Positions 1 to 64,000 of a stretch of DNA of 64,000 nt are shown here, piece by piece. Position 1 is the first letter of the stretch, and every line of letters starts with the position of its first letter. The stretch is from a virus. A model generated the notes under the pieces. It saw only the letters and a list, made by a program, of their open reading frames with translations. It made no database searches and had not been told where the DNA came from. Made by a program: the position numbers and the translations under genes. The stretch covers positions 1 to 64,000 of IMG/VR virus record IMGVR_UViG_3300048599_000388. One strand, given 5' to 3'.

Positions 1-113
1 TGCCATACACGTATTGGATGGTCGCATTGTCCCGCACGTATTGGATGGTCGCATTGCCATACACGTATTGGATGGTCGCATTGTCCCGCACGTATTGGAT
101 GGTCGCATTGTCG
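1..113. repeat. Four tandem 27-nt repeats (core CACGTATTGGATGGTCGCATTG at 8-29, 35-56, 62-83, 89-110)
   Basis: Read directly; period 27 nt = 9 codons of the minus-strand ORF; no spacers. Confidence 0.9.
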
Positions 114-247
114 CCAATACGAACAATCCAATTATCCTTTGGGTGCACCGTGTTATACAAACCATCCACGATTTCTATGATAGTTTGTTCTTGCAAGTCA
201 CCAATTTGGTTCAAATCATCCACCGATTTGACAATTATTTTTTTCAT
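1..247 (-). CDS. N-terminal part of a repeat protein (9-aa NATIQYV[YR][GD] repeats), truncated by window edge
   Basis: ATG at 247 preceded by GGAGG; reverse-strand frame open to position 1 (MKKIIVKSVDDL...GDNATIQYVRDNATIQYVYGNATIQYV...). Confidence 0.55.
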   Translation of the reverse strand, partial: MKKIIVKSVDDLNQIGDLQEQTIIEIVDGLYNTVHPKDNWIVRIGDNATIQYVRDNATIQYVYGNATIQYVRDNATIQYVYG

Positions 248-291
248 ATGATACCTCCGAATATGTAATGTAAATTATTCCAAAACCCGAA

Positions 292-774
292 CTATCTCCC
301 CACACCCCTCATCTTCTCGTCCAGCCAGCCACGCATCACGTCCTTGAGCCATGCGACAACCATACCGCTGTTCAACGATTTGGATGATTGCGCTATCAAC
401 ACGCCCTTCAGGATGGGAACGGCCACTGGAGCAGGGATTGTTCCGTATGGTGTAACCGTCTTGTCCCATCCAATCTCAGCACACGGAATGACCGAATGTT
501 CCACGAGCTCCCCCAGAATGCATTGGACGTCCCATGCGTCAACCTTCAGCAGGGATGCCAACGTGGATAGGTTGACGTGCAACGTATCGTTCACGATGGG
601 CAAATTGACCGTACGTTCACTGTCAGGCGTGCGTACAGTGATAACCGTCTGGTCTTTTGTCCCTGGTGCGGCAATGTCCGCCGTTATGGTGTAGGCGCAT
701 GGAGACATGCTAATCTCACTCGCGCCCGTCTGGATGTTTTCGATTTTTGCCGTGCAATGAAGGGTATTTTCCAT
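292..774 (-). CDS. Hypothetical protein (160 aa)
   Basis: Co-oriented ORF in the ParB operon; no recognisable motif. Confidence 0.45.
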   Translation of the reverse strand: MENTLHCTAKIENIQTGASEISMSPCAYTITADIAAPGTKDQTVITVRTPDSERTVNLPIVNDTLHVNLSTLASLLKVDAWDVQCILGELVEHSVIPCAEIGWDKTVTPYGTIPAPVAVPILKGVLIAQSSKSLNSGMVVAWLKDVMRGWLDEKMRGVGR

Positions 775-809
775 GGTTCAACAACTCCTTTTTATTACAA
801 AAAGAAACA

Positions 810-1562
810 TCAATCTTTTTTTCTCGCTGCCTCTTTTGCAAAAAAGGCGAGAGGTATCTTCTGTTCCAAATTCTTGTTATACAACTTTTCAAACATTCTT
901 AAATATTCACCAATGGAGCCACACTTGGAAACAATACTATTCTGAGATGCCAACTTTTGTCTGAGAAGCTTAACATTTACCTGCTTCACTTTGATTATCC
1001 TTGCAAGGGCCAAAACAAAGTCAGAGGATGATGCAAACTCAAGACCCCTCTGCCTACAAACCTGGACCAAGTCAGCAATAATTCTGGGGCCGATTTCGTC
1101 TTTGACAGTAAATGCCCCTGTTTTAAAGATTACTACATCCTGGCCAGTCCATTGGCATCGACCAGCCATTAGCGCTATACAAGCCGTTATCGGTATTTGA
1201 TTTTTGTCTCGGAACCGTTTGATTGCTAAATAATGGGGATTCTCTTGTCTCACATATGCACACAAGTAATCATTGGTATTCCACTTCTGAGAAGCCCGCT
1301 CTAGTTCGGGGATAGTTGCCTCGTCTTCACAAACAACGTATTTGACGGCCATCCCGAGAGATTGTGCTACAAAAAATCTATGGTGACCAGCCTTGATTAA
1401 CAGTTTCCCGTTATTTGATTTCACCACATGCATTGGATACGCATCGATCCATCCGTATTTTTTCATCGATGCTTTCAATGCCAAAGTCTCCCCGATCTGC
1501 CTATTCACCGAAAATGTCTCAAAGAGATCATAATTTCGTGTCTCACAAATTTTTACAGTCAT
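810..1562 (-). CDS. ParB/sulfiredoxin-like N-terminal domain protein (divergent, GHHR variant)
   Basis: YPMHVV..LLIKAGHHRFFVAQSLG motif; its ATG abuts the stop of the upstream ParB gene. Confidence 0.6.
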   Translation of the reverse strand: MTVKICETRNYDLFETFSVNRQIGETLALKASMKKYGWIDAYPMHVVKSNNGKLLIKAGHHRFFVAQSLGMAVKYVVCEDEATIPELERASQKWNTNDYLCAYVRQENPHYLAIKRFRDKNQIPITACIALMAGRCQWTGQDVVIFKTGAFTVKDEIGPRIIADLVQVCRQRGLEFASSSDFVLALARIIKVKQVNVKLLRQKLASQNSIVSKCGSIGEYLRMFEKLYNKNLEQKIPLAFFAKEAARKKD

Positions 1563-1563
1563 T

Positions 1564-2433
1564 TTACTTCACTCCTTTTTTGTTTAGATAGCTGTTACAC
1601 CAATCCCTTACCTCTTGAATTGCTTCAATCTTGTGTGGATCTGTCTCTACAATCACCTCCAAGCTGGTAATTGCTAAGGTAGCCTGCTGTAGTGCATTAC
1701 TATAAAGTCTTGGAGGTGGCGCTTTTTTGGCTGCAGCGGAAGGGGGGTCTAAATTAGCAGACCCCCTCTTTATCCCCTTCAAGTCATCAACCGCCACTCG
1801 ACGTTCTCTTTTGGGGAGAGAGATGATACGGCGCTGTTCTTGCTCGGGTTGCTCCGCTACCACCGCAGCGTCTTTGATGGATATTTTGTCCATATCCATA
1901 GCGGTCTTAAGTTCGTCTACACCCTGGGTGACGACTTTTTTCGCTTGTTCGTACGTCCTCCCCGAACCCCAACCGACACGATTGGCTGCGAGGTCGCGGG
2001 TTTTTTCTCCCAAACTTAATTGTGGTTCCGGAACCACAATTGACAAATCATTACCTTTTTTCAAATTCGGGTTCCCCCGTCTCTCTCCCATTTCCCGCTC
2101 CAGCGCCTCCGCAATGGCTACCCTCTCGCTTTTGGTGAAATCCTTCCGCATCTCGTTCTCTGCGTATTCACCCTCAATGATGCTGTTGATTTGAACTACT
2201 CTCGCAGGTATTTCTATCCAACCCAACAGCTCTGCCGCTTTGAGACGACGCTCTCCCCAGACCAATACATTGTCTTCTGTAATGCCTATTGGTTGTAGCA
2301 ACCCATGTTCATGGATACTGGCCGCCAAACCATGAAGGTCCCCCATGTCTTGGCGATAACGCGTTCCAATGGTGATTTCACTGATTGTTTTCTCAATGAC
2401 TTTAATGTCTGTTGACATTGGCGCCTCTTCCAC
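1564..2433 (-). CDS. parB: ParB-family protein with canonical GERR arginine patch
   Basis: LLQPIGITEDNVLVWGERRLKAAELLGW = ParB box II (CTP-binding N-domain), followed by an HTH-like middle region. Confidence 0.7.
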   Translation of the reverse strand: MEEAPMSTDIKVIEKTISEITIGTRYRQDMGDLHGLAASIHEHGLLQPIGITEDNVLVWGERRLKAAELLGWIEIPARVVQINSIIEGEYAENEMRKDFTKSERVAIAEALEREMGERRGNPNLKKGNDLSIVVPEPQLSLGEKTRDLAANRVGWGSGRTYEQAKKVVTQGVDELKTAMDMDKISIKDAAVVAEQPEQEQRRIISLPKRERRVAVDDLKGIKRGSANLDPPSAAAKKAPPPRLYSNALQQATLAITSLEVIVETDPHKIEAIQEVRDWCNSYLNKKGVK

Positions 2434-2453
2434 TTTCGCTTTACTTCCGTTTT

Positions 2454-2687
2454 TTATTCGCCAAACGCAAGCTTACCTTTTGATATTTCTAGCTTATGAG
2501 CAATCTTTTCGAGCAGCCTGTAGGTTGGGATAAAATCAGTTTTCCCCGCTTCATGCTGTAGTTTCCAATAGCCGATTACGTCTTTACCAATGCCGAGGAA
2601 CCTTGCAAATTCTGCGTCGGTTTTGATGTGAGTAGGCTTCAATGTCTGCAAGCGAGAATAGAAAGACACTTCTGATGTTTCAGGCAT
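2454..2687 (-). CDS. XRE-family HTH regulator (Cro-like candidate)
   Basis: KTDAEFARFLGIGKDVIGYW helix-turn-helix; first gene leaving the divergent region on the minus strand. Confidence 0.7.
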   Translation of the reverse strand: MPETSEVSFYSRLQTLKPTHIKTDAEFARFLGIGKDVIGYWKLQHEAGKTDFIPTYRLLEKIAHKLEISKGKLAFGE

Positions 2688-2875
2688 ACCTATCCCCTGT
2701 TAAAAAAACTTGACAAAGTTTTAAGGATAGGAGAAAAGTAGGGGTAGAAGGTAGGCTACTTTCTCCCACAACCATTTTGCATTTTTACACCGAATGACTA
2801 GAGAGTAGCCTACCCTCTATTTTCTAGTCAAGATAAAAATGACTTACTGTTTGATGTTTTTTACAAAGAGGCATT
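2688..2875. promoter_or_regulatory. Divergent switch region with nested inverted repeats (candidate operators)
   Basis: GGTAGGCTACT 2750-2760 vs AGTAGCCTACC 2804-2814; TGACTAGA 2795-2802 vs TCTAGTCA 2823-2830; AGTCA/TGACT 2826-2845. Confidence 0.55.
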
Positions 2876-3271
2876 ATGGTTAAGAAAAAAGAAACCAAAA
2901 AAGGTGTAGGTGGTAAACAGGGACAACCAAAAAGGGAGAAGAAAATGCCACCACTTAGGAATTGGAACCCAATTTTGCTGCGCTTGTATGAAAAAGCGAC
3001 TGAATTTGACATGCAGACGTATCAGAACGAAGTAGCCAAAATTATTGGCATAAGTGAACACAACCTTGGCTCATGGATGCGGGGGGCTTCAATTAGTCAA
3101 CAAAACATGGAATTATTGGCAAGATACCTGAAGAGCCAGAAATTTTCTGACCCGGAGATTGTGTACGTCTTTTTTGGACAAAACGTTTCCGAATCGGGGG
3201 CTTTTAGAATCTTAAACGATTATCAAGAGCGACCCAAAAAAGTTGAAGACGACGCAAACAAGCAAGAATAA
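2876..3271 (+). CDS. HTH DNA-binding regulator (CI-like candidate)
   Basis: QNEVAKIIGISEHNLGSWMRG HTH; RBS AAAGAGG; Lys-rich N-terminus, internal ATG near 2945 may be the real start. Confidence 0.6.
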   Translation: MVKKKETKKGVGGKQGQPKREKKMPPLRNWNPILLRLYEKATEFDMQTYQNEVAKIIGISEHNLGSWMRGASISQQNMELLARYLKSQKFSDPEIVYVFFGQNVSESGAFRILNDYQERPKKVEDDANKQE

Positions 3272-3361
3272 AAGTAAGTGGGGGGATTGCACACCACAAT
3301 TATTACTAATCTTTTTATTCAATGTTCTGGCTAGCACACATTATAATTAGGGGGAACGCTC

Positions 3362-4093
3362 ATGAAAAAGTGTCGCCATGTTGGAATGTACGCGCTGTTG
3401 CTTTTTACCACACTTTTCATCTCTATCGACTCGTTTGCTCAAAACTTTCGCTATATCCCATCCTCTAATTACCCGCTGACCGATTTTAAAGAGTTCGGGA
3501 TGATTTTTGAGCCCTATCACCAACGGATTACCGAAAAACTCACCCGTGATTTATTGGAACGAGAACGCGTCAATGGGCATTGGAGTGGATCGAGACAAGA
3601 GGATGCCATCCGGCAGACGGTGAAGAAGTATTACGCTATTTCGAAAAACGTCTATCCAGGGAAGTATGGCAGCGATTCGTCTAGCAGCGAGAGAGCCACC
3701 AAAGACACAAATGGATTTTTGGTGAAATGGGCAGAAGAACACAAGACAACCCTGAGTGCAGCACAAGCCAAGGAAAACGCTCTCAAAGAATACAGAGAGG
3801 CGGTAGATATGGTCCAGGCGATATCAGAAGGAAAGGCTTTGCGACAACAGGAGCGTTCCGAAAGGTCTCGTATTGAAACCATTGAACGAGGCAAAGCCAA
3901 GGCTGAATGGGAAAAACGAGCGTACGAACAATATGACCGTGAGAACTCTCAGCGTGCCAGTGAAGACAAAGCGCGTGAATGCGAGAAGCGCTGTAAGAAT
4001 CAATATTGGGACTCTGAGATTTTGTACTACAGATGTTACAACCTGTGCAAAGAGCACGAGAAGCCGAAGGCTGCGCCTATTAGGCATCCGTAG
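3362..4093 (+). CDS. Secreted protein of unknown function (moron candidate)
   Basis: Signal peptide MYALLLFTTLFISIDSFAQ, charged coiled-coil-like middle, Cys-rich C-terminus; sits beside the immunity region. Confidence 0.55.
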   Translation: MKKCRHVGMYALLLFTTLFISIDSFAQNFRYIPSSNYPLTDFKEFGMIFEPYHQRITEKLTRDLLERERVNGHWSGSRQEDAIRQTVKKYYAISKNVYPGKYGSDSSSSERATKDTNGFLVKWAEEHKTTLSAAQAKENALKEYREAVDMVQAISEGKALRQQERSERSRIETIERGKAKAEWEKRAYEQYDRENSQRASEDKARECEKRCKNQYWDSEILYYRCYNLCKEHEKPKAAPIRHP

Positions 4094-4100
4094 TGGGTAG

Positions 4101-4274
4101 TTAGTCATCATCTTCATAGTTTACGTAACAGGAATGACTACAAAACCACAGGACTATGGATTCGGTCCCCTGGTCTGGATAACTCGCAGGAGTCGCGACA
4201 TAGTAGCCCTCTTCTGTGAGCAAGTCTTCCGTATGATATTCTTTGCCGCAATAATCACATTGTTGGGTTGTCAT
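4101..4274 (-). CDS. Small Cys-rich protein (57 aa, CxxC...CxxxC), below the ORF-track cutoff
   Basis: Hand translation MTTQQCDYCGKEYHTEDLL...WFCSHSCYVNYEDDD; its ATG overlaps the end of the upstream gene by 20 nt; weak RBS. Confidence 0.3.
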   Translation of the reverse strand: MTTQQCDYCGKEYHTEDLLTEEGYYVATPASYPDQGTESIVLWFCSHSCYVNYEDDD

Positions 4275-4611
4275 TGTTACCTGCCGGTTTCTGCCACTTT
4301 TCGAGTTCCGATGTGTCGCCGGTCAGTAGCGCTTTAGCTATTTCTTCACGTTGATATCGTTCTTGTGACCAATCGTATTTCTGGATCTCAACCCATGCTT
4401 GCCATGCATCCCATAACCGTTGATCATTTACCCTTAAACACAACTCCGCCACTCTTCCCGGCAGTGTGCGTTTCTCTATTTCAGCCATTATTTCTAAGGC
4501 TCGCCTCAACAGGTCGTGCCCCTCTGCATTGTGAAACTTTTTGTGCCGTTCTTCCTTGAGTCTTTCTTTCAACTCTTCCCATTCAGGCGTCATGGCCATT
4601 CCCTCCTTCAC
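4255..4611 (-). CDS. Hypothetical protein (probable start 4599)
   Basis: GAAGGAGGG RBS precedes the internal ATG (MAMTPEW). Confidence 0.5.
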   Translation of the reverse strand: MKEGMAMTPEWEELKERLKEERHKKFHNAEGHDLLRRALEIMAEIEKRTLPGRVAELCLRVNDQRLWDAWQAWVEIQKYDWSQERYQREEIAKALLTGDTSELEKWQKPAGNNDNPTM

Positions 4612-4613
4612 TT

Positions 4614-4636
4614 TTTTGCGCGACTTTTGCGCGACT
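4614..4636 (+). repeat. Left att-arm repeat: (TTTTGCGCGAC)x2+T
   Basis: Identical 23-mer recurs at 4864-4886; a related unit lies at 6118-6137. Confidence 0.85.
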
Positions 4637-4736
4637 ATCCGTTGTTTCTACCGTCTTAACCCGTCTCTACTTGTGTCTATTCGCATCGAAATTACAGGGG
4701 ATTTTTGCCAAGTCGTTAATTATTTTACGTCAGTCA

Positions 4737-4786
4737 CTGCATTCGGGATGCAGGGGTCGCTGGTTCAAATCCAGTCGTCCCGACCA
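4737..4786 (+). other. att core: 3' 50 nt of tRNA-Pro(CGG), from the anticodon arm to CCA; not a complete tRNA
   Basis: CTGCA-TTCGGGA-TGCAG (anticodon CGG), GGGTC, GCTGG-TTCAAAT-CCAGT, CGTCCCG-A-CCA; no D-arm or CGGGACG 5' acceptor strand upstream. Confidence 0.75.
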
Positions 4787-4856
4787 CGTAAAGTGTTGTG
4801 GTTATTGGTGGTTTTTAGAAAGCGGATGTGGTGGTGCACCTCCGCTTTCGCCGTTC

Positions 4857-6062
4857 TTATCCGTTTTGCGCGACTTTTGCGCGACTGTCTGCCTTCGGTC
4901 CCCATATCTCAGTTTCTCCATGGTCGAAAGTCATCAGATCGATTGCCTGGATTAATTCCGCTTCATTGATGCGTCCGTACCGTTCGACAACCGACAGTGC
5001 CCGGTCTTTATGGCCAAGGATAGCTTCTCTAATTTCTGGATCCATTCCGGACCTGCGCGCATTCATCTTCCATGTGTGCCGGAGATCGTGGAACCGTGGT
5101 CGAGGATCCTTGAGCTCGATTCGTTCAACGGCCTTGCGCCATGTGTTCTTCACGGAACTAGGTTGTGGCTGGCGCCCTTGCAAGAGGAACACGGGACCGT
5201 TCCCGATGCTTTGGATTTTCCCACCCATCACCTCTGTCAGGATTGGCACAAGACTCCTGTGAATCGGGATCCGTTTCCAATCGTGCTCTTTTGTATCCTC
5301 GGGTTCTAGAAGAATCATACGACGCGCAAGGCTGACTTGGTTTCTCTTGAGCGCCACAATCTCTCCTCTTCGCATCCCGGTATAGTAGGCAACCCACACA
5401 ATGGGCTTGAGCCAGTCTGATACGCGCTCCACTATGTTCCGAACATCGGTATACGAGAGATACCCTCCACGTCCAGTTTTACGCCCGAGTTTCGTGACGG
5501 TCTTCATTGGACTCTTGTGGACAATCTCCATTTCCATCAGAATCGTGAACAGCTTGGACAATGAAGCAAGCTCGCGGTCTATGGTAGCAGGACGGCGGCC
5601 GGCCTTCTGACGTGCAACCTGATACTGTCTAACCTGGATTGTCCGGATGTCCTGAATCGGCATGTCCTTCCCGAAGAAATCTACGAGATGTCCAAGGCTG
5701 AACGCGTGTCTCTCGAGCCCCTTTGATTCTGCAATGCCTGGGTATTGCATGAACGTTTGGATTGCATCCCAGAGTGTGAGAGCGTCAGGACTGGACGGTT
5801 GCGAGACAGACATTCTCTCATTTTTCGCCAAGCTCAAATCTTCTGGAATAACCCACTTGGCCAGTTCATGGATCCGAATACAAACCGCCCTGCTCTCTGG
5901 GCCGAGATTTCTAAAGTCTTGATGTCTGCAGGCCGTCAAAACCTCCTGTTCTATCCGTTTTGCTTCCGGAATGTTGGTTGCCTGTGTTGACACTGTGATA
6001 ACCCTGTCGCATCCAAATGGACGGATTCTAAGGTGATACACCTTCCCTCGTTTCACTTGCAT
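4857..6062 (-). CDS. int: Tyrosine integrase
   Basis: C-terminal HDLRHTW ... LGHKD ... ERY motifs; AAGGAG RBS before ATG 6062 (ORF-track start 6104 is probably too long); adjacent to the att core. Confidence 0.9.
   Translation of the reverse strand: MQVKRGKVYHLRIRPFGCDRVITVSTQATNIPEAKRIEQEVLTACRHQDFRNLGPESRAVCIRIHELAKWVIPEDLSLAKNERMSVSQPSSPDALTLWDAIQTFMQYPGIAESKGLERHAFSLGHLVDFFGKDMPIQDIRTIQVRQYQVARQKAGRRPATIDRELASLSKLFTILMEMEIVHKSPMKTVTKLGRKTGRGGYLSYTDVRNIVERVSDWLKPIVWVAYYTGMRRGEIVALKRNQVSLARRMILLEPEDTKEHDWKRIPIHRSLVPILTEVMGGKIQSIGNGPVFLLQGRQPQPSSVKNTWRKAVERIELKDPRPRFHDLRHTWKMNARRSGMDPEIREAILGHKDRALSVVERYGRINEAELIQAIDLMTFDHGETEIWGPKADSRAKVAQNG
4864..4886 (+). repeat. Right att-arm repeat: (TTTTGCGCGAC)x2+T, inside the 3' end of the integrase gene
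   Basis: Exact copy of 4614-4636 in the same orientation. Confidence 0.85.
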
Positions 6063-6436
6063 AGTGCCAAAATCTCCTTTACTGTAGTGGACTTTGGCAA
6101 ACAACCCCCTGTTTCGGTGCGCGCTTTTGCGCGTCGCTTGGCTTTATCATCACCACCTTTCGAGGCTAACGATAAGGGCGATTTGCTCGAGATGTCAAGC
6201 GATTGTCGTGTTTGGGGGGTATTGATAGATTCGATATACGCGTCAAGGGCGGTCCTGAAAAATCGCCTGTCCCGACGCGTCTCAGAGACACAGGGTAGTT
6301 TACGGAGACGTACCAAACGATGCAGAGCGCGTATGCTGATACGGAGATAATGTGCAGCTTCACCCGCAGTGAGTAGCGGAGACTCTACCGGGAACCCTAC
6401 TGGACTTGTGGTCATTACGAACCACCAAAAAATCAC
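6053..6436 (-). CDS. xis: Excisionase-like HTH protein
   Basis: LTAGEAAHYLRISIRALHRLVRLRKLP excisionase/MerR-type HTH; overlaps the int start by 10 nt; likely start near 6415. Confidence 0.65.
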   Translation of the reverse strand: MIFWWFVMTTSPVGFPVESPLLTAGEAAHYLRISIRALHRLVRLRKLPCVSETRRDRRFFRTALDAYIESINTPQTRQSLDISSKSPLSLASKGGDDKAKRRAKARTETGGCLPKSTTVKEILALCK

Positions 6437-6713
6437 GGGTCATAAATCACCATGACGATCTTCTCCTCATGTGTCGATTGGCGTGCAAAGCACCTTATCC
6501 ATCGGGGATTGGTAGTGTTATACGGAAATGGAGAGGATGTGTCAAAGGGAAAAAGCGACATATCAGAACGAACATGGCTCCGTAGTTTGAAACTCCCGCA
6601 AAGACTGACAGACTACAGAGCCGTGGTAACCACAAAATGGTCTTTTTTGTCCAAAACGCTAATGCCTATGACGCACTAGCACCACATTTGCGTTAATTTT
6701 AGCTCACGATGAC

Positions 6714-6962
6714 TTATTTGTCAATCTTTAATATCGCAGGCTCTTCCATGGATATAGGTTCAATGTCATGTTTCTGATGATGTGCCCAAATTACTGGCGC
6801 TACAAGCGCAAGCGCTTCCGCTACCACCCTCAACTCCGCTGCCGGCAGTTCCCTAACCATGAACTCCGCAACTTTCTGTACACTTGGATGCATTTTGATG
6901 ATCATAATTCGTCCTTTAAAAAAGATAAAAAGAGTTAGAACGCGAATTAATTGTCGTGTCAA
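6714..6962 (-). CDS. Hypothetical protein
   Basis: Co-oriented ORF downstream of the MuF-like gene; internal ATG around 6905 has AAAGGA upstream. Confidence 0.4.
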   Translation of the reverse strand: MTRQLIRVLTLFIFFKGRIMIIKMHPSVQKVAEFMVRELPAAELRVVAEALALVAPVIWAHHQKHDIEPISMEEPAILKIDK

Positions 6963-6995
6963 GAAAAAAAGACTACATTGTCTGGCTAGGCGCTT

Positions 6996-8084
6996 CTAAT
7001 ACAACCACATCTGCGAACAACGGCAGTGCGGATGAAACGGAACCAGATAACCGGCCTTGGTAATCTCTTCAGGTCCGAGCAACTGCACTTCGTTGAATCG
7101 CGGGAATTTCCAGGCGTCTATGTAATCATCGATATTTTTGATATCCAAATCTTTGTCCACTTTGACTTGTGCCTGCTTCACGTCCACCTCTTGACCGTGC
7201 ATCACAAGGCAGACTCCGCAGGTCACCTCGTCCAGTATTGCCACTATCTGAAGACGTCCAACCTTGTTCGCGTTAGCGAACGCTATTCCGTCAGAATGCC
7301 ACATGCGCCCGATATGGACGTCCGTGAACTGTGACCAGTAGGTGTCAGCAGCCAAGAACTTATTGGCGCGTTCAGCTATGTAAGCAATGTCGATTTCCCG
7401 GGCAATCTCATAATCTGCCATGAGACTGATTAGCCGTTCAATTTCTGGGGCAAGTATGTGTTCCGGGTATGCTATGGCGAGTTGCTTGATTTGTTCGGCA
7501 TGTAGAGCGCGTATGCGTTCTTGGTAAGCATCGTCTGGAGATTCGACCGCTTTGGTAATGAAACGACTTTCGTTACCAGAAACATCTCCCTTCTCTTTCG
7601 GCGCGTTGGCTATCCAATCCAACGCGTATTTTTTCCAATACGCGTTGGATTTCTTGAACGCCAAATCGACAAGAATTCCAACTTTATCTCCCAGCGCCTT
7701 CTTAAACCGTTTTTTCAGCGGAGACAGTCCGCTTTGCAACGTCTTGCGTGCACCCTCAACATCTGCTTCTTGGATTTTTTGGAGCAGCTTGTCCGCCCAG
7801 TCAGCGCTTGATTCGTCCCATGCCTCACGTATCAACTTACGGAGCAAGAGAGAGTAACGAAGCCATTGTGGGTCTTTTGTCGCGCCTGGGACAGCAGGAT
7901 TCGGTGTGGGCAATTCTGTGTCGGCTTTTGTCGTGCTCTGTTTTCTGCTACGCTCCCATTGAGCGGCACCGAGTGCGTAAACCTGATTCGTTCCTAGATA
8001 AGAATCGTTCTTATGTAAGAATGCTTCGCATCTAGCAAGAAACCGGTCTCTGGTTTCGTCAGGGTATGGCGTCGGGATTGGCAT
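6996..8084 (-). CDS. Minor head / head-morphogenesis protein (Mu F / SPP1 gp7-like)
   Basis: C-terminal VPFHPHCRCS motif; directly downstream of the portal gene. Confidence 0.7.
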   Translation of the reverse strand: MPIPTPYPDETRDRFLARCEAFLHKNDSYLGTNQVYALGAAQWERSRKQSTTKADTELPTPNPAVPGATKDPQWLRYSLLLRKLIREAWDESSADWADKLLQKIQEADVEGARKTLQSGLSPLKKRFKKALGDKVGILVDLAFKKSNAYWKKYALDWIANAPKEKGDVSGNESRFITKAVESPDDAYQERIRALHAEQIKQLAIAYPEHILAPEIERLISLMADYEIAREIDIAYIAERANKFLAADTYWSQFTDVHIGRMWHSDGIAFANANKVGRLQIVAILDEVTCGVCLVMHGQEVDVKQAQVKVDKDLDIKNIDDYIDAWKFPRFNEVQLLGPEEITKAGYLVPFHPHCRCSQMWLY

Positions 8085-8188
8085 TAAGCAAACCTGGACC
8101 TACACGCACGACACGAAAAATATGAGCACAAGCGCCATTGCGATTTTGAGTAGAGCGATTTTGAGAAAAGGCATGATGTCTCCAGTTG

Positions 8189-10228
8189 TTACGCTACCCG
8201 TTCATTCGACTTGTCGAACGTATCCATCTCTCCCTCATCAATCTCGGGCTGTATTCGGTCAGCGATTTCATCTTCGATACTTTCCATAGTTTTTAACAAC
8301 CATTGGTATGCTGGGGATGTAGCACCTTTGGCTTTGTTTTTCGACCTTTTTGTGTTCAACTTCTTGCTATTCACCTGGTTGGTGAGCTGTCCATTATCGT
8401 TGTTACCGACCTGATTGGTGCCGTCGCTATTGCCGTTCTGATTGTCATTCTGACCATCGTCCTGGCCGTCATCATTCTGACCATCATCGTTCCCATTGTC
8501 TCCCTGGTTGCCGTTGGTCGTCCCGCTCACTGGTGCCGGCAATACAACAAGTTTTCCATCATCGGTCACATCAATACGGTTCAACCGTGTCAACGACTGG
8601 AGCACCATGACCGGTATTTTACTCGCTGCGCTGTCGTCAATGGACCAGTCAGTCCCCAGTGTCTCGTTTGCAAGTTCGATAATCTGATTCGAGCTCGCCC
8701 CACCGCTGATGGCAAACATACGAATCATTTTGGTCAATTCTTCGGATCCCGTAATTTTCGGTCCCTTGCTCACGAATCGCCAATTGAAATACCCGAACTC
8801 TGCGCGTACTATTTTGACGTTTATGAATTCGTCAAAATCGCGGCGTATCGGTCCAAACACCTGTTGCTCTGCTACGATTTGAGACGCTGTTGCGCTGGCA
8901 AGCGAGTAATCCTCAGACGTGCCTTGGATAAGCGGGGGAAGTCGAAAGACCTTGCGTATCGCTTTTTCAGAGTAAGCGAGATAATTTTCGAATAGAAAAT
9001 CCTCTTTGCGCGCATCCCGCAACTTGATGACCTGGACGGCAGATTTGGTTCGCTGTCCATCGAAATTGATCATCTGCGGTTCAACGTGCAGGATACACGT
9101 CCGGTTCATTTTGTTGACGTCGTGCCAGCTCTCAATGGTCCCCTCTATTTCATCAATAGATGCGGGGGTGAGCTGGCCGTCTTCCACCACTATGAGCAAT
9201 GGGGGAATGCCCTGATTGTTGAACAGGTCGAAATTGCACCAGTTAGCAAGCACGCGCCCCTTAATTGTCGTGAGAGCGCCAATCCAACGCGGCACACCAT
9301 AATCAGCATTCCGGAATGCCAGCTTGAACCATATGAGCTCAGTTGCCGGGGTTGGTGTGCTTGGCACATACTGACCGGTGTTAGCGTCCAATGTCCTAGG
9401 ATCCCCAAATTCTTTGAACCACGTAATTTTTCCAGACGGCATTTTACGGGCGTAGCGTCTGAAATGTTTGGAACGAGTAACAGAAACAATCTTGCCTTTG
9501 CGCCAGAGTTTAACTGTGTATTCGGTTGGTTTTTTGTCCAGGACTGACATGCGGCAATATGTGATCGGCAGATGCGAGATTTCTTCGATGTCTCCAAGAG
9601 GATTACGCGACTGATCTATATTCCTCACAACCTCCATGGCACCATTGCCAGTCGATTCAAGGTCTGCGCGTACCGACTTACGAACACTCACTAGGCTGCC
9701 GTCACTATTCACGTTGTCGAAAAAATTGGCAAGTTCTTCCGCTTGCTCTTTGTTTTCTGGTAAATCTCGCTCCGTTTTATCGTTGCCGGCGAATTGCCAA
9801 CCGTGACCGTTGCCGTCAACACCTTCAACCATGGAGTCCACGCACGTTTTGAGCGTGTCGCACTCTTCCACGATATCAAACATCTGGGCAGGGGAATAGC
9901 GGGGAGCTATAAGCCCATCTTCATCATAATTTTGTATAAAAGGGTCTTCGTCTGTAGGCCCGCCGTTTCTCGTGACCCCCGCTTGCCCAAGATCTTTTAT
10001 GGTCTTTTTCCGCAAATCAAACATGCGCTGTCGAGAATTACCCCGTTCCTCACCCCACGCACCATTTTTCATGGCAATCAGTTTGTTGAGCTCATCTAAA
10101 TCGCGGTCAACTTTTTGTTCTGGGGTGAGGGGAGACGATATTGCTGCACGCAAGGTTTGTGCGGCTGCCGATTGGATAGCGCGTTTTTTCTTTTTTTTTG
10201 CCATTGGGGACACCTGAAGACGTATCAA
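8189..10228 (-). CDS. Portal protein
   Basis: 679 aa; STGNGAMEVVRN...ISHLP resembles the PBSX/P2-type portal core; followed by MuF-like gene; D/N/G/Q-rich low-complexity C-terminal tract (DNA about 8390-8530). Confidence 0.7.
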   Translation of the reverse strand: MIRLQVSPMAKKKKKRAIQSAAAQTLRAAISSPLTPEQKVDRDLDELNKLIAMKNGAWGEERGNSRQRMFDLRKKTIKDLGQAGVTRNGGPTDEDPFIQNYDEDGLIAPRYSPAQMFDIVEECDTLKTCVDSMVEGVDGNGHGWQFAGNDKTERDLPENKEQAEELANFFDNVNSDGSLVSVRKSVRADLESTGNGAMEVVRNIDQSRNPLGDIEEISHLPITYCRMSVLDKKPTEYTVKLWRKGKIVSVTRSKHFRRYARKMPSGKITWFKEFGDPRTLDANTGQYVPSTPTPATELIWFKLAFRNADYGVPRWIGALTTIKGRVLANWCNFDLFNNQGIPPLLIVVEDGQLTPASIDEIEGTIESWHDVNKMNRTCILHVEPQMINFDGQRTKSAVQVIKLRDARKEDFLFENYLAYSEKAIRKVFRLPPLIQGTSEDYSLASATASQIVAEQQVFGPIRRDFDEFINVKIVRAEFGYFNWRFVSKGPKITGSEELTKMIRMFAISGGASSNQIIELANETLGTDWSIDDSAASKIPVMVLQSLTRLNRIDVTDDGKLVVLPAPVSGTTNGNQGDNGNDDGQNDDGQDDGQNDNQNGNSDGTNQVGNNDNGQLTNQVNSKKLNTKRSKNKAKGATSPAYQWLLKTMESIEDEIADRIQPEIDEGEMDTFDKSNERVA

Positions 10229-10266
10229 TTGTGGACCGTGTAGACAAGGCGAGTCAGCATATTTAA

Positions 10267-10635
10267 CTACAAATTCAGTCTACACGAGTCGTCATCACAT
10301 ATAATGGGTTCTGTGATAATTTCACTGGAATTGCCGGATTGAATACCGCCCAACAATTCCACAATTTTGTTCGTGTCTATCACAATTTCGAGGTCTTTCG
10401 TTAGTAAAATCGGTAAGTGCTTTTCTGCTACGGTCACAAGAGAAAAATAGGCGAGTGTGCCGAGTGCGTGAGCGTCGTCGCCGTCCAAGTTAAGTATGGT
10501 GAGAGAGTTTATCGATTGTGGGGACAATTGTCCCTTTACCCACTCGCACTTCTCACATCCCGGTTTCGTGAACAGTATTGGCCTGTCGATAGATTCGTCA
10601 TCGTCCAAATATGGGGGCTTCAATTTTCCGTCCAA
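10267..10635 (-). CDS. Glutaredoxin/NrdH-like redoxin
   Basis: ILFTKPGCEKCEWVK CxxC in a thioredoxin-fold-like context. Confidence 0.5.
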   Translation of the reverse strand: MDGKLKPPYLDDDESIDRPILFTKPGCEKCEWVKGQLSPQSINSLTILNLDGDDAHALGTLAYFSLVTVAEKHLPILLTKDLEIVIDTNKIVELLGGIQSGNSSEIITEPIICDDDSCRLNL

Positions 10636-10817
10636 AAGGTTTTAGTTTGATTTACGTTTGGTTGGCGTGTCGGATTCTTGATTCTGTTGTTCCATCGATC
10701 ACAATGATTGCAGTAATACAGTATTTCGTGACCGTTGTTCATTTTGACGGTAATGTCAGTGCTACCGCAGACACACATGAGATTGGCCATGTCGATAGAC
10801 GTTCCGCTAATACTCAT
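10620..10817 (-). CDS. Small zinc-ribbon protein
   Basis: CVCG...CNHC cysteine pairs; overlaps neighbours by a few nt. Confidence 0.45.
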   Translation of the reverse strand: MSISGTSIDMANLMCVCGSTDITVKMNNGHEILYYCNHCDRWNNRIKNPTRQPNVNQTKTFWTEN

Positions 10818-11173
10818 ATTTGATGTCCCATTTGAGAATATGAACAGTCCTCGTCAGCGTCGTATCGCACATTATCTTTATGGGGAGTCAACACGAGCAC
10901 GCGGGACGTCACATGTGCCATAAACATGTCATGGATAAATTCGGTGTTGCGTTCCGCAGCCTCTTGTTGACAATATTCAGAGTTACAGACGAGCACGCAC
11001 TGAGTCCACCAATTGTCGGTCTGCGCGTACATTCTGACGTGGCCCTGTTTTTTGATACTGAAATCAGATTCGCATATCGGACACGTAGCATACATGGCGG
11101 GATTATAGGGTTCAGCGTGCAATGTTCCCGTAATGCGCTTGATACGCAGCCTGTGACGGTCTCGTTTTTTCAT
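10814..11173 (-). CDS. Cys-rich hypothetical protein
   Basis: CPICESDF... plus further Cys pairs; translationally coupled. Confidence 0.45.
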   Translation of the reverse strand: MKKRDRHRLRIKRITGTLHAEPYNPAMYATCPICESDFSIKKQGHVRMYAQTDNWWTQCVLVCNSEYCQQEAAERNTEFIHDMFMAHVTSRVLVLTPHKDNVRYDADEDCSYSQMGHQI

Positions 11174-11175
11174 CC

Positions 11176-11397
11176 TTATTCCTCATGCCAATAACATTCA
11201 GCACACGGACATTCGAGGATACGATCAGGTTCCCCGAGCTCGTTGATGGGATAGTCGTCTATTGCATGAAACCCAAAGGCATATCGTTCGGATGTTAATG
11301 CTAATTTTTTAGCCTGTTCAAGTGTATCCGCAACAGCATAGATAACCGAACCGCCATAAGATGGTTTAAAAGGGTTAACCCAAACGTAGAGTTTCAT
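11176..11397 (-). CDS. Hypothetical protein
   Basis: Co-oriented, tightly packed ORF. Confidence 0.45.
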   Translation of the reverse strand: MKLYVWVNPFKPSYGGSVIYAVADTLEQAKKLALTSERYAFGFHAIDDYPINELGEPDRILECPCAECYWHEE

Positions 11398-11400
11398 CGT

Positions 11401-12195
11401 CTAAAATCCCTTTGTAACTTGTCCGTTTGTTCCAGGTTTGTTACCTCCATGCTGTCCCCACTGTCCTTTATATTTCCCCGTCTCTCCAGGTCCGAGACGC
11501 CCAAACATTATTGACGCTACGCGTGCACCGCGCTCGAAATAGATACCGTCTAGGCTCGATACATGCAACCCAAATGTGAGCACGCCAGAGTATCCAGGAC
11601 GGACAGGTGTCGCAAATAGCCATGCAGCAGACCTAAATACTGTGGTACGAGAATCGCACATGCCGAATAGATGGGATGGGATATTGACGGACTCAACGGT
11701 TTGAATGAGATAAGAGCGAACGCCCTCAATGTGCCAGCCGGTGAATTCGACGGGCAATTTCTTGAATGACTGCGAATGAGACGACCTGTCCACCATAATC
11801 ATATGGTCTTCCGGTTGCCGCTCCACAATCGGCGGGGTGCGCCTGTAGTCCTGCCCTATGAACGGGACCGTCTCTTTCCAGTGAACACCGTCAAGGATTG
11901 GAAACTCAAAGACCTTATCAATACGCAGATCGTATGCAGATCCCTCGAGTGCGACTAACTGATTTTCGTCAAACGGAGTTATCAGTCCACCCTGATTCTC
12001 CCCCTCCATCTGTGCATGGAGATTCCATATCTCCTCCGAAGAGAGAAAAGCGTTCGTCATCTGCTGGAACTGGATAATTGGTGTCGGAGTTGGCCATGCC
12101 ATCGAATCCATGAAACTCATCTGGTGTGGTTCGCTCATCGCTGTTTTCTTCTCCCTCTTCTGCTTTTTGTTCCCGTACAACACATTCATTTTCAA
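11401..12195 (-). CDS. dCTP deaminase / dUTPase-superfamily protein with N-terminal extension
   Basis: SVNIPSHLFGMCDSRTTVFRSA..VRPGYSGVLTFGLH..ARVASIMF aligns by eye with Dcd; 227-nt overlap with the upstream ORF implies a later start (for example 12009). Confidence 0.6.
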   Translation of the reverse strand: MKMNVLYGNKKQKREKKTAMSEPHQMSFMDSMAWPTPTPIIQFQQMTNAFLSSEEIWNLHAQMEGENQGGLITPFDENQLVALEGSAYDLRIDKVFEFPILDGVHWKETVPFIGQDYRRTPPIVERQPEDHMIMVDRSSHSQSFKKLPVEFTGWHIEGVRSYLIQTVESVNIPSHLFGMCDSRTTVFRSAAWLFATPVRPGYSGVLTFGLHVSSLDGIYFERGARVASIMFGRLGPGETGKYKGQWGQHGGNKPGTNGQVTKGF

Positions 12196-12964
12196 ATACG
12201 CTCAAATCCACGTCTGGCCATCCTCGACTATCGAGCGGCTTGAGTAACGCATTCACGTCATTGCTAAATGTGCTCTTACCTGTCGTAACCCTAATGGCAA
12301 TGGGATCACTAGGGTTACTATGAGACCCTATCCAATATGTCGCAGTCAAAAAACGGTGTTGACACAGATCGAAATATTGGGGGTCTATCCTGAATATGGT
12401 TTGCTTTTTGGCCGGCTTTAGCACAATGGCTTCGTGTCCCTGAAATACTTGATACGCTACAGGAAAGACCCTGTATGAAATTTTGAACAGAGCAATATAC
12501 GCCTTGATCTCCTGATAAAACGGTTCCACAAGGTCTCGCTCGAGATAACGCGCCGGTTGTCGTTCGTCTCCCCGGGGACTACCGGAATACAGGAATGAAC
12601 GGGTAAACGTGACGCGTTTGCGTTTCTTGCCGAACTCAGCCTTGCGCCAGACTTTTTCGGTAAAAGAGCGCGTCGGTTTGGGTATGCGAGCGGTCAATGG
12701 AATCCCGGACTCAAGCAATCTGACGTATCGGTCAAACTGTTCCGCAATGTCTCGACCTTTACGCGTAAGTGTGTCACCTGTGCGTTCAAGAAAACCCTCG
12801 ATAATGCACTGGTGTAGGGAATGCTTGTTCCACTGAGCAGGACGATGATGGAGCGTAGCATGGAGATTGGAGAGAATGGTGTAGTCGAGAAGCATATCTA
12901 TTCCGTAATGATAAATTTCAGTTGAGATGGGTCTTGTAATAAAAATTTTCCACAGCATGGACAT
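11969..12964 (-). CDS. Hypothetical protein (probable start 12895)
   Basis: Long ORF; internal ATG at 12895 sits just after the upstream stop (12898-12900). Confidence 0.5.
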   Translation of the reverse strand: MSMLWKIFITRPISTEIYHYGIDMLLDYTILSNLHATLHHRPAQWNKHSLHQCIIEGFLERTGDTLTRKGRDIAEQFDRYVRLLESGIPLTARIPKPTRSFTEKVWRKAEFGKKRKRVTFTRSFLYSGSPRGDERQPARYLERDLVEPFYQEIKAYIALFKISYRVFPVAYQVFQGHEAIVLKPAKKQTIFRIDPQYFDLCQHRFLTATYWIGSHSNPSDPIAIRVTTGKSTFSNDVNALLKPLDSRGWPDVDLSVFENECVVREQKAEEGEENSDERTTPDEFHGFDGMANSDTNYPVPADDERFSLFGGDMESPCTDGGGESGWTDNSV

Positions 12965-13218
12965 GGGAGTTCAGCAAGGTCTAAACCCAGACGGTCTTGG
13001 AATTTTTGGTGGCGCCAGACTGAAAAACTTTCAGAGATAGAATCAATGAATTCGGTTGTTACCGGTAAGACACCATTTATCTCGTGTTTACAACAGGGCA
13101 TCCTAAACGATAAAATGGATGTTTCTCCTGCAACTTCTCCGTCACAGATATATGGCTCAGTCCTCAATTTGGCTTTGATTTCTGCTGTTTCCATCACACT
13201 TCCCCCACACACGGCCAA
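12898..13218 (-). CDS. Cys-rich hypothetical protein
   Basis: CCKHE...CPCCGK motifs. Confidence 0.4.
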   Translation of the reverse strand: MAVCGGSVMETAEIKAKLRTEPYICDGEVAGETSILSFRMPCCKHEINGVLPVTTEFIDSISESFSVWRHQKFQDRLGLDLAELPCPCCGKFLLQDPSQLKFIITE

Positions 13219-13379
13219 CGTGTTACCAGTTCGTCAATGTCACGGCTCGACACCAGATTAAAAATAATCCTGTTGAGAATGACCATGCCGGATGGATAGA
13301 CAACGCGTAGGCTCCACATGTTGATATGGTCTGTTGCGATCTTTAGAAGTTGTTCATGTTCCGCTGTCAAGGCCAACAT
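13194..13379 (-). CDS. Hypothetical protein
   Basis: Small co-oriented ORF. Confidence 0.35.
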   Translation of the reverse strand: MLALTAEHEQLLKIATDHINMWSLRVVYPSGMVILNRIIFNLVSSRDIDELVTRWPCVGEV

Positions 13380-13380
13380 C

Positions 13381-13878
13381 CTATTCCCACCACTTCAATC
13401 TTCCCATCAACCCATTTTTATCGCCCCCCCCCATACGTCTATTGTGGTCCTCAATGATTCCTTGGAGCACGTCAATATATCGGGGGTATTCAACGAGCGC
13501 GTAGTATATGCCCTGCAAATCTTTCTGTTGCCACACCCACGCACCTTCTGGGGGGGCCTTCCAAAATGTATCAGGGTGAATCCGTCTCGGCTCTTCTAGG
13601 CACACAACATCTTTCTCGGGTTGACCGCCAAACGGACAGATTTTGACTCGCTTAGGACGCTTGTCTTCGTCCGGAATCTTTATCTGCGCTCCCTGAGTAA
13701 TCACGGTCGGCCTTGGAGTCGTGGAAGCGCAGGACGTGAAAAAAGAGAGCAGGATGATGATGCCCGCAATGCCGAACAGGATTTTGAAGGAATTTGTATC
13801 CATAAGGGTCTCACTCTGGAGGGACGACAATAATACATTGAGACACCAACAGATAGATTGGATGAGTCGCACAACCAA
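13381..13878 (-). CDS. Putative lipoprotein (o-spanin-like candidate; probable start 13803)
   Basis: MDTNSFKILFGIAGIIILLSFFTSC: signal peptide with lipobox-like Cys. Confidence 0.45.
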   Translation of the reverse strand: MVVRLIQSICWCLNVLLSSLQSETLMDTNSFKILFGIAGIIILLSFFTSCASTTPRPTVITQGAQIKIPDEDKRPKRVKICPFGGQPEKDVVCLEEPRRIHPDTFWKAPPEGAWVWQQKDLQGIYYALVEYPRYIDVLQGIIEDHNRRMGGGDKNGLMGRLKWWE

Positions 13879-13996
13879 GAGCGCAGAGTATCTGATACCA
13901 ATGTAATTCTTGGGTCAGCCCATATCCAAGCCATCCACCAAAAACCACGAGTCCGAGATACAACAGTACAAGATCTAGCATAACACACATCCTCAC
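13811..13996 (-). CDS. Small two-TM membrane protein
   Basis: 61 aa with two hydrophobic helices; start overlaps the upstream stop. Confidence 0.4.
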   Translation of the reverse strand: MRMCVMLDLVLLYLGLVVFGGWLGYGLTQELHWYQILCALGCATHPIYLLVSQCIIVVPPE

Positions 13997-14298
13997 TTAT
14001 TCGTCTTCAGTTTATCCCACATCTCTGGCGTAACTTCGCCGTTCAAGTCGAGTTCGCCACGCTCCTCTTCATATTGCTTTAACCGCCTGTAATTGTCCTC
14101 CATAAATGCGTTACGCTGTTCACACGTAGCCTTCTGGATATCGCACGTCTTGAGCTGGTATTGCACGTCATCTAATTTGTCTTTGAGCCCGAGTATCCGG
14201 AGTTCGCAATATCCAATATAGCCAGCAATGGCGAGGAAAAAGACGAACTTGGCATAGAGTAGGGCCGGTTTGATATACAGGCTGATTAGGTCGAACAT
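13993..14298 (-). CDS. N-terminal TM plus coiled-coil protein (i-spanin-like candidate)
   Basis: Hydrophobic N-terminus followed by a charged helical region. Confidence 0.4.
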   Translation of the reverse strand: MFDLISLYIKPALLYAKFVFFLAIAGYIGYCELRILGLKDKLDDVQYQLKTCDIQKATCEQRNAFMEDNYRRLKQYEEERGELDLNGEVTPEMWDKLKTNK

Positions 14299-14310
14299 GG
14301 GGGAGTATCC

Positions 14311-14514
14311 TTAGCTGAGATTGATTTTAAAATTGTCTTGAGCCAAATCAGTAAAATAAATATCCAAAATCCTTGCGAACCCACGGGTGTCTTGATCAAA
14401 GATTGCGTTATATCTTGCTGAACGCACAATTTCTAGCAGTGTAAGAAGACGCTCCTCGTCAAATTCTTCTGTTTCCAACGAACATAACGACGCCATGTCA
14501 ATAGTTATTTTCAT
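14311..14514 (-). CDS. Hypothetical protein
   Basis: Small co-oriented ORF. Confidence 0.4.
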   Translation of the reverse strand: MKITIDMASLCSLETEEFDEERLLTLLEIVRSARYNAIFDQDTRGFARILDIYFTDLAQDNFKINLS

Positions 14515-14518
14515 CTTT

Positions 14519-15007
14519 TCATCCTTCCCTCTCTATAAACTCGAACCACTCAACAGGTCGTGTCACCGGTTGACAGTCTGTGTCTCGAATACATATGGAC
14601 GTTATGCCAGCGTTGATTATGGCGCGCAGACACATTTTGCATGGATAAGATTTTTCGCCAAGTTTATCTTTAGTGTCATCCAAATCACAACTATTCCACC
14701 ATGGGAATCCCGCTAAATATAATGTCGCGCCCCTCACGCTCTCACAAGCATTCATTATACTATTAAGCTCAGCATGTACCGCCCTGCACAGTTCGAACCG
14801 CGTTCGACTCTCAACCCCTGCTCTCCCACACACCCCGATATCAACACAATTAAGACCTCCACGAGGCGAACCATTATAACCTGTGGACAATATGCGGTCA
14901 TCGCGCACAATTACCGCTCCATAGCATGAACGAAGACAAGTGGAGCGGAGAGCAACCGTCTTGGCAATACGGAGATAGTATTCGGGCTTAGAGATACGTT
15001 CACTCAC
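14519..15007 (-). CDS. dCMP deaminase (ComEB/cytidylate deaminase family)
   Basis: Zn-deaminase motifs HAELNSI and PCKMCLRAI; GYNGSPRG. Confidence 0.85.
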   Translation of the reverse strand: MSERISKPEYYLRIAKTVALRSTCLRSCYGAVIVRDDRILSTGYNGSPRGGLNCVDIGVCGRAGVESRTRFELCRAVHAELNSIMNACESVRGATLYLAGFPWWNSCDLDDTKDKLGEKSYPCKMCLRAIINAGITSICIRDTDCQPVTRPVEWFEFIEREG

Positions 15008-15579
15008 TGTCCACCCACTTTCTCACCATCCCCTATTTGCAACCGTCTCACCCGTGTCAATTTCTGTTCCACCCATCGCGCCACCTCTTCAATAACGATC
15101 TTCCCTTTTCCGTAACTTGCGTGAGCGATTGCGGGCATTCCATCTCTACTCCTGAGAAATGCTGCTGCATGGCCATTCGGTCGGTCGGATTTAAAGGTAA
15201 AGAATCCGAGGTCCAGGTTTTGTACCGAACGCAACTTATCAGGAATAATGGTAGAAGACCAACCAGCACCACCTTCAGCCATAATCCACGATTGCGTGAG
15301 CTGCACGCCTGGAATACCAGCCCACTTAGCCGCCAGCCATAGATAAGACGTGCAATTAAGCCCTTTTTTTGGGTCATCATATGGGGGTCCTAATTTGGCA
15401 TCTCGATACGGAAGTTCTTTTGACGCCAAAAATCTGAGCTGTGATTCCCATGCGCGTTCGTAAACAGGGTGTAACGCGTATGCCGTCCCAATGTCAAGCG
15501 TAACAAATGATAAGGGTAAGACAATACAGAGTCCCCACAATAGCAGCCGTCGCCGCCATATTGCCTTTCGTGATTTCAT
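15004..15579 (-). CDS. NlpC/P60-like cell-wall peptidase with N-terminal membrane anchor (endolysin candidate)
   Basis: Hydrophobic N-terminus; NCTSYLW Cys context; GHAAAFL and AHAS His motifs. Confidence 0.5.
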   Translation of the reverse strand: MKSRKAIWRRRLLLWGLCIVLPLSFVTLDIGTAYALHPVYERAWESQLRFLASKELPYRDAKLGPPYDDPKKGLNCTSYLWLAAKWAGIPGVQLTQSWIMAEGGAGWSSTIIPDKLRSVQNLDLGFFTFKSDRPNGHAAAFLRSRDGMPAIAHASYGKGKIVIEEVARWVEQKLTRVRRLQIGDGEKVGGQ

Positions 15580-15841
15580 CGCACCAATCTCCCGGAGTTA
15601 TCCAATCAACGAATCGTGTGCCCCCAGACAGCACCAGCAACCCAATGGTCGCCGCGACTATCCGGAGAATCACATAACGATAGACTCCATATGCCTCTCC
15701 TTCCGGCATGTAATCTGGGGCAATTTGGAGTAAATGAAGCACTATTTTGTACCCGATGGACAGCGCAATGAACCAACGGATAAAGGAACTGTTCCACAGA
15801 GCTGGACCGATACTGAGCAGCTTTACTAATTTGTCTTTCAT
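15494..15841 (-). CDS. Multi-TM membrane protein (holin candidate)
   Basis: 115 aa with about three TM helices, immediately upstream of the peptidase (86-nt overlap). Confidence 0.4.
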   Translation of the reverse strand: MKDKLVKLLSIGPALWNSSFIRWFIALSIGYKIVLHLLQIAPDYMPEGEAYGVYRYVILRIVAATIGLLVLSGGTRFVDWITPGDWCDEITKGNMAATAAIVGTLYCLTLIICYA

Positions 15842-15905
15842 ATGTCACCTACCAATTAGTTGAGCAATAATTATCGTCTAAATGGCTTCCTAAAAGGGCG
15901 CTCTA

Positions 15906-16856
15906 TCATCCACACTTCCCGCACCCACACCCTTTACGCTCCACCCCCATACCTCGAATCTTGTGCGCCAGATCAATACTGTTACGCGCCGCGCTTATCC
16001 CGACACCTTCACCACTCAAGGCTTTCTCGTAAACCACAGTGTGGAGGTTATTAAACCCGTCAGAGAAGTCAATGTTGGCCCCATCCACTGTCAACCGTCG
16101 ATATGCACGCACGTCACCTGCTAATCCGTGAATCGCAAGCATCTCTGGGGACGTTGACAAGTTCCATGTCACGCCTGCATTAGTAAAGGCCGTAAAACCA
16201 GACATTAAATCACTCTCTTTATGATGAAGCTCTGTGTGCTGCTCTTTTCCGAATATCCATGCGAGCACATCAAGAAAATGGATCCCAATGTTAGCAGCCA
16301 ACCCGCCACTCAAATTTTCGTTCCCCTTCCACGAATGGAAAAACCAAGGGCCACGCACGGTCGTGTATTCGAGCTGGACATCGAAAATGTGGGATGGATT
16401 ACGTTTCAACGTTTCGTCAACAGACCATTTTAATTCTTTGATCCGCTCGTGCTCCCGCAACTGCATGACCGTGAATACGCGTTTGCCAGTCTCTTGCTCC
16501 AGTTCCAAGAGCCCATCCAAGTTGTGCGGCATAATGACGAGCGGCTTCTCGCAAATCACGTTACAACCGTTTCGCAGAGCGTACCGAATATGGGCATCGT
16601 GCAAATGATTCGGAGTCGCTATACTCACCCACTCGATTGGATTGCCGTCACGCCTACATTTATCCAGGAATCTGTCGAACCGCTCGAATTGCGTGAAAAA
16701 CGCACAGTCCAAAAAATACGAGTCGAGCACCCCGCAATTGTCGTAGGGGTCCAGCGCAGCGACGAGATTGTTGCCAGTCGCCTTAATCGCCTTCATATGG
16801 CGTGGAGCAACATATCCGGATGCACCGAAAAGAGCGAAATTAATTGGATTGTTCAT
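15906..16856 (-). CDS. Gfo/Idh/MocA oxidoreductase, WbpB/GnnA-like UDP-sugar 3-dehydrogenase candidate
   Basis: NFALFGASGYVAPRHMKAIK Rossmann N-terminus, ICEKPL, NIGIHFLD; 316 aa. Confidence 0.7.
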   Translation of the reverse strand: MNNPINFALFGASGYVAPRHMKAIKATGNNLVAALDPYDNCGVLDSYFLDCAFFTQFERFDRFLDKCRRDGNPIEWVSIATPNHLHDAHIRYALRNGCNVICEKPLVIMPHNLDGLLELEQETGKRVFTVMQLREHERIKELKWSVDETLKRNPSHIFDVQLEYTTVRGPWFFHSWKGNENLSGGLAANIGIHFLDVLAWIFGKEQHTELHHKESDLMSGFTAFTNAGVTWNLSTSPEMLAIHGLAGDVRAYRRLTVDGANIDFSDGFNNLHTVVYEKALSGEGVGISAARNSIDLAHKIRGMGVERKGCGCGKCG

Positions 16857-16864
16857 GGAATTCC

Positions 16865-16881
16865 TTTGTAAAATTTACAAA
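16865..16881. promoter_or_regulatory. Palindrome TTTGTAAAATTTACAAA (copy 1 of 4)
   Basis: Perfect palindrome ending 9 nt upstream of the oxidoreductase ATG. Confidence 0.6.
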
Positions 16882-16889
16882 AAACACAA

Positions 16890-17120
16890 CTATTTTTGAT
16901 AGCCCAAATCTTCAATGTCAACTCGTGCCCACTGAGCCAGAGGGTAAAATATCTCTTTACCTTCGGCACTAAAGAATTTCATAAACCCCAGATGGATGTA
17001 AACCTTTTCAATCTCAACAACAGACCTCGCATAAGTAAATCGAATCTCTTTTGGCTCTTGGACAACCCCAAGTTCTTCGTGCGTCCAAAATAATACTGCA
17101 AATTTTTTCATTACACTCAT
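16890..17120 (-). CDS. Hypothetical protein
   Basis: Co-oriented ORF. Confidence 0.45.
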   Translation of the reverse strand: MSVMKKFAVLFWTHEELGVVQEPKEIRFTYARSVVEIEKVYIHLGFMKFFSAEGKEIFYPLAQWARVDIEDLGYQK

Positions 17121-17149
17121 TTTGTTGTCCTCAACTTATTTATTCTGAA

Positions 17150-17234
17150 CCTTGGGGCGGGACTCGAACCCGCTCATCTATTTTTAGCACTAGTAACCTA
17201 CTCACAGCGCCCAGATTCCGCTACTGGCCCAAGG
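17150..17234 (-). tRNA. tRNA-like gene, 85 nt, isotype unresolved (non-canonical core)
   Basis: Perfect 7-bp acceptor CCTTGGG/CCCAAGG and canonical T-arm GCGGG-TTCGAGT-CCCGC; D-like AGCG-GAATCTGGG-CGCT; I could not fold a standard anticodon arm; no encoded CCA. Confidence 0.5.
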
Positions 17235-17237
17235 GGG

Positions 17238-17426
17238 TTATATATCGTACCATTTTGGCAATCTCCAGCCACGGTATTGGATGTACAAAGTCGATTCAAT
17301 GACAGCATTCATAAGATGCGCTCTTGGCAACCATCCCCCTATTATGATGTCCGGGTCTCCTGTTGTAGCCTCGTAATACATGGCCATAATCAGGATTGTG
17401 GATTCTCGCCAATCTTCGTACATCAT
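17238..17426 (-). CDS. Small protein, paralog of 18473..18751
   Basis: Shared YE-WRE..L.AM...T.G motif; ATGA overlap with the upstream acetyltransferase. Confidence 0.45.
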   Translation of the reverse strand: MMYEDWRESTILIMAMYYEATTGDPDIIIGGWLPRAHLMNAVIESTLYIQYRGWRLPKWYDI

Positions 17427-17923
17427 ACTTTCTTCACCATCTTATCCACACGTACCATGATGCGCGCAGGATTGCCAGCCACTGTGGAACCGCTTGGCAC
17501 GTCCTTGGTTACGACCGCACCAGCCGCAACGAAGCTGCGCTCGTGCAAGGTAATACCGGGTAATATTGTTGCATTTGCGCCTATGGACACATCGTCTTCA
17601 ACAACTGTCTTCTCAGGTACAAACCGTTCTCTACTCGGTGGCTCACGGTCATTCGTGAACCGAACCCCAGGTCCAACAAAAACGCGATCTCCAATCGTCA
17701 CACCAGGCGGGATAAATACGTGACTCTGAATCAAACAATCCTCTCCAATGACAACGCCCTTCCCTATCTCCGTGAACGCACCAATTTTGGTCCGTGCCCC
17801 AATAGTGCATCCCCACAAATTGACTAAATTGGGTTGCGGTATTTTTACGTTTTGCTCAATTTCACATCGTTCGATGGGCATGAGAAACAATACACCTTTC
17901 TTTGGCATCTTCAATTCGTCCAT
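17423..17923 (-). CDS. Hexapeptide-repeat sugar N/O-acetyltransferase (WbpD/QdtC-like)
   Basis: Left-handed beta-helix repeats; GANATILPGITL..AAGAVVTKDVP..VAGNPARI. Confidence 0.75.
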   Translation of the reverse strand: MDELKMPKKGVLFLMPIERCEIEQNVKIPQPNLVNLWGCTIGARTKIGAFTEIGKGVVIGEDCLIQSHVFIPPGVTIGDRVFVGPGVRFTNDREPPSRERFVPEKTVVEDDVSIGANATILPGITLHERSFVAAGAVVTKDVPSGSTVAGNPARIMVRVDKMVKKV

Positions 17924-18467
17924 CTTCAGCCTTTAGACCATACGCCAACAAATACTCCGGGATTTGATCCCATATCCCTGGACACATCCAATTGTCAATC
18001 CAAACCATGTCCATAATTGATTTCAACTCAGCATCAGTGGCTTCTCTACATTCTCCAGATAGATGGTATCTGTCAATCGGGTCCTCAATCCAAAACGGGA
18101 CCGCCTCTTTATACCACCTTGAGCATTCCTGACACAGACCAACAGAGCCACAATCTTGATAGCACGTCATTGATTTTATTTCAGTTAAAAATGTCCTGAC
18201 GGACTGCTCAATTAACCTCAAATTTTCTTGTTGTTGTGAATATGACAAGGAGTCTTTATCTGGCAAAAATGGATAGTAAAAAACTGGACCATCAGGAGAT
18301 AGCAGGGCCTTAACAGTCCCTTTCGTGAACTTAAAAACAATCTGCTTATATAGGGATATCGGGGAGTCGTGTAATCTGGAATCTAATATATCCCCCCAAC
18401 GGCTAGTGTGCGTGGGCACTTCGGTGATCATTTCTATTGATTGCAAAACAGAAAATCTTGCATCCAT
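17862..18467 (-). CDS. Hypothetical protein (Cys-rich)
   Basis: 201-aa co-oriented ORF. Confidence 0.45.
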   Translation of the reverse strand: MDARFSVLQSIEMITEVPTHTSRWGDILDSRLHDSPISLYKQIVFKFTKGTVKALLSPDGPVFYYPFLPDKDSLSYSQQQENLRLIEQSVRTFLTEIKSMTCYQDCGSVGLCQECSRWYKEAVPFWIEDPIDRYHLSGECREATDAELKSIMDMVWIDNWMCPGIWDQIPEYLLAYGLKAEDGRIEDAKERCIVSHAHRTM

Positions 18468-18472
18468 ATGTT

Positions 18473-18751
18473 CTACCCCATATCAATCCATGCACGCTCT
18501 TCTGCAAACAGAATGTCGAGCCCATTACACATCGCCACTATTCCAGGGACGAACTCATACGCCCACAACCCCATAGCGCAAACTGGTTCATCAAATCCGT
18601 TTGTCACACTCCCTGCGCACCACATGGCCATTAGCGCGTCCTCTCGCCACGATTCATAGGTCACGTCCGTTATATGTCGCTTCACGTTCTCATCGTTCTC
18701 ATTCATCATGCTCATTCCCGCAAAAATTGTTGCGCCACCAAATCTGTTCAC
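18473..18751 (-). CDS. Small protein, paralog of 17238..17426
   Basis: TYESWREDALMAMW... motif; start probably at an internal Met (about 18706-18715). Confidence 0.4.
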   Translation of the reverse strand: MNRFGGATIFAGMSMMNENDENVKRHITDVTYESWREDALMAMWCAGSVTNGFDEPVCAMGLWAYEFVPGIVAMCNGLDILFAEERAWIDMG

Positions 18752-19463
18752 CGCGTTTCCGTTTGAACATTACGCTCGGCGTGTTTATTGGGTTTAAATA
18801 GCTGATATCTTGGCACGGTGCAATGGAATATTTCGGATGTTTCAATAATCGTTGGGTCATTTGATTGCCGGTTCCTGAGCCACACCTGAAGTTGTCGGAC
18901 CATTTCGAACCGTTCCCGTGTCCAATCGGTTCAAGTTCAAAATTGAGCGCCTCAAATAACTGACGCGTAGCGATGTATGCCTCATCAACATATCGACACG
19001 TTCCCCAGTTGCGTAGTAGCGTACATCCGATATTCATGGCAACAATACGCTCATCTGCGTCTCGTAACCGCTTAAAATGAGTCGTCACGCGTTCAAAAAA
19101 CCGGTCGCACGGCATACAGTCATCAGGCATGGATATCGCATACGCATAATGGAGAGAGCGCGTATAAGAGAGTAGGGTGTTTTTTGTCTTCCAAAAGCCC
19201 CGCACTCCATTATTCTGCGTATTTTTTATCAACACGACCTGATAACGCGCATATCCATTTTTTTGGCCATATACCCGGTCAATAGCAGCGTAATCGCTCA
19301 AACCCTTTGACGAACCATCGTCAAGAATGATGTGGACAACTCGGACGCGCATATCATCTCGATTAGCTTCCACATTCAACTTATCGCAAACCGACCGCAT
19401 CAGCCCACCACGGTTGAACGTCGGCGTGAGAAGGAGATGGGAGAATGTGGACGAGTCTGCCAT
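18699..19463 (-). CDS. GT-A (family 2-like) glycosyltransferase candidate
   Basis: LLLTPTFNRG ... HIILDDGSS. Confidence 0.45.
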   Translation of the reverse strand: MADSSTFSHLLLTPTFNRGGLMRSVCDKLNVEANRDDMRVRVVHIILDDGSSKGLSDYAAIDRVYGQKNGYARYQVVLIKNTQNNGVRGFWKTKNTLLSYTRSLHYAYAISMPDDCMPCDRFFERVTTHFKRLRDADERIVAMNIGCTLLRNWGTCRYVDEAYIATRQLFEALNFELEPIGHGNGSKWSDNFRCGSGTGNQMTQRLLKHPKYSIAPCQDISYLNPINTPSVMFKRKRGEQIWWRNNFCGNEHDE

Positions 19464-19490
19464 GGAGATGTCTTCCTGTCGTATGATACC

Positions 19491-20141
19491 CTACAATATC
19501 TTGCGCTTTTCCAATCTCTTCGCCTCACGCCACGTGTGGAGTTCGTTCAACGTCTTGAATATGGGTATGCCCATTTCTTGCGCAATCTCTATTTCCCTCT
19601 TTGTCCCTTTAGAGTCTTCCCAACCCTGGACGAGCAATACCGCATCAGACTTCAACAAATGCGCAATCCCCACACGCTGAAAGTCTTCAACAGGAATGTC
19701 TCGGACAACGGCCCACTCCCAATCGTTCCAAGGGCAATATGGATTATATCCAGACAGCACGAGGTCAATGCATACCCGCCGTCCCCTTCGGATATTTGCG
19801 GCCACGTCCATTATGTACCCACTGTAGGCACCAGCGACGTAAATGGTGTAAAGGCAATCATCAGGAATGTTGTGTTGTTTTTCTGTAGGAAACATGAGAC
19901 CTTTTCCCTCCATTTTGTCGCCCCAACCCCACGACTGTAGCCTGCCACTTGCAAAGGCGACAACCTCTTGATTGGAACAATCTTCCAACATGTCTTCTGG
20001 AATATCTACAGAAAGAAGACCTCCGTCCAAAAATCTATAAGTTAATTCGATAAGCCTTGGACTGACCTTAAAAATCTTCACACACTGACACGCCTCTGAA
20101 ATATCAAAATCAACCGGTCTCGCCGTCGCTAAATCTATCAT
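19491..20141 (-). CDS. DUF4406 / nucleoside 2-deoxyribosyltransferase-like protein with N-terminal extension
   Basis: IYVAGAYSG ... LLVQGWEDSKGTKREIEIAQEMGIPIF. Confidence 0.65.
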   Translation of the reverse strand: MIDLATARPVDFDISEACQCVKIFKVSPRLIELTYRFLDGGLLSVDIPEDMLEDCSNQEVVAFASGRLQSWGWGDKMEGKGLMFPTEKQHNIPDDCLYTIYVAGAYSGYIMDVAANIRRGRRVCIDLVLSGYNPYCPWNDWEWAVVRDIPVEDFQRVGIAHLLKSDAVLLVQGWEDSKGTKREIEIAQEMGIPIFKTLNELHTWREAKRLEKRKIL

Positions 20142-20620
20142 GATGCCATACCCCTCTTCCTTCTCCGTCTCTCAGCCCTGTTCCTGATTTCCATTTTAAA
20201 TTCCGGTTTGACATCCTCATCTCTCACCACTTCCCCTCGCAACCAGTCTCCTTGACCGCTCACGCGCACTTTGTGGAAATGGAGAGCCATGTTGGACATA
20301 TCGAATCGATGCTCTATACTCGCAAAATTCCCATCCGCGTCTTTCGCATACTCCCAGTATTCGGGTTCGTCTGGCTTAAACTCCATTTTGAATTCACCAC
20401 CAGACAGTACGGTATTAACAATCCCCGCGCCTTTGCCTGCCTGTAGTTTCGCAGACAGCGAAATGGTCGAGATATTGGTCTGAGACGAATCAGGCGAATC
20501 GACAATGGTTAACGTGGTCGTCTTGACCCGCATGACCAATTTGTCCACACGGATACGGTATCGCTCTATCTGCAGAATGCCCGGGGAGAAAATGACGGTG
20601 TTCATATGCCTACTCCCCAC
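20138..20620 (-). CDS. Hypothetical protein
   Basis: Co-oriented; ATGA-type overlap with neighbour. Confidence 0.45.
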   Translation of the reverse strand: MGSRHMNTVIFSPGILQIERYRIRVDKLVMRVKTTTLTIVDSPDSSQTNISTISLSAKLQAGKGAGIVNTVLSGGEFKMEFKPDEPEYWEYAKDADGNFASIEHRFDMSNMALHFHKVRVSGQGDWLRGEVVRDEDVKPEFKMEIRNRAERRRRKRGMAS

Positions 20621-20907
20621 AAACCCAATTCGCTATGAATTTTTGCATATTGACTATCTCTTTCGGAATATTTCCGTGCATAAGTCCCATAGGTTTGCAA
20701 CTGTTTTGCCAATACAAGGCGTAACTTCTGTGTTGTAATGTCTTCAATAACCTCCCATGGAATCACTGACTCAAACTGTGCTTTGGTAGGACTGATAAAC
20801 TCAAAATGAGTCAATTCCGTCAACCAGACATGCCGAATGTTGACACATTGGCAACATAGTAAATGGCAATCCTCTAATCTCAACGCTTGACGCTGTCCTG
20901 TTGTCAT
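20602..20907 (-). CDS. Hypothetical protein
   Basis: Co-oriented ORF. Confidence 0.4.
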   Translation of the reverse strand: MTTGQRQALRLEDCHLLCCQCVNIRHVWLTELTHFEFISPTKAQFESVIPWEVIEDITTQKLRLVLAKQLQTYGTYARKYSERDSQYAKIHSELGLWGVGI

Positions 20908-20913
20908 GATGCT

Positions 20914-22572
20914 CTATTTCCCTTTCCTCACCACCCACACGCACCGCGTACCGTCCCCAGTTACTCGACTCTTCTCCACAACCACACCCATCCATTTCCA
21001 CAGATTCTCGTAGTCATGGATAAAACAATGGTGCGCCAGTTTAACCTTACCAGCACGAGCCGCTTTGCTACCGATGAATGACGAAACGAACAGAGTCCCG
21101 CCATTTTTCAAGACGCGCAAATGTTCTTTTGTGAACCTATCAAGGTCTTCCGGAATGACGTGGAGCATGACATCGGTCGAAACGACCACATCGAATACTC
21201 CGTCATCGTAACTCAGCGAAATACCGTCCCAGAAATCAGGCAATTTCTCGTGCGTGCGTTCCCGATATTTGTAACGTGCCGCATTGGAAAAATCGCACGC
21301 TGTGTAACCATTGACGAATTGCAACCCCAAATCCTTCAGCGCTAAAAACGTGTTACCAATTCCGCAGCCCACCTCCAAGACACGCTGAGTGACCATGCCG
21401 TTCTGAGCACCAGTCGCTTCCAAAATACCATTGCAGAGCCATGTGGTCTCGTCACGCATCACGTTGTTGGACAAACGCGCTCCGTCTGGGAACTGTTCCC
21501 AGAAATGACGGGGTGAATAGGATCCTGCAGGACGGACAGGTAGAGCGACACCCATGCCTTTATTTTTTTCACTCCGTCCCTCCTCCACATCTTCCACCAC
21601 ATACCCGCACGCGCTCCCCTTGTTTAGCTTCAGTTTGCCCTTGCCGTAGCAATAAAAACGTAGCGCTTCCCACAACCGAGTCCCTATTGCTTCATACGAG
21701 TGGTGTTTCTCTGCCCATTCCCGGGTGTCAACCTGTAAATTTTCCAGTTCGTTGTCAGTCAGGCTCAACAATTCAACCAATTTGTCCAACATCTCGTCTT
21801 CTGTGTTGGTGACCTGCAGGCCACATTTGCCGTAATCAGCCTCGTAAAGCTCGTAATCAGCAAAATTCGTTACGACTATTTTACCAAGGGCCGCACATTC
21901 CAGAGCCGTAATACCCCAGGCACCATGCTTCTTGCCCAGGTGCGTCGGCGCTAGGCATTCGATATAAATGTCGCAATCACCCATACGCTGAATGCTCTGC
22001 TCCCAAGGCACATGCGTTGAATCGGTCGTGAACTCGAATCGATTCCGCAGTTGTGGATAACTTTTCAGCCTGTCGATAACTCGTAGGACCGCTGGTCCTC
22101 CTTTGTCTTTAAACGACCGCGGATGATGTCCAATCCTGATTTTGTTCCCCGTTATGCCGAAGCGCGGCTTGATGGATTTTAAATCGATAGCAGGCAGCAC
22201 CCACACCTCGTTTTTGGCCCCAAGTCCAAGCAGGTCGCCAGTCTGAATAATAGAACAGTCCACAAATGGGTTGAACACCGAATTAACCGCCTTGGCATTC
22301 CCCCGATACTGCGCTCCTCCATGGAATACGCACATGTGCTCGGCAGCACGTCCAACCAAGTTGCGCGAATGCATGGATATGACGATGCGCGATTTGTCGC
22401 ACAGCCCTTTCAGGTCTTTCCGTTCGACCTGACGCGCTTGTTCCGTGTAATGGAACCCATGCAGATTAAGCGTGATAGCATCAGCATCAATGCCGATGGA
22501 ACGGAGGGCCTTGCAATAGACATGACCGGCATTCGCCCAGTCATTTTCTGAAACTAACAGGACTTCAGGCAT
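20914..22572 (-). CDS. Fusion: GT-B-like glycosyltransferase N-domain plus class I SAM methyltransferase C-domain
   Basis: VLEVGCGIGNTFLAL ... FDVVVSTDVMLHV ... LKNGGTLFV; the N-terminal ~330 aa are GT-like. Confidence 0.65.
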   Translation of the reverse strand: MPEVLLVSENDWANAGHVYCKALRSIGIDADAITLNLHGFHYTEQARQVERKDLKGLCDKSRIVISMHSRNLVGRAAEHMCVFHGGAQYRGNAKAVNSVFNPFVDCSIIQTGDLLGLGAKNEVWVLPAIDLKSIKPRFGITGNKIRIGHHPRSFKDKGGPAVLRVIDRLKSYPQLRNRFEFTTDSTHVPWEQSIQRMGDCDIYIECLAPTHLGKKHGAWGITALECAALGKIVVTNFADYELYEADYGKCGLQVTNTEDEMLDKLVELLSLTDNELENLQVDTREWAEKHHSYEAIGTRLWEALRFYCYGKGKLKLNKGSACGYVVEDVEEGRSEKNKGMGVALPVRPAGSYSPRHFWEQFPDGARLSNNVMRDETTWLCNGILEATGAQNGMVTQRVLEVGCGIGNTFLALKDLGLQFVNGYTACDFSNAARYKYRERTHEKLPDFWDGISLSYDDGVFDVVVSTDVMLHVIPEDLDRFTKEHLRVLKNGGTLFVSSFIGSKAARAGKVKLAHHCFIHDYENLWKWMGVVVEKSRVTGDGTRCVWVVRKGK

Positions 22573-22756
22573 TCGGTGCCTCCGGAGGATACATCGGAAT
22601 TATTTTGATTTCATTATAAACAAAAGCATCATCACCTTTGCATGTTTGTTCAAAAGCACTTTTTCTTTCAGGAGTCGAGACAAAAAAAGGACGCCATTTC
22701 TCTCGAAAATTTCGCAGTTTTTTACGTAAGACCTTTGTCCTGTGACTCACATCCAT
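22565..22756 (-). CDS. Hypothetical small protein
   Basis: Co-oriented ORF. Confidence 0.35.
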   Translation of the reverse strand: MDVSHRTKVLRKKLRNFREKWRPFFVSTPERKSAFEQTCKGDDAFVYNEIKIIPMYPPEAPNA

Positions 22757-23686
22757 TTATACATTCCTCATCTTCAAAAACTTCGCTGGATTCCCAACCA
22801 CCACTTCACCAGCCCCCACATCATTCAGCACGTTCGCTCCGATTCCAACAAGCGCACCATCACCCACCGTCACATGCTCTCGTATGCTGACCGATGGTCC
22901 AATCCATACGTGATTCCCTATCGTCACGCTGCCAGATATCTCAGCCATGGCAATTATCAGCGTGTCCATGCCAATCTGTACGTTATGCGCAACAAACACG
23001 TGATCATCCAACTTGCTCCACGGACCTATGCGCGTATCGTCAACGGTTCCACGACAAATTACTGTGCCAGAACCAATTTCCACGTGGTCGCCAAAAACCA
23101 CCTTGCCTGTATGCGGAATCCTGAAGGGATGACCGCGCTCGTCATACTCAAAACCGCAGCCGTCTTCACCTATCACCGAATGACTCTTAATCAAGCACCC
23201 CTGATTAATCACAGCGTTATTCACACTCACATGATTCAGTATACGCGTATTGTCACCAATAATAACGTCCGGTCCAATAACAGAATAGTGACCAATGGAA
23301 ACATTATCGCCAATGTCAGCAGTCGAGTCGATAATCGCTGTCTCTGCAATCCCGTTGATGAGATTGGTGCAAAAAAACTGACTGACTACTCGGGCGAAAG
23401 AGAGGCGGGGGTTCTGAACGGGTAAGCAGGAACAACGTGGCATAATATCGGTCCCCGTCCACCCACTCTTTACTAGATTCGTCACATTCGGAATTATGGC
23501 CAATATGTTCCCAACAAACTCCAGTTTCCTTTTTACCTCTGGCGTCCATTCCCTCACAAATACCACGCCCCCACTCACCAACTTATCCAGGCTGACCGGC
23601 CGATACACATCAATATCCGGTCCATACAGGGGGAGTCGAAGGAACGACGCTATTTGTGAAGCCTTGACCATGGGGAACGTCCTCAT
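22757..23686 (-). CDS. LpxD-like hexapeptide N-acyltransferase
   Basis: Extended hexapeptide repeats; N-terminal FLRLPLYGPDIDVYRPVSLDKL..VVFV resembles the LpxD N-domain. Confidence 0.65.
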   Translation of the reverse strand: MRTFPMVKASQIASFLRLPLYGPDIDVYRPVSLDKLVSGGVVFVREWTPEVKRKLEFVGNILAIIPNVTNLVKSGWTGTDIMPRCSCLPVQNPRLSFARVVSQFFCTNLINGIAETAIIDSTADIGDNVSIGHYSVIGPDVIIGDNTRILNHVSVNNAVINQGCLIKSHSVIGEDGCGFEYDERGHPFRIPHTGKVVFGDHVEIGSGTVICRGTVDDTRIGPWSKLDDHVFVAHNVQIGMDTLIIAMAEISGSVTIGNHVWIGPSVSIREHVTVGDGALVGIGANVLNDVGAGEVVVGNPAKFLKMRNV

Positions 23687-23696
23687 ACAGAAACCA

Positions 23697-23924
23697 TCAA
23701 CATAGTCTATCTATTTCCTCTAGAATTTTGTCCTGTAAGTTACACCCACACTTGGAACACACGGGGAGGCCCTTTATACTAATGTCCGTCTTGGAATATG
23801 GCTTCGTTTGTTTTTTCAAATAAGCAACCATGAATCGGTTGTTTTGTAAACACCAATTTTTAAGACATTGCACAGAAACCACAGTAGTCGTGAAAGTATC
23901 TCTCATACCACCCACCTTATGCAC
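23697..23924 (-). CDS. Small hypothetical protein (probable start at MRDTF)
   Basis: Preceded by the repeated TGAGTGCATAAGGTGGGTGGT leader. Confidence 0.4.
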   Translation of the reverse strand: MHKVGGMRDTFTTTVVSVQCLKNWCLQNNRFMVAYLKKQTKPYSKTDISIKGLPVCSKCGCNLQDKILEEIDRLC

Positions 23925-24188
23925 TCATACGTGAGTGCTGCTCAACGAAAAATTCCTAAACCAAAAGCGCATGCATTTCGCAAACCAACTAAAACGAACC
24001 GGATGTGTTTCAGAAGTGTATCTCCAACAATGGCCATGGTTTATAGACGTACACTTTTGAAATACCGGATATTTTTCTCCAGTTATAGGGTCCACGTGAT
24101 ATTTATAAACAGCGCGACACAAATTTGACATGTAAACATTTTCTCGCCTGATGAACTTCTCGCAGTGAATACAAAATGTCCCTTCCAT
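23925..24188 (-). CDS. Small Cys-rich hypothetical protein
   Basis: ATAAGGTGGTGTG RBS block; CIHCEKF motif. Confidence 0.4.
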   Translation of the reverse strand: MEGTFCIHCEKFIRRENVYMSNLCRAVYKYHVDPITGEKYPVFQKCTSINHGHCWRYTSETHPVRFSWFAKCMRFWFRNFSLSSTHV

Positions 24189-24199
24189 CGCACACCACC

Positions 24200-24445
24200 T
24201 TATTTATATACCTCGTCCAATATCTTTCTGCATTCGGAAGAAAACTCATCTAGTTCGGCGTCAGAAACAGAGTCGAGCCCATATCCACAAACCTTATGCT
24301 CTGGACTCATGTTGCCAATATGCTTTTTGTCCGCCTCCGTAAGTCCAACAGCAACAATGCATTTCTCTGTTGCTGTAAAGGCATGAATTTCTCCTGTCAG
24401 CCTGTGTTTTATGAAAACTATCATCACACCACCCACCTTATGCAC
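24200..24445 (-). CDS. Small hypothetical protein (probable start at MIVF)
   Basis: Preceded by the same TGAGTGCATAAGGTGGGTGGT leader as 23697..23924. Confidence 0.4.
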   Translation of the reverse strand: MHKVGGVMIVFIKHRLTGEIHAFTATEKCIVAVGLTEADKKHIGNMSPEHKVCGYGLDSVSDAELDEFSSECRKILDEVYK

Positions 24446-25089
24446 TCAAAAATCTCAGCAAACTCTGTCCCGCCAACCACTCCATTGACACGTGCCCAGG
24501 ACCAAAGAAAATCCGTCTTGAAATACGGTCGCTGCGCCTGAGATTTGTATTCGGCCAGCACGCTGATTTTCTTGTCCACGTGAGCAGCGTTTAACCGTAC
24601 AATCACGTCTTTCTGCACGAGGTCCACACAGTTCCACGGATCCTGATACCCTAGCACCACGTTCCATTTGAATGCACGAACCGCCTCCTCGTAAATCACT
24701 CGATGGTCCTGGTGCACGTCCTGAGAACACGGACAAAATACAATGTGCGGTGCCCACCCACTTCTCACTGTCACGAGATATTCGAGTATGTCCTGGCGAT
24801 ATTCCTGCAGCATGTCAACAGGGTATTTAAATACCGTGCGTGCCCACGTCTCGTCTAACCCCATTACTCCACAAGCATTCTCAAACTCGTGCCTCAAGAT
24901 ATCCGGAGGGTACTGCTCGCTCACGCGCTCGTCACACGTGGAAAACACAATCGTATTAACCGATGCCCCAGAATCCAAGAGCCTCGCAATGGTCCCACCA
25001 CACCCGAGCTCATAATCGTCAGTGTGGGGAGATAGGGCGAGTACGCGTAGCGGAGTGGTACGCGAAGAGTGGGCGAAGATGTCAAACAT
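24424..25089 (-). CDS. PIG-L/LmbE-family de-N-acetylase
   Basis: LALSPHTDDYELGCGGTIARL and DVHQDHR motifs. Confidence 0.8.
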   Translation of the reverse strand: MFDIFAHSSRTTPLRVLALSPHTDDYELGCGGTIARLLDSGASVNTIVFSTCDERVSEQYPPDILRHEFENACGVMGLDETWARTVFKYPVDMLQEYRQDILEYLVTVRSGWAPHIVFCPCSQDVHQDHRVIYEEAVRAFKWNVVLGYQDPWNCVDLVQKDVIVRLNAAHVDKKISVLAEYKSQAQRPYFKTDFLWSWARVNGVVGGTEFAEIFECIRWVV

Positions 25090-26116
25090 GGAGTGCCTCG
25101 TTTGTTATGAGTTCGGACAAGTGTGCAGTCATCTGTTGCACCCGGATTGTGTTGGTATGGAAACGGCGGACCTGAGTTTGGCCGTTCATTGCTTTAACGT
25201 GTCTGTAAGCACTTTTTTTCAAACAGAAAGACAACTTATCCATCAGAATGTCATGGTCGTCATACGCCTCATAATCAAAAGAATTAAAAAGACCCAGCGC
25301 CCCCATATCCTTCGGGGGCCCGTCCGTCATATACAACGCTTCCGCTGCCATCGCCTCGAATATCCGGATATTCACGCTTCTGTGCTGGTCACACGACCCT
25401 ATCACTATTTTGGACCTCTTGAGGATATCAACGTATTGTTCATGGTAAATTCCGGTTCCTGTATATTCCAGGCCATTCGGGTTGTCTACAAATTTGAGGC
25501 AGGTGTTATACTGAGGATTATCGGCAGCCCATTTATTTAGCGCCTCAAACAGCGCCGGCCTGTTCGGATACTCAAACGAATGACCACTCATAATCGCGGT
25601 CACGTCAATGTCCTTCTTGTCGTAATCACTTAAACTTGTGCCGTACATGCCCCAATCCACGCTGAAAGGAAGCCAGACAAAGCGTGTATGCGCCGGTAAC
25701 CTTCCTACAGCCTGTCTCTCTCTCGCCACGTCCACAAATGCACGTTGAGACATAAACACGATGTCGAAATCATGGCGCCTGATAAACTCATCTTTATAAT
25801 CGTAATGTCGCGGGAAATAGTCGGTGACAACGCACGCGCTCGGGATGTCCACCTCTGCCATCCCCTTCCAATTCTTCGTGTATTGCAGACCACACGCCAG
25901 AATCACGTCAACGTTGTCTTTACCTCCAGCATTATCGACCAAGTCGCACACGCGCTTACGCGTCATCCCTTCATCTCGAAACGCGATGTGTTGGCGTGCA
26001 ATTTCCTGGACAAAGTGTTCTTTCGTCCACGCTTTAGAACGGAGAAACGAGCGAGCGAGAAGAAGGATGCGGAGGGGGAGTGACATACGTACCTCATTCC
26101 TTATGTTTAATTTCAA
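25082..26116 (-). CDS. Glycosyltransferase candidate (CgeB/GT1-type C-domain)
   Basis: IYHEQYVDILKRSKIVIGS..NIRIFEAMAAEALYMTD. Confidence 0.45.
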   Translation of the reverse strand: MKLNIRNEVRMSLPLRILLLARSFLRSKAWTKEHFVQEIARQHIAFRDEGMTRKRVCDLVDNAGGKDNVDVILACGLQYTKNWKGMAEVDIPSACVVTDYFPRHYDYKDEFIRRHDFDIVFMSQRAFVDVARERQAVGRLPAHTRFVWLPFSVDWGMYGTSLSDYDKKDIDVTAIMSGHSFEYPNRPALFEALNKWAADNPQYNTCLKFVDNPNGLEYTGTGIYHEQYVDILKRSKIVIGSCDQHRSVNIRIFEAMAAEALYMTDGPPKDMGALGLFNSFDYEAYDDHDILMDKLSFCLKKSAYRHVKAMNGQTQVRRFHTNTIRVQQMTAHLSELITNEALHV

Positions 26117-26297
26117 ATTTTATCAGGGAAATCTGTTTCCGTATTTCTAAGCAAAAATCCATCATGGTGAACATTGTCACTATTGCACAAAAGGAGATAA
26201 TCCCGATGAATACCATGTTTGGATCAGATCTATAGAAACCAAGAATAATGCTACACAACAAAATTAGTGTTGCTAAACATGTCGAAGAAAACAACAT
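26094..26297 (-). CDS. Small two-TM membrane protein
   Basis: 67 aa, hydrophobic. Confidence 0.4.
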   Translation of the reverse strand: MLFSSTCLATLILLCSIILGFYRSDPNMVFIGIISFCAIVTMFTMMDFCLEIRKQISLIKFEIKHKE

Positions 26298-26308
26298 TTG
26301 TTTTATCC

Positions 26309-26551
26309 TTATTTTTTTTGAAAAAGTTTACCGTTTGCCGTCATGACCTCCTGGCCAAGAGACCACTGCCACTTCACCCGAAATTCTGCTTTACATCCAG
26401 GACAGATAACCACTTTAGCACCGTGTACAGGATGACATTTACGTTTAACCGTAGATTGACATTTAGGACATTTTTGGCGTTCCATTGTTTTATCACCCTT
26501 CCCCTTTTTTGTAAATTTTACAAAACCAATGCCTCGTAAAATCCTCTCCAC
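26309..26551 (-). CDS. Zinc-ribbon protein (probable start 26485, MERQKCPKC)
   Basis: CPKC...CPGC; a GGGGAAGGGTGA RBS precedes the internal ATG. Confidence 0.5.
   Translation of the reverse strand: MERILRGIGFVKFTKKGKGDKTMERQKCPKCQSTVKRKCHPVHGAKVVICPGCKAEFRVKWQWSLGQEVMTANGKLFQKK
26507..26525. promoter_or_regulatory. Palindrome TTTTGTAAATTTTACAAAA (copy 2 of 4)
   Basis: Overlaps the stop of the GT4 gene; about 24 nt upstream of the zinc-ribbon ATG. Confidence 0.6.
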
Positions 26552-27840
26552 ACCGTGTCCATGTTGAATCTCTGACGCATGTTGACGCGGTCCTGCACGC
26601 CATTTTCTGATTCCCAGGCTTCCACTATGTCACGTGCCCATCGGTCGAATCGCTCTCGTTCCGTGATTCCATCGCCTACGCGCTTACGCTTCGGCCCAAA
26701 ATCCAAATACATAGACCCATCACGACCATTAACCCCAGAACCCACATTCGACCCTTCCCGCCCCACTTCGTGCAACGCGTTCACGCTATCGTTCAGCACG
26801 CATAAACAACCGCTCGACAAACTCACTTCTGGATATACCAGCCCGAACGATTCAGCGTGTGTCGGATAAATAAAAATGCTCGAACACTGCATGAGTTCTC
26901 TTAACATTCGCTTGGGGATACCTGATTCGTATTGTGGATATCTGAAACGACTCGTAAAAATCAACTCTTTTTCACTTAGCCCGTTATTTTTTCCTATCCT
27001 CTGCCACTTGTCGATGTCTTCCGTCCGCCTTAACCGCGTCACCCACTGATTCGCAATTACCAGACAGACCGACAGCCCCATATCTTTAAAACGAGAAAAC
27101 AGGCTGATTAATGTAGACAACCCCTTTTGAGTCAACCGGTCGCTGGATGCTGGATATACCTGAACCATGTCGGCACTCATCACCCCTGGATACTCGTCAA
27201 CGAACGCGCAGCTTTCAGCCCCCCACTCATTCCATGTGCGCAAATCCTTGACATGGGGTATAGATACAAAGTGCCCATCATCTCCCGACCCTATCCCAAA
27301 CGCCATGCGCACCTTATCCCCATCCGCTTCTGTAGGATAAACAACCGTATGATTCCCCTCATACCGACCGATGTCCCACCAGTCACATCGACCAACACAG
27401 ACCGAATGCACCCAATGGAACCATTTGATAGAGCGCGCATGGGCGTTCACCGCGCAAAACCGCCTAATTGCTTCTGCGTATGGCAAGAAATACGGCGAAA
27501 ATATCCAATCTTGAGTAAAAACAACAGACGGGATGCATCGCTTGAACAGGACGTGTAGAGCCTCAACAATGCGATTCACTAACTGCTCATGAACACTTGA
27601 CAGTTCGTCTACACGCTCATATTTCTCAGGCTCTTCCAATGACGGAATTTTTGGATGCACGGGGAACCCGTCCCGACTCACCAACGGATAATTTGATGTC
27701 TCTCCCCCCCACCTATCACTCACGGCCACTTCAATACGCACATTGTTCCTCAAGCACATCGCTATCTGGTCCTGAACGCATCCGCACAATGAATAACCAG
27801 AATGGTACGCATCAAAATTGGTGAGGATAAGAATGGGCAT
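26518..27840 (-). CDS. GT4-family (GT-B) glycosyltransferase
   Basis: PTHAESFGLVYPEVSLSSGC = E-x7-E region. Confidence 0.6.
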   Translation of the reverse strand: MPILILTNFDAYHSGYSLCGCVQDQIAMCLRNNVRIEVAVSDRWGGETSNYPLVSRDGFPVHPKIPSLEEPEKYERVDELSSVHEQLVNRIVEALHVLFKRCIPSVVFTQDWIFSPYFLPYAEAIRRFCAVNAHARSIKWFHWVHSVCVGRCDWWDIGRYEGNHTVVYPTEADGDKVRMAFGIGSGDDGHFVSIPHVKDLRTWNEWGAESCAFVDEYPGVMSADMVQVYPASSDRLTQKGLSTLISLFSRFKDMGLSVCLVIANQWVTRLRRTEDIDKWQRIGKNNGLSEKELIFTSRFRYPQYESGIPKRMLRELMQCSSIFIYPTHAESFGLVYPEVSLSSGCLCVLNDSVNALHEVGREGSNVGSGVNGRDGSMYLDFGPKRKRVGDGITERERFDRWARDIVEAWESENGVQDRVNMRQRFNMDTVWRGFYEALVL

Positions 27841-27901
27841 GAGGATGGAATATAGAGTGAAGGGTTAAAAGTCTATATGTTTTCCACTGTTTAGTTTTCC
27901 C

Positions 27902-28288
27902 CTATTTAAAAAACAACGAATAAATCATGAAAAATAACACCATGATTGCCGTTGCCGCATTCAACCAGCCCGCATGCGCCTGACTCCATTGGGATGCCTC
28001 AGTCTCCCGACTTTTCGTCTCAGCCTTGGCATCATTCCTCATCTCTTTCAACTCTTCGTCGTGGTCGTCCAGCCGGCGCACATGGATACCCTGCTCTCGT
28101 TCAACAGCCCGCAACCTGTCATACACCCCGTCCATTTCACCACGACACCGCTCGACACAACTCTTGTTCGTTCCGTTCAGCCCCTCAATCAATTTCGTGA
28201 GCGCATCAATTTTGTTGTTCACGTTTTCAAACAATGCATTCAAAAATTTCTCGAAATGGGGGGGTAGATCAGGAATTTGGATGCTCAT
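27902..28288 (-). CDS. Coiled-coil protein with C-terminal TM anchor
   Basis: C-terminal AGWLNAATAIMVLFFMIYSLFF. Confidence 0.45.
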   Translation of the reverse strand: MSIQIPDLPPHFEKFLNALFENVNNKIDALTKLIEGLNGTNKSCVERCRGEMDGVYDRLRAVEREQGIHVRRLDDHDEELKEMRNDAKAETKSRETEASQWSQAHAGWLNAATAIMVLFFMIYSLFFK

Positions 28289-28337
28289 TGTGCCGCTCTG
28301 ATTTTCAGAAAAATACTAATTACAAGCCAAGAGAGGT

Positions 28338-28607
28338 TTACCAAAAAAAGGGGAATAAGGCTAGGGGAAATATAGTAATAATCTGGATTGCAAGTCTCTT
28401 GACTCGCTCGCCTTCCCGAACGACTGCCAGATTAACCGGAGACGCGCTCGCATAGCCAAATGCAATCTCTTTAACATCAAACTCGCTCTCAATGACAACG
28501 TTCCCGCCGTCCACATTTTTATCCAACCCACGAATCACGTCAACAAGGGACGCGTCTCCGCCTTCTGTGTAATAATTGATAGTGGGTGGTAGATGGAAAC
28601 GGGCCAT
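28338..28607 (-). CDS. Hypothetical protein
   Basis: Co-oriented ORF. Confidence 0.4.
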   Translation of the reverse strand: MARFHLPPTINYYTEGGDASLVDVIRGLDKNVDGGNVVIESEFDVKEIAFGYASASPVNLAVVREGERVKRLAIQIITIFPLALFPFFW

Positions 28608-28622
28608 ACAATCGAATACCGC

Positions 28623-29039
28623 TTATTCTTGTCCGCTTGGATACGGAAGAGACGCATTGATTGAAGCAATCGCAGCTAACCATGCTGCTCGTTTCTCTGG
28701 TTCTCCAGACACAAGGGCTTGCACCATCAGGTCACAGCAGGTGTTTTTGTCTCGACAGCATGGCTCCATAATCAGCACCTTGCGCTGATAATCTATTTCC
28801 GCTTTTTGTATCGCTCGATACGCATCCCACTGGACCGGGGTCACCAAATTAAACACATTGACCGCATGTGTCCTCAGATCAGTTACGCAATAGGTTGACG
28901 GGTTTTCGATGTGTCTGGACACAATCGTGTCAGCAATCGTCTGAACAGCAGGCGCAAGCGGGGGACTAAATACCGGCAAACCCTCATTCCAGTTGCCGTT
29001 CCAACCTTCAACACCACAGACCAGAAATTCTTTCGCCAA
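28623..29039 (-). CDS. Hypothetical protein (tail-fibre neighbourhood)
   Basis: Co-oriented ORF. Confidence 0.45.
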   Translation of the reverse strand: MAKEFLVCGVEGWNGNWNEGLPVFSPPLAPAVQTIADTIVSRHIENPSTYCVTDLRTHAVNVFNLVTPVQWDAYRAIQKAEIDYQRKVLIMEPCCRDKNTCCDLMVQALVSGEPEKRAAWLAAIASINASLPYPSGQE

Positions 29040-29058
29040 ACGTGCATCGTCAGCTATA

Positions 29059-29481
29059 TTATTTCTCCACAGGTTTAATTACTTCAACAGTTTCAACGGC
29101 TTCTACAACCGCTATGGGGTGTTGCCTTTTTGTGTCCCCTCTTGCTTTGAGCCAATCTGCCAAATCTTCCTCTGAGATTTCTCCAAGTTTCTTGCCGCTT
29201 TCAAGAGCTTTGGCGATACCGTCAAAATACAAATCGTCACATTTTGCCTTGTATTCCTCTCGCCGCCTCTCTTTAATCAGCTTGGTCTGATGCTCTTTCA
29301 GCACCGTGACCTGTTCCGCAGAAAGCAGTGCCTTTACCGGAAGATCGCTGATAGAAACCGCAGATAAATCCACGCCGGCGAGGGCCTTGATAATCTGCTT
29401 TTCTTTATCTGTGAGGTCTCCACGAGGCTCGCCCTCGTAGTAGTCTCCACGCCAATGGATACCCAGTATTTCGGTGTTCAT
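29059..29481 (-). CDS. Hypothetical protein (possible fibre assembly factor)
   Basis: 4-nt overlap with the upstream receptor-binding candidate. Confidence 0.4.
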   Translation of the reverse strand: MNTEILGIHWRGDYYEGEPRGDLTDKEKQIIKALAGVDLSAVSISDLPVKALLSAEQVTVLKEHQTKLIKERRREEYKAKCDDLYFDGIAKALESGKKLGEISEEDLADWLKARGDTKRQHPIAVVEAVETVEVIKPVEK

Positions 29482-31418
29482 TTCACATCTCCTATGACTG
29501 CTGCCAACGAACGATATCCGTCAGATATTTTGGCATAGAGATATAGTGATGCTGCAGCAAGCCTGCTCGCAGCAGTAGGCCAAAAACTGTAAAACTGTGT
29601 GGATCTGAGGTCTATCTGTTTTACATGGCCCCCACGGGGGTCATCGTTGCTTGTGCCGAAATCTTCAAGCGGCATGTGGTTTAGTATCCCCGAGAAAGCC
29701 ACTCCACCAGACCCACACGCTGCACTCATAAAAACCTTGACCCTCATCCCGCTTATACCTAAAAAGACAACCTTGTAAGCATCATCGGTGTTCCACTTTT
29801 GAAAGATATTTGTTGTTGCCAACGACTGCGTAGTGATAGAAGCAAAAGGGCTATATTTATAAATAGATAACTCTCTGCCGCGCCACGCAAGACCCCGCCA
29901 GTCCCCCACATCTACCGGCCCCTGATGCGTGGACACAAGGTTCTTAACGCACATTGCGCCGAGCAGTCTTCTTGTAGTCGCCGTGCTCTTAACCTCAATA
30001 CCTTCGGTATCATCCGTACAGGCCGGTGTAGTCGTAGACGCTTCCAGTGTAAGCACTCCGTCCACGACATAACCATAGATCCAGTACAGCGTAAAGTTTG
30101 TATGATCCACGCTGGCAGTTAGCGCATCACAGACAAGACTTGCACCTTCACTCTGTATTTCGGTGTTCCCTGGACCGGGCAGGTAGAGATAACGGCCCAT
30201 CTTTCGTCCATACATCAATTTCGGCACGTGATTCGCCGTGGAGTTCAAGACGATATTCAAAAGCGCTGGCTTACTCTCCTGTTCGGCTTGAGTCCAAAAA
30301 CCTGTTCCTAAATCCGTCTTCGTCACGCACCCATCAGGAAACATACTGCCCTGCGCAGTGTTCCAACGTCTAACAGACAGAGAGACATCAGCCCCATCAC
30401 TGCCAGAAAATACCAGTGCGACCCGAGTGTGCCGCTGCAATTGTTCAGACAGAGAGGCCAGTCTTATCCAAGTATCAGCAACAGAGCCGCTTGCAAGCGC
30501 CCCTAAATCTGTTATTTCGTCTCCCGGCGCTTCGGCAATCTGGGCGGCAAAAAGTTCGACTTCACCTAATGCCACGTATGCATTAGACCCGTTCCTATCG
30601 GTTATAGACCACCTGTAATTACGATATACAGTAGCGTTAGTCGCATAATATTCTCGTGAGGCCCCAGCCCCAGGATCTGTCTCAGCGGTCCATGTTAACC
30701 CCGCACTCGGTAATTGTGTCCAATCTGCATCCGTTTGTGGATCAGGAGCAGCCTCGTTGCTACCCCAAAACGTAAACGCCTTGGGAAATGCTCGTACGTT
30801 GGCATCTGCGTTGCTATACGATGCAAATCGGAACTTGTTCGCAGCTATCCCGTTGCCCTCGCCCAAGTCTAAGATAAAATAGATAGGAGCAAGAGCAGTC
30901 GGGGTCGCGTTGCTTCTAGTCCCATTGTTTGCTGCTACAGAACCGTCCATAGCCCTAAATGCTTCGTATCCAGCCCCGGCTTCCGCATTAGCACCAGTAT
31001 TGTCGAACAGGCCCACCACGTTAGGAGACGGCGCATTATTCGCTGTCATTACGGGATCGGCAGCAGTCGTATTCCCGTTATACCGACCGTTCGGCTCGTA
31101 ACCCGTGGACACGGAATGCAACGCAATATTCACATTACCAGCCGTTCCAACCGCCGTAATGTAGAGACTCAACGCATCCAATGCGAAGTCAATTGACGGG
31201 GTAAAGAAAAATGCCAGCTTGTCAGTAGCAGCATTCAGTTGTACTGCTTGATCTCCACTAGTTTGATGGTAACTAGGAGGCACCCATAGTTCCCCGCCAG
31301 GTGGCAACATGGCCCCTTCAATATTGTGCAAGACTGCCGCTTCACTATCCGTTTGGAAAGTTTCGTCCAAAAAATCAATCGACTGCGGTGCATAGATTGG
31401 TTGTTCTAATTTCGCCAT
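29478..31418 (-). CDS. Tail fibre/spike protein with discoidin (F5/8 type C, CBM32-like) domain
   Basis: AFRAMDGSV..PIYFILDLGEGNGIAANKFRF..ALGEVELF. Confidence 0.5.
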   Translation of the reverse strand: MAKLEQPIYAPQSIDFLDETFQTDSEAAVLHNIEGAMLPPGGELWVPPSYHQTSGDQAVQLNAATDKLAFFFTPSIDFALDALSLYITAVGTAGNVNIALHSVSTGYEPNGRYNGNTTAADPVMTANNAPSPNVVGLFDNTGANAEAGAGYEAFRAMDGSVAANNGTRSNATPTALAPIYFILDLGEGNGIAANKFRFASYSNADANVRAFPKAFTFWGSNEAAPDPQTDADWTQLPSAGLTWTAETDPGAGASREYYATNATVYRNYRWSITDRNGSNAYVALGEVELFAAQIAEAPGDEITDLGALASGSVADTWIRLASLSEQLQRHTRVALVFSGSDGADVSLSVRRWNTAQGSMFPDGCVTKTDLGTGFWTQAEQESKPALLNIVLNSTANHVPKLMYGRKMGRYLYLPGPGNTEIQSEGASLVCDALTASVDHTNFTLYWIYGYVVDGVLTLEASTTTPACTDDTEGIEVKSTATTRRLLGAMCVKNLVSTHQGPVDVGDWRGLAWRGRELSIYKYSPFASITTQSLATTNIFQKWNTDDAYKVVFLGISGMRVKVFMSAACGSGGVAFSGILNHMPLEDFGTSNDDPRGGHVKQIDLRSTQFYSFWPTAASRLAAASLYLYAKISDGYRSLAAVIGDVK

Positions 31419-31432
31419 ACTACCCCCTCCCC

Positions 31433-31828
31433 TTACAGCGTGCCGTACACGTAAAACGAGCCTTCACCACTCCCGGTTACGTCCATTGTCTCAATTTCTT
31501 TGTCCTGGACAATCGGCCACGTAGCACCGTTCAGGATGGTCAGCACATTCGTGTTGTCCTCGTTAACAACCACCTCTATAACGTTGCCCGTATTGTTCGT
31601 TATGGTCAATGTGCCATACTTCGCGAGTCCGGTTAGCTGCTCGAAATCGTCAACGGTTCCATCATACAACGTGTACCACGGAGGCTTAGTGCCCGAATGG
31701 TCCACGAGCTCGAATGCAGCCGGAAGCGGGTAGACGTATTTATTAACTAAGGCCAATTCACCAGCTTCAACCAATCCGTGACCGGGCAGTGCCGCTCGAT
31801 TCTCGCTCGAATTCAAATATTTTGCCAT
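31433..31828 (-). CDS. Hypothetical structural protein
   Basis: Co-oriented; first gene after the 31.9-kb palindrome. Confidence 0.45.
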   Translation of the reverse strand: MAKYLNSSENRAALPGHGLVEAGELALVNKYVYPLPAAFELVDHSGTKPPWYTLYDGTVDDFEQLTGLAKYGTLTITNNTGNVIEVVVNEDNTNVLTILNGATWPIVQDKEIETMDVTGSGEGSFYVYGTL

Positions 31829-31918
31829 TGGAAGGGTCCTTGTGTAGTAATTAGAGCATTAGAACATTATCTGTAAGTCAATTGTTTCTTCATTTTTTTT
31901 GTTTTCTGTCTGTCTTTT

Positions 31919-31937
31919 TTTTGTAAATTTTACAAAA
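31919..31937. promoter_or_regulatory. Palindrome TTTTGTAAATTTTACAAAA (copy 3 of 4)
   Basis: Intergenic, flanked by T-runs; about 90 nt upstream of ATG 31828. Confidence 0.6.
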
Positions 31938-31994
31938 CTTTTTTACACCAATCACTCGACAAAGCAATATCTTAGAATCGCCACTCACGCAACA

Positions 31995-33176
31995 CTAATT
32001 TGCGGGATCAAAAAATATCGTGTCTGCGGCTACCGCACGCCCGACGAATACCTCTGTGCTCCCAGGCGTCTCACTAACCAAGCCTGGCGTGTCTGATAAG
32101 TATAGCTTTGCACCAACGCTCCACGACCACGCTGGGTTTGTCACAAAACCCCTCAATAACACACTGCCTGTCTCGTCATTGTCGATACCGTCAGGCTCGA
32201 CCACTATTCCCATAGCGTCAATCTCGTCATATGTCCCATTAGCTTGGGCTAACCCGCATTTCCCTTCATCCAACGTGTCCATATAGACCACATCGAATTC
32301 AGCAAGATTGGTCTCATACGCTGCCGTCAATTGAGCAATAAAGGGGTGACTGTCATATCCAACAGTTCCGTCAGTTTTAACGCCAAGGGTCTGGCCAATC
32401 TCGCCCTTAGCCAGGTTCGCCCACTTACCGGCGCCGTTACGATAAATAATGTCCCCTGTCGCGATGCTGGCAAACAGAGCGTCGTGAAGATCACCGACCG
32501 ACAAATTGACAAATTCATAGGCTGTCCCTGCAGCATTGCGCCTCAAAACCTGTAATGCGCCAGATGCAGCCACAACACCAACAGCAGTCGCCCCTTTAGC
32601 TTCAAGGAGACCGGTCAACCCGGTCAGCGTCACCCCTGCAAACGTCGGGCTTGATACCGATCCAATATCCTGAGCAGTCCCAAATCGAATCACGCCCGTA
32701 TCGTGTTCAATCTCAGTTTGCTCGGCAACGCTCTGAACCTCAACCAGTTCATAACCATCAGTATATGGATCCGATACGCGCAATATCATGAACTCGTTAA
32801 TCTCTGCAGGAATGTCGATAGTGCGCAGATTGTCCACTTCAGCTTGCGACACGTCTGTAAACGGAATCTCCCCTCCATCCCATGGAGCAGTGTGTCGATG
32901 TTTCCCGATGTTCCCAGACTGATTATCGGGATCCGCATACGTTAAGCCAAGTTGTACTTGTACCAGCGAAACGGGAATAACCCCGTCCTCCACAACCACT
33001 GTAGTCAAGAGCCTTCCAGCATCATACTCGGCAGAGACCACCGACACCTCAATCACCGAAGAACCAGCGATACACAATATTCGCTGCCCCTTAGCGAATG
33101 CCGACACATGATTATCTTGAACAACGAATGACGTGCTGGAAACGTGTAGGGCACCTATAGAAATTTCGTTAGCCAT
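31995..33176 (-). CDS. Tail fibre protein (short paralog)
   Basis: Shares HRHTAPWDGGE and SSPTFAGVTLT segments with 33532..35547. Confidence 0.6.
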   Translation of the reverse strand: MANEISIGALHVSSTSFVVQDNHVSAFAKGQRILCIAGSSVIEVSVVSAEYDAGRLLTTVVVEDGVIPVSLVQVQLGLTYADPDNQSGNIGKHRHTAPWDGGEIPFTDVSQAEVDNLRTIDIPAEINEFMILRVSDPYTDGYELVEVQSVAEQTEIEHDTGVIRFGTAQDIGSVSSPTFAGVTLTGLTGLLEAKGATAVGVVAASGALQVLRRNAAGTAYEFVNLSVGDLHDALFASIATGDIIYRNGAGKWANLAKGEIGQTLGVKTDGTVGYDSHPFIAQLTAAYETNLAEFDVVYMDTLDEGKCGLAQANGTYDEIDAMGIVVEPDGIDNDETGSVLLRGFVTNPAWSWSVGAKLYLSDTPGLVSETPGSTEVFVGRAVAADTIFFDPAN

Positions 33177-33190
33177 ATCGACCTCTTATC

Positions 33191-33520
33191 TTACGGCTCA
33201 GCGACCTCGCCCTCAACGTGAGTGGCGGTTATCGCAAGAGAAAACGTGCTTGGGCCACAAACATGCACCGAAACATATGCAGAATATCCGGTTGGAACCG
33301 TATACAAATCAGTCCAATCGCTAGCGTCGTCACACGCAAAATTTTTATTTGTGGTCACTCCGGACGTTGTGTTCTCCTCCATTACAAACACCATAACAGT
33401 GCCGCCGAGTTGACGCAACACTTGACCGGCCTGCATGATGATACCGCCACTATTCCAGCTTTTATACTCATCAACAACCCTGGAATCCTCATATATTTCA
33501 TATGAACTAGGGGCCGCCAT
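33191..33520 (-). CDS. Hypothetical protein between the fibre genes
   Basis: Co-oriented ORF. Confidence 0.45.
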   Translation of the reverse strand: MAAPSSYEIYEDSRVVDEYKSWNSGGIIMQAGQVLRQLGGTVMVFVMEENTTSGVTTNKNFACDDASDWTDLYTVPTGYSAYVSVHVCGPSTFSLAITATHVEGEVAEP

Positions 33521-33531
33521 ATTGTCCTCCG

Positions 33532-35547
33532 TTATTCAGTGAAATTAATTACCGTAATTATGCCAGCATCTGCAGCATCTGTTTCCTGATAAATGCGATG
33601 TCTATAAATTCCTGATGTATAAAATTCAATAGGAAATTCCAATTTGGCGCTTCGTGTATCCGCGTTGAACGATCCAAAATCTTCCCATCTGTCAATTCCG
33701 GTCCCATCAGATGAATTCCTGTATGAGACAACACCCAAATCTGAAACTGCAGACTCAGGCGCTATTTCCACCTGAACCAGCGCCTCTCTTGCCGTTGGGG
33801 GGACGAGCGCCGCTAAATCTGTGTCTACTGGTGTGCTTCCACTAAGATTGCCGTCAACGGCCGGATACGTATCGCCATAAAAATACTTCCAGGTCCCTTG
33901 GCTCCGCTCTAGTTCGACCAAATAATTATCAGTGTTGGCTGTCCTGACGAGCCCCAAAAAACAATGATAATACAGGCTTTCCGCTGGCAAAATAAAAAAC
34001 CAATCGCCGGCATGGATTTCTGATGTCAAGTTGTCAGCAACCGTGATTTTATTCCCAGAATTATCGGTATCGACTATTGTGTAAACAGTCCCATCGTATC
34101 TATCCCTCGATATTCTGACCAAACGTCGCCCGTTCCATTGATCGTCTGAGCCAATAAAATCGGTATCTGTAACCGTATGGTCATTGTGAGTCCCCGGTGT
34201 TAACTCTGTCCATGGAGCAGAATATGCGACCGTATTGACCCTGAACAGGGGGATGGCTTCTACGGAAACAGCTCCGCCTATAATCGCAGATCTCAGGAAC
34301 ACGGCATACCACGAGTTCGGCAAGGCATTGAATGTGCTGACAATCATCCAAAACGTATAATTTGTATCACTTGCAATTGCCACATTTCTATACTGAAAGC
34401 CCTGATATGCACCATTCCAACGGGGACCGTACAACCAATAAGTTCCTTTCTGTACGGTCACATTGTTTGACGTACCGGTCCCGCTGATTTTTAACGGTAA
34501 TGGACAATAGGTTGAAGGGTGTGGCGCAGTAACCATGTTGTCCAAACCCTTTAAGACCGATGCTAATTGATCGTTTGCGTCGGACTGTCCAGTAATAACA
34601 GGAACGCTATACGTTGGGACCCACGTTATTTCGAGTTTGTCTCCGTCAATTGGGTGGGCGCCGCCGTCAATCAAATCGCCCACATCCAGTGTAAATTCCT
34701 CCGAAGACGACTGCCCACCAAACATAGAAAGGAGAGCCATAACTTTGGAAATATTAGTCCCACTTCCACTACCACCACCAGAAACCAACGCGTTCACAAA
34801 TTTTTCTGTAGCGCTGTTGTAAACCAAAGATTCGCCATGCTGCAGATTGTTCAGGTTAACGTCGGTCGCCCTCTGGAGCTCAAGGTCAGCAATTTCTAAA
34901 CCAGAATCGTCTTCTTTCTGAATAACGATCTGATTAGGCCCGGTCGGATTCAGTGCTGAAAGCACTCCAGACGAACTGCCAATGATAACGCCCGCCTTAT
35001 TCGTCAGCACCAACCCCGCAAACGTAGGCGTAGATGTTGTTCCAATAGCCTGAGCTGCACCAAAAACTATCTGTCCCGTCGCATGATCTATTGTCGTCTC
35101 GTTCTCGACGGCAACAACTTCTTTGAGTTCGGTCGCCGTCCCATCCGCATTAACCCCAGCAACGAAATTACTGACTGATTCTGATATAGACCCAACAATA
35201 TTTAGGTTTGCCACGATGCCAGAATCGGTAAATCCAGAAAACGCACACTCGCCACCGTCCCATGGCGCACCATGTTCGTGTTTCGCTAAATTACTTTTTT
35301 GATTAGTCCTGTCAACAAACGTGTGACCACGATAAACTTCGGAACAATTGGACGTCACGCCAGCATCTTCAGTTGTAATTGTCGTAATGTCATCGCCAGC
35401 ATCGTAAACAACATTTCCTACCCACGTCTCAAGGGCTGTGTCCGGAGTCTGGATTACCACAATCGGTGTTCCAATCCTAAAAGAAGCAATCGCATCTGTT
35501 TCAACAGAAAAATGGGATGTATCAATATATGTTGCTGGAATTGTCAT
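33532..35547 (-). CDS. Tail fibre protein (long paralog)
   Basis: HEHGAPWDGGE and TSTPTFAGLVLT segments; 671 aa. Confidence 0.6.
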   Translation of the reverse strand: MTIPATYIDTSHFSVETDAIASFRIGTPIVVIQTPDTALETWVGNVVYDAGDDITTITTEDAGVTSNCSEVYRGHTFVDRTNQKSNLAKHEHGAPWDGGECAFSGFTDSGIVANLNIVGSISESVSNFVAGVNADGTATELKEVVAVENETTIDHATGQIVFGAAQAIGTTSTPTFAGLVLTNKAGVIIGSSSGVLSALNPTGPNQIVIQKEDDSGLEIADLELQRATDVNLNNLQHGESLVYNSATEKFVNALVSGGGSGSGTNISKVMALLSMFGGQSSSEEFTLDVGDLIDGGAHPIDGDKLEITWVPTYSVPVITGQSDANDQLASVLKGLDNMVTAPHPSTYCPLPLKISGTGTSNNVTVQKGTYWLYGPRWNGAYQGFQYRNVAIASDTNYTFWMIVSTFNALPNSWYAVFLRSAIIGGAVSVEAIPLFRVNTVAYSAPWTELTPGTHNDHTVTDTDFIGSDDQWNGRRLVRISRDRYDGTVYTIVDTDNSGNKITVADNLTSEIHAGDWFFILPAESLYYHCFLGLVRTANTDNYLVELERSQGTWKYFYGDTYPAVDGNLSGSTPVDTDLAALVPPTAREALVQVEIAPESAVSDLGVVSYRNSSDGTGIDRWEDFGSFNADTRSAKLEFPIEFYTSGIYRHRIYQETDAADAGIITVINFTE

Positions 35548-35575
35548 AACAATTGTCTCCTGATCCCGTCATATC

Positions 35576-35920
35576 CTAATCGCCAACAAATTGACTCATG
35601 TTGCCCAACACGATCTCTTTATTTACCCTATCTCTAACAGCAGAGCGATCATTTTGCACGTAAAAAAACGGGTAAACGTTGCGCCCCAGATCAATATGAG
35701 TCGTATTCACCTGATGAGAGGTATAATTATAAAATTTCGGAAACCCTTCGCCGTCAGGGTCAGAGATTGCCCCTGTTGAAAATACTGTATATACTCCCCA
35801 ATACCGGATTGCAACCTCTTGCGACTGTTCGTATTCCCCCCCGTATCCGTTTTCAACGAAATGAGGCAGTAGACAAATGCGACCGTAAAGATTGCCAAAC
35901 TGTTTATCCGTTACAGGCAT
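35576..35920 (-). CDS. Hypothetical structural protein
   Basis: Co-oriented ORF. Confidence 0.45.
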   Translation of the reverse strand: MPVTDKQFGNLYGRICLLPHFVENGYGGEYEQSQEVAIRYWGVYTVFSTGAISDPDGEGFPKFYNYTSHQVNTTHIDLGRNVYPFFYVQNDRSAVRDRVNKEIVLGNMSQFVGD

Positions 35921-37996
35921 TTAATGCGTCCATCCTACAAATTCTCCGCCAGTGGTAAACGTAGCTTGCGGGTAAACATTCCATACATCAATACACGGGC
36001 AAGCAGCCCCAAGAGTATATGTCCCTAAAGCTGTCAGCCAATGCCAATTGTTCCCTAGATATAACGTGTCGTTAGGATCTGAATCATTTTCTCTGTTCAG
36101 TATTTCATCCGTTTTCCGCCAAATATAAAGGGGTAGCGAGTGCACAACAACCACCCCAACCAGATCTCCCTCTTTAGCCTGAGCCACGCTCAACATCCAA
36201 GAATTAGGATTCTCTTGTTGTCCACATGCAGGATGTTCTAAAAAATAGTCCCTGATAACATCTGTTCCCGCTGCTGCCGAATCCGCAAAACCATTATGAT
36301 CATATGCGAGCACTTCCGGTCCATCGGAACTATCAGCCCATCGTGGATAAATAGGCCCTGGATGATACCCGGTCGCGGTCATATGAGGGACTTTGCCATC
36401 TGACATACTGCCCCAAAACCCGTGTAAATGAAACTGCATCGGCCAATTCATGTCAACATGAATCGCATAATACCAGTAGATGTAAATAGGGCCTGCAGGC
36501 CAATCCCACGCGTATACCCACATGCTTGGAGCTTCTGGCCCGTCTGTCATGGCTGGACCGCAATACGTATAATATACTACTCCCTCATTGCTATGTGGAT
36601 AAAGACAGAAACTGTCAAAAGCCAGCCTCACAATCCCGCCAGATACCTCAGAATCAACTTCCCAATAGCCATAATACTCGTAAAGCTGATAATGCATGTC
36701 ACCTTCAATTAGTCCAGGCACATCAACATTTGCCTCACGATAGCCTGTCTTGTATGCAACGGTGTGACTGTCTTTGAGAGTGTCCCCGTCTCCACCGATA
36801 ACACCTTCACTAGGATTCCCTAAATTTCTATTTTCCCCCCGTAATTTCCAAATAACCGAAAGTGTCGGAACCGCATGCAATAAATAAAAACCGTTATCCT
36901 CTTCACTATCTCCCGTAAACGTATTCCTCACACGATTGTTAGATTCATCAAAATCGACAAACCGTGAACCACTCGGGAAATTTACGGAGAATCGATAACC
37001 ATCGTCTGTCATGGGATGATTACAATCCCACGTGCCGGTTTTACGAGGAGTCGGCATCATAAAATCTTTTGGAGGAACAGACCAGATACCATAGTCTATT
37101 TCCTGAGACTCACTCGTCATAAATCGCCCGTAAAACCACCACCAACGGGGAATCAAAATGAGATCTATTTCGACATAAACTGAATCAATAACGACAGCAT
37201 GATCTCCGGTGAATTCTTCTGCATCATATCGCGGTTCAAGCGTCAATTTGAAGTTGTCTGAATCTGACGTGTCAAAGGGAGTCCAAAAAATATTTTCCAT
37301 GACATAATCGTACGTGCTGCTCGACAAAAAGGGCTCTTTATAAACGGCTTGTTGAGTTTGGACGGCCACATGATCCATGTGCATCAAATAGTGAGACTTA
37401 GCCGTTCTTTCGCGCACTTCTATATGTGCCAACGGCGGCGGATTTAACCATCGATACCCCATGCCTTCTGTCTGTGTGAATTCGCTCGGAAGTTCTCCTT
37501 TGATGATCTTGTAAGCAGAAATCGTGTCTAGCTCTGTCCCCTCAGTGTCTTTAAGCACAACCTCAATATTACTCTTCATTGTGCCAACAGGCATCACGTT
37601 GTCGTTCTCTAATAAATCGGTTGTTTCATAGCGCTCCAATGGCCTGCGGTCAAACGGATTGTCGCTTTCCCAAATTGCCTGAATTTGTTCAGCGGTAATT
37701 TCATTGCTATTCTGTTTGAACGTGACAGTGTGATTAAAGGCGTTGAGTAATGAGCTGGTGTGTGTGCTGTCATGAATTGGTGTCGCACCGCCTTTATACT
37801 CATCCATAACCACAAATCCCGAAGGATCGTCAGGGTCCCGTTTCGTACTCCCATCGAAAAACACGAAATCAATTGTCAAAATTGTTTCGTCCCGGGCACC
37901 CAACGGCTTGGTAGGCCAATCTGTCCATGCAGCTTGGCGCTTCGCCTCTTCTTCCACTCGCTTGCGCTCTCCTATTAGTTTGACATCCACTCTCAT
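35921..37996 (-). CDS. Large tail/baseplate protein (Trp/Tyr-rich)
   Basis: 691 aa; position in the tail module. Confidence 0.5.
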   Translation of the reverse strand: MRVDVKLIGERKRVEEEAKRQAAWTDWPTKPLGARDETILTIDFVFFDGSTKRDPDDPSGFVVMDEYKGGATPIHDSTHTSSLLNAFNHTVTFKQNSNEITAEQIQAIWESDNPFDRRPLERYETTDLLENDNVMPVGTMKSNIEVVLKDTEGTELDTISAYKIIKGELPSEFTQTEGMGYRWLNPPPLAHIEVRERTAKSHYLMHMDHVAVQTQQAVYKEPFLSSSTYDYVMENIFWTPFDTSDSDNFKLTLEPRYDAEEFTGDHAVVIDSVYVEIDLILIPRWWWFYGRFMTSESQEIDYGIWSVPPKDFMMPTPRKTGTWDCNHPMTDDGYRFSVNFPSGSRFVDFDESNNRVRNTFTGDSEEDNGFYLLHAVPTLSVIWKLRGENRNLGNPSEGVIGGDGDTLKDSHTVAYKTGYREANVDVPGLIEGDMHYQLYEYYGYWEVDSEVSGGIVRLAFDSFCLYPHSNEGVVYYTYCGPAMTDGPEAPSMWVYAWDWPAGPIYIYWYYAIHVDMNWPMQFHLHGFWGSMSDGKVPHMTATGYHPGPIYPRWADSSDGPEVLAYDHNGFADSAAAGTDVIRDYFLEHPACGQQENPNSWMLSVAQAKEGDLVGVVVVHSLPLYIWRKTDEILNRENDSDPNDTLYLGNNWHWLTALGTYTLGAACPCIDVWNVYPQATFTTGGEFVGWTH

Positions 37997-38544
37997 TCGA
38001 ATAGCTCCGGAACCAACGAATCCTCGAACTGTTGTGGTTCAAGAGAGTCAGAAAAACCGTCTTCAGGTGGAATGCTCGCCGTACACGTTGTTGTCGGATA
38101 ATAATATGATTGCCAAAATGCATGTTTTCCAAAACACGGACACCAAAAACCGTCTCCGAACAGCCGGCTAAAAAATGAATTCGGCAGGATTACCCCATCG
38201 TCATGAGCCAAAAACACTTGGAGATTAATTGTTTGCATCAAAAAACGGTCGTCTCCATGCTCAATGATGAAATCGATCACATGCTCTCCTGCTATCAGGT
38301 CCCCGAGGAACGCACACGCGTCCATTGCCGTCATAACGTACCGATAGGCGGAGTCAGGTTCGGAATGTGTTTTAATCCTCAACATGCCCTGAAAAAAGTC
38401 TTCGACATAGAGATAGCAGTTGCGCAACGTATCAACAGAATCATTAACGAACGTCAGTGAGAACGCAAATTCAGTCCCGACCACATAGAACGGAATCGCT
38501 GGAGAATTGTTCTGCGTATTATCGTATTTCCAGTAACCCATCAA
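37993..38544 (-). CDS. Tail/baseplate protein
   Basis: 4-nt overlaps on both sides. Confidence 0.45.
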   Translation of the reverse strand: MMGYWKYDNTQNNSPAIPFYVVGTEFAFSLTFVNDSVDTLRNCYLYVEDFFQGMLRIKTHSEPDSAYRYVMTAMDACAFLGDLIAGEHVIDFIIEHGDDRFLMQTINLQVFLAHDDGVILPNSFFSRLFGDGFWCPCFGKHAFWQSYYYPTTTCTASIPPEDGFSDSLEPQQFEDSLVPELFE

Positions 38545-40481
38545 TCATTCTCCACGGTAATCCCGTTGGCCTCTAAATAATTGAGATAATTTTGGTTCAC
38601 ATTGCCAATCCGAATGATCAGGCTACCGTCACGCTCCTGCACATTACCCGACAATTTTGGAGATACGTTGTCCAACTCAACGCCCACGTGCATAGAAATC
38701 CTGGTTTGACTTGTAGAATCACCTATTGCCCCTGTCCGCTGGTCAGGAGTATAAATATATGTTCTCGGAACAACTTGAAAATAACGCGGGTCGTCACACG
38801 TGACCATCACAGCAGATTCTCCATCTGTGACTCGATCCTCTTCACTGAGCATATTGCCACAAGTTGTGATTGTCTCGTAATGATTATACCAATGTTCATT
38901 TGTGGCATGAACAGATGAATTAGCAAACTCAAAGTCATATCCCTGATATTGGATAACTCCGGTCAATTTGTCTTCCGGAACACAAAAAATAATAGGGTAT
39001 TTATCCCCAGTCCCGGAATTTTCAATAGCATCCCATCCGCCAATTGTCCGAGACGCTGGCGCCTGATCTCCTCCCCAATTTCTCTCTAATAATGCAGCGT
39101 CTGAATAATCGATAACGTTTTCAAAACCAGCACCTCGTTTTACGTAAACATCTGCAGAGCTTGCATTGTCCACCCCAACCGCCAACACGAAATAGACGCC
39201 TAATGCATCCCAACGGTACAACGTTATCCCATCGCATTTCAAGCTCTGCCCAGTCGAATGGATCACACCGGTCGGCTCCATCGTTGAAGGATCAATCTCC
39301 CGAATCAATTTACTGATGCTTGAATCAATCACAATGGTGACGCGCGGAGGTGTCCCGGTCTGCCAATTTGTAAATGTGATGTGATATGGCTCGCTCGTTT
39401 GAGACAGCGCAGTATCAGTATCATAACCCATAAACCACTGATCAAAAGGAGTTAACGCGTTCCTTTGGTCGAGCCGCACAAGCGGACGAACTGAAAACCG
39501 ACAACCCTCTTGCACCTGCCCCGTTACATTGTAAATATGCCAGCTCGGAATTTTATCAGGAACCATATTTAGTAGAGTGGGCAGCCATCCACTATTGTAA
39601 TTCATTGAATAAAATGCTCTATACGGTTGCAATTCCCATGGTGCTAGCGGTATATAAAAACTCGAGTGTCCGTTGATACTTCCGAAATCACCCAGTTCAG
39701 ACGCTGAATTAACGTATTCATACCCGACAGAAATTATCGTTTTACAGTTAATACTTGGATTGTTGAACGTGATAGATAACCCAGGAATGACGTGTTTATT
39801 CGCATTACCTGGAGATAAATCTACTAATACTGGATTGTTCTCGCTCCTCAAATACGGGTGCCCTATCGTTCCATATGCATGGTCATAATTCATAAGAGGC
39901 ACATCAGAATCACTAACCCAGTATGTTTTAATGTTGGCATACGGTTTAATGGTGACATATACACTCACGTTCGGATTCTCAGTCCCACTCACTGGTTCTA
40001 TGACAAATAGCCCCGGCAAAACATCGGTATATCCAGAGTTGCCGATTTGAATTCGACCTGCAGATTCTACAAAATTACCCTTCACATTCTGGAACACAGT
40101 ATTGCCCGCATGGCGGTGTTTATAGAATTCTGTCCTGCCAGTATGAGAATATAACGTTGAACCATCAAAAGTCCCAAGATTAATCCATGGATCGTGAGAC
40201 AGGACCACGTCTAATCCAGCCCCAAAATATATAGTATTCAATCGTTGCGAAGAGGTGAGACCGTGTGCAAAATGGAGCCGCGGAATGCTGCCAATGTGCA
40301 AAGTTTTGTCTATCAGTGAACTCGCCTCATCAAAACTCCTCACGACTGTCAAATTAGTATTATAATTCGGCTCTGATGGGGTAAATAATGGATAATCAAA
40401 AAGACTCTCTTTTGCCAGCCAAAAACCACGACCGCCAATGGATCCAAAACCGAGACTGTCCGCACCATAACCCCATGTCAT
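38541..40481 (-). CDS. Large tail/baseplate protein
   Basis: 646 aa; position. Confidence 0.5.
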   Translation of the reverse strand: MTWGYGADSLGFGSIGGRGFWLAKESLFDYPLFTPSEPNYNTNLTVVRSFDEASSLIDKTLHIGSIPRLHFAHGLTSSQRLNTIYFGAGLDVVLSHDPWINLGTFDGSTLYSHTGRTEFYKHRHAGNTVFQNVKGNFVESAGRIQIGNSGYTDVLPGLFVIEPVSGTENPNVSVYVTIKPYANIKTYWVSDSDVPLMNYDHAYGTIGHPYLRSENNPVLVDLSPGNANKHVIPGLSITFNNPSINCKTIISVGYEYVNSASELGDFGSINGHSSFYIPLAPWELQPYRAFYSMNYNSGWLPTLLNMVPDKIPSWHIYNVTGQVQEGCRFSVRPLVRLDQRNALTPFDQWFMGYDTDTALSQTSEPYHITFTNWQTGTPPRVTIVIDSSISKLIREIDPSTMEPTGVIHSTGQSLKCDGITLYRWDALGVYFVLAVGVDNASSADVYVKRGAGFENVIDYSDAALLERNWGGDQAPASRTIGGWDAIENSGTGDKYPIIFCVPEDKLTGVIQYQGYDFEFANSSVHATNEHWYNHYETITTCGNMLSEEDRVTDGESAVMVTCDDPRYFQVVPRTYIYTPDQRTGAIGDSTSQTRISMHVGVELDNVSPKLSGNVQERDGSLIIRIGNVNQNYLNYLEANGITVEND

Positions 40482-41206
40482 GAGACGGCCCCTATATTGA
40501 CTGAGGCCATGGTCATCGTAAAAATCATCATATTGTAGCTCGCATCTGCAGACGCAGGAACAGCTAACCTCAACTCAACATCACACTCTCCGTTTGGAGC
40601 AAAATAACCGTCTACTCCATTCGCGTCCATAAGTGATAATGGCTGCGAAAGATCGGTTGTCCATGCCCCGTCAACATCAACCAATTTCGCTTGGAGCATA
40701 TAGGGCCCATCGTTGCTCCAAGACAACTCACACATTGCTTTTTCTGTATCGCCCACATTTTTTACGGTCATGTATATTATGTCGCTAAAATCTCCAGGAA
40801 TAACAATGCCAAACGCTTGAGACGCGTCCCACCTACTGTTGTCGTCATTCCAAACATACCCGTATGCAATGTCAAATTGATCGCCAACTGATAATGATTG
40901 ATGGAGCTCAATGTCAAGTCCATACATAATGTCGTTTGTAGTCTCTCCCATTGTAACGGTGACACCTGACTCATTAATACTCGGATGTTTTGAATCGTCC
41001 GCATTAATCGTCTTGACCACTATCGTGGCGTCACTGCCAGACACGCCAGTAACAGTACACCGCAACACCCCAGGGGTTCCATAATCAGTTGATGTAACGG
41101 AAACAACCGGAATTCCAATGCGATTACGATAATTGAAAACCGACGCCTCTTGGAAAACCGATGAATCCTTTTTGTAATATATTTCCCAGTCTGCGTTGAG
41201 TCCCAT
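40478..41206 (-). CDS. Tail/baseplate protein
   Basis: Translationally coupled. Confidence 0.45.
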   Translation of the reverse strand: MGLNADWEIYYKKDSSVFQEASVFNYRNRIGIPVVSVTSTDYGTPGVLRCTVTGVSGSDATIVVKTINADDSKHPSINESGVTVTMGETTNDIMYGLDIELHQSLSVGDQFDIAYGYVWNDDNSRWDASQAFGIVIPGDFSDIIYMTVKNVGDTEKAMCELSWSNDGPYMLQAKLVDVDGAWTTDLSQPLSLMDANGVDGYFAPNGECDVELRLAVPASADASYNMMIFTMTMASVNIGAVS

Positions 41207-43395
41207 TATAATCTCCGCAGTTTTACGTTGGAAAAAACGTCATTGTCTGCATGAGTCGATCCTGAACGGAATCCCCATTCTGCAGATTCCAAGAAAAAGT
41301 TACGTCGTGATTCCCCGTTCTCGCTCAAATCGACCACCTTCTTACCATCATCGACCACTTTCTTACCATCAGAACCACCACCAGCGATAGCACTATTTTT
41401 TTCAACCTGCGGCAAATCCACGGCACCAACGACACCCACCATTGTCGGCATGAATAAACAATGCATGCTCAGAGACACATCCGATCCGGTCCCGTCAGAA
41501 CGCGCAAAAATACGGTCCGCAATATCCTGAGCGGTCAGGTCATCCACACAATCAGGAACGTCTACCTCGACCACGTTCCGAACCATTGTAACCTCTGGCC
41601 TCGAAATCACTTTAATGAACTGATTTTCTGGAATGTCCCAATTTTTCCGCGGGTCAGTGATCACTTGGCTTTGCACATGCATCGTCTCAGAAACATTGTC
41701 CCATTCAGCCTCAATTTGTCTAAGCAACCCAGGGGTCACTCTGTGCAGTTTCGCCTGTTTCATTTTCGACGTCATTTCGATCAATTTTTGTCGAGTATTT
41801 GGCCTTTTTTCCACTCTGTTTTGTGTCTGTGCTTGGATTAAACGGACAGCACCAGAATAATACGTGTTTCCAGATGCAGGTGTGACTTCGGTCACAACGA
41901 CCGGTTCCTCTGTGATTTCTGTTGTGTTCGCTCGTTGCATGCCGTCAATCAATATGGATTGGTCAATGATGCGGGTTAGCACCGTCCGGAATTTTTTATA
42001 TGGGATGCCCGGCTCTTGAACCAGCATTCCCTCACTCTCAAACGACCGAATTACCTGATAACCCTCACCATACTGGTGAGACACAGAAATAGAGTGAATT
42101 AATTCGTTACCAGAATACGTTTCAGTTTTTTCTCCAATCAGAACCAGCTTGCTCGGGTCAAATTCGTCCTGATAGTATTTCTCGGTTTTCCAAACGGACT
42201 CGGGGCGTTTTTGTGGGGGGGCGTCTTCTTCATTAAATCCACCCGTATAGTCACCCATCGTTTTTGCTCCCATGCCGGCAGAAAACGACTCCATATGAGA
42301 AAAGATCAACACCTGTCTTGGATCTAACTCCAGCGGCTCGAGCCTTACAGCTTCAAGGTTCCCAGGGTCTGGGGTCTCGTTTGTCGAAAGGATTTTTCCG
42401 CCTTTGATAATTACCTGATCGACCGATTTATCAAAATCCGCTGTCCTGGTCAACGAACCAGAAATGATGTTAGCGAGCGGGCTGAATCTAATTTTTTGAG
42501 GCCCGCTCTTTTTATCTTTAGACGCATAGTCAATAATGTCTAAATCACACACTGGGTAATCATCGTCACTCTCGCCGTCCTCATTCACAACTACAGGCCG
42601 TAATATAATGGTTGGTTCCCAGACGTCTGTCAGTTTTTTCAACGTCTCCATAAAAGTCTTGCCAATATCAATTTTTAATGAACGGTTCAGCGCCAAGTTG
42701 GGAGTATTAATCCGAACCGTTCTCACCCCCAAATACATCGTAGCAATAAGCCTTACAATCTCGTGATGGTTATAGCAAAACCACACCTGAACATCAGTCA
42801 CCGGGATATCGACAGACGGCAGGTCCGGATGGTCAATGCGTTGTTTGCGCACCTTTCCTGACCGTTTTCGTTGAACCCAATACGGCACGCCGTCAATTAA
42901 TTGCCATCGACGGCCACGGCTCAATTTAGTTAGAAAAAAAGGACTAATAAGACAAATGTGTTTTTCGGCCTTTCGTTCATACACAGCCTTTAAATTAGAA
43001 ACAGTATAGCCAATTCCCCGCTCTGATTGATCATCATATTGTAAATCTGTCGTTGTCTCTGTAAGCGATTTTCCTGCTAACAAATTAATAGGATTGGCAA
43101 CCGTTTGGCCCTGGTAGGGTCTATATTTGATTGTAAATTCTGTCTGCTCACTATTCCCGGTATTAATTGCCTTCACTGGAGCGGCAAAACCTAAAGAAAA
43201 TTGTTCCTTTTCTTCTCCGTGACTCAACGATGTAGAAAAATCGGTCAGTTCCAAAAAGTGTTTACTGTCTTTGTGATACGTGAGGAATCCAGAAACCCCA
43301 CCATTTATGGCAAAATCCCATAGATAACCATAACTCCTGGTCTGATCGAGGTTGGTCCCTCCAGAAGATGCACTATGGGTTAGTTTGATGGGCAT
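41206..43395 (-). CDS. Tail tip / hub-like protein
   Basis: 729 aa; second gene after the tape measure. Confidence 0.5.
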   Translation of the reverse strand: MPIKLTHSASSGGTNLDQTRSYGYLWDFAINGGVSGFLTYHKDSKHFLELTDFSTSLSHGEEKEQFSLGFAAPVKAINTGNSEQTEFTIKYRPYQGQTVANPINLLAGKSLTETTTDLQYDDQSERGIGYTVSNLKAVYERKAEKHICLISPFFLTKLSRGRRWQLIDGVPYWVQRKRSGKVRKQRIDHPDLPSVDIPVTDVQVWFCYNHHEIVRLIATMYLGVRTVRINTPNLALNRSLKIDIGKTFMETLKKLTDVWEPTIILRPVVVNEDGESDDDYPVCDLDIIDYASKDKKSGPQKIRFSPLANIISGSLTRTADFDKSVDQVIIKGGKILSTNETPDPGNLEAVRLEPLELDPRQVLIFSHMESFSAGMGAKTMGDYTGGFNEEDAPPQKRPESVWKTEKYYQDEFDPSKLVLIGEKTETYSGNELIHSISVSHQYGEGYQVIRSFESEGMLVQEPGIPYKKFRTVLTRIIDQSILIDGMQRANTTEITEEPVVVTEVTPASGNTYYSGAVRLIQAQTQNRVEKRPNTRQKLIEMTSKMKQAKLHRVTPGLLRQIEAEWDNVSETMHVQSQVITDPRKNWDIPENQFIKVISRPEVTMVRNVVEVDVPDCVDDLTAQDIADRIFARSDGTGSDVSLSMHCLFMPTMVGVVGAVDLPQVEKNSAIAGGGSDGKKVVDDGKKVVDLSENGESRRNFFLESAEWGFRSGSTHADNDVFSNVKLRRL

Positions 43396-43414
43396 ACAGC
43401 ACCACTATTCCTAT

Positions 43415-43855
43415 TCATGTCCAAGACGCAAAAACTTCATCTAACGCAGAAGCGGGCACCACTAATCGCAGCTCGCCGTTATAAAGATCCAGAGGGGTCC
43501 CTTTGATTCGAGCGTGACTCATAAAGTCCTTTGACACGACAGGACTCGCTTTAAAACCATCAGCAATCGGGACACAGCCCAGAAGAGACGGACCCAGCTC
43601 AATACACGGAATAATCGTGATCGCTGTGAGATCCAAAAACAGGCTGCGCATTTGAGCGACTTGCTTCCCTGTTGCCCAAAAAAATTCAAAAGTATGTTCT
43701 TGATCTGTCGAACCAGTAATACTCGAAAATTTCATTCGAGACACAACAATAGCACCACTCAATGTCGTCTTTTTTGCAGACATGCCCACGTCTTGGAATT
43801 GAGTCACCCAATATAAATCGTCATCCAGAATCACAGTCCCGACCAGTGCAGACAT
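43415..43855 (-). CDS. Minor (distal) tail protein
   Basis: Starts at the tape-measure stop (1-nt overlap). Confidence 0.5.
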   Translation of the reverse strand: MSALVGTVILDDDLYWVTQFQDVGMSAKKTTLSGAIVVSRMKFSSITGSTDQEHTFEFFWATGKQVAQMRSLFLDLTAITIIPCIELGPSLLGCVPIADGFKASPVVSKDFMSHARIKGTPLDLYNGELRLVVPASALDEVFASWT

Positions 43856-46800
43856 TATACGATCCTCCGGACACTGCCAAGCGTTCCGCCCTTATCGTCT
43901 TTTAAAACAACCTCGAGTAACACGCCTTTCCCAAACGCAGTCTTGATGCCCTCTTCCGCAAGCGTTTTAAATTCGGCGCCAGTCTCAGAAATTGCCGTTT
44001 TGAATTGCTCGAGGAAACTATCGAATTGACGCGTCTGGGTAGTATCAGAAGATGCGCCTCCCGTTTGTTTCAAATACGCATCAACCGGCGCCTTCGCCTG
44101 CTGATATGCCCGGGACAACATGGAGTCAATGTTTTCCTGTATAGCGCCAAAGTCGAACGTGTCAGTGCCGAAAAGCGATTTTAATGCACTATTCAGCTTA
44201 GCATCAGTTTGTTGACCCGCATCTGTGCTATATCCTGCACGTTCTTTCCTGTCCAGATTACCAGTATAGGACTCCAGATATTTCAATTGCGCCATGCGTT
44301 CTTTCATCACATTGCTTTCTGCCTGTGATTTAGCTAGAAGGGTATCTGTCTGTCCTAAAAGTTTAGCGACCTCTGGAGAATTAGAGAGCGCTTGTGCTGC
44401 TGTTTGTATCCCAGGAGTCCCCGCCTGTGCCCCTTGATATGCTCCGCCAAAAGGTCCACCAAACCCTTGTTGCCCGTTTAGCGGAACACCTGTCCCTGGT
44501 GCGCCAAATTGCTGTTTCATAAAATCAATCATTGACTGAACACTAGGAGGCTCAATGTTTACACCTTTACCACCATTCACGCGTTCATTATTCTGTTGAA
44601 TCATTGTTTGAAATTGACGAGACAATATTTCCAACAGATTTGCATTAATTGCAAGCTGTTTAGTATTAGCAGCTAAAAGCGTTTCTTGCGCCGTCTTCAC
44701 GGTCACGCTTGCCTTGCCAATATTGTCTTGGATGCCCTGATTTAATTGGACCGCAAATTCTAACCCCGCTTTTTTTGCCGATTCTTCCAGTCCGGCAGCG
44801 GCCGCAACCAAACCAATAGCCTTGTTGCTCACTTCCTGCTGGCTCAATCCCGCGCCTTCCGGCACCTTGTCCAATTTAGCCGCTTCACCTTTAGCTTTCG
44901 CTGCTGCATCGGCCGCTTCCTTGAACTTGCCCTGGCCCATCAACGCCTGAGCCTCATTCATCAGTTTGTTTACATACTCAAGATCCGATTTCCAGGCTGC
45001 AACCGGTGACATCGTTTTTTTGGCCATGTCGCGCAGCAGCTCTTGATTCGTCTTGAACGTGTTGACTAAATCATTCTTCAGCCCATTAACGTCTTGTGCC
45101 AATCCTTTAAATTCGTCACGTGCTTTTTTTGCCAGTTCCATAGCCTTTTCGGGCATGGTTGGCAATAGCGCATTTGCCGCCTGTAAATTCTGGACCGCCA
45201 ACGCATAATTCACTTTGACGCGCTCAATATCACCAATACTCTTCTGCCAGACATCTGACTGCGCACGCTGAGCAGCAACCGCCTCCTCTCTAATCTGTTG
45301 CTCGAGTTCCTTACGCTGTTTCAATATGCTGGCAACAACATCCTGCTGCTTTTTTATCTCTGTGACAATGCCGTCTTGTAGTTTTTGCTCGTCCTGTAGC
45401 GATTTGTCTCTAAACGCCTTTTCTGTTTCGCTCCTTTTTTTATTCAGCTCCATCTTCGCTTTTTCGTCAGTTGCCGCCTTGGCCAGTTCAGCGTCAATGA
45501 ACGAAAGCGCCGCCACATGTTCGTCTTCACGAAGTTTTTTCAATTCCGCATATTGCGCTCGTGTGTTTTGTATCCTATCTAAAGCTGCGCTTGATTCCAC
45601 TCGCGCAATCTCCGTTGCCGCCACTTTCTCCGATGCGGACGTTGCCTCTATCTCGTTTTTGAGATTACCAAGACGGATATCAGCAATATTGTTGAGAGAG
45701 GAATAGAAATATTCTGTAGATTTTGCGACTGTATCAAGGGTGTCTTTTGCAACCTTGAGTTTGTCATCAAGGCCAACAACGCTCTTAGCTGCATCTGTGA
45801 AAAGGTTGTTTATGCCTATCTGGACATTTGCAATCTTTTCTTGTTCTTTACCAACCGCAGCAACAGCCGCTTTTTGATTCAATCGACTATTAATCTCGGT
45901 CTGTATTAAATCAATATTCTGGCGAGCCAAAGATACCGATTCTTCAAGCTGTTTTGTTTGTGCAGACTTTCCCCCAAGAATCGATTGTGCGTCTTTTTCT
46001 CGAGCCTGCGTCAACTGCTCATTAACACCCACGAAATCAACGACAGCCTGTTTGCGTTTCGCTACCAAGTCTACATATGGATCGGTTGTCAGTGCTGCAG
46101 ATCCAACGCCTTTAATCTGTTTCGATGGGTCAAAGCCTTCAGCGACAGCACGCCTTAAATCAGCCTGTGACCGTTTCAGAGTCTCTGCTTGAACAGCAGC
46201 CGCTTCCGCCCGGTCACTCAGTATCTTATACCCGCCCGCAACGGCGCCGACAATTGCTGCAACCGCCGCGGCTATAATAGCAACGGGTCCGGATGCAAAT
46301 GCTGCGATAGCTGTGCCTGCCGTACCAAGAACAGAAACAACCGAACCAATTGCCGCCGTCAATGCGGTCCATGAGGGGATAATCGCAGCAACAGATGATC
46401 CAAGAGACAGGAGACTACTACCCGCAAGAACGGATCCAAATGTCTTAGCTGCATATGTCAATCCCGCAAGCCCAAGAGTCACCGTGCCGGCTGCAGTAAC
46501 AAACAGGCCGAAGCTTGCTACAATTGCCGTAATCGCCTGTGTTATGATCGGATGGGCTTTTGAAAATTCTGATACGCCGCGGAGAAATGCTGATACCTGA
46601 TCAAGTGCCCCTTTTAGTGATTCCAGAAACGGACCAGCCAAAGCGATTGCAACCTCACCTAAGGCACTTGTAAAGTTCTTCCAAGCTGGCCCAAGCCCTT
46701 TGTTGATAATACTGACAACCTTATCGAGACTGCCCTTTGCGTTTTCGTTTTCAACGGTCAATTTCTTAATCGCATCGATATTTTTGGTCGCTGTAATAGC

Positions 46801-47787
46801 TACGTTGCCGCCCTGATCTCCGAATATCTTAAATGCGTTTGCTGTCGATAAACCTGCTTTGTTCAGTGCCTCAAACGTTTTGGTAAGGTTGACAGAACCG
46901 TCTTCATTCTTCGCTATTTCAACCCCGAGATTTGCCAGCGCAGCCTTAGCATCCTTGGTCGGGTTTGATAGATCTCCCAGGATGCGCCGGAGCCCTGTTC
47001 CTGCCATAGAAGCGTCAACACCGTTTTGAGCAAATATGCCGAGATACGCTGTCGTTTCTTCAATATTCATGCCAACATTATTCGCCATGCTCGCAACGTA
47101 TTTGAGGCCCTCGACAAGCCCAGACATTGACGTGGTAGTAGCGAGAGAAGTCTTAGACAACACATCCGTCGCACGTCCCGCCTGATCCGCTCCCATACCA
47201 AAAGACGCAAGCACCTTAACGAGGTCTTCAGCGGTATCTTTCATACTGCGTCCCTCAGTAAAGGCAAGATTGAGAGCCGGTCCTATCGATGCGAGTACTT
47301 CTTCGGTCTTAAGTCCCGCTTTTATCAACTCCCCCATTCCTGCAGCAATCTCAGGTGCTGTGAACTGTTTTGCGAGTTCTCGAGCTTTATCTGATAACGC
47401 CTTTAGTTCTTTCTGCCCCGCATCCGTCTTAACGTCTATCTCCCCGAACGCCTGAAGCTTATTCATCTCGTTTTCAAAATCAGCAGCCGTCTTAACAGCC
47501 AATCCCATAGGCGCCGTGATCGCAGCACCCATACCGGTAAGAGTAGCGCCGACACTGGCTAATTTATCGGAAAAACGCTCAACAGACTTATTCATCTTGT
47601 CGAGATGATCCGGAATAGTAGAAAACGCGCCCTTAATCTGATTACCCGCCGCGTCAGCCTTCCCCCCCGCACTAGTCGCACTAATACCAATTTTCTCCAA
47701 CGCCGCACTCATTTGTGCGAGGATTGCAGACCCTTGGTCAACCGCTTTAATTACGAGACTGATACCAATTGAATTGTTGTCGGCCAT
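43855..47787 (-). CDS. Tail tape measure protein
   Basis: 1310 aa; Ala/Gly/Lys/Gln-rich helical protein with hydrophobic Gly/Ala tract; downstream of the chaperone pair. Confidence 0.9.
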   Translation of the reverse strand: MADNNSIGISLVIKAVDQGSAILAQMSAALEKIGISATSAGGKADAAGNQIKGAFSTIPDHLDKMNKSVERFSDKLASVGATLTGMGAAITAPMGLAVKTAADFENEMNKLQAFGEIDVKTDAGQKELKALSDKARELAKQFTAPEIAAGMGELIKAGLKTEEVLASIGPALNLAFTEGRSMKDTAEDLVKVLASFGMGADQAGRATDVLSKTSLATTTSMSGLVEGLKYVASMANNVGMNIEETTAYLGIFAQNGVDASMAGTGLRRILGDLSNPTKDAKAALANLGVEIAKNEDGSVNLTKTFEALNKAGLSTANAFKIFGDQGGNVAITATKNIDAIKKLTVENENAKGSLDKVVSIINKGLGPAWKNFTSALGEVAIALAGPFLESLKGALDQVSAFLRGVSEFSKAHPIITQAITAIVASFGLFVTAAGTVTLGLAGLTYAAKTFGSVLAGSSLLSLGSSVAAIIPSWTALTAAIGSVVSVLGTAGTAIAAFASGPVAIIAAAVAAIVGAVAGGYKILSDRAEAAAVQAETLKRSQADLRRAVAEGFDPSKQIKGVGSAALTTDPYVDLVAKRKQAVVDFVGVNEQLTQAREKDAQSILGGKSAQTKQLEESVSLARQNIDLIQTEINSRLNQKAAVAAVGKEQEKIANVQIGINNLFTDAAKSVVGLDDKLKVAKDTLDTVAKSTEYFYSSLNNIADIRLGNLKNEIEATSASEKVAATEIARVESSAALDRIQNTRAQYAELKKLREDEHVAALSFIDAELAKAATDEKAKMELNKKRSETEKAFRDKSLQDEQKLQDGIVTEIKKQQDVVASILKQRKELEQQIREEAVAAQRAQSDVWQKSIGDIERVKVNYALAVQNLQAANALLPTMPEKAMELAKKARDEFKGLAQDVNGLKNDLVNTFKTNQELLRDMAKKTMSPVAAWKSDLEYVNKLMNEAQALMGQGKFKEAADAAAKAKGEAAKLDKVPEGAGLSQQEVSNKAIGLVAAAAGLEESAKKAGLEFAVQLNQGIQDNIGKASVTVKTAQETLLAANTKQLAINANLLEILSRQFQTMIQQNNERVNGGKGVNIEPPSVQSMIDFMKQQFGAPGTGVPLNGQQGFGGPFGGAYQGAQAGTPGIQTAAQALSNSPEVAKLLGQTDTLLAKSQAESNVMKERMAQLKYLESYTGNLDRKERAGYSTDAGQQTDAKLNSALKSLFGTDTFDFGAIQENIDSMLSRAYQQAKAPVDAYLKQTGGASSDTTQTRQFDSFLEQFKTAISETGAEFKTLAEEGIKTAFGKGVLLEVVLKDDKGGTLGSVRRIV

Positions 47788-47799
47788 ACTATTTTCTCT

Positions 47800-48162
47800 T
47801 TATTTTTCGGGTAACATTCTTTGTTTCCGCTTCTCTACTATCTCTTGTTTACGCTGCAACCGCTGCATCAATGGACTGTTTTTATCAATTCCCTGATACA
47901 CATTCTCCGGGGTAGCATTCGACCTATGCGCAACTTTACCTTTAGCACCCCCGCCGTGCTTTTCAACTAATTTCTCAACCAGAAAAAACAATGTTGCCAA
48001 TGGGTAACGGGCAACCTCAGAGCGAGGATGCCCTTCGTTAATCAGAATTGCGCAGGCATCACCAACGGTATTTAACAGCCCTGTTACGGAGTCGACGTCG
48101 CTCGTTACGCCAGTGCGCCGAGCGCCTCTTTTCCTTCCCGGAACAGGGCCGCCCAGTTTCCC
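47800..48162 (-). CDS. Tail assembly chaperone, -1 frame extension (gpT-like part of the G-T fusion)
   Basis: The -1 frame is open from the slippery site at 48162 to the stop at 47800. Confidence 0.65.
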   Translation of the reverse strand, partial: GKLGGPVPGRKRGARRTGVTSDVDSVTGLLNTVGDACAILINEGHPRSEVARYPLATLFFLVEKLVEKHGGGAKGKVAHRSNATPENVYQGIDKNSPLMQRLQRKQEIVEKRKQRMLPEK

Positions 48163-48464
48163 AGGACATCTGCATTGAAATTTTGAGCCAAAACTACACG
48201 GGCAACCATCGGCACCATTGCTGCCGGTATCCTCGAGAAATCAACGTCGATACATCTCGAAATCAATTCCTTCACGTCACCCTTGGCAGACATTAAAATT
48301 TCAATGTCTGTTTTACCCTCGTTTTTCGCCTGCATCATACGAAAGTATGCGTCAGCCGCATCCAACAGGTGGTCTACTGTCAGAGGGGTGACAGTTACAG
48401 TCACCCCCTCATATGTCACCTGCTTATGCGGAAAAACCTTTTCCAGACTCGTCATCGTTCCCAT
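48105..48464 (-). CDS. Tail assembly chaperone (gpG-like)
   Basis: Lies between the major tail and tape measure genes; contains G_GGA_AAC 17 codons before its stop. Confidence 0.7.
   Translation of the reverse strand: MGTMTSLEKVFPHKQVTYEGVTVTVTPLTVDHLLDAADAYFRMMQAKNEGKTDIEILMSAKGDVKELISRCIDVDFSRIPAAMVPMVARVVLAQNFNADVLGNWAALFREGKEALGALA
48156..48162 (-). promoter_or_regulatory. -1 programmed frameshift slippery heptamer G_GGA_AAC
   Basis: In zero frame as CTG GGA AAC (LGN); the shift gives GGG AAA and a continuous ORF to 47800. Confidence 0.65.
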
Positions 48465-48505
48465 AAATCACCAATTTACTATTTTTTTAGTCGGTCAAAG
48501 ACCGC

Positions 48506-49051
48506 TTACGCTGTCGGTTCTGCAAAAGTGATCGTGAACAACGGGCTGGTCGGATGGTTAGTGTCGTCCGCCAAACCTTCACCCGTGAACGGCAGTTCCT
48601 TGTAGTTTTCCAGGTCGATCAAGTTCGTCCCACCGGACGGCCCGAGTTCGCATTTCCAGAAATCGAAAGTCTTCGCCTCGAACTCGTCACCGTTGTTTTC
48701 CACAAGCCTGACAGCCCACTTCTTCTGCGGATCCTGCAAACCAAGAATGGTCGAGCCAGACACAGTCCCTTTGACCAGCATAGCCCAGTTCAATATGGAA
48801 TGCTCGTCCAAAGAGAAAGAAAGCGTGTACCCTGTTTCGATGACTCGAACATCGTCATACGTTCGCGTAGAGCCCCTGAGATTCGGGTGTTTCAATTTCT
48901 CAACGGTAACCTCAAACGAAAAATTCGTTGCGTTACCAACATCATAGTAATCAGCCTCTTCAGGAGGCGTGTCGCCGTCCCATGGTGCAACGTAAACAAT
49001 CGCACCACCAATCATATACAATTCTACATCGTGAGTCGTCTTGAGAGCCAT
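48506..49051 (-). CDS. Major tail protein
   Basis: 181 aa; immediately upstream of the chaperone pair; strong GGAGG RBS and own promoter-like element. Confidence 0.55.
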   Translation of the reverse strand: MALKTTHDVELYMIGGAIVYVAPWDGDTPPEEADYYDVGNATNFSFEVTVEKLKHPNLRGSTRTYDDVRVIETGYTLSFSLDEHSILNWAMLVKGTVSGSTILGLQDPQKKWAVRLVENNGDEFEAKTFDFWKCELGPSGGTNLIDLENYKELPFTGEGLADDTNHPTSPLFTITFAEPTA

Positions 49052-49065
49052 ATTAATTCCTCCGT

Positions 49066-49114
49066 ATAGTAATTAACGAAACCAAAAGGTCAAAATTCAA
49101 AAGTCAAAATTCAA
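49066..49114 (-). promoter_or_regulatory. Promoter-like element with tandem 12-mers upstream of the major tail gene
   Basis: Minus strand TTGACC (49093-49088)-N16-TACTAT (49071-49066); GTCAAAATTCAA repeated at 49089-49100 and 49103-49114. Confidence 0.4.
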
Positions 49115-49127
49115 CAGTTACAATTGT

Positions 49128-49595
49128 TTAAAAATTCAGGGTCGAAACATAACCAACATCAAATTGAATAGTCTGAACAATCACGTTGTTGCCCAATTCC
49201 GGATACGAATTCTCGCTAGTCACTGTCTCCAATAACGACACCTTCATCGTTCGTGCAGCCCGATAAAGCGCCTTACGCACTTCATCCTGAAATTCTTCTA
49301 TCTCTGTCGGTGCCGCATCCTCTGTGGAACCTGCAAAAAATGATGTTACGCCAAGACCCCAGCTTCGTTGGTATTCAACAGACGATGAAGTTTTGCGAAC
49401 AGGCTTCTCAACCTCATCCGGAAAATCCAAAATCCATATCGCAGGAAAAACCGGAGTCTGCTCGAGCATTTCTTCTAAGCTCATCATGCGCCGGAGATTA
49501 CGTTCAACCAGCTTGACCGGCTCTTCATCCCACTCAACATTCCATAGTTCAGCCTGTAACCCCTCAATTATGGTGTTGCGTGCTGATTCAGACAT
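49128..49595 (-). CDS. Tail completion/terminator-like protein
   Basis: Position between the gp10-like and major tail genes. Confidence 0.4.
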   Translation of the reverse strand: MSESARNTIIEGLQAELWNVEWDEEPVKLVERNLRRMMSLEEMLEQTPVFPAIWILDFPDEVEKPVRKTSSSVEYQRSWGLGVTSFFAGSTEDAAPTEIEEFQDEVRKALYRAARTMKVSLLETVTSENSYPELGNNVIVQTIQFDVGYVSTLNF

Positions 49596-50156
49596 TTATT
49601 TTCCGCCTGCCCTGGAAAGCGTTTTCATAATCTCACGTCGAATAATTGCAACGGCATTATCCAAAAATGCTTGGTCTCTTTCGATAGGTCTCAGGATACC
49701 GCCAACCGCACGACTCGAGAAAATACCGCCTTCTGCGGCAACAGTGCGAGGAGACACTTGACCCTCACCACTGGGGCCGCCGCCGCCAACCAGTATTCCC
49801 TTTCGCGGCTTCCCGATCCCTGGATACAATCCTCGTTCCACAATTGGAGAGTATTTTTCATCGGTATGAGCCCGAATGGTGTTCGCTGTCGTATGCTCGA
49901 ATTTCCATGATTTTTTTAGTGCGCCCGACTTGACCCATCGCCCCTTGCCTTTCGAACCTTTGGTTGGTGTCCCGTCTTTTTTCCTTTTGATTTTCTGATA
50001 TTTAATCCCAACGGGAGTCCCTTTCTGGACACGCCCCTTCAATATCCTCAATAATTGTTCTAGCCCGTAAAACGTGGCAACAGGGATTAACCGGTCCGCC
50101 CTTTTCAGCACGTCCAGGTTGTTTATCTTAAAATTGATAAATGTGCCTTCGGCCAT
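49596..50156 (-). CDS. HK97 gp10-like head-tail component
   Basis: Position, plus ...SGALKKSWKFEH segment. Confidence 0.4.
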   Translation of the reverse strand: MAEGTFINFKINNLDVLKRADRLIPVATFYGLEQLLRILKGRVQKGTPVGIKYQKIKRKKDGTPTKGSKGKGRWVKSGALKKSWKFEHTTANTIRAHTDEKYSPIVERGLYPGIGKPRKGILVGGGGPSGEGQVSPRTVAAEGGIFSSRAVGGILRPIERDQAFLDNAVAIIRREIMKTLSRAGGK

Positions 50157-50171
50157 CCCAGAATTCCCTTA

Positions 50172-50558
50172 TCACCCACCTTTTACAGTGAACGAATATG
50201 TAAACATGTACAGTTTGTCGAACCCTTTAATGTCCAAAATCTGGTTGTCGTGAACAATCACGTCATTGCCAGATGGAACAAACCCTGCATCCGCAACGTC
50301 TTGATACCGAACCATGTAATACCGGTCACCGACCTGGATATCTGGCACCCTAGACGCTGATACCGTCTTTTTGGTATGTCTCAACAAAATGGCTGAAAGC
50401 GGATAGTCCACCTCTTCTGTAACATTCCGTTTAAGCTCAGCATCCCATACAGGTGCTCCCCGCTTCCGATACACGATATCGCAAGGCAACTCATCACCGG
50501 TAAACTGGTCCTCGAGAAAATCGTCTATGGAATCGCCAATCTGTTCCAAAATGTCCAT
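50172..50558 (-). CDS. Head-tail joining/head closure protein
   Basis: 128 aa; position after the connector. Confidence 0.4.
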   Translation of the reverse strand: MDILEQIGDSIDDFLEDQFTGDELPCDIVYRKRGAPVWDAELKRNVTEEVDYPLSAILLRHTKKTVSASRVPDIQVGDRYYMVRYQDVADAGFVPSGNDVIVHDNQILDIKGFDKLYMFTYSFTVKGG

Positions 50559-50573
50559 TAATCCACAACCACC

Positions 50574-51212
50574 CTATGCCACTCTCGGCTGGAGCACCGG
50601 TAAATCTCCAGAATACCCACGAAATCTGGTAATGAACGGCGCAATCTTGATTGCAATCGGGAATTCGTCCGACATAACCAGATTCCGCAATAATGATGCG
50701 CTCTGATAGTTCGTGTCAGCAAATTGAACGGCCAATTGACCGCCCAGATTCACTGACTTCACCGGTGCACCGCCAACACCTTTTGTCGGTGACTTCAAAC
50801 TGGACAGACCGCGATGCACTACCAACCATGCAATATAGGCTTGAGCCTCTTTGATTTTTGTCGGGATACTCAGGATGTCTGTAGCCCCCAATGGAACCCA
50901 CGACCATGACACATACCCACGGAACCCGTCAGTATTCACTATGAAGTCGTAAACAACAGCGTCTTCGCTCTTGCGCTGAACCTGAACCAACCGTGGAAAA
51001 CACAACGCCTGATCGACATATGCCTTATATCCACGCCACGGCAACTGTTCCATAATTTCAGCGGCCGTGGTTAGACGTCCTTCTTTCTGAGCAGTCGTCA
51101 TAGATGTCCAAGCAGTCGTGTCAAATGGCGCTGCTGTCAAATAGGTCGTGGCCTCTGCCACCGTAATCAGCGACGTCCCGCTTGCACTACCTATTGTCGT
51201 ATTAAGCGCCAT
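50574..51212 (-). CDS. gp6-like head-tail connector
   Basis: TTYLTAAPFDTTAWTSMTTAQKEGRLTTAAEIMEQLPWRG. Confidence 0.5.
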   Translation of the reverse strand: MALNTTIGSASGTSLITVAEATTYLTAAPFDTTAWTSMTTAQKEGRLTTAAEIMEQLPWRGYKAYVDQALCFPRLVQVQRKSEDAVVYDFIVNTDGFRGYVSWSWVPLGATDILSIPTKIKEAQAYIAWLVVHRGLSSLKSPTKGVGGAPVKSVNLGGQLAVQFADTNYQSASLLRNLVMSDEFPIAIKIAPFITRFRGYSGDLPVLQPRVA

Positions 51213-51242
51213 TCATAATCCTCTGTATCAACTAACTACCAA

Positions 51243-51506
51243 CTACCACGCCGTTTTCCACTCGAACTGCACGCCAAGCGCAGACTGTATTTCACTGTCT
51301 GTCTGCTGTTTTTCTTCACTGACACACCGAAATAACGCCTGACCACTCTCACCCCGCTTCATCACTAAAACATCAGCAACGCTTTCCGGAACCGGAGCAT
51401 CCTGGCCACCGATAAAATGATAAGTTTTACCGGCGATGCGCACAGATGACGCAACGCCGGATTTCCTCAACGAACGAACCGAAATCATGAAGTTGACACT
51501 CCTCAC
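51243..51506 (-). CDS. Hypothetical head-associated protein
   Basis: Directly downstream of the capsid gene. Confidence 0.4.
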   Translation of the reverse strand: MRSVNFMISVRSLRKSGVASSVRIAGKTYHFIGGQDAPVPESVADVLVMKRGESGQALFRCVSEEKQQTDSEIQSALGVQFEWKTAW

Positions 51507-51605
51507 ACCTAAAGGCGGGGGATTCTCAGGCCACCAACCAAAAATAATTGGTTTACACCTGATGGTTCTGCCCGAACCTGATTTTTAAAAACCTGGAACG
51601 ACCGA

Positions 51606-52553
51606 TTACACGGTCACAATGTTACCGTTGACGTCGAGACCTTCCATCAGCACGCAACCGTCAACCTCGAAAATTTTGAAATCGAGGCGCATGGTCATAC
51701 CGAAGTAAACGATTTCATCCAACGGATAATCATACCGGAACGTTCTGATGTCACGATATACGCCGGGTTTGAGGTTCAACCGGCTGGTGAGCGCCATTTC
51801 CCCAGCATTGGCAGCCGCAAAAGAATAGAGCGGAATCCCATTCCATGTCGGGCGCTCAATACCGTTCAGAAGCAGCGTATCACCGGCGCCGGTCTCGCGT
51901 TTGGAGATTTTGTGTTTCCACGCGGCAACGATGTCGTCATCGCAGTAAAAACGCAGATTTCTTTTGTCCATGCGATATCGTTTCGGCAGGGCCAGATACA
52001 TTTCGAGGAACCGATCTTCATTGACCGGCTGTGGGTCTTCAGAATAATCGATACCATTGGCGGTCATCTGCTTCCGAAAACCATTCAGTCTCATCAAAAG
52101 CTTGTCTTCACTGGCAGTATCGCCAAGCCACGCCAACCGCTCCAGGTCAAGAGCGAACCTTTTGGCCATTTTTGCGGCAACGTAATCCTCGGGAGACTGA
52201 TTTTTGGTTAGCAAATCTTCGATGAATTCGTAAGACAGAGGCACCACTGCACGAATTTTCTTGGCTTCCAGCTCTTTCTTGCTGGCGGTCAAGATTCCAT
52301 AATCAGCAGCGTCGGTTCCAACACCTTCCTCTGCACTCACAGTAATCGGTCCACCGAACTCTAAGGATTCCAGTTTGGACACAGAGGCGCCCATGGGCTG
52401 GATGGTCAAATCTTGCATCAGGGTCGGCTCTTCCTGAACAAGCTCGAAAAAATTCGCAAACTGTTCAGGCCCGAATCGGCCGGCAGTCGACAACGTGGTG
52501 GTCGACGTGTTGATCGCCTTTCGCAGCATTGTCGCGGGGGACGGAGCAGCCAT
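51606..52553 (-). CDS. Major capsid protein
   Basis: 315 aa; follows the scaffold gene; strong GGAGGAA RBS. Confidence 0.6.
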   Translation of the reverse strand: MAAPSPATMLRKAINTSTTTLSTAGRFGPEQFANFFELVQEEPTLMQDLTIQPMGASVSKLESLEFGGPITVSAEEGVGTDAADYGILTASKKELEAKKIRAVVPLSYEFIEDLLTKNQSPEDYVAAKMAKRFALDLERLAWLGDTASEDKLLMRLNGFRKQMTANGIDYSEDPQPVNEDRFLEMYLALPKRYRMDKRNLRFYCDDDIVAAWKHKISKRETGAGDTLLLNGIERPTWNGIPLYSFAAANAGEMALTSRLNLKPGVYRDIRTFRYDYPLDEIVYFGMTMRLDFKIFEVDGCVLMEGLDVNGNIVTV

Positions 52554-52684
52554 TTTTCAATTCCTCCAAGAAATATTTTTGAAAATCAACAAACGAAAAT
52601 TCGTTTCGTATTCAATTGGTTAACGTGTGACCGGTGAGTCGTGTTATTATCAATTACACGCCGGTCACAGGGCACTAATTGTCG

Positions 52685-53833
52685 TTACCAGGCGCCGGTA
52701 AACTTGCCCACTGGCGCCTCATACTTGACCTGCGGCTCAGGGTCACCAACGGGCGAAGGGGTTGACGTCGAGTGGGTCAGTGAATCGACTTTCGCCACGA
52801 GTTTCTGAATATCGCCCTTGAGCTCGGAGATCACAGCATCGCTTTTTGCTTTGGCGTCCACGGCAGTATTCGCATCTGCAGCACCGTCAGCACCAGCGCC
52901 GTCAGCGCTTTTTGCCTGTTTCAACGTCTCGAGGTCTGCCTTCACGCTGGTAACAACCGTGGTGAGCTCGGTTATCGCCTTGGAAATGGTTGCGATGGTC
53001 TCAGTTTTTTCAGTCTCTGCCCTCGCAGCATCTTGTTCCGCTTTTTCGGCCTCTCTCAGTTCCTTAAAAACTGCAATCACGTCATCTCGTTCCATATCGT
53101 TCCCTCCAGAAAGTTCGGTATTATCAACCGTATTGGCGTCATCCGCCTTATTAATAGAGTTCTTGGGCACGTCTCGCTTCGTTGTGTCCCGTTTCGGCAT
53201 ATCGCCTTTCATGGCGCTCGCCGGTATTTCATCCAAAATGGCATTCAAGAAATCCCAAAAATTGCTCAACGCATTCATGATGGTCGTTTTACGTTTCTTC
53301 GGGTCAGCAGCAGCCTGATATAGACTTGCCCAAAGAATATCCGTGAAATTCCACAACTGAGACTGAATCACATCCCCTGCAGAAGTCTGATATGATGCCG
53401 GCACAGTAATCATAGGGATAGAGGCTTTCTGAACCTTGGCAACAGCGTCACCCTTCAGTTTTCCCGTTACCGCCCAACCCTCACCAACCGGTATGGCGTC
53501 CAACGATTTCTCGTCAAACTCGCTCTTGTGAATCACGGTATACCGTGTCACTGTCGGAAATTCGGCCTTTTCGCATTTGTCCAACTCGAGTGCAGACATC
53601 CACTCGTTACCGGGCTGTTTCTTGAGTTCATCAAATTCTGCGGTATTCGGTAAAATAAATGATTGGATTACTTGTCCAGCCATATTGTCTCCATATTCCA
53701 TATCTGCTTTAATAATTTGAAATGGTGTAGCGACAGCACCTTGTGGAACAATACTGATGAATTCAACGTCCAAACCGCTAAGTTTGTTCATTGGAATCAG
53801 TTTTTCCACAGATTCGACTGTCACAATAGCCAT
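52685..53833 (-). CDS. Scaffold protein with XkdF-like N-terminal segment
   Basis: VEFISIVPQGAVATPFQIIKAD N-terminus; Ala/Glu/Lys coiled-coil C-terminal half. Confidence 0.55.
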   Translation of the reverse strand: MAIVTVESVEKLIPMNKLSGLDVEFISIVPQGAVATPFQIIKADMEYGDNMAGQVIQSFILPNTAEFDELKKQPGNEWMSALELDKCEKAEFPTVTRYTVIHKSEFDEKSLDAIPVGEGWAVTGKLKGDAVAKVQKASIPMITVPASYQTSAGDVIQSQLWNFTDILWASLYQAAADPKKRKTTIMNALSNFWDFLNAILDEIPASAMKGDMPKRDTTKRDVPKNSINKADDANTVDNTELSGGNDMERDDVIAVFKELREAEKAEQDAARAETEKTETIATISKAITELTTVVTSVKADLETLKQAKSADGAGADGAADANTAVDAKAKSDAVISELKGDIQKLVAKVDSLTHSTSTPSPVGDPEPQVKYEAPVGKFTGAW

Positions 53834-54504
53834 TAATTAGGATTGCCCTCATTGTCAAAAATGGTCCGATGCGCATGATCCGCAGTAATTCCAGTGGCTG
53901 TCGGGCTTTTCATTTCGTGCTTGTGCCCAAAAGTTACACCCGTGAATGTCGGAATCATCCTGCCTTCATCGTTCCAAGAAACATCTGCATCATGTGTGTG
54001 TGGCGGAAATGGGTCTTCATCAAGACTCAATTCAGTGGTGCCGACCGATTTGACGGGATGGATAACTTTAGCAATTACAGTTTCCGAAAACGACTCCCCG
54101 TCCAAACTAAAACCGTTCAATTCCCCTTTCCGCACTGCATCACACACGTCCGCATCATTAATTTGAACAGCAACCACCCATTGCTCTGGGGGAAAATCTG
54201 GGTCCCCTTTGCGAGTAAAAAAATTTTCCACGACAGCAGCATCAATTTTTTGGCGTTCGTGGTAAATATCTATATTTTTAACAATTCCCTTTGCCATCCA
54301 TTGATGGCACGCCTTCTCAACGTCACCCGGTTCCGCCCCGTCCTTCTGCGTATCAACTCGCATAGACGGATACACGACGCCCCAAACCGTAATTTGGTCG
54401 CCGCTGTCAGCCTGTTTTAAAATATTAAATTGTTGTGAAGCCATACCGTTGTTGCTAACGCCAAAAACCAATACATAATTAAAACAAACAGTTAATTGAT
54501 TCAA
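53833..54504 (-). CDS. XkdF-like prohead protease candidate (probable start 54444)
   Basis: ITVWGVVYPSMRVDTQKDGAEPGDVEKACHQWM ... VRKGELNGFSLDG resembles PBSX XkdF. Confidence 0.65.
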   Translation of the reverse strand: MNQLTVCFNYVLVFGVSNNGMASQQFNILKQADSGDQITVWGVVYPSMRVDTQKDGAEPGDVEKACHQWMAKGIVKNIDIYHERQKIDAAVVENFFTRKGDPDFPPEQWVVAVQINDADVCDAVRKGELNGFSLDGESFSETVIAKVIHPVKSVGTTELSLDEDPFPPHTHDADVSWNDEGRMIPTFTGVTFGHKHEMKSPTATGITADHAHRTIFDNEGNPN

Positions 54505-54533
54505 TTACACAAATTACAAATGATTAAAAACAC

Positions 54534-54562
54534 TTGCAAACAATTCGCAAAATCGATATATC
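54534..54562 (+). promoter_or_regulatory. Sigma70-like promoter TTGCAA-N17-TATATC
   Basis: Read directly; about 85 nt upstream of ATG 54647. Confidence 0.35.
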
Positions 54563-54577
54563 AACCGTTAATTTCGA

Positions 54578-54955
54578 GTGCAAGAAAAATTTTCAGAAAT
54601 TAGCGAAAAAATTGAAAAAAGTGATGACACAGAAAAGGAGAATCCTATGGTAGAACTAGACGAGAATGGTAATCAAGTCGAGCCAGTTGAACCAGTCATT
54701 CCCGCTGAGCCCCCCATTGCCGAACCTGTCCCCGAAATAAATCGTGTCGACAAATTCGGACCGGTTTGGGGAGACTCCACGGTATCTGCGGCCGGTCACA
54801 AGGTAACAGTGGTTATCGACAATCCCTTGCCGGATTCCGACCGAATTACCATTGAGACCGACGAAGCAAAAGTGGCTGCGCTCATCACAAAGGCAGTGGC
54901 CGGCATGCTGCTCTCGTCTGGAAATTCTCAAATCAAATTCTTTGACGGGAAATAA
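54578..54955 (+). CDS. Acidic Pro/Glu-rich hypothetical protein (probable start 54647)
   Basis: AAGGAG RBS before MVELDENGNQ. Confidence 0.5.
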   Translation: MQEKFSEISEKIEKSDDTEKENPMVELDENGNQVEPVEPVIPAEPPIAEPVPEINRVDKFGPVWGDSTVSAAGHKVTVVIDNPLPDSDRITIETDEAKVAALITKAVAGMLLSSGNSQIKFFDGK

Positions 54956-55026
54956 GAATCCATATATGGATAAGAAGAACAACGCGTAGAGATGCGCACA
55001 ACAATTTCCTGTATTACTCTTTTCTT

Positions 55027-55112
55027 AATCGACGGGCTGTCTTGAATGGATCCCCCTTTAAGTCCTGAAAAGGCCGTGCACGAACTCCTTTCCTACCTTT
55101 AGCCCGTCGATT
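55027..55112. repeat. 12-bp perfect inverted repeat AATCGACGGGCT / AGCCCGTCGATT enclosing 62 nt
   Basis: 55027-55038 vs 55101-55112; inner AAAGG...CCTTT sub-hairpin. Confidence 0.8.
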
Positions 55113-55226
55113 CTTTCTCTCGCCACCTGCTGCTGTGCAAAAACTACCCCTTGACAACGGCTCAAAATTCCCTACCATCAAATTATATAATTTGTACAAA
55201 ACCAAAAAAACTAGGAGGTAGGCAAT

Positions 55227-56093
55227 ATGGCCGCAGCACAAGCAAAAAAAAAGAACCCCGACAAAAGAACACAGAATACCCCCACAATTATTGATCAACA
55301 TTTTCCCAAATCAAGAACTCCACAGATGCCCCGACGCAAACGAATCACAGCATCGAAAGAAGCAGTGTTCTTGGAAAACGTCCGGAAATACAAAACGCAA
55401 CTGGAGCGTCATTTCGTAATATTTTGCAAACTGCTGGCAGAGGTCTTCACAGAAAAATATTACCGCCCCAAATATGTAAATTTCCAAACATATGTGGAAA
55501 CAGAACTCGGATGGTCGTTCAAAACCGCATATAATTACGTCGCTGTCGGGCTCGTTACCAATGAATTCAAAATTGACGAGGATACCGCTGTACAAATCGG
55601 TAAATCCAAAATGTTCCTGATTGCAGCATATGCAGGAATAAAGGGTGTCACGCAGAGGCACGTCGAAGCCGCTATCAGCAATGCTGAAGAATCTGCCACA
55701 TACGGAGAGTTTTTCGATTGGATAAAAATGGCAAGAGAATCGCTGTTAATCAACCGGCAGCCTAGTGGATCCACAATGATTCAAGCCACTCCGCTTGTCA
55801 CAGTAAAATTAAAACTTCCCCAAACCGAGATAGATTGGCTGTCCAAAATTTTATACACAGTAAAGGAAAACCTTGCACAAACACGCCAAACCGATATAAC
55901 AGCTATATCTGATGAATTCGCCCTGCATCAAATCGTTTCCGAATGGGCAGCACTAAAAGGATTGGCTGTTAATGGCATCCCAAGAGACGAACCATACGAT
56001 ACCCCCGAATCAATCGACACAGACGAACCAATCGATATTGAGTCAATCACAGACGGACCAGCAAATACCACAGCAGAATCAGGCACAGCCTGA
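55227..56093 (+). CDS. DNA-binding protein candidate (DUF3102/ParB-HTH-like)
   Basis: GGAGG RBS; VNFQTYVETELGWSFKTAYNYVAVG segment. Confidence 0.45.
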   Translation: MAAAQAKKKNPDKRTQNTPTIIDQHFPKSRTPQMPRRKRITASKEAVFLENVRKYKTQLERHFVIFCKLLAEVFTEKYYRPKYVNFQTYVETELGWSFKTAYNYVAVGLVTNEFKIDEDTAVQIGKSKMFLIAAYAGIKGVTQRHVEAAISNAEESATYGEFFDWIKMARESLLINRQPSGSTMIQATPLVTVKLKLPQTEIDWLSKILYTVKENLAQTRQTDITAISDEFALHQIVSEWAALKGLAVNGIPRDEPYDTPESIDTDEPIDIESITDGPANTTAESGTA

Positions 56094-57069
56094 TATCGTT
56101 TCATCTATCCAACACCTGATAAGTCCGCACGGCAAACCAAATTGTCTAGCGGACTTATCGCCCGACCAAATATCCCGCATCATTGGATTCATTAAAGCAA
56201 ATTACGACTATACGCGCATCGCCCGCATAATCCAGGGAGCATGGAAAACGTGCACAGATGTAACCGAAGATACTGTGCGCCACGCCATTGCGGATTTTAC
56301 TGATAGACTGAACGGGGTGGGAGTGGATGTGTCCATGTCGGCTCCGTCCCAAGAGGCAACCAGTCAACCCCCCGCCATTACTCAACAGACCGCCCCCCGC
56401 ACGATTGACGTAGACCTGCCAACCCCCATAGCACCCTACGAATCACACAATCCTATCGGGTCCATATACTCCCTAATACGGAAACAGTTCGACCGTCTCG
56501 AGATGCTAATTGCAAAAGAAAAAGAAGAAGGTCAGACAATTCCAGAAATCGGACGTATCGTAGAAAGTCTCAAGGGCTTAAACCGTGAATTTGTGCAATT
56601 ACGGGACGCAGAAGACCCGCACGGGAACACCCCAGAGAACAAACAAAGCGCCGTCATCATCGAGCAAATGAATGTGCTGGTACAACAAATCAAAGACCGA
56701 GATAACGTCGCTGTCGTAGCAGCCAACTTCACAAAAAAACTTGAAGAATTGGCGGTCCCTATGTTAATGGAGAATCCAGAAGTGCAAAAAGAGCCAAAAA
56801 AACAAGATGCGTCTTTGGCTCTAGACGAACCAATTGATATCGAACCAATTAATACCGAGCTTGAACAGGCAACCAACCCAATTAACATAGACGAACAATA
56901 CTCAAATGAAGAACAAAGTCTCCCGCCCCTCCCGCCATTACCCAAAAAACGTGGCCGGCCAGCAAAAACAGCCGACGACCACGAACGAGAATCAGACAAC
57001 AAGGCAGTGGGTCCCAATAGTAAAAGCCGAGCTCGCGTTAAGAAACTTTTGCGAACAAAAAAATCTTAG
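55972..57069 (+). CDS. Possible small terminase / packaging DNA-binding protein (start uncertain)
   Basis: LSPDQISRIIGFIKANYDYTRIARIIQG HTH-like; immediately upstream of TerL; 122-nt overlap with the previous ORF. Confidence 0.35.
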   Translation: MASQETNHTIPPNQSTQTNQSILSQSQTDQQIPQQNQAQPDIVSSIQHLISPHGKPNCLADLSPDQISRIIGFIKANYDYTRIARIIQGAWKTCTDVTEDTVRHAIADFTDRLNGVGVDVSMSAPSQEATSQPPAITQQTAPRTIDVDLPTPIAPYESHNPIGSIYSLIRKQFDRLEMLIAKEKEEGQTIPEIGRIVESLKGLNREFVQLRDAEDPHGNTPENKQSAVIIEQMNVLVQQIKDRDNVAVVAANFTKKLEELAVPMLMENPEVQKEPKKQDASLALDEPIDIEPINTELEQATNPINIDEQYSNEEQSLPPLPPLPKKRGRPAKTADDHERESDNKAVGPNSKSRARVKKLLRTKKS

Positions 57070-59116
57070 CGCTCACGATACACGCGTCCTCACGCTCTGG
57101 CTTAAATCGCACCCAACAACAACCGGCAAAGACGGTATCTCCTATATTCCATTAGAGATTCTGCGTGAAACTTTTGTAAATTTTACAAAATTCATCGATT
57201 CCGGAGACCCGACACGACTCACAGAAAAACGCGGATTCAAACCGGGACGCATAGTCGACCCAATCGAGTTCGTGGAATCGAAGGAGTTCGTAGGGAACAC
57301 AGTCAGAGTCTGGTCAGGAGTAAAAGACAACCTTGTCCAAATATTCCAGAATGTCCTTGATCCGACAAAAAACGCCTTTCGACCATTCGAAATAGTATTA
57401 ACCGGCTGTATTCGTGGAGGAAAGAGTTTTACGGTCCACTTATCGTTTGAATACATCATCTATTTATTTTCTCGTTTACATGACCCATACGTACAATTCG
57501 GGCTCTCCCCGGGACGCCGAATAGTTCTCGTCTGCCAAGCCACGACACAAAGCAAGGCCGAAGACGTGTTGTTGGCCCCAATGCGCATGGACCTAGATTC
57601 CTCACCATATTTCAGACAAGAATTCCCACGGAATAAAGACATAAATTCCAAAATAATTATGCCGGGTGGAATCCAGGTTATACCGATGGTAGCAAAAGAG
57701 ACAGCAGCAATGGGAGAAAACGTCTTTTCCTACGCACAAACAGAGTCTAATACAATGGAGGTAATCAAAGAATCAAAAAAATTGCGGTTTTCCAACAAAG
57801 AAGAATACGATACAGCCCGAGAGCTTTACACCGTCGCTCATGAGAGAATCAATGCCACATTTCAAACATCCGACCCGATGTTTTTCGGAAAAATATTCTG
57901 TGATAGCTCGGTTGATAACCCCCAGGACTTCGCGCACCAAAAAATGGAGGAAAAAAAAGAAAACCCCAATGCGCCGATATTAATTATCAATAAAACCATA
58001 TGGGGGGCACAAGGTCCACCGCGATTTATGCCCGACGAACCAAAATTCCTTGTCGAAGTCGGAGATAATCACAGAGCCCCGCGCATAATCGATTCAAAAG
58101 ACCACGCTATTAACGAAGTGCTTCATGTCCCCGAACAACTAAAAGAGCATTTCGTTCGTGACATTGAACTCGCCCTCAAAAATTTCGCTGGCCGTGTGAC
58201 CACTGTGACAGGTGCGTTCCTTCCGTTCAGAGAAAAAATTACAAGAGCACAAGACGAGTATTCCAAATTAACGAACGGACAGACACTCTTTCTCCATGAT
58301 GAAATATCATTCGCTGATATGTTTGGGCAACGTGAGCCAGGAGAGCCTGTCGATTGGGATCGCCTCATTAATTACGATTACATACGCACATGCATAGCAG
58401 ACACATCTGTTCCATTCACCATACGATTCGACTTATCCGCCACAGAAGATGCCACTGGATTCGCTATCGGCCGAATACTGGACTATAAAACCATGGACGT
58501 CACCAACGTCTTCAACCAAAGAACCAATCAATACGAACAGGAAAAAAACGCACAGCAACCCATCATAATCATTGACGGGCTTTTGCGCGTCGTTGCACGC
58601 CATGGTGAATGGATAGACCCGGACCTCATTGCACGCCTTGGAATAGAGCTCAATAATCACCTATCCGTCCGATGGGGAACCGGAGATACCGCAGAAAGTT
58701 CTCGCCATATCCTAATACAATGGCGCCTACACAACATTTGGGCAAATCTCTATTCTGTAGATACCAATTTGAGACCAGCCATTGAACTGAAAAATGCATT
58801 ACGAGAAGAACGACTCCTATTTCCACCAAACAAAACAGCCGATACGGAACTCCGAACGGTCCGCCGCATTCTCAAAAACGGTAAAGCAAAAATTGACCAT
58901 CCAACAAATGGATCCAAGGATTTATTTGACTGTCTCCAAGGCTGTGTCTTCGTCCTCATGCAAAAGGAGGCCATGACCTCCAAAAACGATACCTTGGCTA
59001 TGCGACGCGCTGCCAACGCCGATGGTTCCATGGGGAGACTGGAAAGGCGCGGACGAACCGGGGGCGGAACTGGCGGGACAGCAGGACGGCTGAATCGATT
59101 GAGACGGGTGGTATAA
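56906..59116 (+). CDS. terL: Terminase large subunit (start uncertain)
   Basis: Walker A-like TGCIRGGKSF, IVLVCQ, nuclease-like ATEDATGFAIG; the first 164 nt overlap the upstream ORF. Confidence 0.75.
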   Translation: MKNKVSRPSRHYPKNVAGQQKQPTTTNENQTTRQWVPIVKAELALRNFCEQKNLSAHDTRVLTLWLKSHPTTTGKDGISYIPLEILRETFVNFTKFIDSGDPTRLTEKRGFKPGRIVDPIEFVESKEFVGNTVRVWSGVKDNLVQIFQNVLDPTKNAFRPFEIVLTGCIRGGKSFTVHLSFEYIIYLFSRLHDPYVQFGLSPGRRIVLVCQATTQSKAEDVLLAPMRMDLDSSPYFRQEFPRNKDINSKIIMPGGIQVIPMVAKETAAMGENVFSYAQTESNTMEVIKESKKLRFSNKEEYDTARELYTVAHERINATFQTSDPMFFGKIFCDSSVDNPQDFAHQKMEEKKENPNAPILIINKTIWGAQGPPRFMPDEPKFLVEVGDNHRAPRIIDSKDHAINEVLHVPEQLKEHFVRDIELALKNFAGRVTTVTGAFLPFREKITRAQDEYSKLTNGQTLFLHDEISFADMFGQREPGEPVDWDRLINYDYIRTCIADTSVPFTIRFDLSATEDATGFAIGRILDYKTMDVTNVFNQRTNQYEQEKNAQQPIIIIDGLLRVVARHGEWIDPDLIARLGIELNNHLSVRWGTGDTAESSRHILIQWRLHNIWANLYSVDTNLRPAIELKNALREERLLFPPNKTADTELRTVRRILKNGKAKIDHPTNGSKDLFDCLQGCVFVLMQKEAMTSKNDTLAMRRAANADGSMGRLERRGRTGGGTGGTAGRLNRLRRVV
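57172..57190. promoter_or_regulatory. Palindrome TTTTGTAAATTTTACAAAA (copy 4 of 4)
   Basis: Inside the 5' part of the terL ORF, about 100 nt after the upstream stop. Confidence 0.55.
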
Positions 59117-59128
59117 AAAGAGGAACAC

Positions 59129-59314
59129 ATGGGAGAAACAATTGGTCTTGTAATATTGATTATGGGCTCGTGCTTTCTTTATGGAATCATTACTGAGGTT
59201 GTTGATAAAATCCACAACAGAACACGGAAGACCAAAGCAAAAGAACAAGACATTGTTCTGGAACCAAAAGGAGGAATTAAATCTAGTGATATCCCTCCAC
59301 GAATAATTAGATAA
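59129..59314 (+). CDS. Small membrane protein
   Basis: N-terminal TM (IGLVILIMGSCFLYGII). Confidence 0.45.
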   Translation: MGETIGLVILIMGSCFLYGIITEVVDKIHNRTRKTKAKEQDIVLEPKGGIKSSDIPPRIIR

Positions 59315-59315
59315 A

Positions 59316-59350
59316 TACCCCTTGACATCTCGCCACGCCACAAATACAAC
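59316..59350 (+). promoter_or_regulatory. Promoter-like TACCCCTTGACA-N17-TACAAC
   Basis: The 12-mer TACCCCTTGACA also occurs at 55145-55156. Confidence 0.35.
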
Positions 59351-59385
59351 CATCTGAAAGAAAACCAAATATCATTCATATTCAT

Positions 59386-59425
59386 CGTCTGTCCGTGACG
59401 CGACAAACGGACAGACGGAATTTTT
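59386..59425 (+). terminator. Rho-independent terminator-like hairpin
   Basis: 11-bp stem CGTCTGTCCGT/ACGGACAGACG, 10-nt loop, then GAATTTTT. Confidence 0.55.
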
Positions 59426-59441
59426 AAGAAATAACAGACCA

Positions 59442-59600
59442 ATGGAACTCTGTGACATCTGGCTAACGCCCGAGCAAATGCGGCAACCATATGAGACATA
59501 CCGAATGGTAGCACTGGCGGGAATGACTCTATGGTTCAGCCACAGAGATAAGCGTAAGATGCGCTGGAATTGGCTTGAAGAGGCAGTGAAGCTGTTATGA
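59442..59600 (+). CDS. Small hypothetical protein (52 aa, below the ORF-track cutoff)
   Basis: Hand translation MELCDIWLTPEQMRQ...; ATGA overlap with the next gene; weak RBS. Confidence 0.3.
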   Translation: MELCDIWLTPEQMRQPYETYRMVALAGMTLWFSHRDKRKMRWNWLEEAVKLL

Positions 59601-59830
59601 CCAAAAAATATCTCGTCATACCCGGCCCCATGTCATCTCAATACGACAATGACATCCACTACATATCTTTCTCTCAACTATGCCGTCTATACGGAGTCAA
59701 TCCAGCCGAATGCGTTGACGGATCACGAGAATCACAAATGCTCGGCAGAGACACGTCAAACCTTATAGTATTGAGACCGTTATACAGCGGAAAATATGAT
59801 TCTGTGAGAAAAAACAAATCTACCCCATGA
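59597..59830 (+). CDS. Hypothetical protein
   Basis: ATGA-coupled to the methyltransferase. Confidence 0.45.
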   Translation: MTKKYLVIPGPMSSQYDNDIHYISFSQLCRLYGVNPAECVDGSRESQMLGRDTSNLIVLRPLYSGKYDSVRKNKSTP

Positions 59831-60510
59831 CCCACCCCATCCTCACTGCATCCATAGGCAAGAATACCGCCCAACTCCAAAACATTCTGTCTCTCTATGT
59901 CCCCCTACATTCCACAATCGCAGACCTAACCTACGGGAAGGGCTGGTTCTGGAAAAATATAGATTGCTCTCTATATACAGTCTTCGGATCCGACGTGTCA
60001 GATCGAATTACCCAAAAACAACCCCCGCTCTCCTTTATTCCAACACCATCGCTTGTCAGGTCCGATGCCACGCTCACGCCGTACCGTTCGGAATCCCTGG
60101 ACGCAGTGATAGTCGACCCGCCATACGCCAACGGATCCACGACCCCACGGCGCGATTCCATATCAGCAGGCTACAATCTCGGATCCCTTGTCGGCCTACC
60201 AGCCATTATGGAATTTTACAAAAAAACCGCCCTAGAAATAGCCCGAATCCTTAAGCCATCAGGCATCGCAATCATCAAATGTCAAGACATGGTGAATTCC
60301 GGAAAAAACCATTTCATCCATTGTGACATTAAGACGATGTACGAGAATTTACCCAACCCATGCACTCCAATAGACCTGCTCATTCTCGTTCAAAAGCACA
60401 CTCCCATTGTCCAACATGCCCGTCAATTCCACGCCCGCAAGAATCACTCATATTGGTGGGTATTCAAAAAACGCCCTGTAAAACACGTTAAAAATAGACT
60501 AACAGCCTAA
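59827..60510 (+). CDS. DPPY-motif DNA methyltransferase candidate (orphan)
   Basis: VIVDPPYANG motif IV; IADLTYGKGWF upstream; no adjacent restriction endonuclease. Confidence 0.6.
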   Translation: MTHPILTASIGKNTAQLQNILSLYVPLHSTIADLTYGKGWFWKNIDCSLYTVFGSDVSDRITQKQPPLSFIPTPSLVRSDATLTPYRSESLDAVIVDPPYANGSTTPRRDSISAGYNLGSLVGLPAIMEFYKKTALEIARILKPSGIAIIKCQDMVNSGKNHFIHCDIKTMYENLPNPCTPIDLLILVQKHTPIVQHARQFHARKNHSYWWVFKKRPVKHVKNRLTA

Positions 60511-60557
60511 ACCATTCACAATTCCCTTGCCTTTCCCGTAAACCACTTATATTCCTA

Positions 60558-61580
60558 TTGCAAAAATTAATAACCACTCCACAAGAGGATTATATGAATC
60601 ACACAGTCCCCAACGACCTCAATATAGACGAATTTTTAACACTCAGAGCATCGATGACAACCGCTCAACTCGGCGCCCATTACGGACGCACCTCACGAAC
60701 CATCAATTACTGGCTGCAGGCACTCAAAGAAAAAGGGATAATAAAAGACAGTGGCCATCAATCAATTACGTATCCATTGCAAAATCCCAACCACCCCCTA
60801 TTCCCAGAACCGCTCGGCAAAGAATATAACGATTTTGCAACAATAAAGACCGACCGCGCCATTATCCTGGGAGACTCCGAAATCCCATACCACGACCCGG
60901 AAATCTTCCAACTCGCCTATTCCATCGCTCAGCGATTCGACATAAAAACGCTCATAATCAACGGAGACTTTCTCGCTCTCGACTGTTTCTCAACATGGGC
61001 AAAACAGATTGTCCACAAGTGGGCTTTTGAAGAAGAACTAGACCCTGGCGAACGTATCCTCGAAACGCTACTCCAGCAGTTCGACCACATCTATTACAAC
61101 CAGGGTAACCACGAGCTCCGCCTCGCACACCGTGTCGACGGTCAAATGACTATCGGCAAATTCCTCGAAAAATTCGCAAAAGTTCAGTTCTCCGAATATG
61201 CATTCTGCATGCTCGAGCACGGCACGCGCACTAACCCGCACGACCCGTCAGCTCCTCCAGAACCCAACCGCACCATGGTCGTGCATCCAAAAAACTATTC
61301 ACGAATCCCACTAGCTACAGCCCGCGAACTCGCCGCAATTCACCATTGCAACATCCTGTGCGGTCACAACCACCATCAAGCCATAGGACACGACCGATCC
61401 GGCCGCTATTTCATCATGGACGGCGGCTGCTGCCGTGACCCACTCCACACAAGCTATAAAAGCTTACAGGTAACCACACACCCCGCATGGAATCCGGGAT
61501 TTTCCCTTATACTCCAAGAAAATCCCTACCTGATAAATAAGAGCAATGCAGAGTTCTGGAAAAAGGTGAGGATAGACTAA
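60558..61580 (+). CDS. HTH plus calcineurin-like metallophosphoesterase
   Basis: ILGDSEIPYHD, INGDF, GNHE, CGHNHH motifs; N-terminal TTAQLGAHYGRTSRTINYW HTH. Confidence 0.7.
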   Translation: MQKLITTPQEDYMNHTVPNDLNIDEFLTLRASMTTAQLGAHYGRTSRTINYWLQALKEKGIIKDSGHQSITYPLQNPNHPLFPEPLGKEYNDFATIKTDRAIILGDSEIPYHDPEIFQLAYSIAQRFDIKTLIINGDFLALDCFSTWAKQIVHKWAFEEELDPGERILETLLQQFDHIYYNQGNHELRLAHRVDGQMTIGKFLEKFAKVQFSEYAFCMLEHGTRTNPHDPSAPPEPNRTMVVHPKNYSRIPLATARELAAIHHCNILCGHNHHQAIGHDRSGRYFIMDGGCCRDPLHTSYKSLQVTTHPAWNPGFSLILQENPYLINKSNAEFWKKVRID

Positions 61581-61601
61581 CAACTCCACAACCAATAACC
61601 A

Positions 61602-61955
61602 CTACAAATCGTTAATGTCCACCTGCATAGGGTTCCCAGCAATGTCTTCCCAACCAACTTTCTTGCTACCCCATGCAGGAATAAACGCGACCTCAATCCA
61701 ACCCTCATCTCTGATTTCATCATCAGCATCCCAAGCGAAGACCGATGCCTGCTCTATCACCCAACCATCACGATCACCATCATAGTGAATCCTGATGTTG
61801 TCTGCAGCGCGCACATGCATCAACCCCACCTCAAGATAATGTGAAGCGGGTTCGTTAATTTCTGGATACCAAAACTCAGCCTGCCAATAAGACGGCCCTA
61901 GTTCAGACATTTCCAATTTTTTATAGTTACCAGAATTCTTTGATACCTCAATCAT
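61602..61955 (-). CDS. Acidic hypothetical protein
   Basis: Third gene of the minus-strand cassette. Confidence 0.45.
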   Translation of the reverse strand: MIEVSKNSGNYKKLEMSELGPSYWQAEFWYPEINEPASHYLEVGLMHVRAADNIRIHYDGDRDGWVIEQASVFAWDADDEIRDEGWIEVAFIPAWGSKKVGWEDIAGNPMQVDINDL

Positions 61956-62000
61956 GTCTTATTCCCTTTCTGGTTTTTCCTTCATTGTATCTAAAACAGA

Positions 62001-62318
62001 CTAACCCAAACACCCATTTATCTTGCGCAAAACGTCGAGAGACAAATTATTCCATATCACCCCACTCAGCCGAATAACCAAAATCTCCTTTTCGGCCTGA
62101 TCTCGTAACGCCTGTGTAACCGGGACAATATGTGTCTCCCAACCATCGCAACTGCGCGCATCACAATCTATCCCAGACACCCTGTTGAACCGAATATCGT
62201 TGTCCAAAACAACCGCATATTCGGTCACCGCAACAATGCGCTGAATAGATGTACGGTCAAAACTATAAATGACCGCCACCTCTGCACCCACAACGGCAAA
62301 CCTGCTATGCCACTCCAT
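62001..62318 (-). CDS. Hypothetical protein
   Basis: Its start abuts the RHH gene stop. Confidence 0.45.
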   Translation of the reverse strand: MEWHSRFAVVGAEVAVIYSFDRTSIQRIVAVTEYAVVLDNDIRFNRVSGIDCDARSCDGWETHIVPVTQALRDQAEKEILVIRLSGVIWNNLSLDVLRKINGCLG

Positions 62319-62319
62319 A

Positions 62320-62571
62320 TTACACCCCCCCCTCTTCTCGCGCCTCGCGCAAACAGACAGCGCGCATCCACGAAGATACCGATAATCCGGAGCGCTCCGA
62401 TGCGCGCACTAATAGCGCGTGCTCCTCTTCCGACAAACCAACAGGCACCCTTTTTTCTTGCCTCCTGCCAGTCTTCTCTTGCCTTCTTACTGTTTTCTCG
62501 TCTTTTTCCATTAAGTTATCTCCATTGATGTGCGTAAACCTATTTTTAACATAGCCACAAAAAAGCACCAT
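62320..62571 (-). CDS. Ribbon-helix-helix (MobC/CopG-like) protein, probable start 62511
   Basis: RVPVGLSEEEHALLVRASERSGLSVSSWMRAVCL; GGAGAT RBS before MEKDEKTV. Confidence 0.65.
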   Translation of the reverse strand: MVLFCGYVKNRFTHINGDNLMEKDEKTVRRQEKTGRRQEKRVPVGLSEEEHALLVRASERSGLSVSSWMRAVCLREAREEGGV

Positions 62572-62615
62572 GTCAATATTTTATTCTTGACATGGTGCTT
62601 TTTAAGCACTATGAT
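62548..62615. promoter_or_regulatory. Mirror-image divergent promoters built on a 17-bp perfect inverted repeat
   Basis: AAAAAGCACCATGTCAA 62560-62576 / TTGACATGGTGCTTTTT 62587-62603; plus strand TTGACA-N17-TATGAT (62610-62615); minus strand TTGACA-N17-TATGTT (62553-62548). Confidence 0.65.
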
Positions 62616-62852
62616 GTATTTAAAGGAACACGAAAACAACCAAAAGCAAGCGGGCTGCTCAACAAAATCGACCCGGTGAAAAAGAGGGAAAACAAAAAAG
62701 GGCATCTCGCCCCCCCCCTCCGAAGCGGTAAAACTCCGCAACCCAAATCCGGCCGGCAGGAGACACTTACTCCCAACACCCGGCGACGAGAAGAAGGGGA
62801 AAACAATCCAAGACAACTTGACCCGAACCACTATAAAAAAAGGAGAATACAA

Positions 62853-63131
62853 ATGTCCTGGAACTTAATGACGAGACACGATCAAGAAATACTAGACGAG
62901 ATCAGACAAATCAATGACCTTGAAAAACTTGAAAAACTGGCCACAAAAATCAAGACAGTGATTTACCTTGACAAACAAGACCCGGTTCGCGACCTACTCT
63001 TGAACATCCTCAACTCCAAACGGGAACAACTCAAGGCAGACAAACAACCCATACAGTGGCACACAGCCCCAGACGGCTCGCCTTGTTGTTGCACAGCAGA
63101 GGACCGCCGCTACGGATGTGGATGCAGATAA
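62853..63131 (+). CDS. Hypothetical protein (C-terminal Cys cluster)
   Basis: AAGGAG RBS before MSWNLMTRHDQ; I regard the ORF-track start 62592 as unlikely. Confidence 0.5.
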   Translation: MSWNLMTRHDQEILDEIRQINDLEKLEKLATKIKTVIYLDKQDPVRDLLLNILNSKREQLKADKQPIQWHTAPDGSPCCCTAEDRRYGCGCR

Positions 63132-63154
63132 TATAACAAAAAAGGAGCCCATCA

Positions 63155-63379
63155 ATGCCCACACGCACCCTATACGCATCCGACACCTTCCAGCGCGTCG
63201 CCATGCTCGATGACGTCCAGGCCATTATAGATGTCCTTGGAAGGGATCAAATTGACCTAGCACGATTCAAAAGAGCATACAGACTCCGCGCAAACCTCAA
63301 TACCAACGAACAACAAAAATATCGCAATATCGCCCAAGCTATATTAAAAAGAACCGAACTGATTCGGACAAACTTTTAA
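63155..63379 (+). CDS. Hypothetical protein
   Basis: AAGGAG RBS; co-oriented. Confidence 0.5.
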   Translation: MPTRTLYASDTFQRVAMLDDVQAIIDVLGRDQIDLARFKRAYRLRANLNTNEQQKYRNIAQAILKRTELIRTNF

Positions 63380-63407
63380 TCCATACCGACACGAAAGGAG
63401 TTTCCCC

Positions 63408-63614
63408 GTGTCTATGCCACGCCACACCCACTACCGTGCCTATTCCATAACCGACCCATGGAAGCGCATCTCGCGCGACCACCTAATAACAGCGCTCCGC
63501 CAATCTTTTCCACCACATGAAGTAAATTCCATGATAGCAAAAATCGACCGTGGAGATATCCTAGAGACAGCACACGCTTTTTACAAATGCGAGTGGAAAA
63601 GAGCAACCAACTAG
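63408..63614 (+). CDS. Hypothetical protein
   Basis: AAGGAG RBS upstream; GTG 63408 or ATG 63414. Confidence 0.45.
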   Translation: MSMPRHTHYRAYSITDPWKRISRDHLITALRQSFPPHEVNSMIAKIDRGDILETAHAFYKCEWKRATN

Positions 63615-63700
63615 TGTCACCCAGGCAACAAAGCATCCCATCACCTACCGGCGGGACACCACTCCCGCCCCTCCATTATTCCATGCCAAGGAGCACCACC

Positions 63701-63976
63701 ATGATATCCATCGACCATCTCGAGCAAGCATCACTACCAAAATCCAATCCACTCACCATAGGAGAGGTCTACGGTCCTGCCATGAACGTCACAACCAAAG
63801 AGGACGCAGACCTATACTTTAACGCCCTTGTCAAATACACAATGAAACGCTTCAAAATGTCCAAACAGGAAGCACAAAAAACTACAAAAGCAAATCTCGG
63901 CTATTACGCAGGACACTGCATAGACGAAACGATGCATCGCGTCCAAAAACTATTCTCATGCTTTCACCAAAAATAG
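63701..63976 (+). CDS. Hypothetical protein
   Basis: AAGGAG RBS before MISIDHLEQ; the ORF-track start 63587 overlaps the previous gene. Confidence 0.45.
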   Translation: MISIDHLEQASLPKSNPLTIGEVYGPAMNVTTKEDADLYFNALVKYTMKRFKMSKQEAQKTTKANLGYYAGHCIDETMHRVQKLFSCFHQK

Positions 63977-64000
63977 AAAAAACCACCACCAAAAAGCACC

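Follow-up and report, generated by a model that had tools for sequence, protein, structure and literature searches.

Virus-encoded glycosylation is already known as a kind: phage-encoded glycosyltransferases glycosylate the virions of mycobacteriophages (Freeman 2023, as cited in PMC12619734 and PMC12363180), giant viruses have their own glycan machinery, including glycosyltransferase-methyltransferase fusions such as PBCV-1 A064R (PMC9614988), and cyanophages carry large sugar-gene clusters (PMC12801897). The locus studied here lies in a 64,000-nt stretch of viral DNA (the window), and a preliminary description did not recognize it as a described system. Against these precedents that statement stands only in part, as the particular gene composition appears undescribed whereas the kind of system does not. 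The fusion of a glycosyltransferase with a methyltransferase, present in this phage, also recurs in giant viruses whose capsids are glycosylated by their own enzymes.

Phage, host and placement of the island

The island occupies positions 15906-27840 on the minus strand of a ~92-kb temperate siphophage, which we viewed in full. Its host is a Desulfomonilaceae bacterium, an uncultured relative of sulfate reducers, and the phage integrates into tRNA-Pro. A copy integrated at tRNA-Pro and a circular form have the same sequence (two samples), and comparing them defined the attP core. Because this core matches the host tRNA-Pro(CGG), the island is inside a bona fide temperate phage and is genuinely phage-borne; the integrated and circular copies, together with uniform GC content and codon usage, also speak for a phage origin. 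As first described, the island is co-oriented and sits between the tail and lysis modules. A dCMP deaminase is embedded within the lysis cassette. Eight island genes encode proteins for which a role as carbohydrate enzyme can be supported; the others are a gene for a DUF4406 protein and some 12 small orphan ORFs (table). All nine ORFs named in the preliminary description exist on the minus strand, with the coordinates given there or at most 45 nt off, but its count of at least nine carbohydrate enzymes drops to eight, as the DUF4406 protein is not demonstrably carbohydrate-related.

Features of the island and its surroundings (window positions; core, present in all four relatives)
Feature	Position	Strand	Remarks
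attP core, 52 bp	4735..4786	.	identical to 3' half of host tRNA-Pro(CGG)
Lysis cassette, downstream flank	13381..15841	-	DUF350 membrane protein, NlpC/P60-like endolysin homolog, TM ORFs, lipoprotein
WbpB-type UDP-sugar 3-dehydrogenase	15906..16856	-	accessory; orthologs in 3/4 relatives, 50-55% identity
Palindromic motif, second in-island copy	16865..16881	.	directly upstream of WbpB RBS
Orphan ORF, 76 aa	16890-17120	-	flanks tRNA-like element
Degenerate class-II tRNA-like element	17149..17235	-	sole sizeable gap of island
Orphan ORF, 62 aa	17238-17426	-	flanks tRNA-like element
LbH N-acetyltransferase, 152 aa	17423..17881	-	core; nucleotide-sugar 3-amino type (QdtC/WxcM/WlbB-like)
Orphan ORF, 201 aa	17862-18467	-	no orthologs or families found
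Orphan ORF, 78 aa	18473-18709	-	no orthologs or families found
Probable GT-A glycosyltransferase, 254 aa	18699..19463	-	core
Protein with C-terminal DUF4406 / nucleoside 2-deoxyribosyltransferase-like domain, 216 aa	19491..20141	-	accessory
Orphan ORF, 155 aa	20138-20605	-	
Orphan ORF, 101 aa	20602-20907	-	
Fusion, 552 aa	20914..22572	-	core; GT-B/GT4 (about aa 1-320) + class-I SAM methyltransferase (about aa 370-550)
Orphan ORF, 63 aa	22565..22756	-	gene call; no ortholog or family found
LpxD-like LbH N-acyltransferase, 304 aa	22757..23671	-	accessory; in 3/4 relatives
Three orphan small ORFs	23697-23906, 23925-24188, 24200-24424	-	between LpxD-like and PIG-L genes
PIG-L/LmbE-family de-N-acetylase	24424..25089	-	accessory; orthologs in L005 and L009
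GT-B transferase, 334 aa	25082..26086	-	core; Glyco_trans_1_2, CgeB-like
67-aa ORF	26094..26297	-	two TM-like segments (hydropathy scan)
Zn-ribbon-like small ORF	26309..26551	-	CPKC...CPGC; sub-threshold Zn-ribbon Pfam matches
Operator-like palindromic motif TTTGTAAA(A/T)TTTACAAA	26508..26524	.	between 440-aa GT4 stop and next ORF
GT-B/GT4-like glycosyltransferase, 440 aa	26518..27840	-	core
DUF5000-containing tail protein, upstream flank	29478..31418	-	last large structural gene before island

Enzymes and their conservation

The WbpB-like protein contains GFO_IDH_MocA N- and C-domains (Pfam) and matches WbpB in the PDB (3o9z, E=1.5e-81; 3oa2, E=2.2e-77), as had been proposed. The small acetyltransferase (Hexapep, E=1e-25) is closest in the PDB to 3-amino-sugar N-acetyltransferases (WxcM-like 4mzu, 4e-27; QdtC 3fs8, 4e-23; WlbB 3mqg, the WbpD ortholog, 3e-18) and also matches 7s43. 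We class it as QdtC/WlbB-type, in a called gene of 17423-17881 where the original WbpD-like call had 17423-17923; its orthologs in all four relatives are 50–64% identical. The WbpB gene co-occurs with it among 85 related viral loci. The pathway had been read as incomplete, and we likewise found no aminotransferase in the 64-kb window or anywhere in the ~92-kb phage. A DegT aminotransferase is present in 9 of the 85 loci and in one relative, L005, where it lies exactly between WbpB and a block of acetyltransferase, PIG-L and LpxD-like genes.

Four glycosyltransferase domains accompany these enzymes. The assignment of the 440-aa protein to GT4 is borne out by the invariant EX7E motif (E330/E338) and by a profile comparison that weakly matches the EX7E region of BshA, though PF00534 is sub-threshold (E=0.002); its orthologs are 34–38% identical. 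The 334-aa transferase belongs to the CgeB-like family originally named (PF13524, E=2.7e-13), in a gene that differs from the first coordinates, and in the relatives its ortholog lies directly upstream of the fusion or of a glycosyltransferase equivalent to the fusion N-domain. The fusion itself was correctly recognized: Pfam places a methyltransferase domain at aa 395–500, and an AF2 model (pLDDT 89.5) has an N-terminal GT-B/GT4 fold resembling ManT (7qsg), PimA, BshA, PglA and MshA in Foldseek, with a sugar-O-methyltransferase-like C-domain (RebM, PH0226). Its top PDB match, ManT, acts in synthesis of the mycobacterial methylmannose polysaccharide, a methylated glycan made in the cytoplasm. 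Full-length homologs are 37–47% identical, and in BFVD the model matches an uncultured Caudovirales protein at TM 0.89 as well as giant-virus glycosyltransferase-methyltransferase fusions. The fourth, a GT-A candidate from the outset, has no Pfam match of its own; a homolog with 43% identity (P0123) has PF00535, a paralog in L009 has it weakly, the PDD motif (D114-D115) is invariant, and the structures matched by a model of low confidence (pLDDT 48.5) are all GT-A glycosyltransferases, which together give moderate support.

The remaining pair had suggested N-acyl remodeling, a reading supported by the strong co-occurrence of the two genes, often adjacent, in the relatives and the 85 IMG/VR loci. 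The PIG-L protein was confirmed as such (PF02585, E=3.6e-16; BshB1-like in NCBIfam, under cutoff). The LpxD-like protein, family as proposed but in a called gene of 22757-23671 rather than 22757-23686, scores 194 bits against a cutoff of 207 for the NCBIfam LpxD subfamily (aa 113–302) and matches PDB LpxD over the LbH domain only (4e-32). Both proteins thus fall under equivalog cutoffs. Substrate assignments throughout the island are homology-based.

Comparison with four relatives (L005, L006, L008 and L009) separates a five-gene core, consisting of the 440-aa GT4, the 334-aa GT-B, the fusion, the GT-A and the small acetyltransferase, from the variable WbpB, PIG-L, LpxD-like and DUF4406 genes. 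Island proteins are about 34–55% identical to those of the relatives and the adjacent tail protein 34–38%, a similar divergence that argues for long co-residence. Similar uncharacterized islands are common in uncultured phages.

Proposed pathway and acceptor

Support for the enzymology of the island is good; its acceptor is inferred. No flippase, polymerase, priming transferase or ligase was found in the island, the complete ~92-kb phage or both host junctions, which extends the original observation and leaves no exporter or priming set adjacent outside the window. Likewise, no flippase-, polymerase- or priming-type protein was detected among the 85 related loci (1,613 ORFs), whose sole polytopic membrane proteins are two MFS transporters. 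All island enzymes are predicted to be soluble.

Our tentative reading, the likeliest of those considered but held at somewhat less than even confidence, is that the island makes a short O-methylated, N-acyl-remodeled amino-sugar glycan, assembled in the cytoplasm on virion proteins of the phage itself. The WbpB-type dehydrogenase would oxidize C3 of UDP-HexNAc or UDP-HexNAcA, a DegT/WbpE-type aminotransferase would add the 3-amino group, presumably supplied by the host since the phage has none, and the QdtC/WlbB-type transferase would then N-acetylate the amine. Four glycosyltransferases (two GT-B, one GT-A and the fusion GT4 domain) could build a short oligosaccharide, O-methylated by the fused SAM methyltransferase, which probably caps whichever sugar its own glycosyltransferase domain has added. 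PIG-L may remove an N-acetyl group, freeing an amine to which the LpxD-like transferase would attach a different acyl. This exchange could take place while the sugar is still nucleotide-bound, an order like that of the Raetz pathway, or could follow transfer, for which mycothiol, bacillithiol and teicoplanin biosynthesis offer parallels. Attachment to virion proteins, suggested by the lack of an encoded priming enzyme, flippase, polymerase or ligase, would take place in the cytoplasm during late gene expression, as self-glycosylation of the particle.

The preliminary description had argued for a cytoplasmic acceptor, such as virion proteins or phage DNA, rather than seroconversion. The absence of export genes stands, but the main rival is that island enzymes remodel a lipid-linked glycan of the host, with export left to the host. 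Undecaprenyl-linked intermediates on the cytoplasmic side of the membrane are common substrates of soluble GT4 and GT-A enzymes; the chemistry is therefore compatible with this rival despite the missing exporter, and the temperate phage makes lysogenic conversion plausible. For a virion acceptor speaks the location of the island, co-oriented with and wedged between tail and lysis/portal genes, as do related islands that adjoin capsid, portal and adaptor genes, although in a compact phage genome such closeness is weak evidence. The palindromic motif common to the island and the tail-fiber region, and the giant-virus fusions noted above, point the same way. Against it, none of the structural proteins, capsid and tail-tube included, has Ser/Thr-rich C-terminal extensions like those glycosylated in mycobacteriophages. 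A core island glycosyltransferase lies near the portal in five of the nine closest portal-defined relatives and in none of the distant ones, a patchy presence that indicates a module dispensable for virion assembly. Glycosylation of phage DNA, also cytoplasmic, is disfavored, as neither a ThyS homolog nor TET/5mYOX was found in the whole genome and the fusion glycosyltransferase domain is unlike any DNA glucosyltransferase.

Small ORFs, tRNA-like element and palindromic motif

The DUF4406 domain is confirmed in the C-terminal half only (PF14359, E=1e-8; phrog_355, E=1.5e-16); a PDB sequence search gave no match, and L006 alone of the four relatives has an ortholog (40% identity). The N-terminus of this protein weakly resembles the 101-aa ORF. 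Paralog relations are weak (E about 1e-3), which tempers the paralog pair originally noted, and one Zn-ribbon-like ORF was recovered where several had been claimed. Neither this ORF nor the 67-aa ORF, indeed the sole membrane ORF of the island, has a counterpart in the four relatives, and the three orphans at 23697..24424 lack both orthologs there and a Pfam family. A 21-nt stop-RBS-start junction is duplicated at 23907-23927 and 24428-24448.

The element first described as a tRNA-like gene exists in degenerate form, with a 7-bp acceptor stem, a canonical T-arm and a defective anticodon arm; it is uncalled by ARAGORN and Rfam at normal thresholds, and ARAGORN draws it only at -ps60. It occupies the position of DegT in L005. 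The palindromic motif, common to the island and the tail-fiber region, recurs at four intergenic sites of the window; its 8 strand-hits compare with 0.46 expected. The true start of the Zn-ribbon-like ORF is probably an ATG near 26485, which, with its RBS, comes just after the palindrome.

Enzymes of the island and their setting in the phage

The nine ORFs that the preliminary description had assigned to carbohydrate chemistry are all present as a closely packed minus-strand series between 15906 and 27840, and profile and structural evidence supports the assignment for eight of them; the ninth, the DUF4406 protein, is a genuine family member that we could not tie to carbohydrate chemistry. The WbpB homolog aligns over nearly its full length with the WbpB entries of the PDB (3o9z, E=1.5e-81; 3oa2, E=2.2e-77). 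The 152-aa hexapeptide transferase has as its nearest solved relatives WxcM-like 4mzu, 7s43, QdtC (3fs8) and WlbB (3mqg), all of which N-acetylate the 3-amino group of nucleotide sugars; it matches WlbB, the WbpD ortholog, with E=2.8e-18 and is nearer still to 4mzu and QdtC. By profile scores the protein at 22757-23671 is LpxD-like and not an LpxD equivalog: it reaches 194.1 bits against NF002060 (cutoff 207) and 172.7 bits against TIGR01853 (cutoff 242.5) over residues 113-303 only, its alignments to LpxD in the PDB (4e-32) are limited to the left-handed beta-helix (LbH) domain, and the N-terminal uridine-binding domain of LpxD was recognized in neither the NCBIfam nor the PDB alignments.

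Four of the proteins are glycosyltransferases or candidates for that role. In the high-confidence predicted structure of the 552-aa fusion, the N-terminal domain adopts a GT-B/GT4 fold whose best PDB neighbors are ManT of the mycobacterial methylmannose polysaccharide pathway, PimA, BshA, PglA and MshA, and the C-terminal domain is modeled as a class-I methyltransferase resembling the sugar O-methyltransferase RebM. The family of the 440-aa protein has two invariant glutamates, E330 and E338, that form an EX7E motif, and the same region weakly matches the BshA profile. With a GT-B fold and an EX7E-type C-terminal domain, the fusion N-domain (from its model) and the 440-aa protein (from its sequence) are predicted to be retaining GT4 glycosyltransferases. 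The 254-aa GT-A candidate carries an invariant PDD motif, and its model, of poor quality and built on a three-sequence alignment, weakly supports the assignment in that it still retrieves GT-A transferases only. PHROGs gave no function for the glycosyltransferases or orphan ORFs of the island, and a hydropathy scan found a single membrane ORF inside it, of 67 aa with two transmembrane segments.

The window as a whole is that of a tailed phage, with an XkdF-type protease, a major capsid protein, a 1310-aa tape measure, tail proteins, a portal, a MuF-like protein, an integrase and ParB-like proteins, and the island is bounded by a DUF5000 tail protein and the lysis cassette. Exact protein matches place the phage in two JGI metagenomes: in a 207,801-bp contig it is integrated beside host chemotaxis and histidine-kinase genes, and a 92,114-bp contig from a different sample contains a circular-form junction, as does the window. 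Comparison of the two forms defined a 52-bp attachment core, identical in the circular and integrated forms from the two samples, that corresponds to the 3′ half of a host tRNA-Pro(CGG). A protein in the host flank is 93% identical to one from a Desulfomonilaceae metagenome-assembled genome. The preliminary description had left room for an assembly chimera, in which a host polysaccharide locus was mis-joined to the phage, and the close bacterial homologs of the island enzymes would fit such an artifact. This explanation is now excluded, with negligible probability left to it: the island is 100% identical in the integrated and circular-form assemblies, it does not differ from the remaining phage sequence in GC content, skew or codon usage, the module recurs at the same position in no fewer than four diverged phages that come from unrelated datasets, and its signature glycosyltransferase is found on 117 contigs in IMG/VR.

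We considered every called gene of the ~92-kb phage together with the flanking host DNA, about 6-8 kb per side. The lack of an aminotransferase, originally noted for the window, holds for the remainder of the phage as well: among all called genes there is no DegT/WbpE-type aminotransferase, WbpA or 2-epimerase, no phage gene matches a UDP-glucose/GDP-mannose dehydrogenase or Epimerase_2 Pfam family, and a relaxed-threshold search of all unannotated phage proteins for aminotransferase, TET and ThyS was also negative. The reported absence of export and priming machinery likewise extends beyond the window, since no Wzx, Wzy, ABC exporter, WecA/WbaP-type priming enzyme or ligase was found in the phage or at either host junction, and neither junction contains a polysaccharide locus within its 6-8 kb of host DNA. 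The adjoining export or priming gene set that, by the preliminary description, would have made this ordinary seroconversion was thus not encountered.

Several other features of the genome were observed along the way. A terminase large subunit was not recognized anywhere in the ~92 kb. The module order is unusual, in that the portal and MuF-like genes come last in the long minus-strand transcription unit, adjoining the integrase and ~40 kb away from the protease, scaffold and capsid genes. A dCMP deaminase lies inside the lysis cassette, and a DCD/dUTPase-like protein directly upstream of the portal is paired with a conserved 308-aa protein, an arrangement retained in relatives. Between the tail genes and the island, outside the island as defined, are a 128-aa and an 89-aa protein with C-terminal hydrophobic tails in the style of tail-anchored membrane proteins.

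Positions of the island genes and of other features discussed in the text
Feature	Sequence	Position	Strand	Basis or remark
WbpB homolog, unambiguous	window	15906-16856	-	Pfam GFO/IDH/MocA N- and C-domains
Small hexapeptide transferase, 152 aa	window	17423-17881 (as called)	-	PDB relatives
GT-A candidate, 254 aa	window	18699-19463	-	no Pfam match of its own; 43%-identical homolog with Glycos_transf_2
DUF4406 protein	window	19491-20141	-	Pfam and PHROGs
Fusion, 552 aa, two domains	window	20914-22572	-	predicted structure, pLDDT 89.5
LpxD-like protein	window	22757-23671	-	match confined to left-handed beta-helix
PIG-L/LmbE deacetylase	window	24424-25089	-	Pfam
Glyco_trans_1_2 GT-B enzyme	window	25082-26086	-	Pfam
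Glycosyltransferase, 440 aa	window	26518-27840	-	sub-threshold GT1 Pfam match
Membrane ORF, 67 aa	window	26094-26297		hydropathy scan
Small/orphan ORFs	window	16890-26551		between enzyme genes
tRNA-like element, 87 nt	window	17149-17235	-	degenerate
Palindrome	window	16865-16881		upstream of WbpB
Palindrome	window	26508-26524		after 440-aa glycosyltransferase
Palindrome	window	31920-31936		upstream of tail-fibre genes
Palindrome	window	57173-57189		early plus-strand region
21-nt junction, copy 1	window	23907-23927	-	gene boundary
21-nt junction, copy 2	window	24428-24448	-	gene boundary
attP core, 52 bp	window	4735-4786		integrated versus circular form
attL	L002 (host-junction stretch)	5989-6040		
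attR	L114 (host-junction stretch)	13299-13350		
Portal and MuF-like genes	window	6996-10228		
DCD/dUTPase-like protein	window	11401-12009	-	
Conserved 308-aa protein	window	11969-12895		
Lysis cassette	window	13381-15841		
dCMP deaminase	window	14519-14908	-	
128-aa and 89-aa proteins	window	27902-28607	-	
DUF5000 tail protein	window	29478-31418		
Major capsid protein	window	51606-52553		
Protease, scaffold, capsid genes	window	51606-54504		
N6/N4-methylase-like gene	window	59827-60510		
C5-cytosine methylase with two preceding proteins	L032 (same phage)	10001-12602		replication module
C5-cytosine methylase	L032 (same phage)	11826-12602		PF00145, E=1e-24
MFS-family transporter	L042 (related locus)	12020-13156		
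MFS-family transporter	L061 (related locus)	5923-7062		
Sugar island, ~25 genes	L029 (related locus)	1-20936		47-kb JGI contig Ga0392320_0000020
Tail protein with mtd_2nd domain	L008 (related phage)	3591-5285		
Tail protein with mtd_2nd domain	L010 (related phage)	199-2406		

Related islands in uncultured phages

Full-length homologs of the fusion, at 37-47% identity, are encoded on 58-92 kb phage contigs from unrelated datasets. All four of these relatives contain a five-gene core (the 440-aa glycosyltransferase, the Glyco_trans_1_2 enzyme, the fusion, the 254-aa GT-A candidate and the small 3-N-acetyltransferase), always in the interval that follows the tail genes and precedes the portal. 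The remaining genes are accessory, with the LpxD-like protein and WbpB each in three of the four, PIG-L in two and DUF4406 in one. In one relative (L005) a DegT aminotransferase directly precedes WbpB, which is the exact step missing from this phage. Island proteins share 34-55% identity with their counterparts and the neighboring tail protein 34-38%, and because the two are about equally diverged, the comparison argues for long co-residence of the island with the phage, not recent capture.

The wider family of the fusion's N-domain glycosyltransferase was traced to at least 117 contigs in IMG/VR; 80 of these were fetched, and we analyzed 85 loci comprising 1,613 ORFs. PIG-L (17 loci) and the LpxD-like protein (20) co-occur strongly. 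WbpB was present in 18 loci, usually with the small acetyltransferase, and about half of those also encode DegT, which was found in nine of the 85 overall. Four proteins of related islands belong to Epimerase_2 (WbpI-like). Neighbors outside the assigned families include further GT1 and GT9 enzymes, methyltransferases, UDP-GlcNAc 2-epimerases, dehydratases/epimerases, radical-SAM enzymes and capsid, portal or adaptor proteins. Among 150 neighbors of related islands, none of the thymidylate-synthase, TET or C5-methylase families is recurrent. The only polytopic membrane proteins among the 1,613 ORFs are two MFS transporters of about 378 aa, 63% identical to each other, which in the two phages concerned might carry a small sugar-derived molecule into or out of the cell.

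Of the nine phages closest by portal whose upstream flank is complete, five were found in a portal-based search to encode a core island glycosyltransferase, as against none of 33 more distant ones, and the module is therefore lineage-restricted and dispensable. Among deposited phages, megablast of the island gave no match, nor did tblastn against 50,697 records of the fusion, the one glycosyltransferase in the query set; tblastn of WbpB and the LpxD-like protein returned only distant or contaminant-like matches. In IMG/VR, neither the fusion nor the capsid protein retrieved a match as a single-sequence query, the relatives there having been recovered by alignment-based scans. Species-representative genomes scanned with the fusion alignment hold no relative, and hence provide no isolate prophage comparators.

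Two observations from these contigs stand apart from the core module. The L029 locus contains a far larger exporter-less sugar island surrounding a standalone homolog of the fusion glycosyltransferase domain and adjoining a Volactin-like (actin-fold) gene; its genes encode, among others, GT9, GT1 and GT-D-like enzymes, sulfotransferase-like, LicD, cytidylyltransferase, Fe-ADH, SDR and radical-SAM proteins, a WbpB-like protein, a UDP-GlcNAc 2-epimerase and several hexapeptide transferases. Tail proteins with an mtd_2nd domain, of the type of the Bordetella phage major tropism determinant, occur in two related phages, which hints at diversity-generating retroelement targets in this lineage.

Proposed pathway, candidate acceptors and known systems

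We propose a pathway in three layers. The first would tailor the donor by WbpB-type 3-oxidation, transamination by a host enzyme and 3-N-acetylation, where we infer the host step because the aminotransferase is absent here and present in L005. In the second, the four transferases would build a glycan to be O-methylated by the fused methyltransferase. The third would be an N-acyl remodeling in which PIG-L de-N-acetylation precedes LpxD-like N-acylation, an order that mirrors the GlcN3N-lipid A route (GnnA/GnnB, LpxA, LpxC, LpxD) as well as the post-transfer logic of mycothiol, bacillithiol and teicoplanin (Orf2*), in which a GT4 transferase is followed by an LmbE-type deacetylase (MshB/BshB) and acylation.

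As acceptor, we tentatively rank the phage's own virion proteins first, followed by a host undecaprenyl-linked glycan, a soluble glycoconjugate and, last, DNA. Virion proteins lead because the pathway is wholly soluble with no exporter across the whole class, because the island runs in the same direction as the late structural and lysis genes that surround it, has a palindromic intergenic motif that also occurs at the tail-fibre region and has been kept alongside structural genes over deep divergence, and because functional precedents exist in mycobacteriophages (Freeman et al. 2023, as cited in PMC12619734 and PMC12363180) and giant viruses. Against them count the dispensability of the module and the absence of Ser/Thr-rich C-termini from the major capsid protein and from all 26 structural-region proteins, a weak test given that acceptor motifs may differ. 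It is possible, if on the unlikely side, that the phage enzymes modify undecaprenyl-linked intermediates of the host's O-antigen, capsule or LPS core at the cytoplasmic face, or change its nucleotide-sugar pool, and leave delivery of the changed glycan to the host's priming transferase, flippase or ABC exporter, polymerase and ligase; the changed receptor would then lead to superinfection exclusion in lysogens or to fewer progeny lost on cell debris. The phage is temperate, with an integrase and an attP in tRNA-Pro, and its Desulfomonilaceae host is Gram-negative; WbpB, WlbB-type and LpxD-like proteins are classic LPS/O-antigen enzymes, and the GT4 structural neighbors PglA, PimA and HepE use lipid-linked or membrane acceptors. 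In addition, the need for a host aminotransferase implies that the host already makes related 3-amino sugars, the accessory and variable occurrence of the island among relatives is typical of conversion modules, and two operator-like palindromes within it could permit expression apart from the late operon. However, the membrane-embedded parts of known seroconversion modules (GtrA/B/type, the polytopic O-acetyltransferase Oac, Wzy, Iap) are all missing, with the 67-aa ORF as the sole membrane component here and the two MFS transporters as the sole polytopic proteins of the 85 related loci. Moreover, the island sits away from the att site, on the same strand as the late structural and lysis genes on either side, its five-gene core has stayed beside structural genes over deep divergence, no polysaccharide locus lies at either host junction, and the host Wzx, Wzy and ligase would need to tolerate a four-transferase glycan. 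If a host glycan were nonetheless the target, this would be an unusually elaborate cytoplasmic lysogenic conversion.

Set against virion proteins as the acceptor, a soluble cytoplasmic glycoconjugate or small molecule with a role in host takeover, signaling or inhibition seems improbable; it might be a methylated oligosaccharide like the mycobacterial polymethylated polysaccharides, or an N-acyl-glucosaminide made by a GT4, PIG-L and acyl-transfer or ligase logic. All the enzymes are soluble, the fusion glycosyltransferase has ManT, then BshA and MshA, as its best structural matches, the PIG-L protein is nearest to BshB1, the 440-aa glycosyltransferase weakly matches the BshA profile, and minimal trios of GT4, deacetylase and N-acyltransferase exist in IMG/VR (for example at the related loci L043, L045-L048, L060 and L094). 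Yet these structural likenesses are at the level of the GT4 fold (TM 0.4-0.6, 10-15% identity) and do not extend to substrate specificity, four transferases with diamino-sugar tailoring indicate a structured oligosaccharide of a kind commoner on surface or protein glycans, no cysteine ligase or inositol- or malate-related gene is encoded, and we know of no precedent for phages that make soluble glycoside metabolites. Less probable again is DNA hypermodification, in which the transferases would glycosylate a modified base as protection from restriction or CRISPR, as in T4, RB69 and metagenomic MT/5mYOX/GT clusters. The island does resemble phage DNA glycosylation clusters (T4 alpha/beta-GT; RB69/DLP3 arabinosyl-5hoC, PMC13326640) in having multiple GT-A and GT-B enzymes without export genes, and such clusters sometimes include sugar-nucleotide tailoring enzymes and lie near structural genes. 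Elsewhere the phage encodes a C5-cytosine DNA methylase, two ParB-like proteins, the dCMP deaminase and the DCD-like protein, in addition to the deoxyribosyltransferase-like DUF4406 protein, and Pyle et al. associate ParB and dCMP deaminase annotations with 5mYOX/ThyS glycosyltransferase pathways and place glycosyltransferase clusters near structural genes (bioRxiv 10.1101/2023.12.21.572611). The same authors, however, judge glycosyltransferase contigs lacking 5mYOX/ThyS less likely to be DNA pathways, and no thymidylate-synthase homolog, dCMP hydroxymethylase or TET/JBP dioxygenase was found in the ~92-kb genome, even at E<=1 and among unannotated proteins. Nor do two proteins of no assigned function beside the C5-methylase resemble TET, JBP or AlkB in PDB profile and sequence searches. 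The methylase itself is ~45 kb from the island, whose own neighbors are tail and lysis genes; the fusion glycosyltransferase matches no DNA glucosyltransferase among its top PDB or viral hits, ThyS, TET and C5-methylase families do not recur beside related islands, and WbpB, 3-N-acetyltransferase, PIG-L and LpxD-like tailoring is unknown in DNA glycosylation.

The C5-methylase lies in the replication module, outside the window, and is preceded by two conserved proteins, one of 297 aa and one of 312 aa. The family of the former comprises over 130 homolog clusters and has no Pfam or PDB match. An N6/N4-methylase-like gene is present in the window, and from its gene content the phage DNA is probably methylated.

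Virus-encoded glycosylation without an exporter is an established kind of system, known from mycobacteriophages, chloroviruses and mimiviruses. In mycobacteriophages, methyltransferases reportedly accompany the glycosyltransferases. Phage glycosyltransferases glycosylate the virion in Che8, Corndog and Myrna (Freeman et al. 2023), and as far as the accounts in PMC12619734 and PMC12363180 go, these systems share with ours soluble phage-encoded glycosyltransferases, cytoplasmic assembly without export machinery and accessory occurrence in some lineages only; here, four soluble glycosyltransferase candidates are encoded with no lipid-carrier, flippase or export component in the whole phage. The likeness is between an established mycobacteriophage virion glycan and one that is predicted here. 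The host here is a Gram-negative member of the Desulfobacterota and not an actinobacterium, the fusion matches none of the characterized phage glycosyltransferases (the Che8 gp110/Corndog gp38 cluster) among the deposited records, the structural proteins lack Ser/Thr-rich tails, and the island adds a WbpB, 3-N-acetyltransferase, PIG-L and LpxD-like branch for diamino-sugar synthesis and N-acyl remodeling. Giant viruses (PBCV-1 A064R; Mimiviridae/CroV glycogene clusters, PMC9614988) similarly encode both nucleotide-sugar tailoring and transferases, and in them a glycosyltransferase fused to a SAM methyltransferase caps its own added sugar in a cytoplasmic, ER- and export-independent process directed at the virion surface. 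The end of the PBCV-1 capsid glycan is assembled and afterwards methylated by A064R, a GT-GT-methyltransferase (PMC9614988), and Foldseek of our fusion retrieved GT-methyltransferase fusions in CroV, Klosneuvirus and Tupanvirus. Because the fusion glycosyltransferase domain is GT-B/GT4 whereas A064R-D1 is GT-A, the two architectures are convergent, not homologous; the giant viruses also have eukaryotic hosts and use viosamine, bacillosamine, rhamnose and Kdo pathways in place of the 2,3-diamino-type branch.

That branch is closest to the Wbp/Wlb pathway for UDP-2,3-diacetamido-2,3-dideoxy-uronic acids (P. aeruginosa WbpA/B/E/D/I; Bordetella WlbA-D), with which it shares a WbpB homolog (E=1e-81) and a 3-amino-sugar N-acetyltransferase; the DegT/WbpE step occurs in L005 and a WbpI-like Epimerase_2 in other related islands. 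Unlike that pathway, the phage has no WbpA, WbpE or WbpI, its acetyltransferase resembles WlbB less than it does the dTDP-sugar enzymes WxcM and QdtC, and the product would be used by phage transferases and not by an O-antigen export system. The succession of 3-dehydrogenase, (aminotransferase), LbH transfer to N3, de-N-acetylation at N2 and LpxD-like N-acylation also parallels the Raetz GlcN3N lipid A pathway, but the deacetylase is of PIG-L/LmbE type and not LpxC, the LpxD-like protein falls below equivalog cutoffs and lacks a recognizable LpxD N-terminal UDP-binding domain, LpxA, LpxH, LpxB and LpxK are absent, and lipid A synthesis does not need four glycosyltransferases. Cyanomyovirus cell-wall/LPS-like clusters (P-SSM2, S-SCSM1, S-SCSM2R; PMC12801897) are likewise large sets of glycosyltransferase and nucleotide-sugar genes, with a target unknown there, but they belong to large lytic myoviruses of cyanobacteria and consist of other enzyme families, whereas ours is a compact module of a temperate siphophage conserved across its lineage.

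What appears undescribed is the composition, namely a WbpB/3-N-acetyltransferase branch without its aminotransferase, a PIG-L and LpxD-like pair, and a GT4-methyltransferase fusion, and the census makes this locus the visible tip of a common class of phage islands. We consider it possible, though doubtful, that this widespread class, with its signature glycosyltransferase on at least 117 IMG/VR contigs, enables uncultured tailed phages whose hosts are Gram-negative and environmental to cover their virions in O-methylated, N-acyl-remodeled diamino-sugar glycans while partly parasitizing host amino-sugar metabolism. If true, it would be the first virion glycosylation of such a type outside actinobacteriophages and giant viruses, with a lipid-A-like N-acylation chemistry seen on no virus particle before. 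A virion-attached glycan would mean that phages other than mycobacteriophages glycosylate their own particles, among them temperate phages whose hosts are Gram-negative anaerobes and, if the census is a guide, many uncultured phages. It would matter for how particles adsorb, how stable they are and how they escape recognition by hosts or predators, as well as for the reading of 'auxiliary' sugar genes in viromes, which are usually taken to modify host surfaces or DNA. A need for the host's aminotransferase would make this a concrete case of host metabolism completing a phage pathway. For glycoengineering, the island provides compact new combinations of enzymes, in the GT4 and O-methyltransferase fusion and in the PIG-L deacetylase with its LpxD-like N-acyltransferase.

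Small ORFs, repeated motifs and a tRNA-like element

About 12 small or orphan ORFs of 62-201 aa are wedged between the enzyme genes, as had been noted from the sequence for about ten of them; of the several Zn-ribbons then proposed a single Zn-ribbon-like ORF stands, the only one of the set with Pfam matches, which are sub-threshold, and the paralog pair reduces to two weak relations. Most of the small ORFs still show in-frame codon bias. They have no counterpart in the four relatives, in all of which the enzyme genes abut or overlap. A 21-nt junction, TGAGTGCATAAGGTGGGTGGT, consisting of a stop codon, a Shine-Dalgarno sequence and then a start, is present in two identical copies at the gene boundaries on both sides of small-ORF insertions, and this duplication at flanking boundaries suggests that small ORFs were inserted or duplicated along with a translational-coupling junction.

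Promoter and terminator scans gave background levels. Four intergenic sites with unrelated flanks carry a palindrome of 17-21 nt, TTTTGTAAA(A/T)TTTACAAAA (8 strand-hits observed against 0.46 expected). The motif resembles the operator of a dimeric regulator and may divide the island into separately controlled units.

The tRNA-like gene of the preliminary description exists as an element but is degenerate. It is class-II (Ser/Leu-like), with a 7-bp acceptor stem, a canonical T-arm (GCGGG-TTCGAGT-CCCGC) and a malformed anticodon arm. A functional tRNA was rejected, as neither ARAGORN nor Rfam called one at normal thresholds and relaxed ARAGORN gave a defective class-II cloverleaf. The element occupies the only sizeable gap in the island, the position held by DegT in L005, and could be a decayed tRNA or the remnant of a recombination site.
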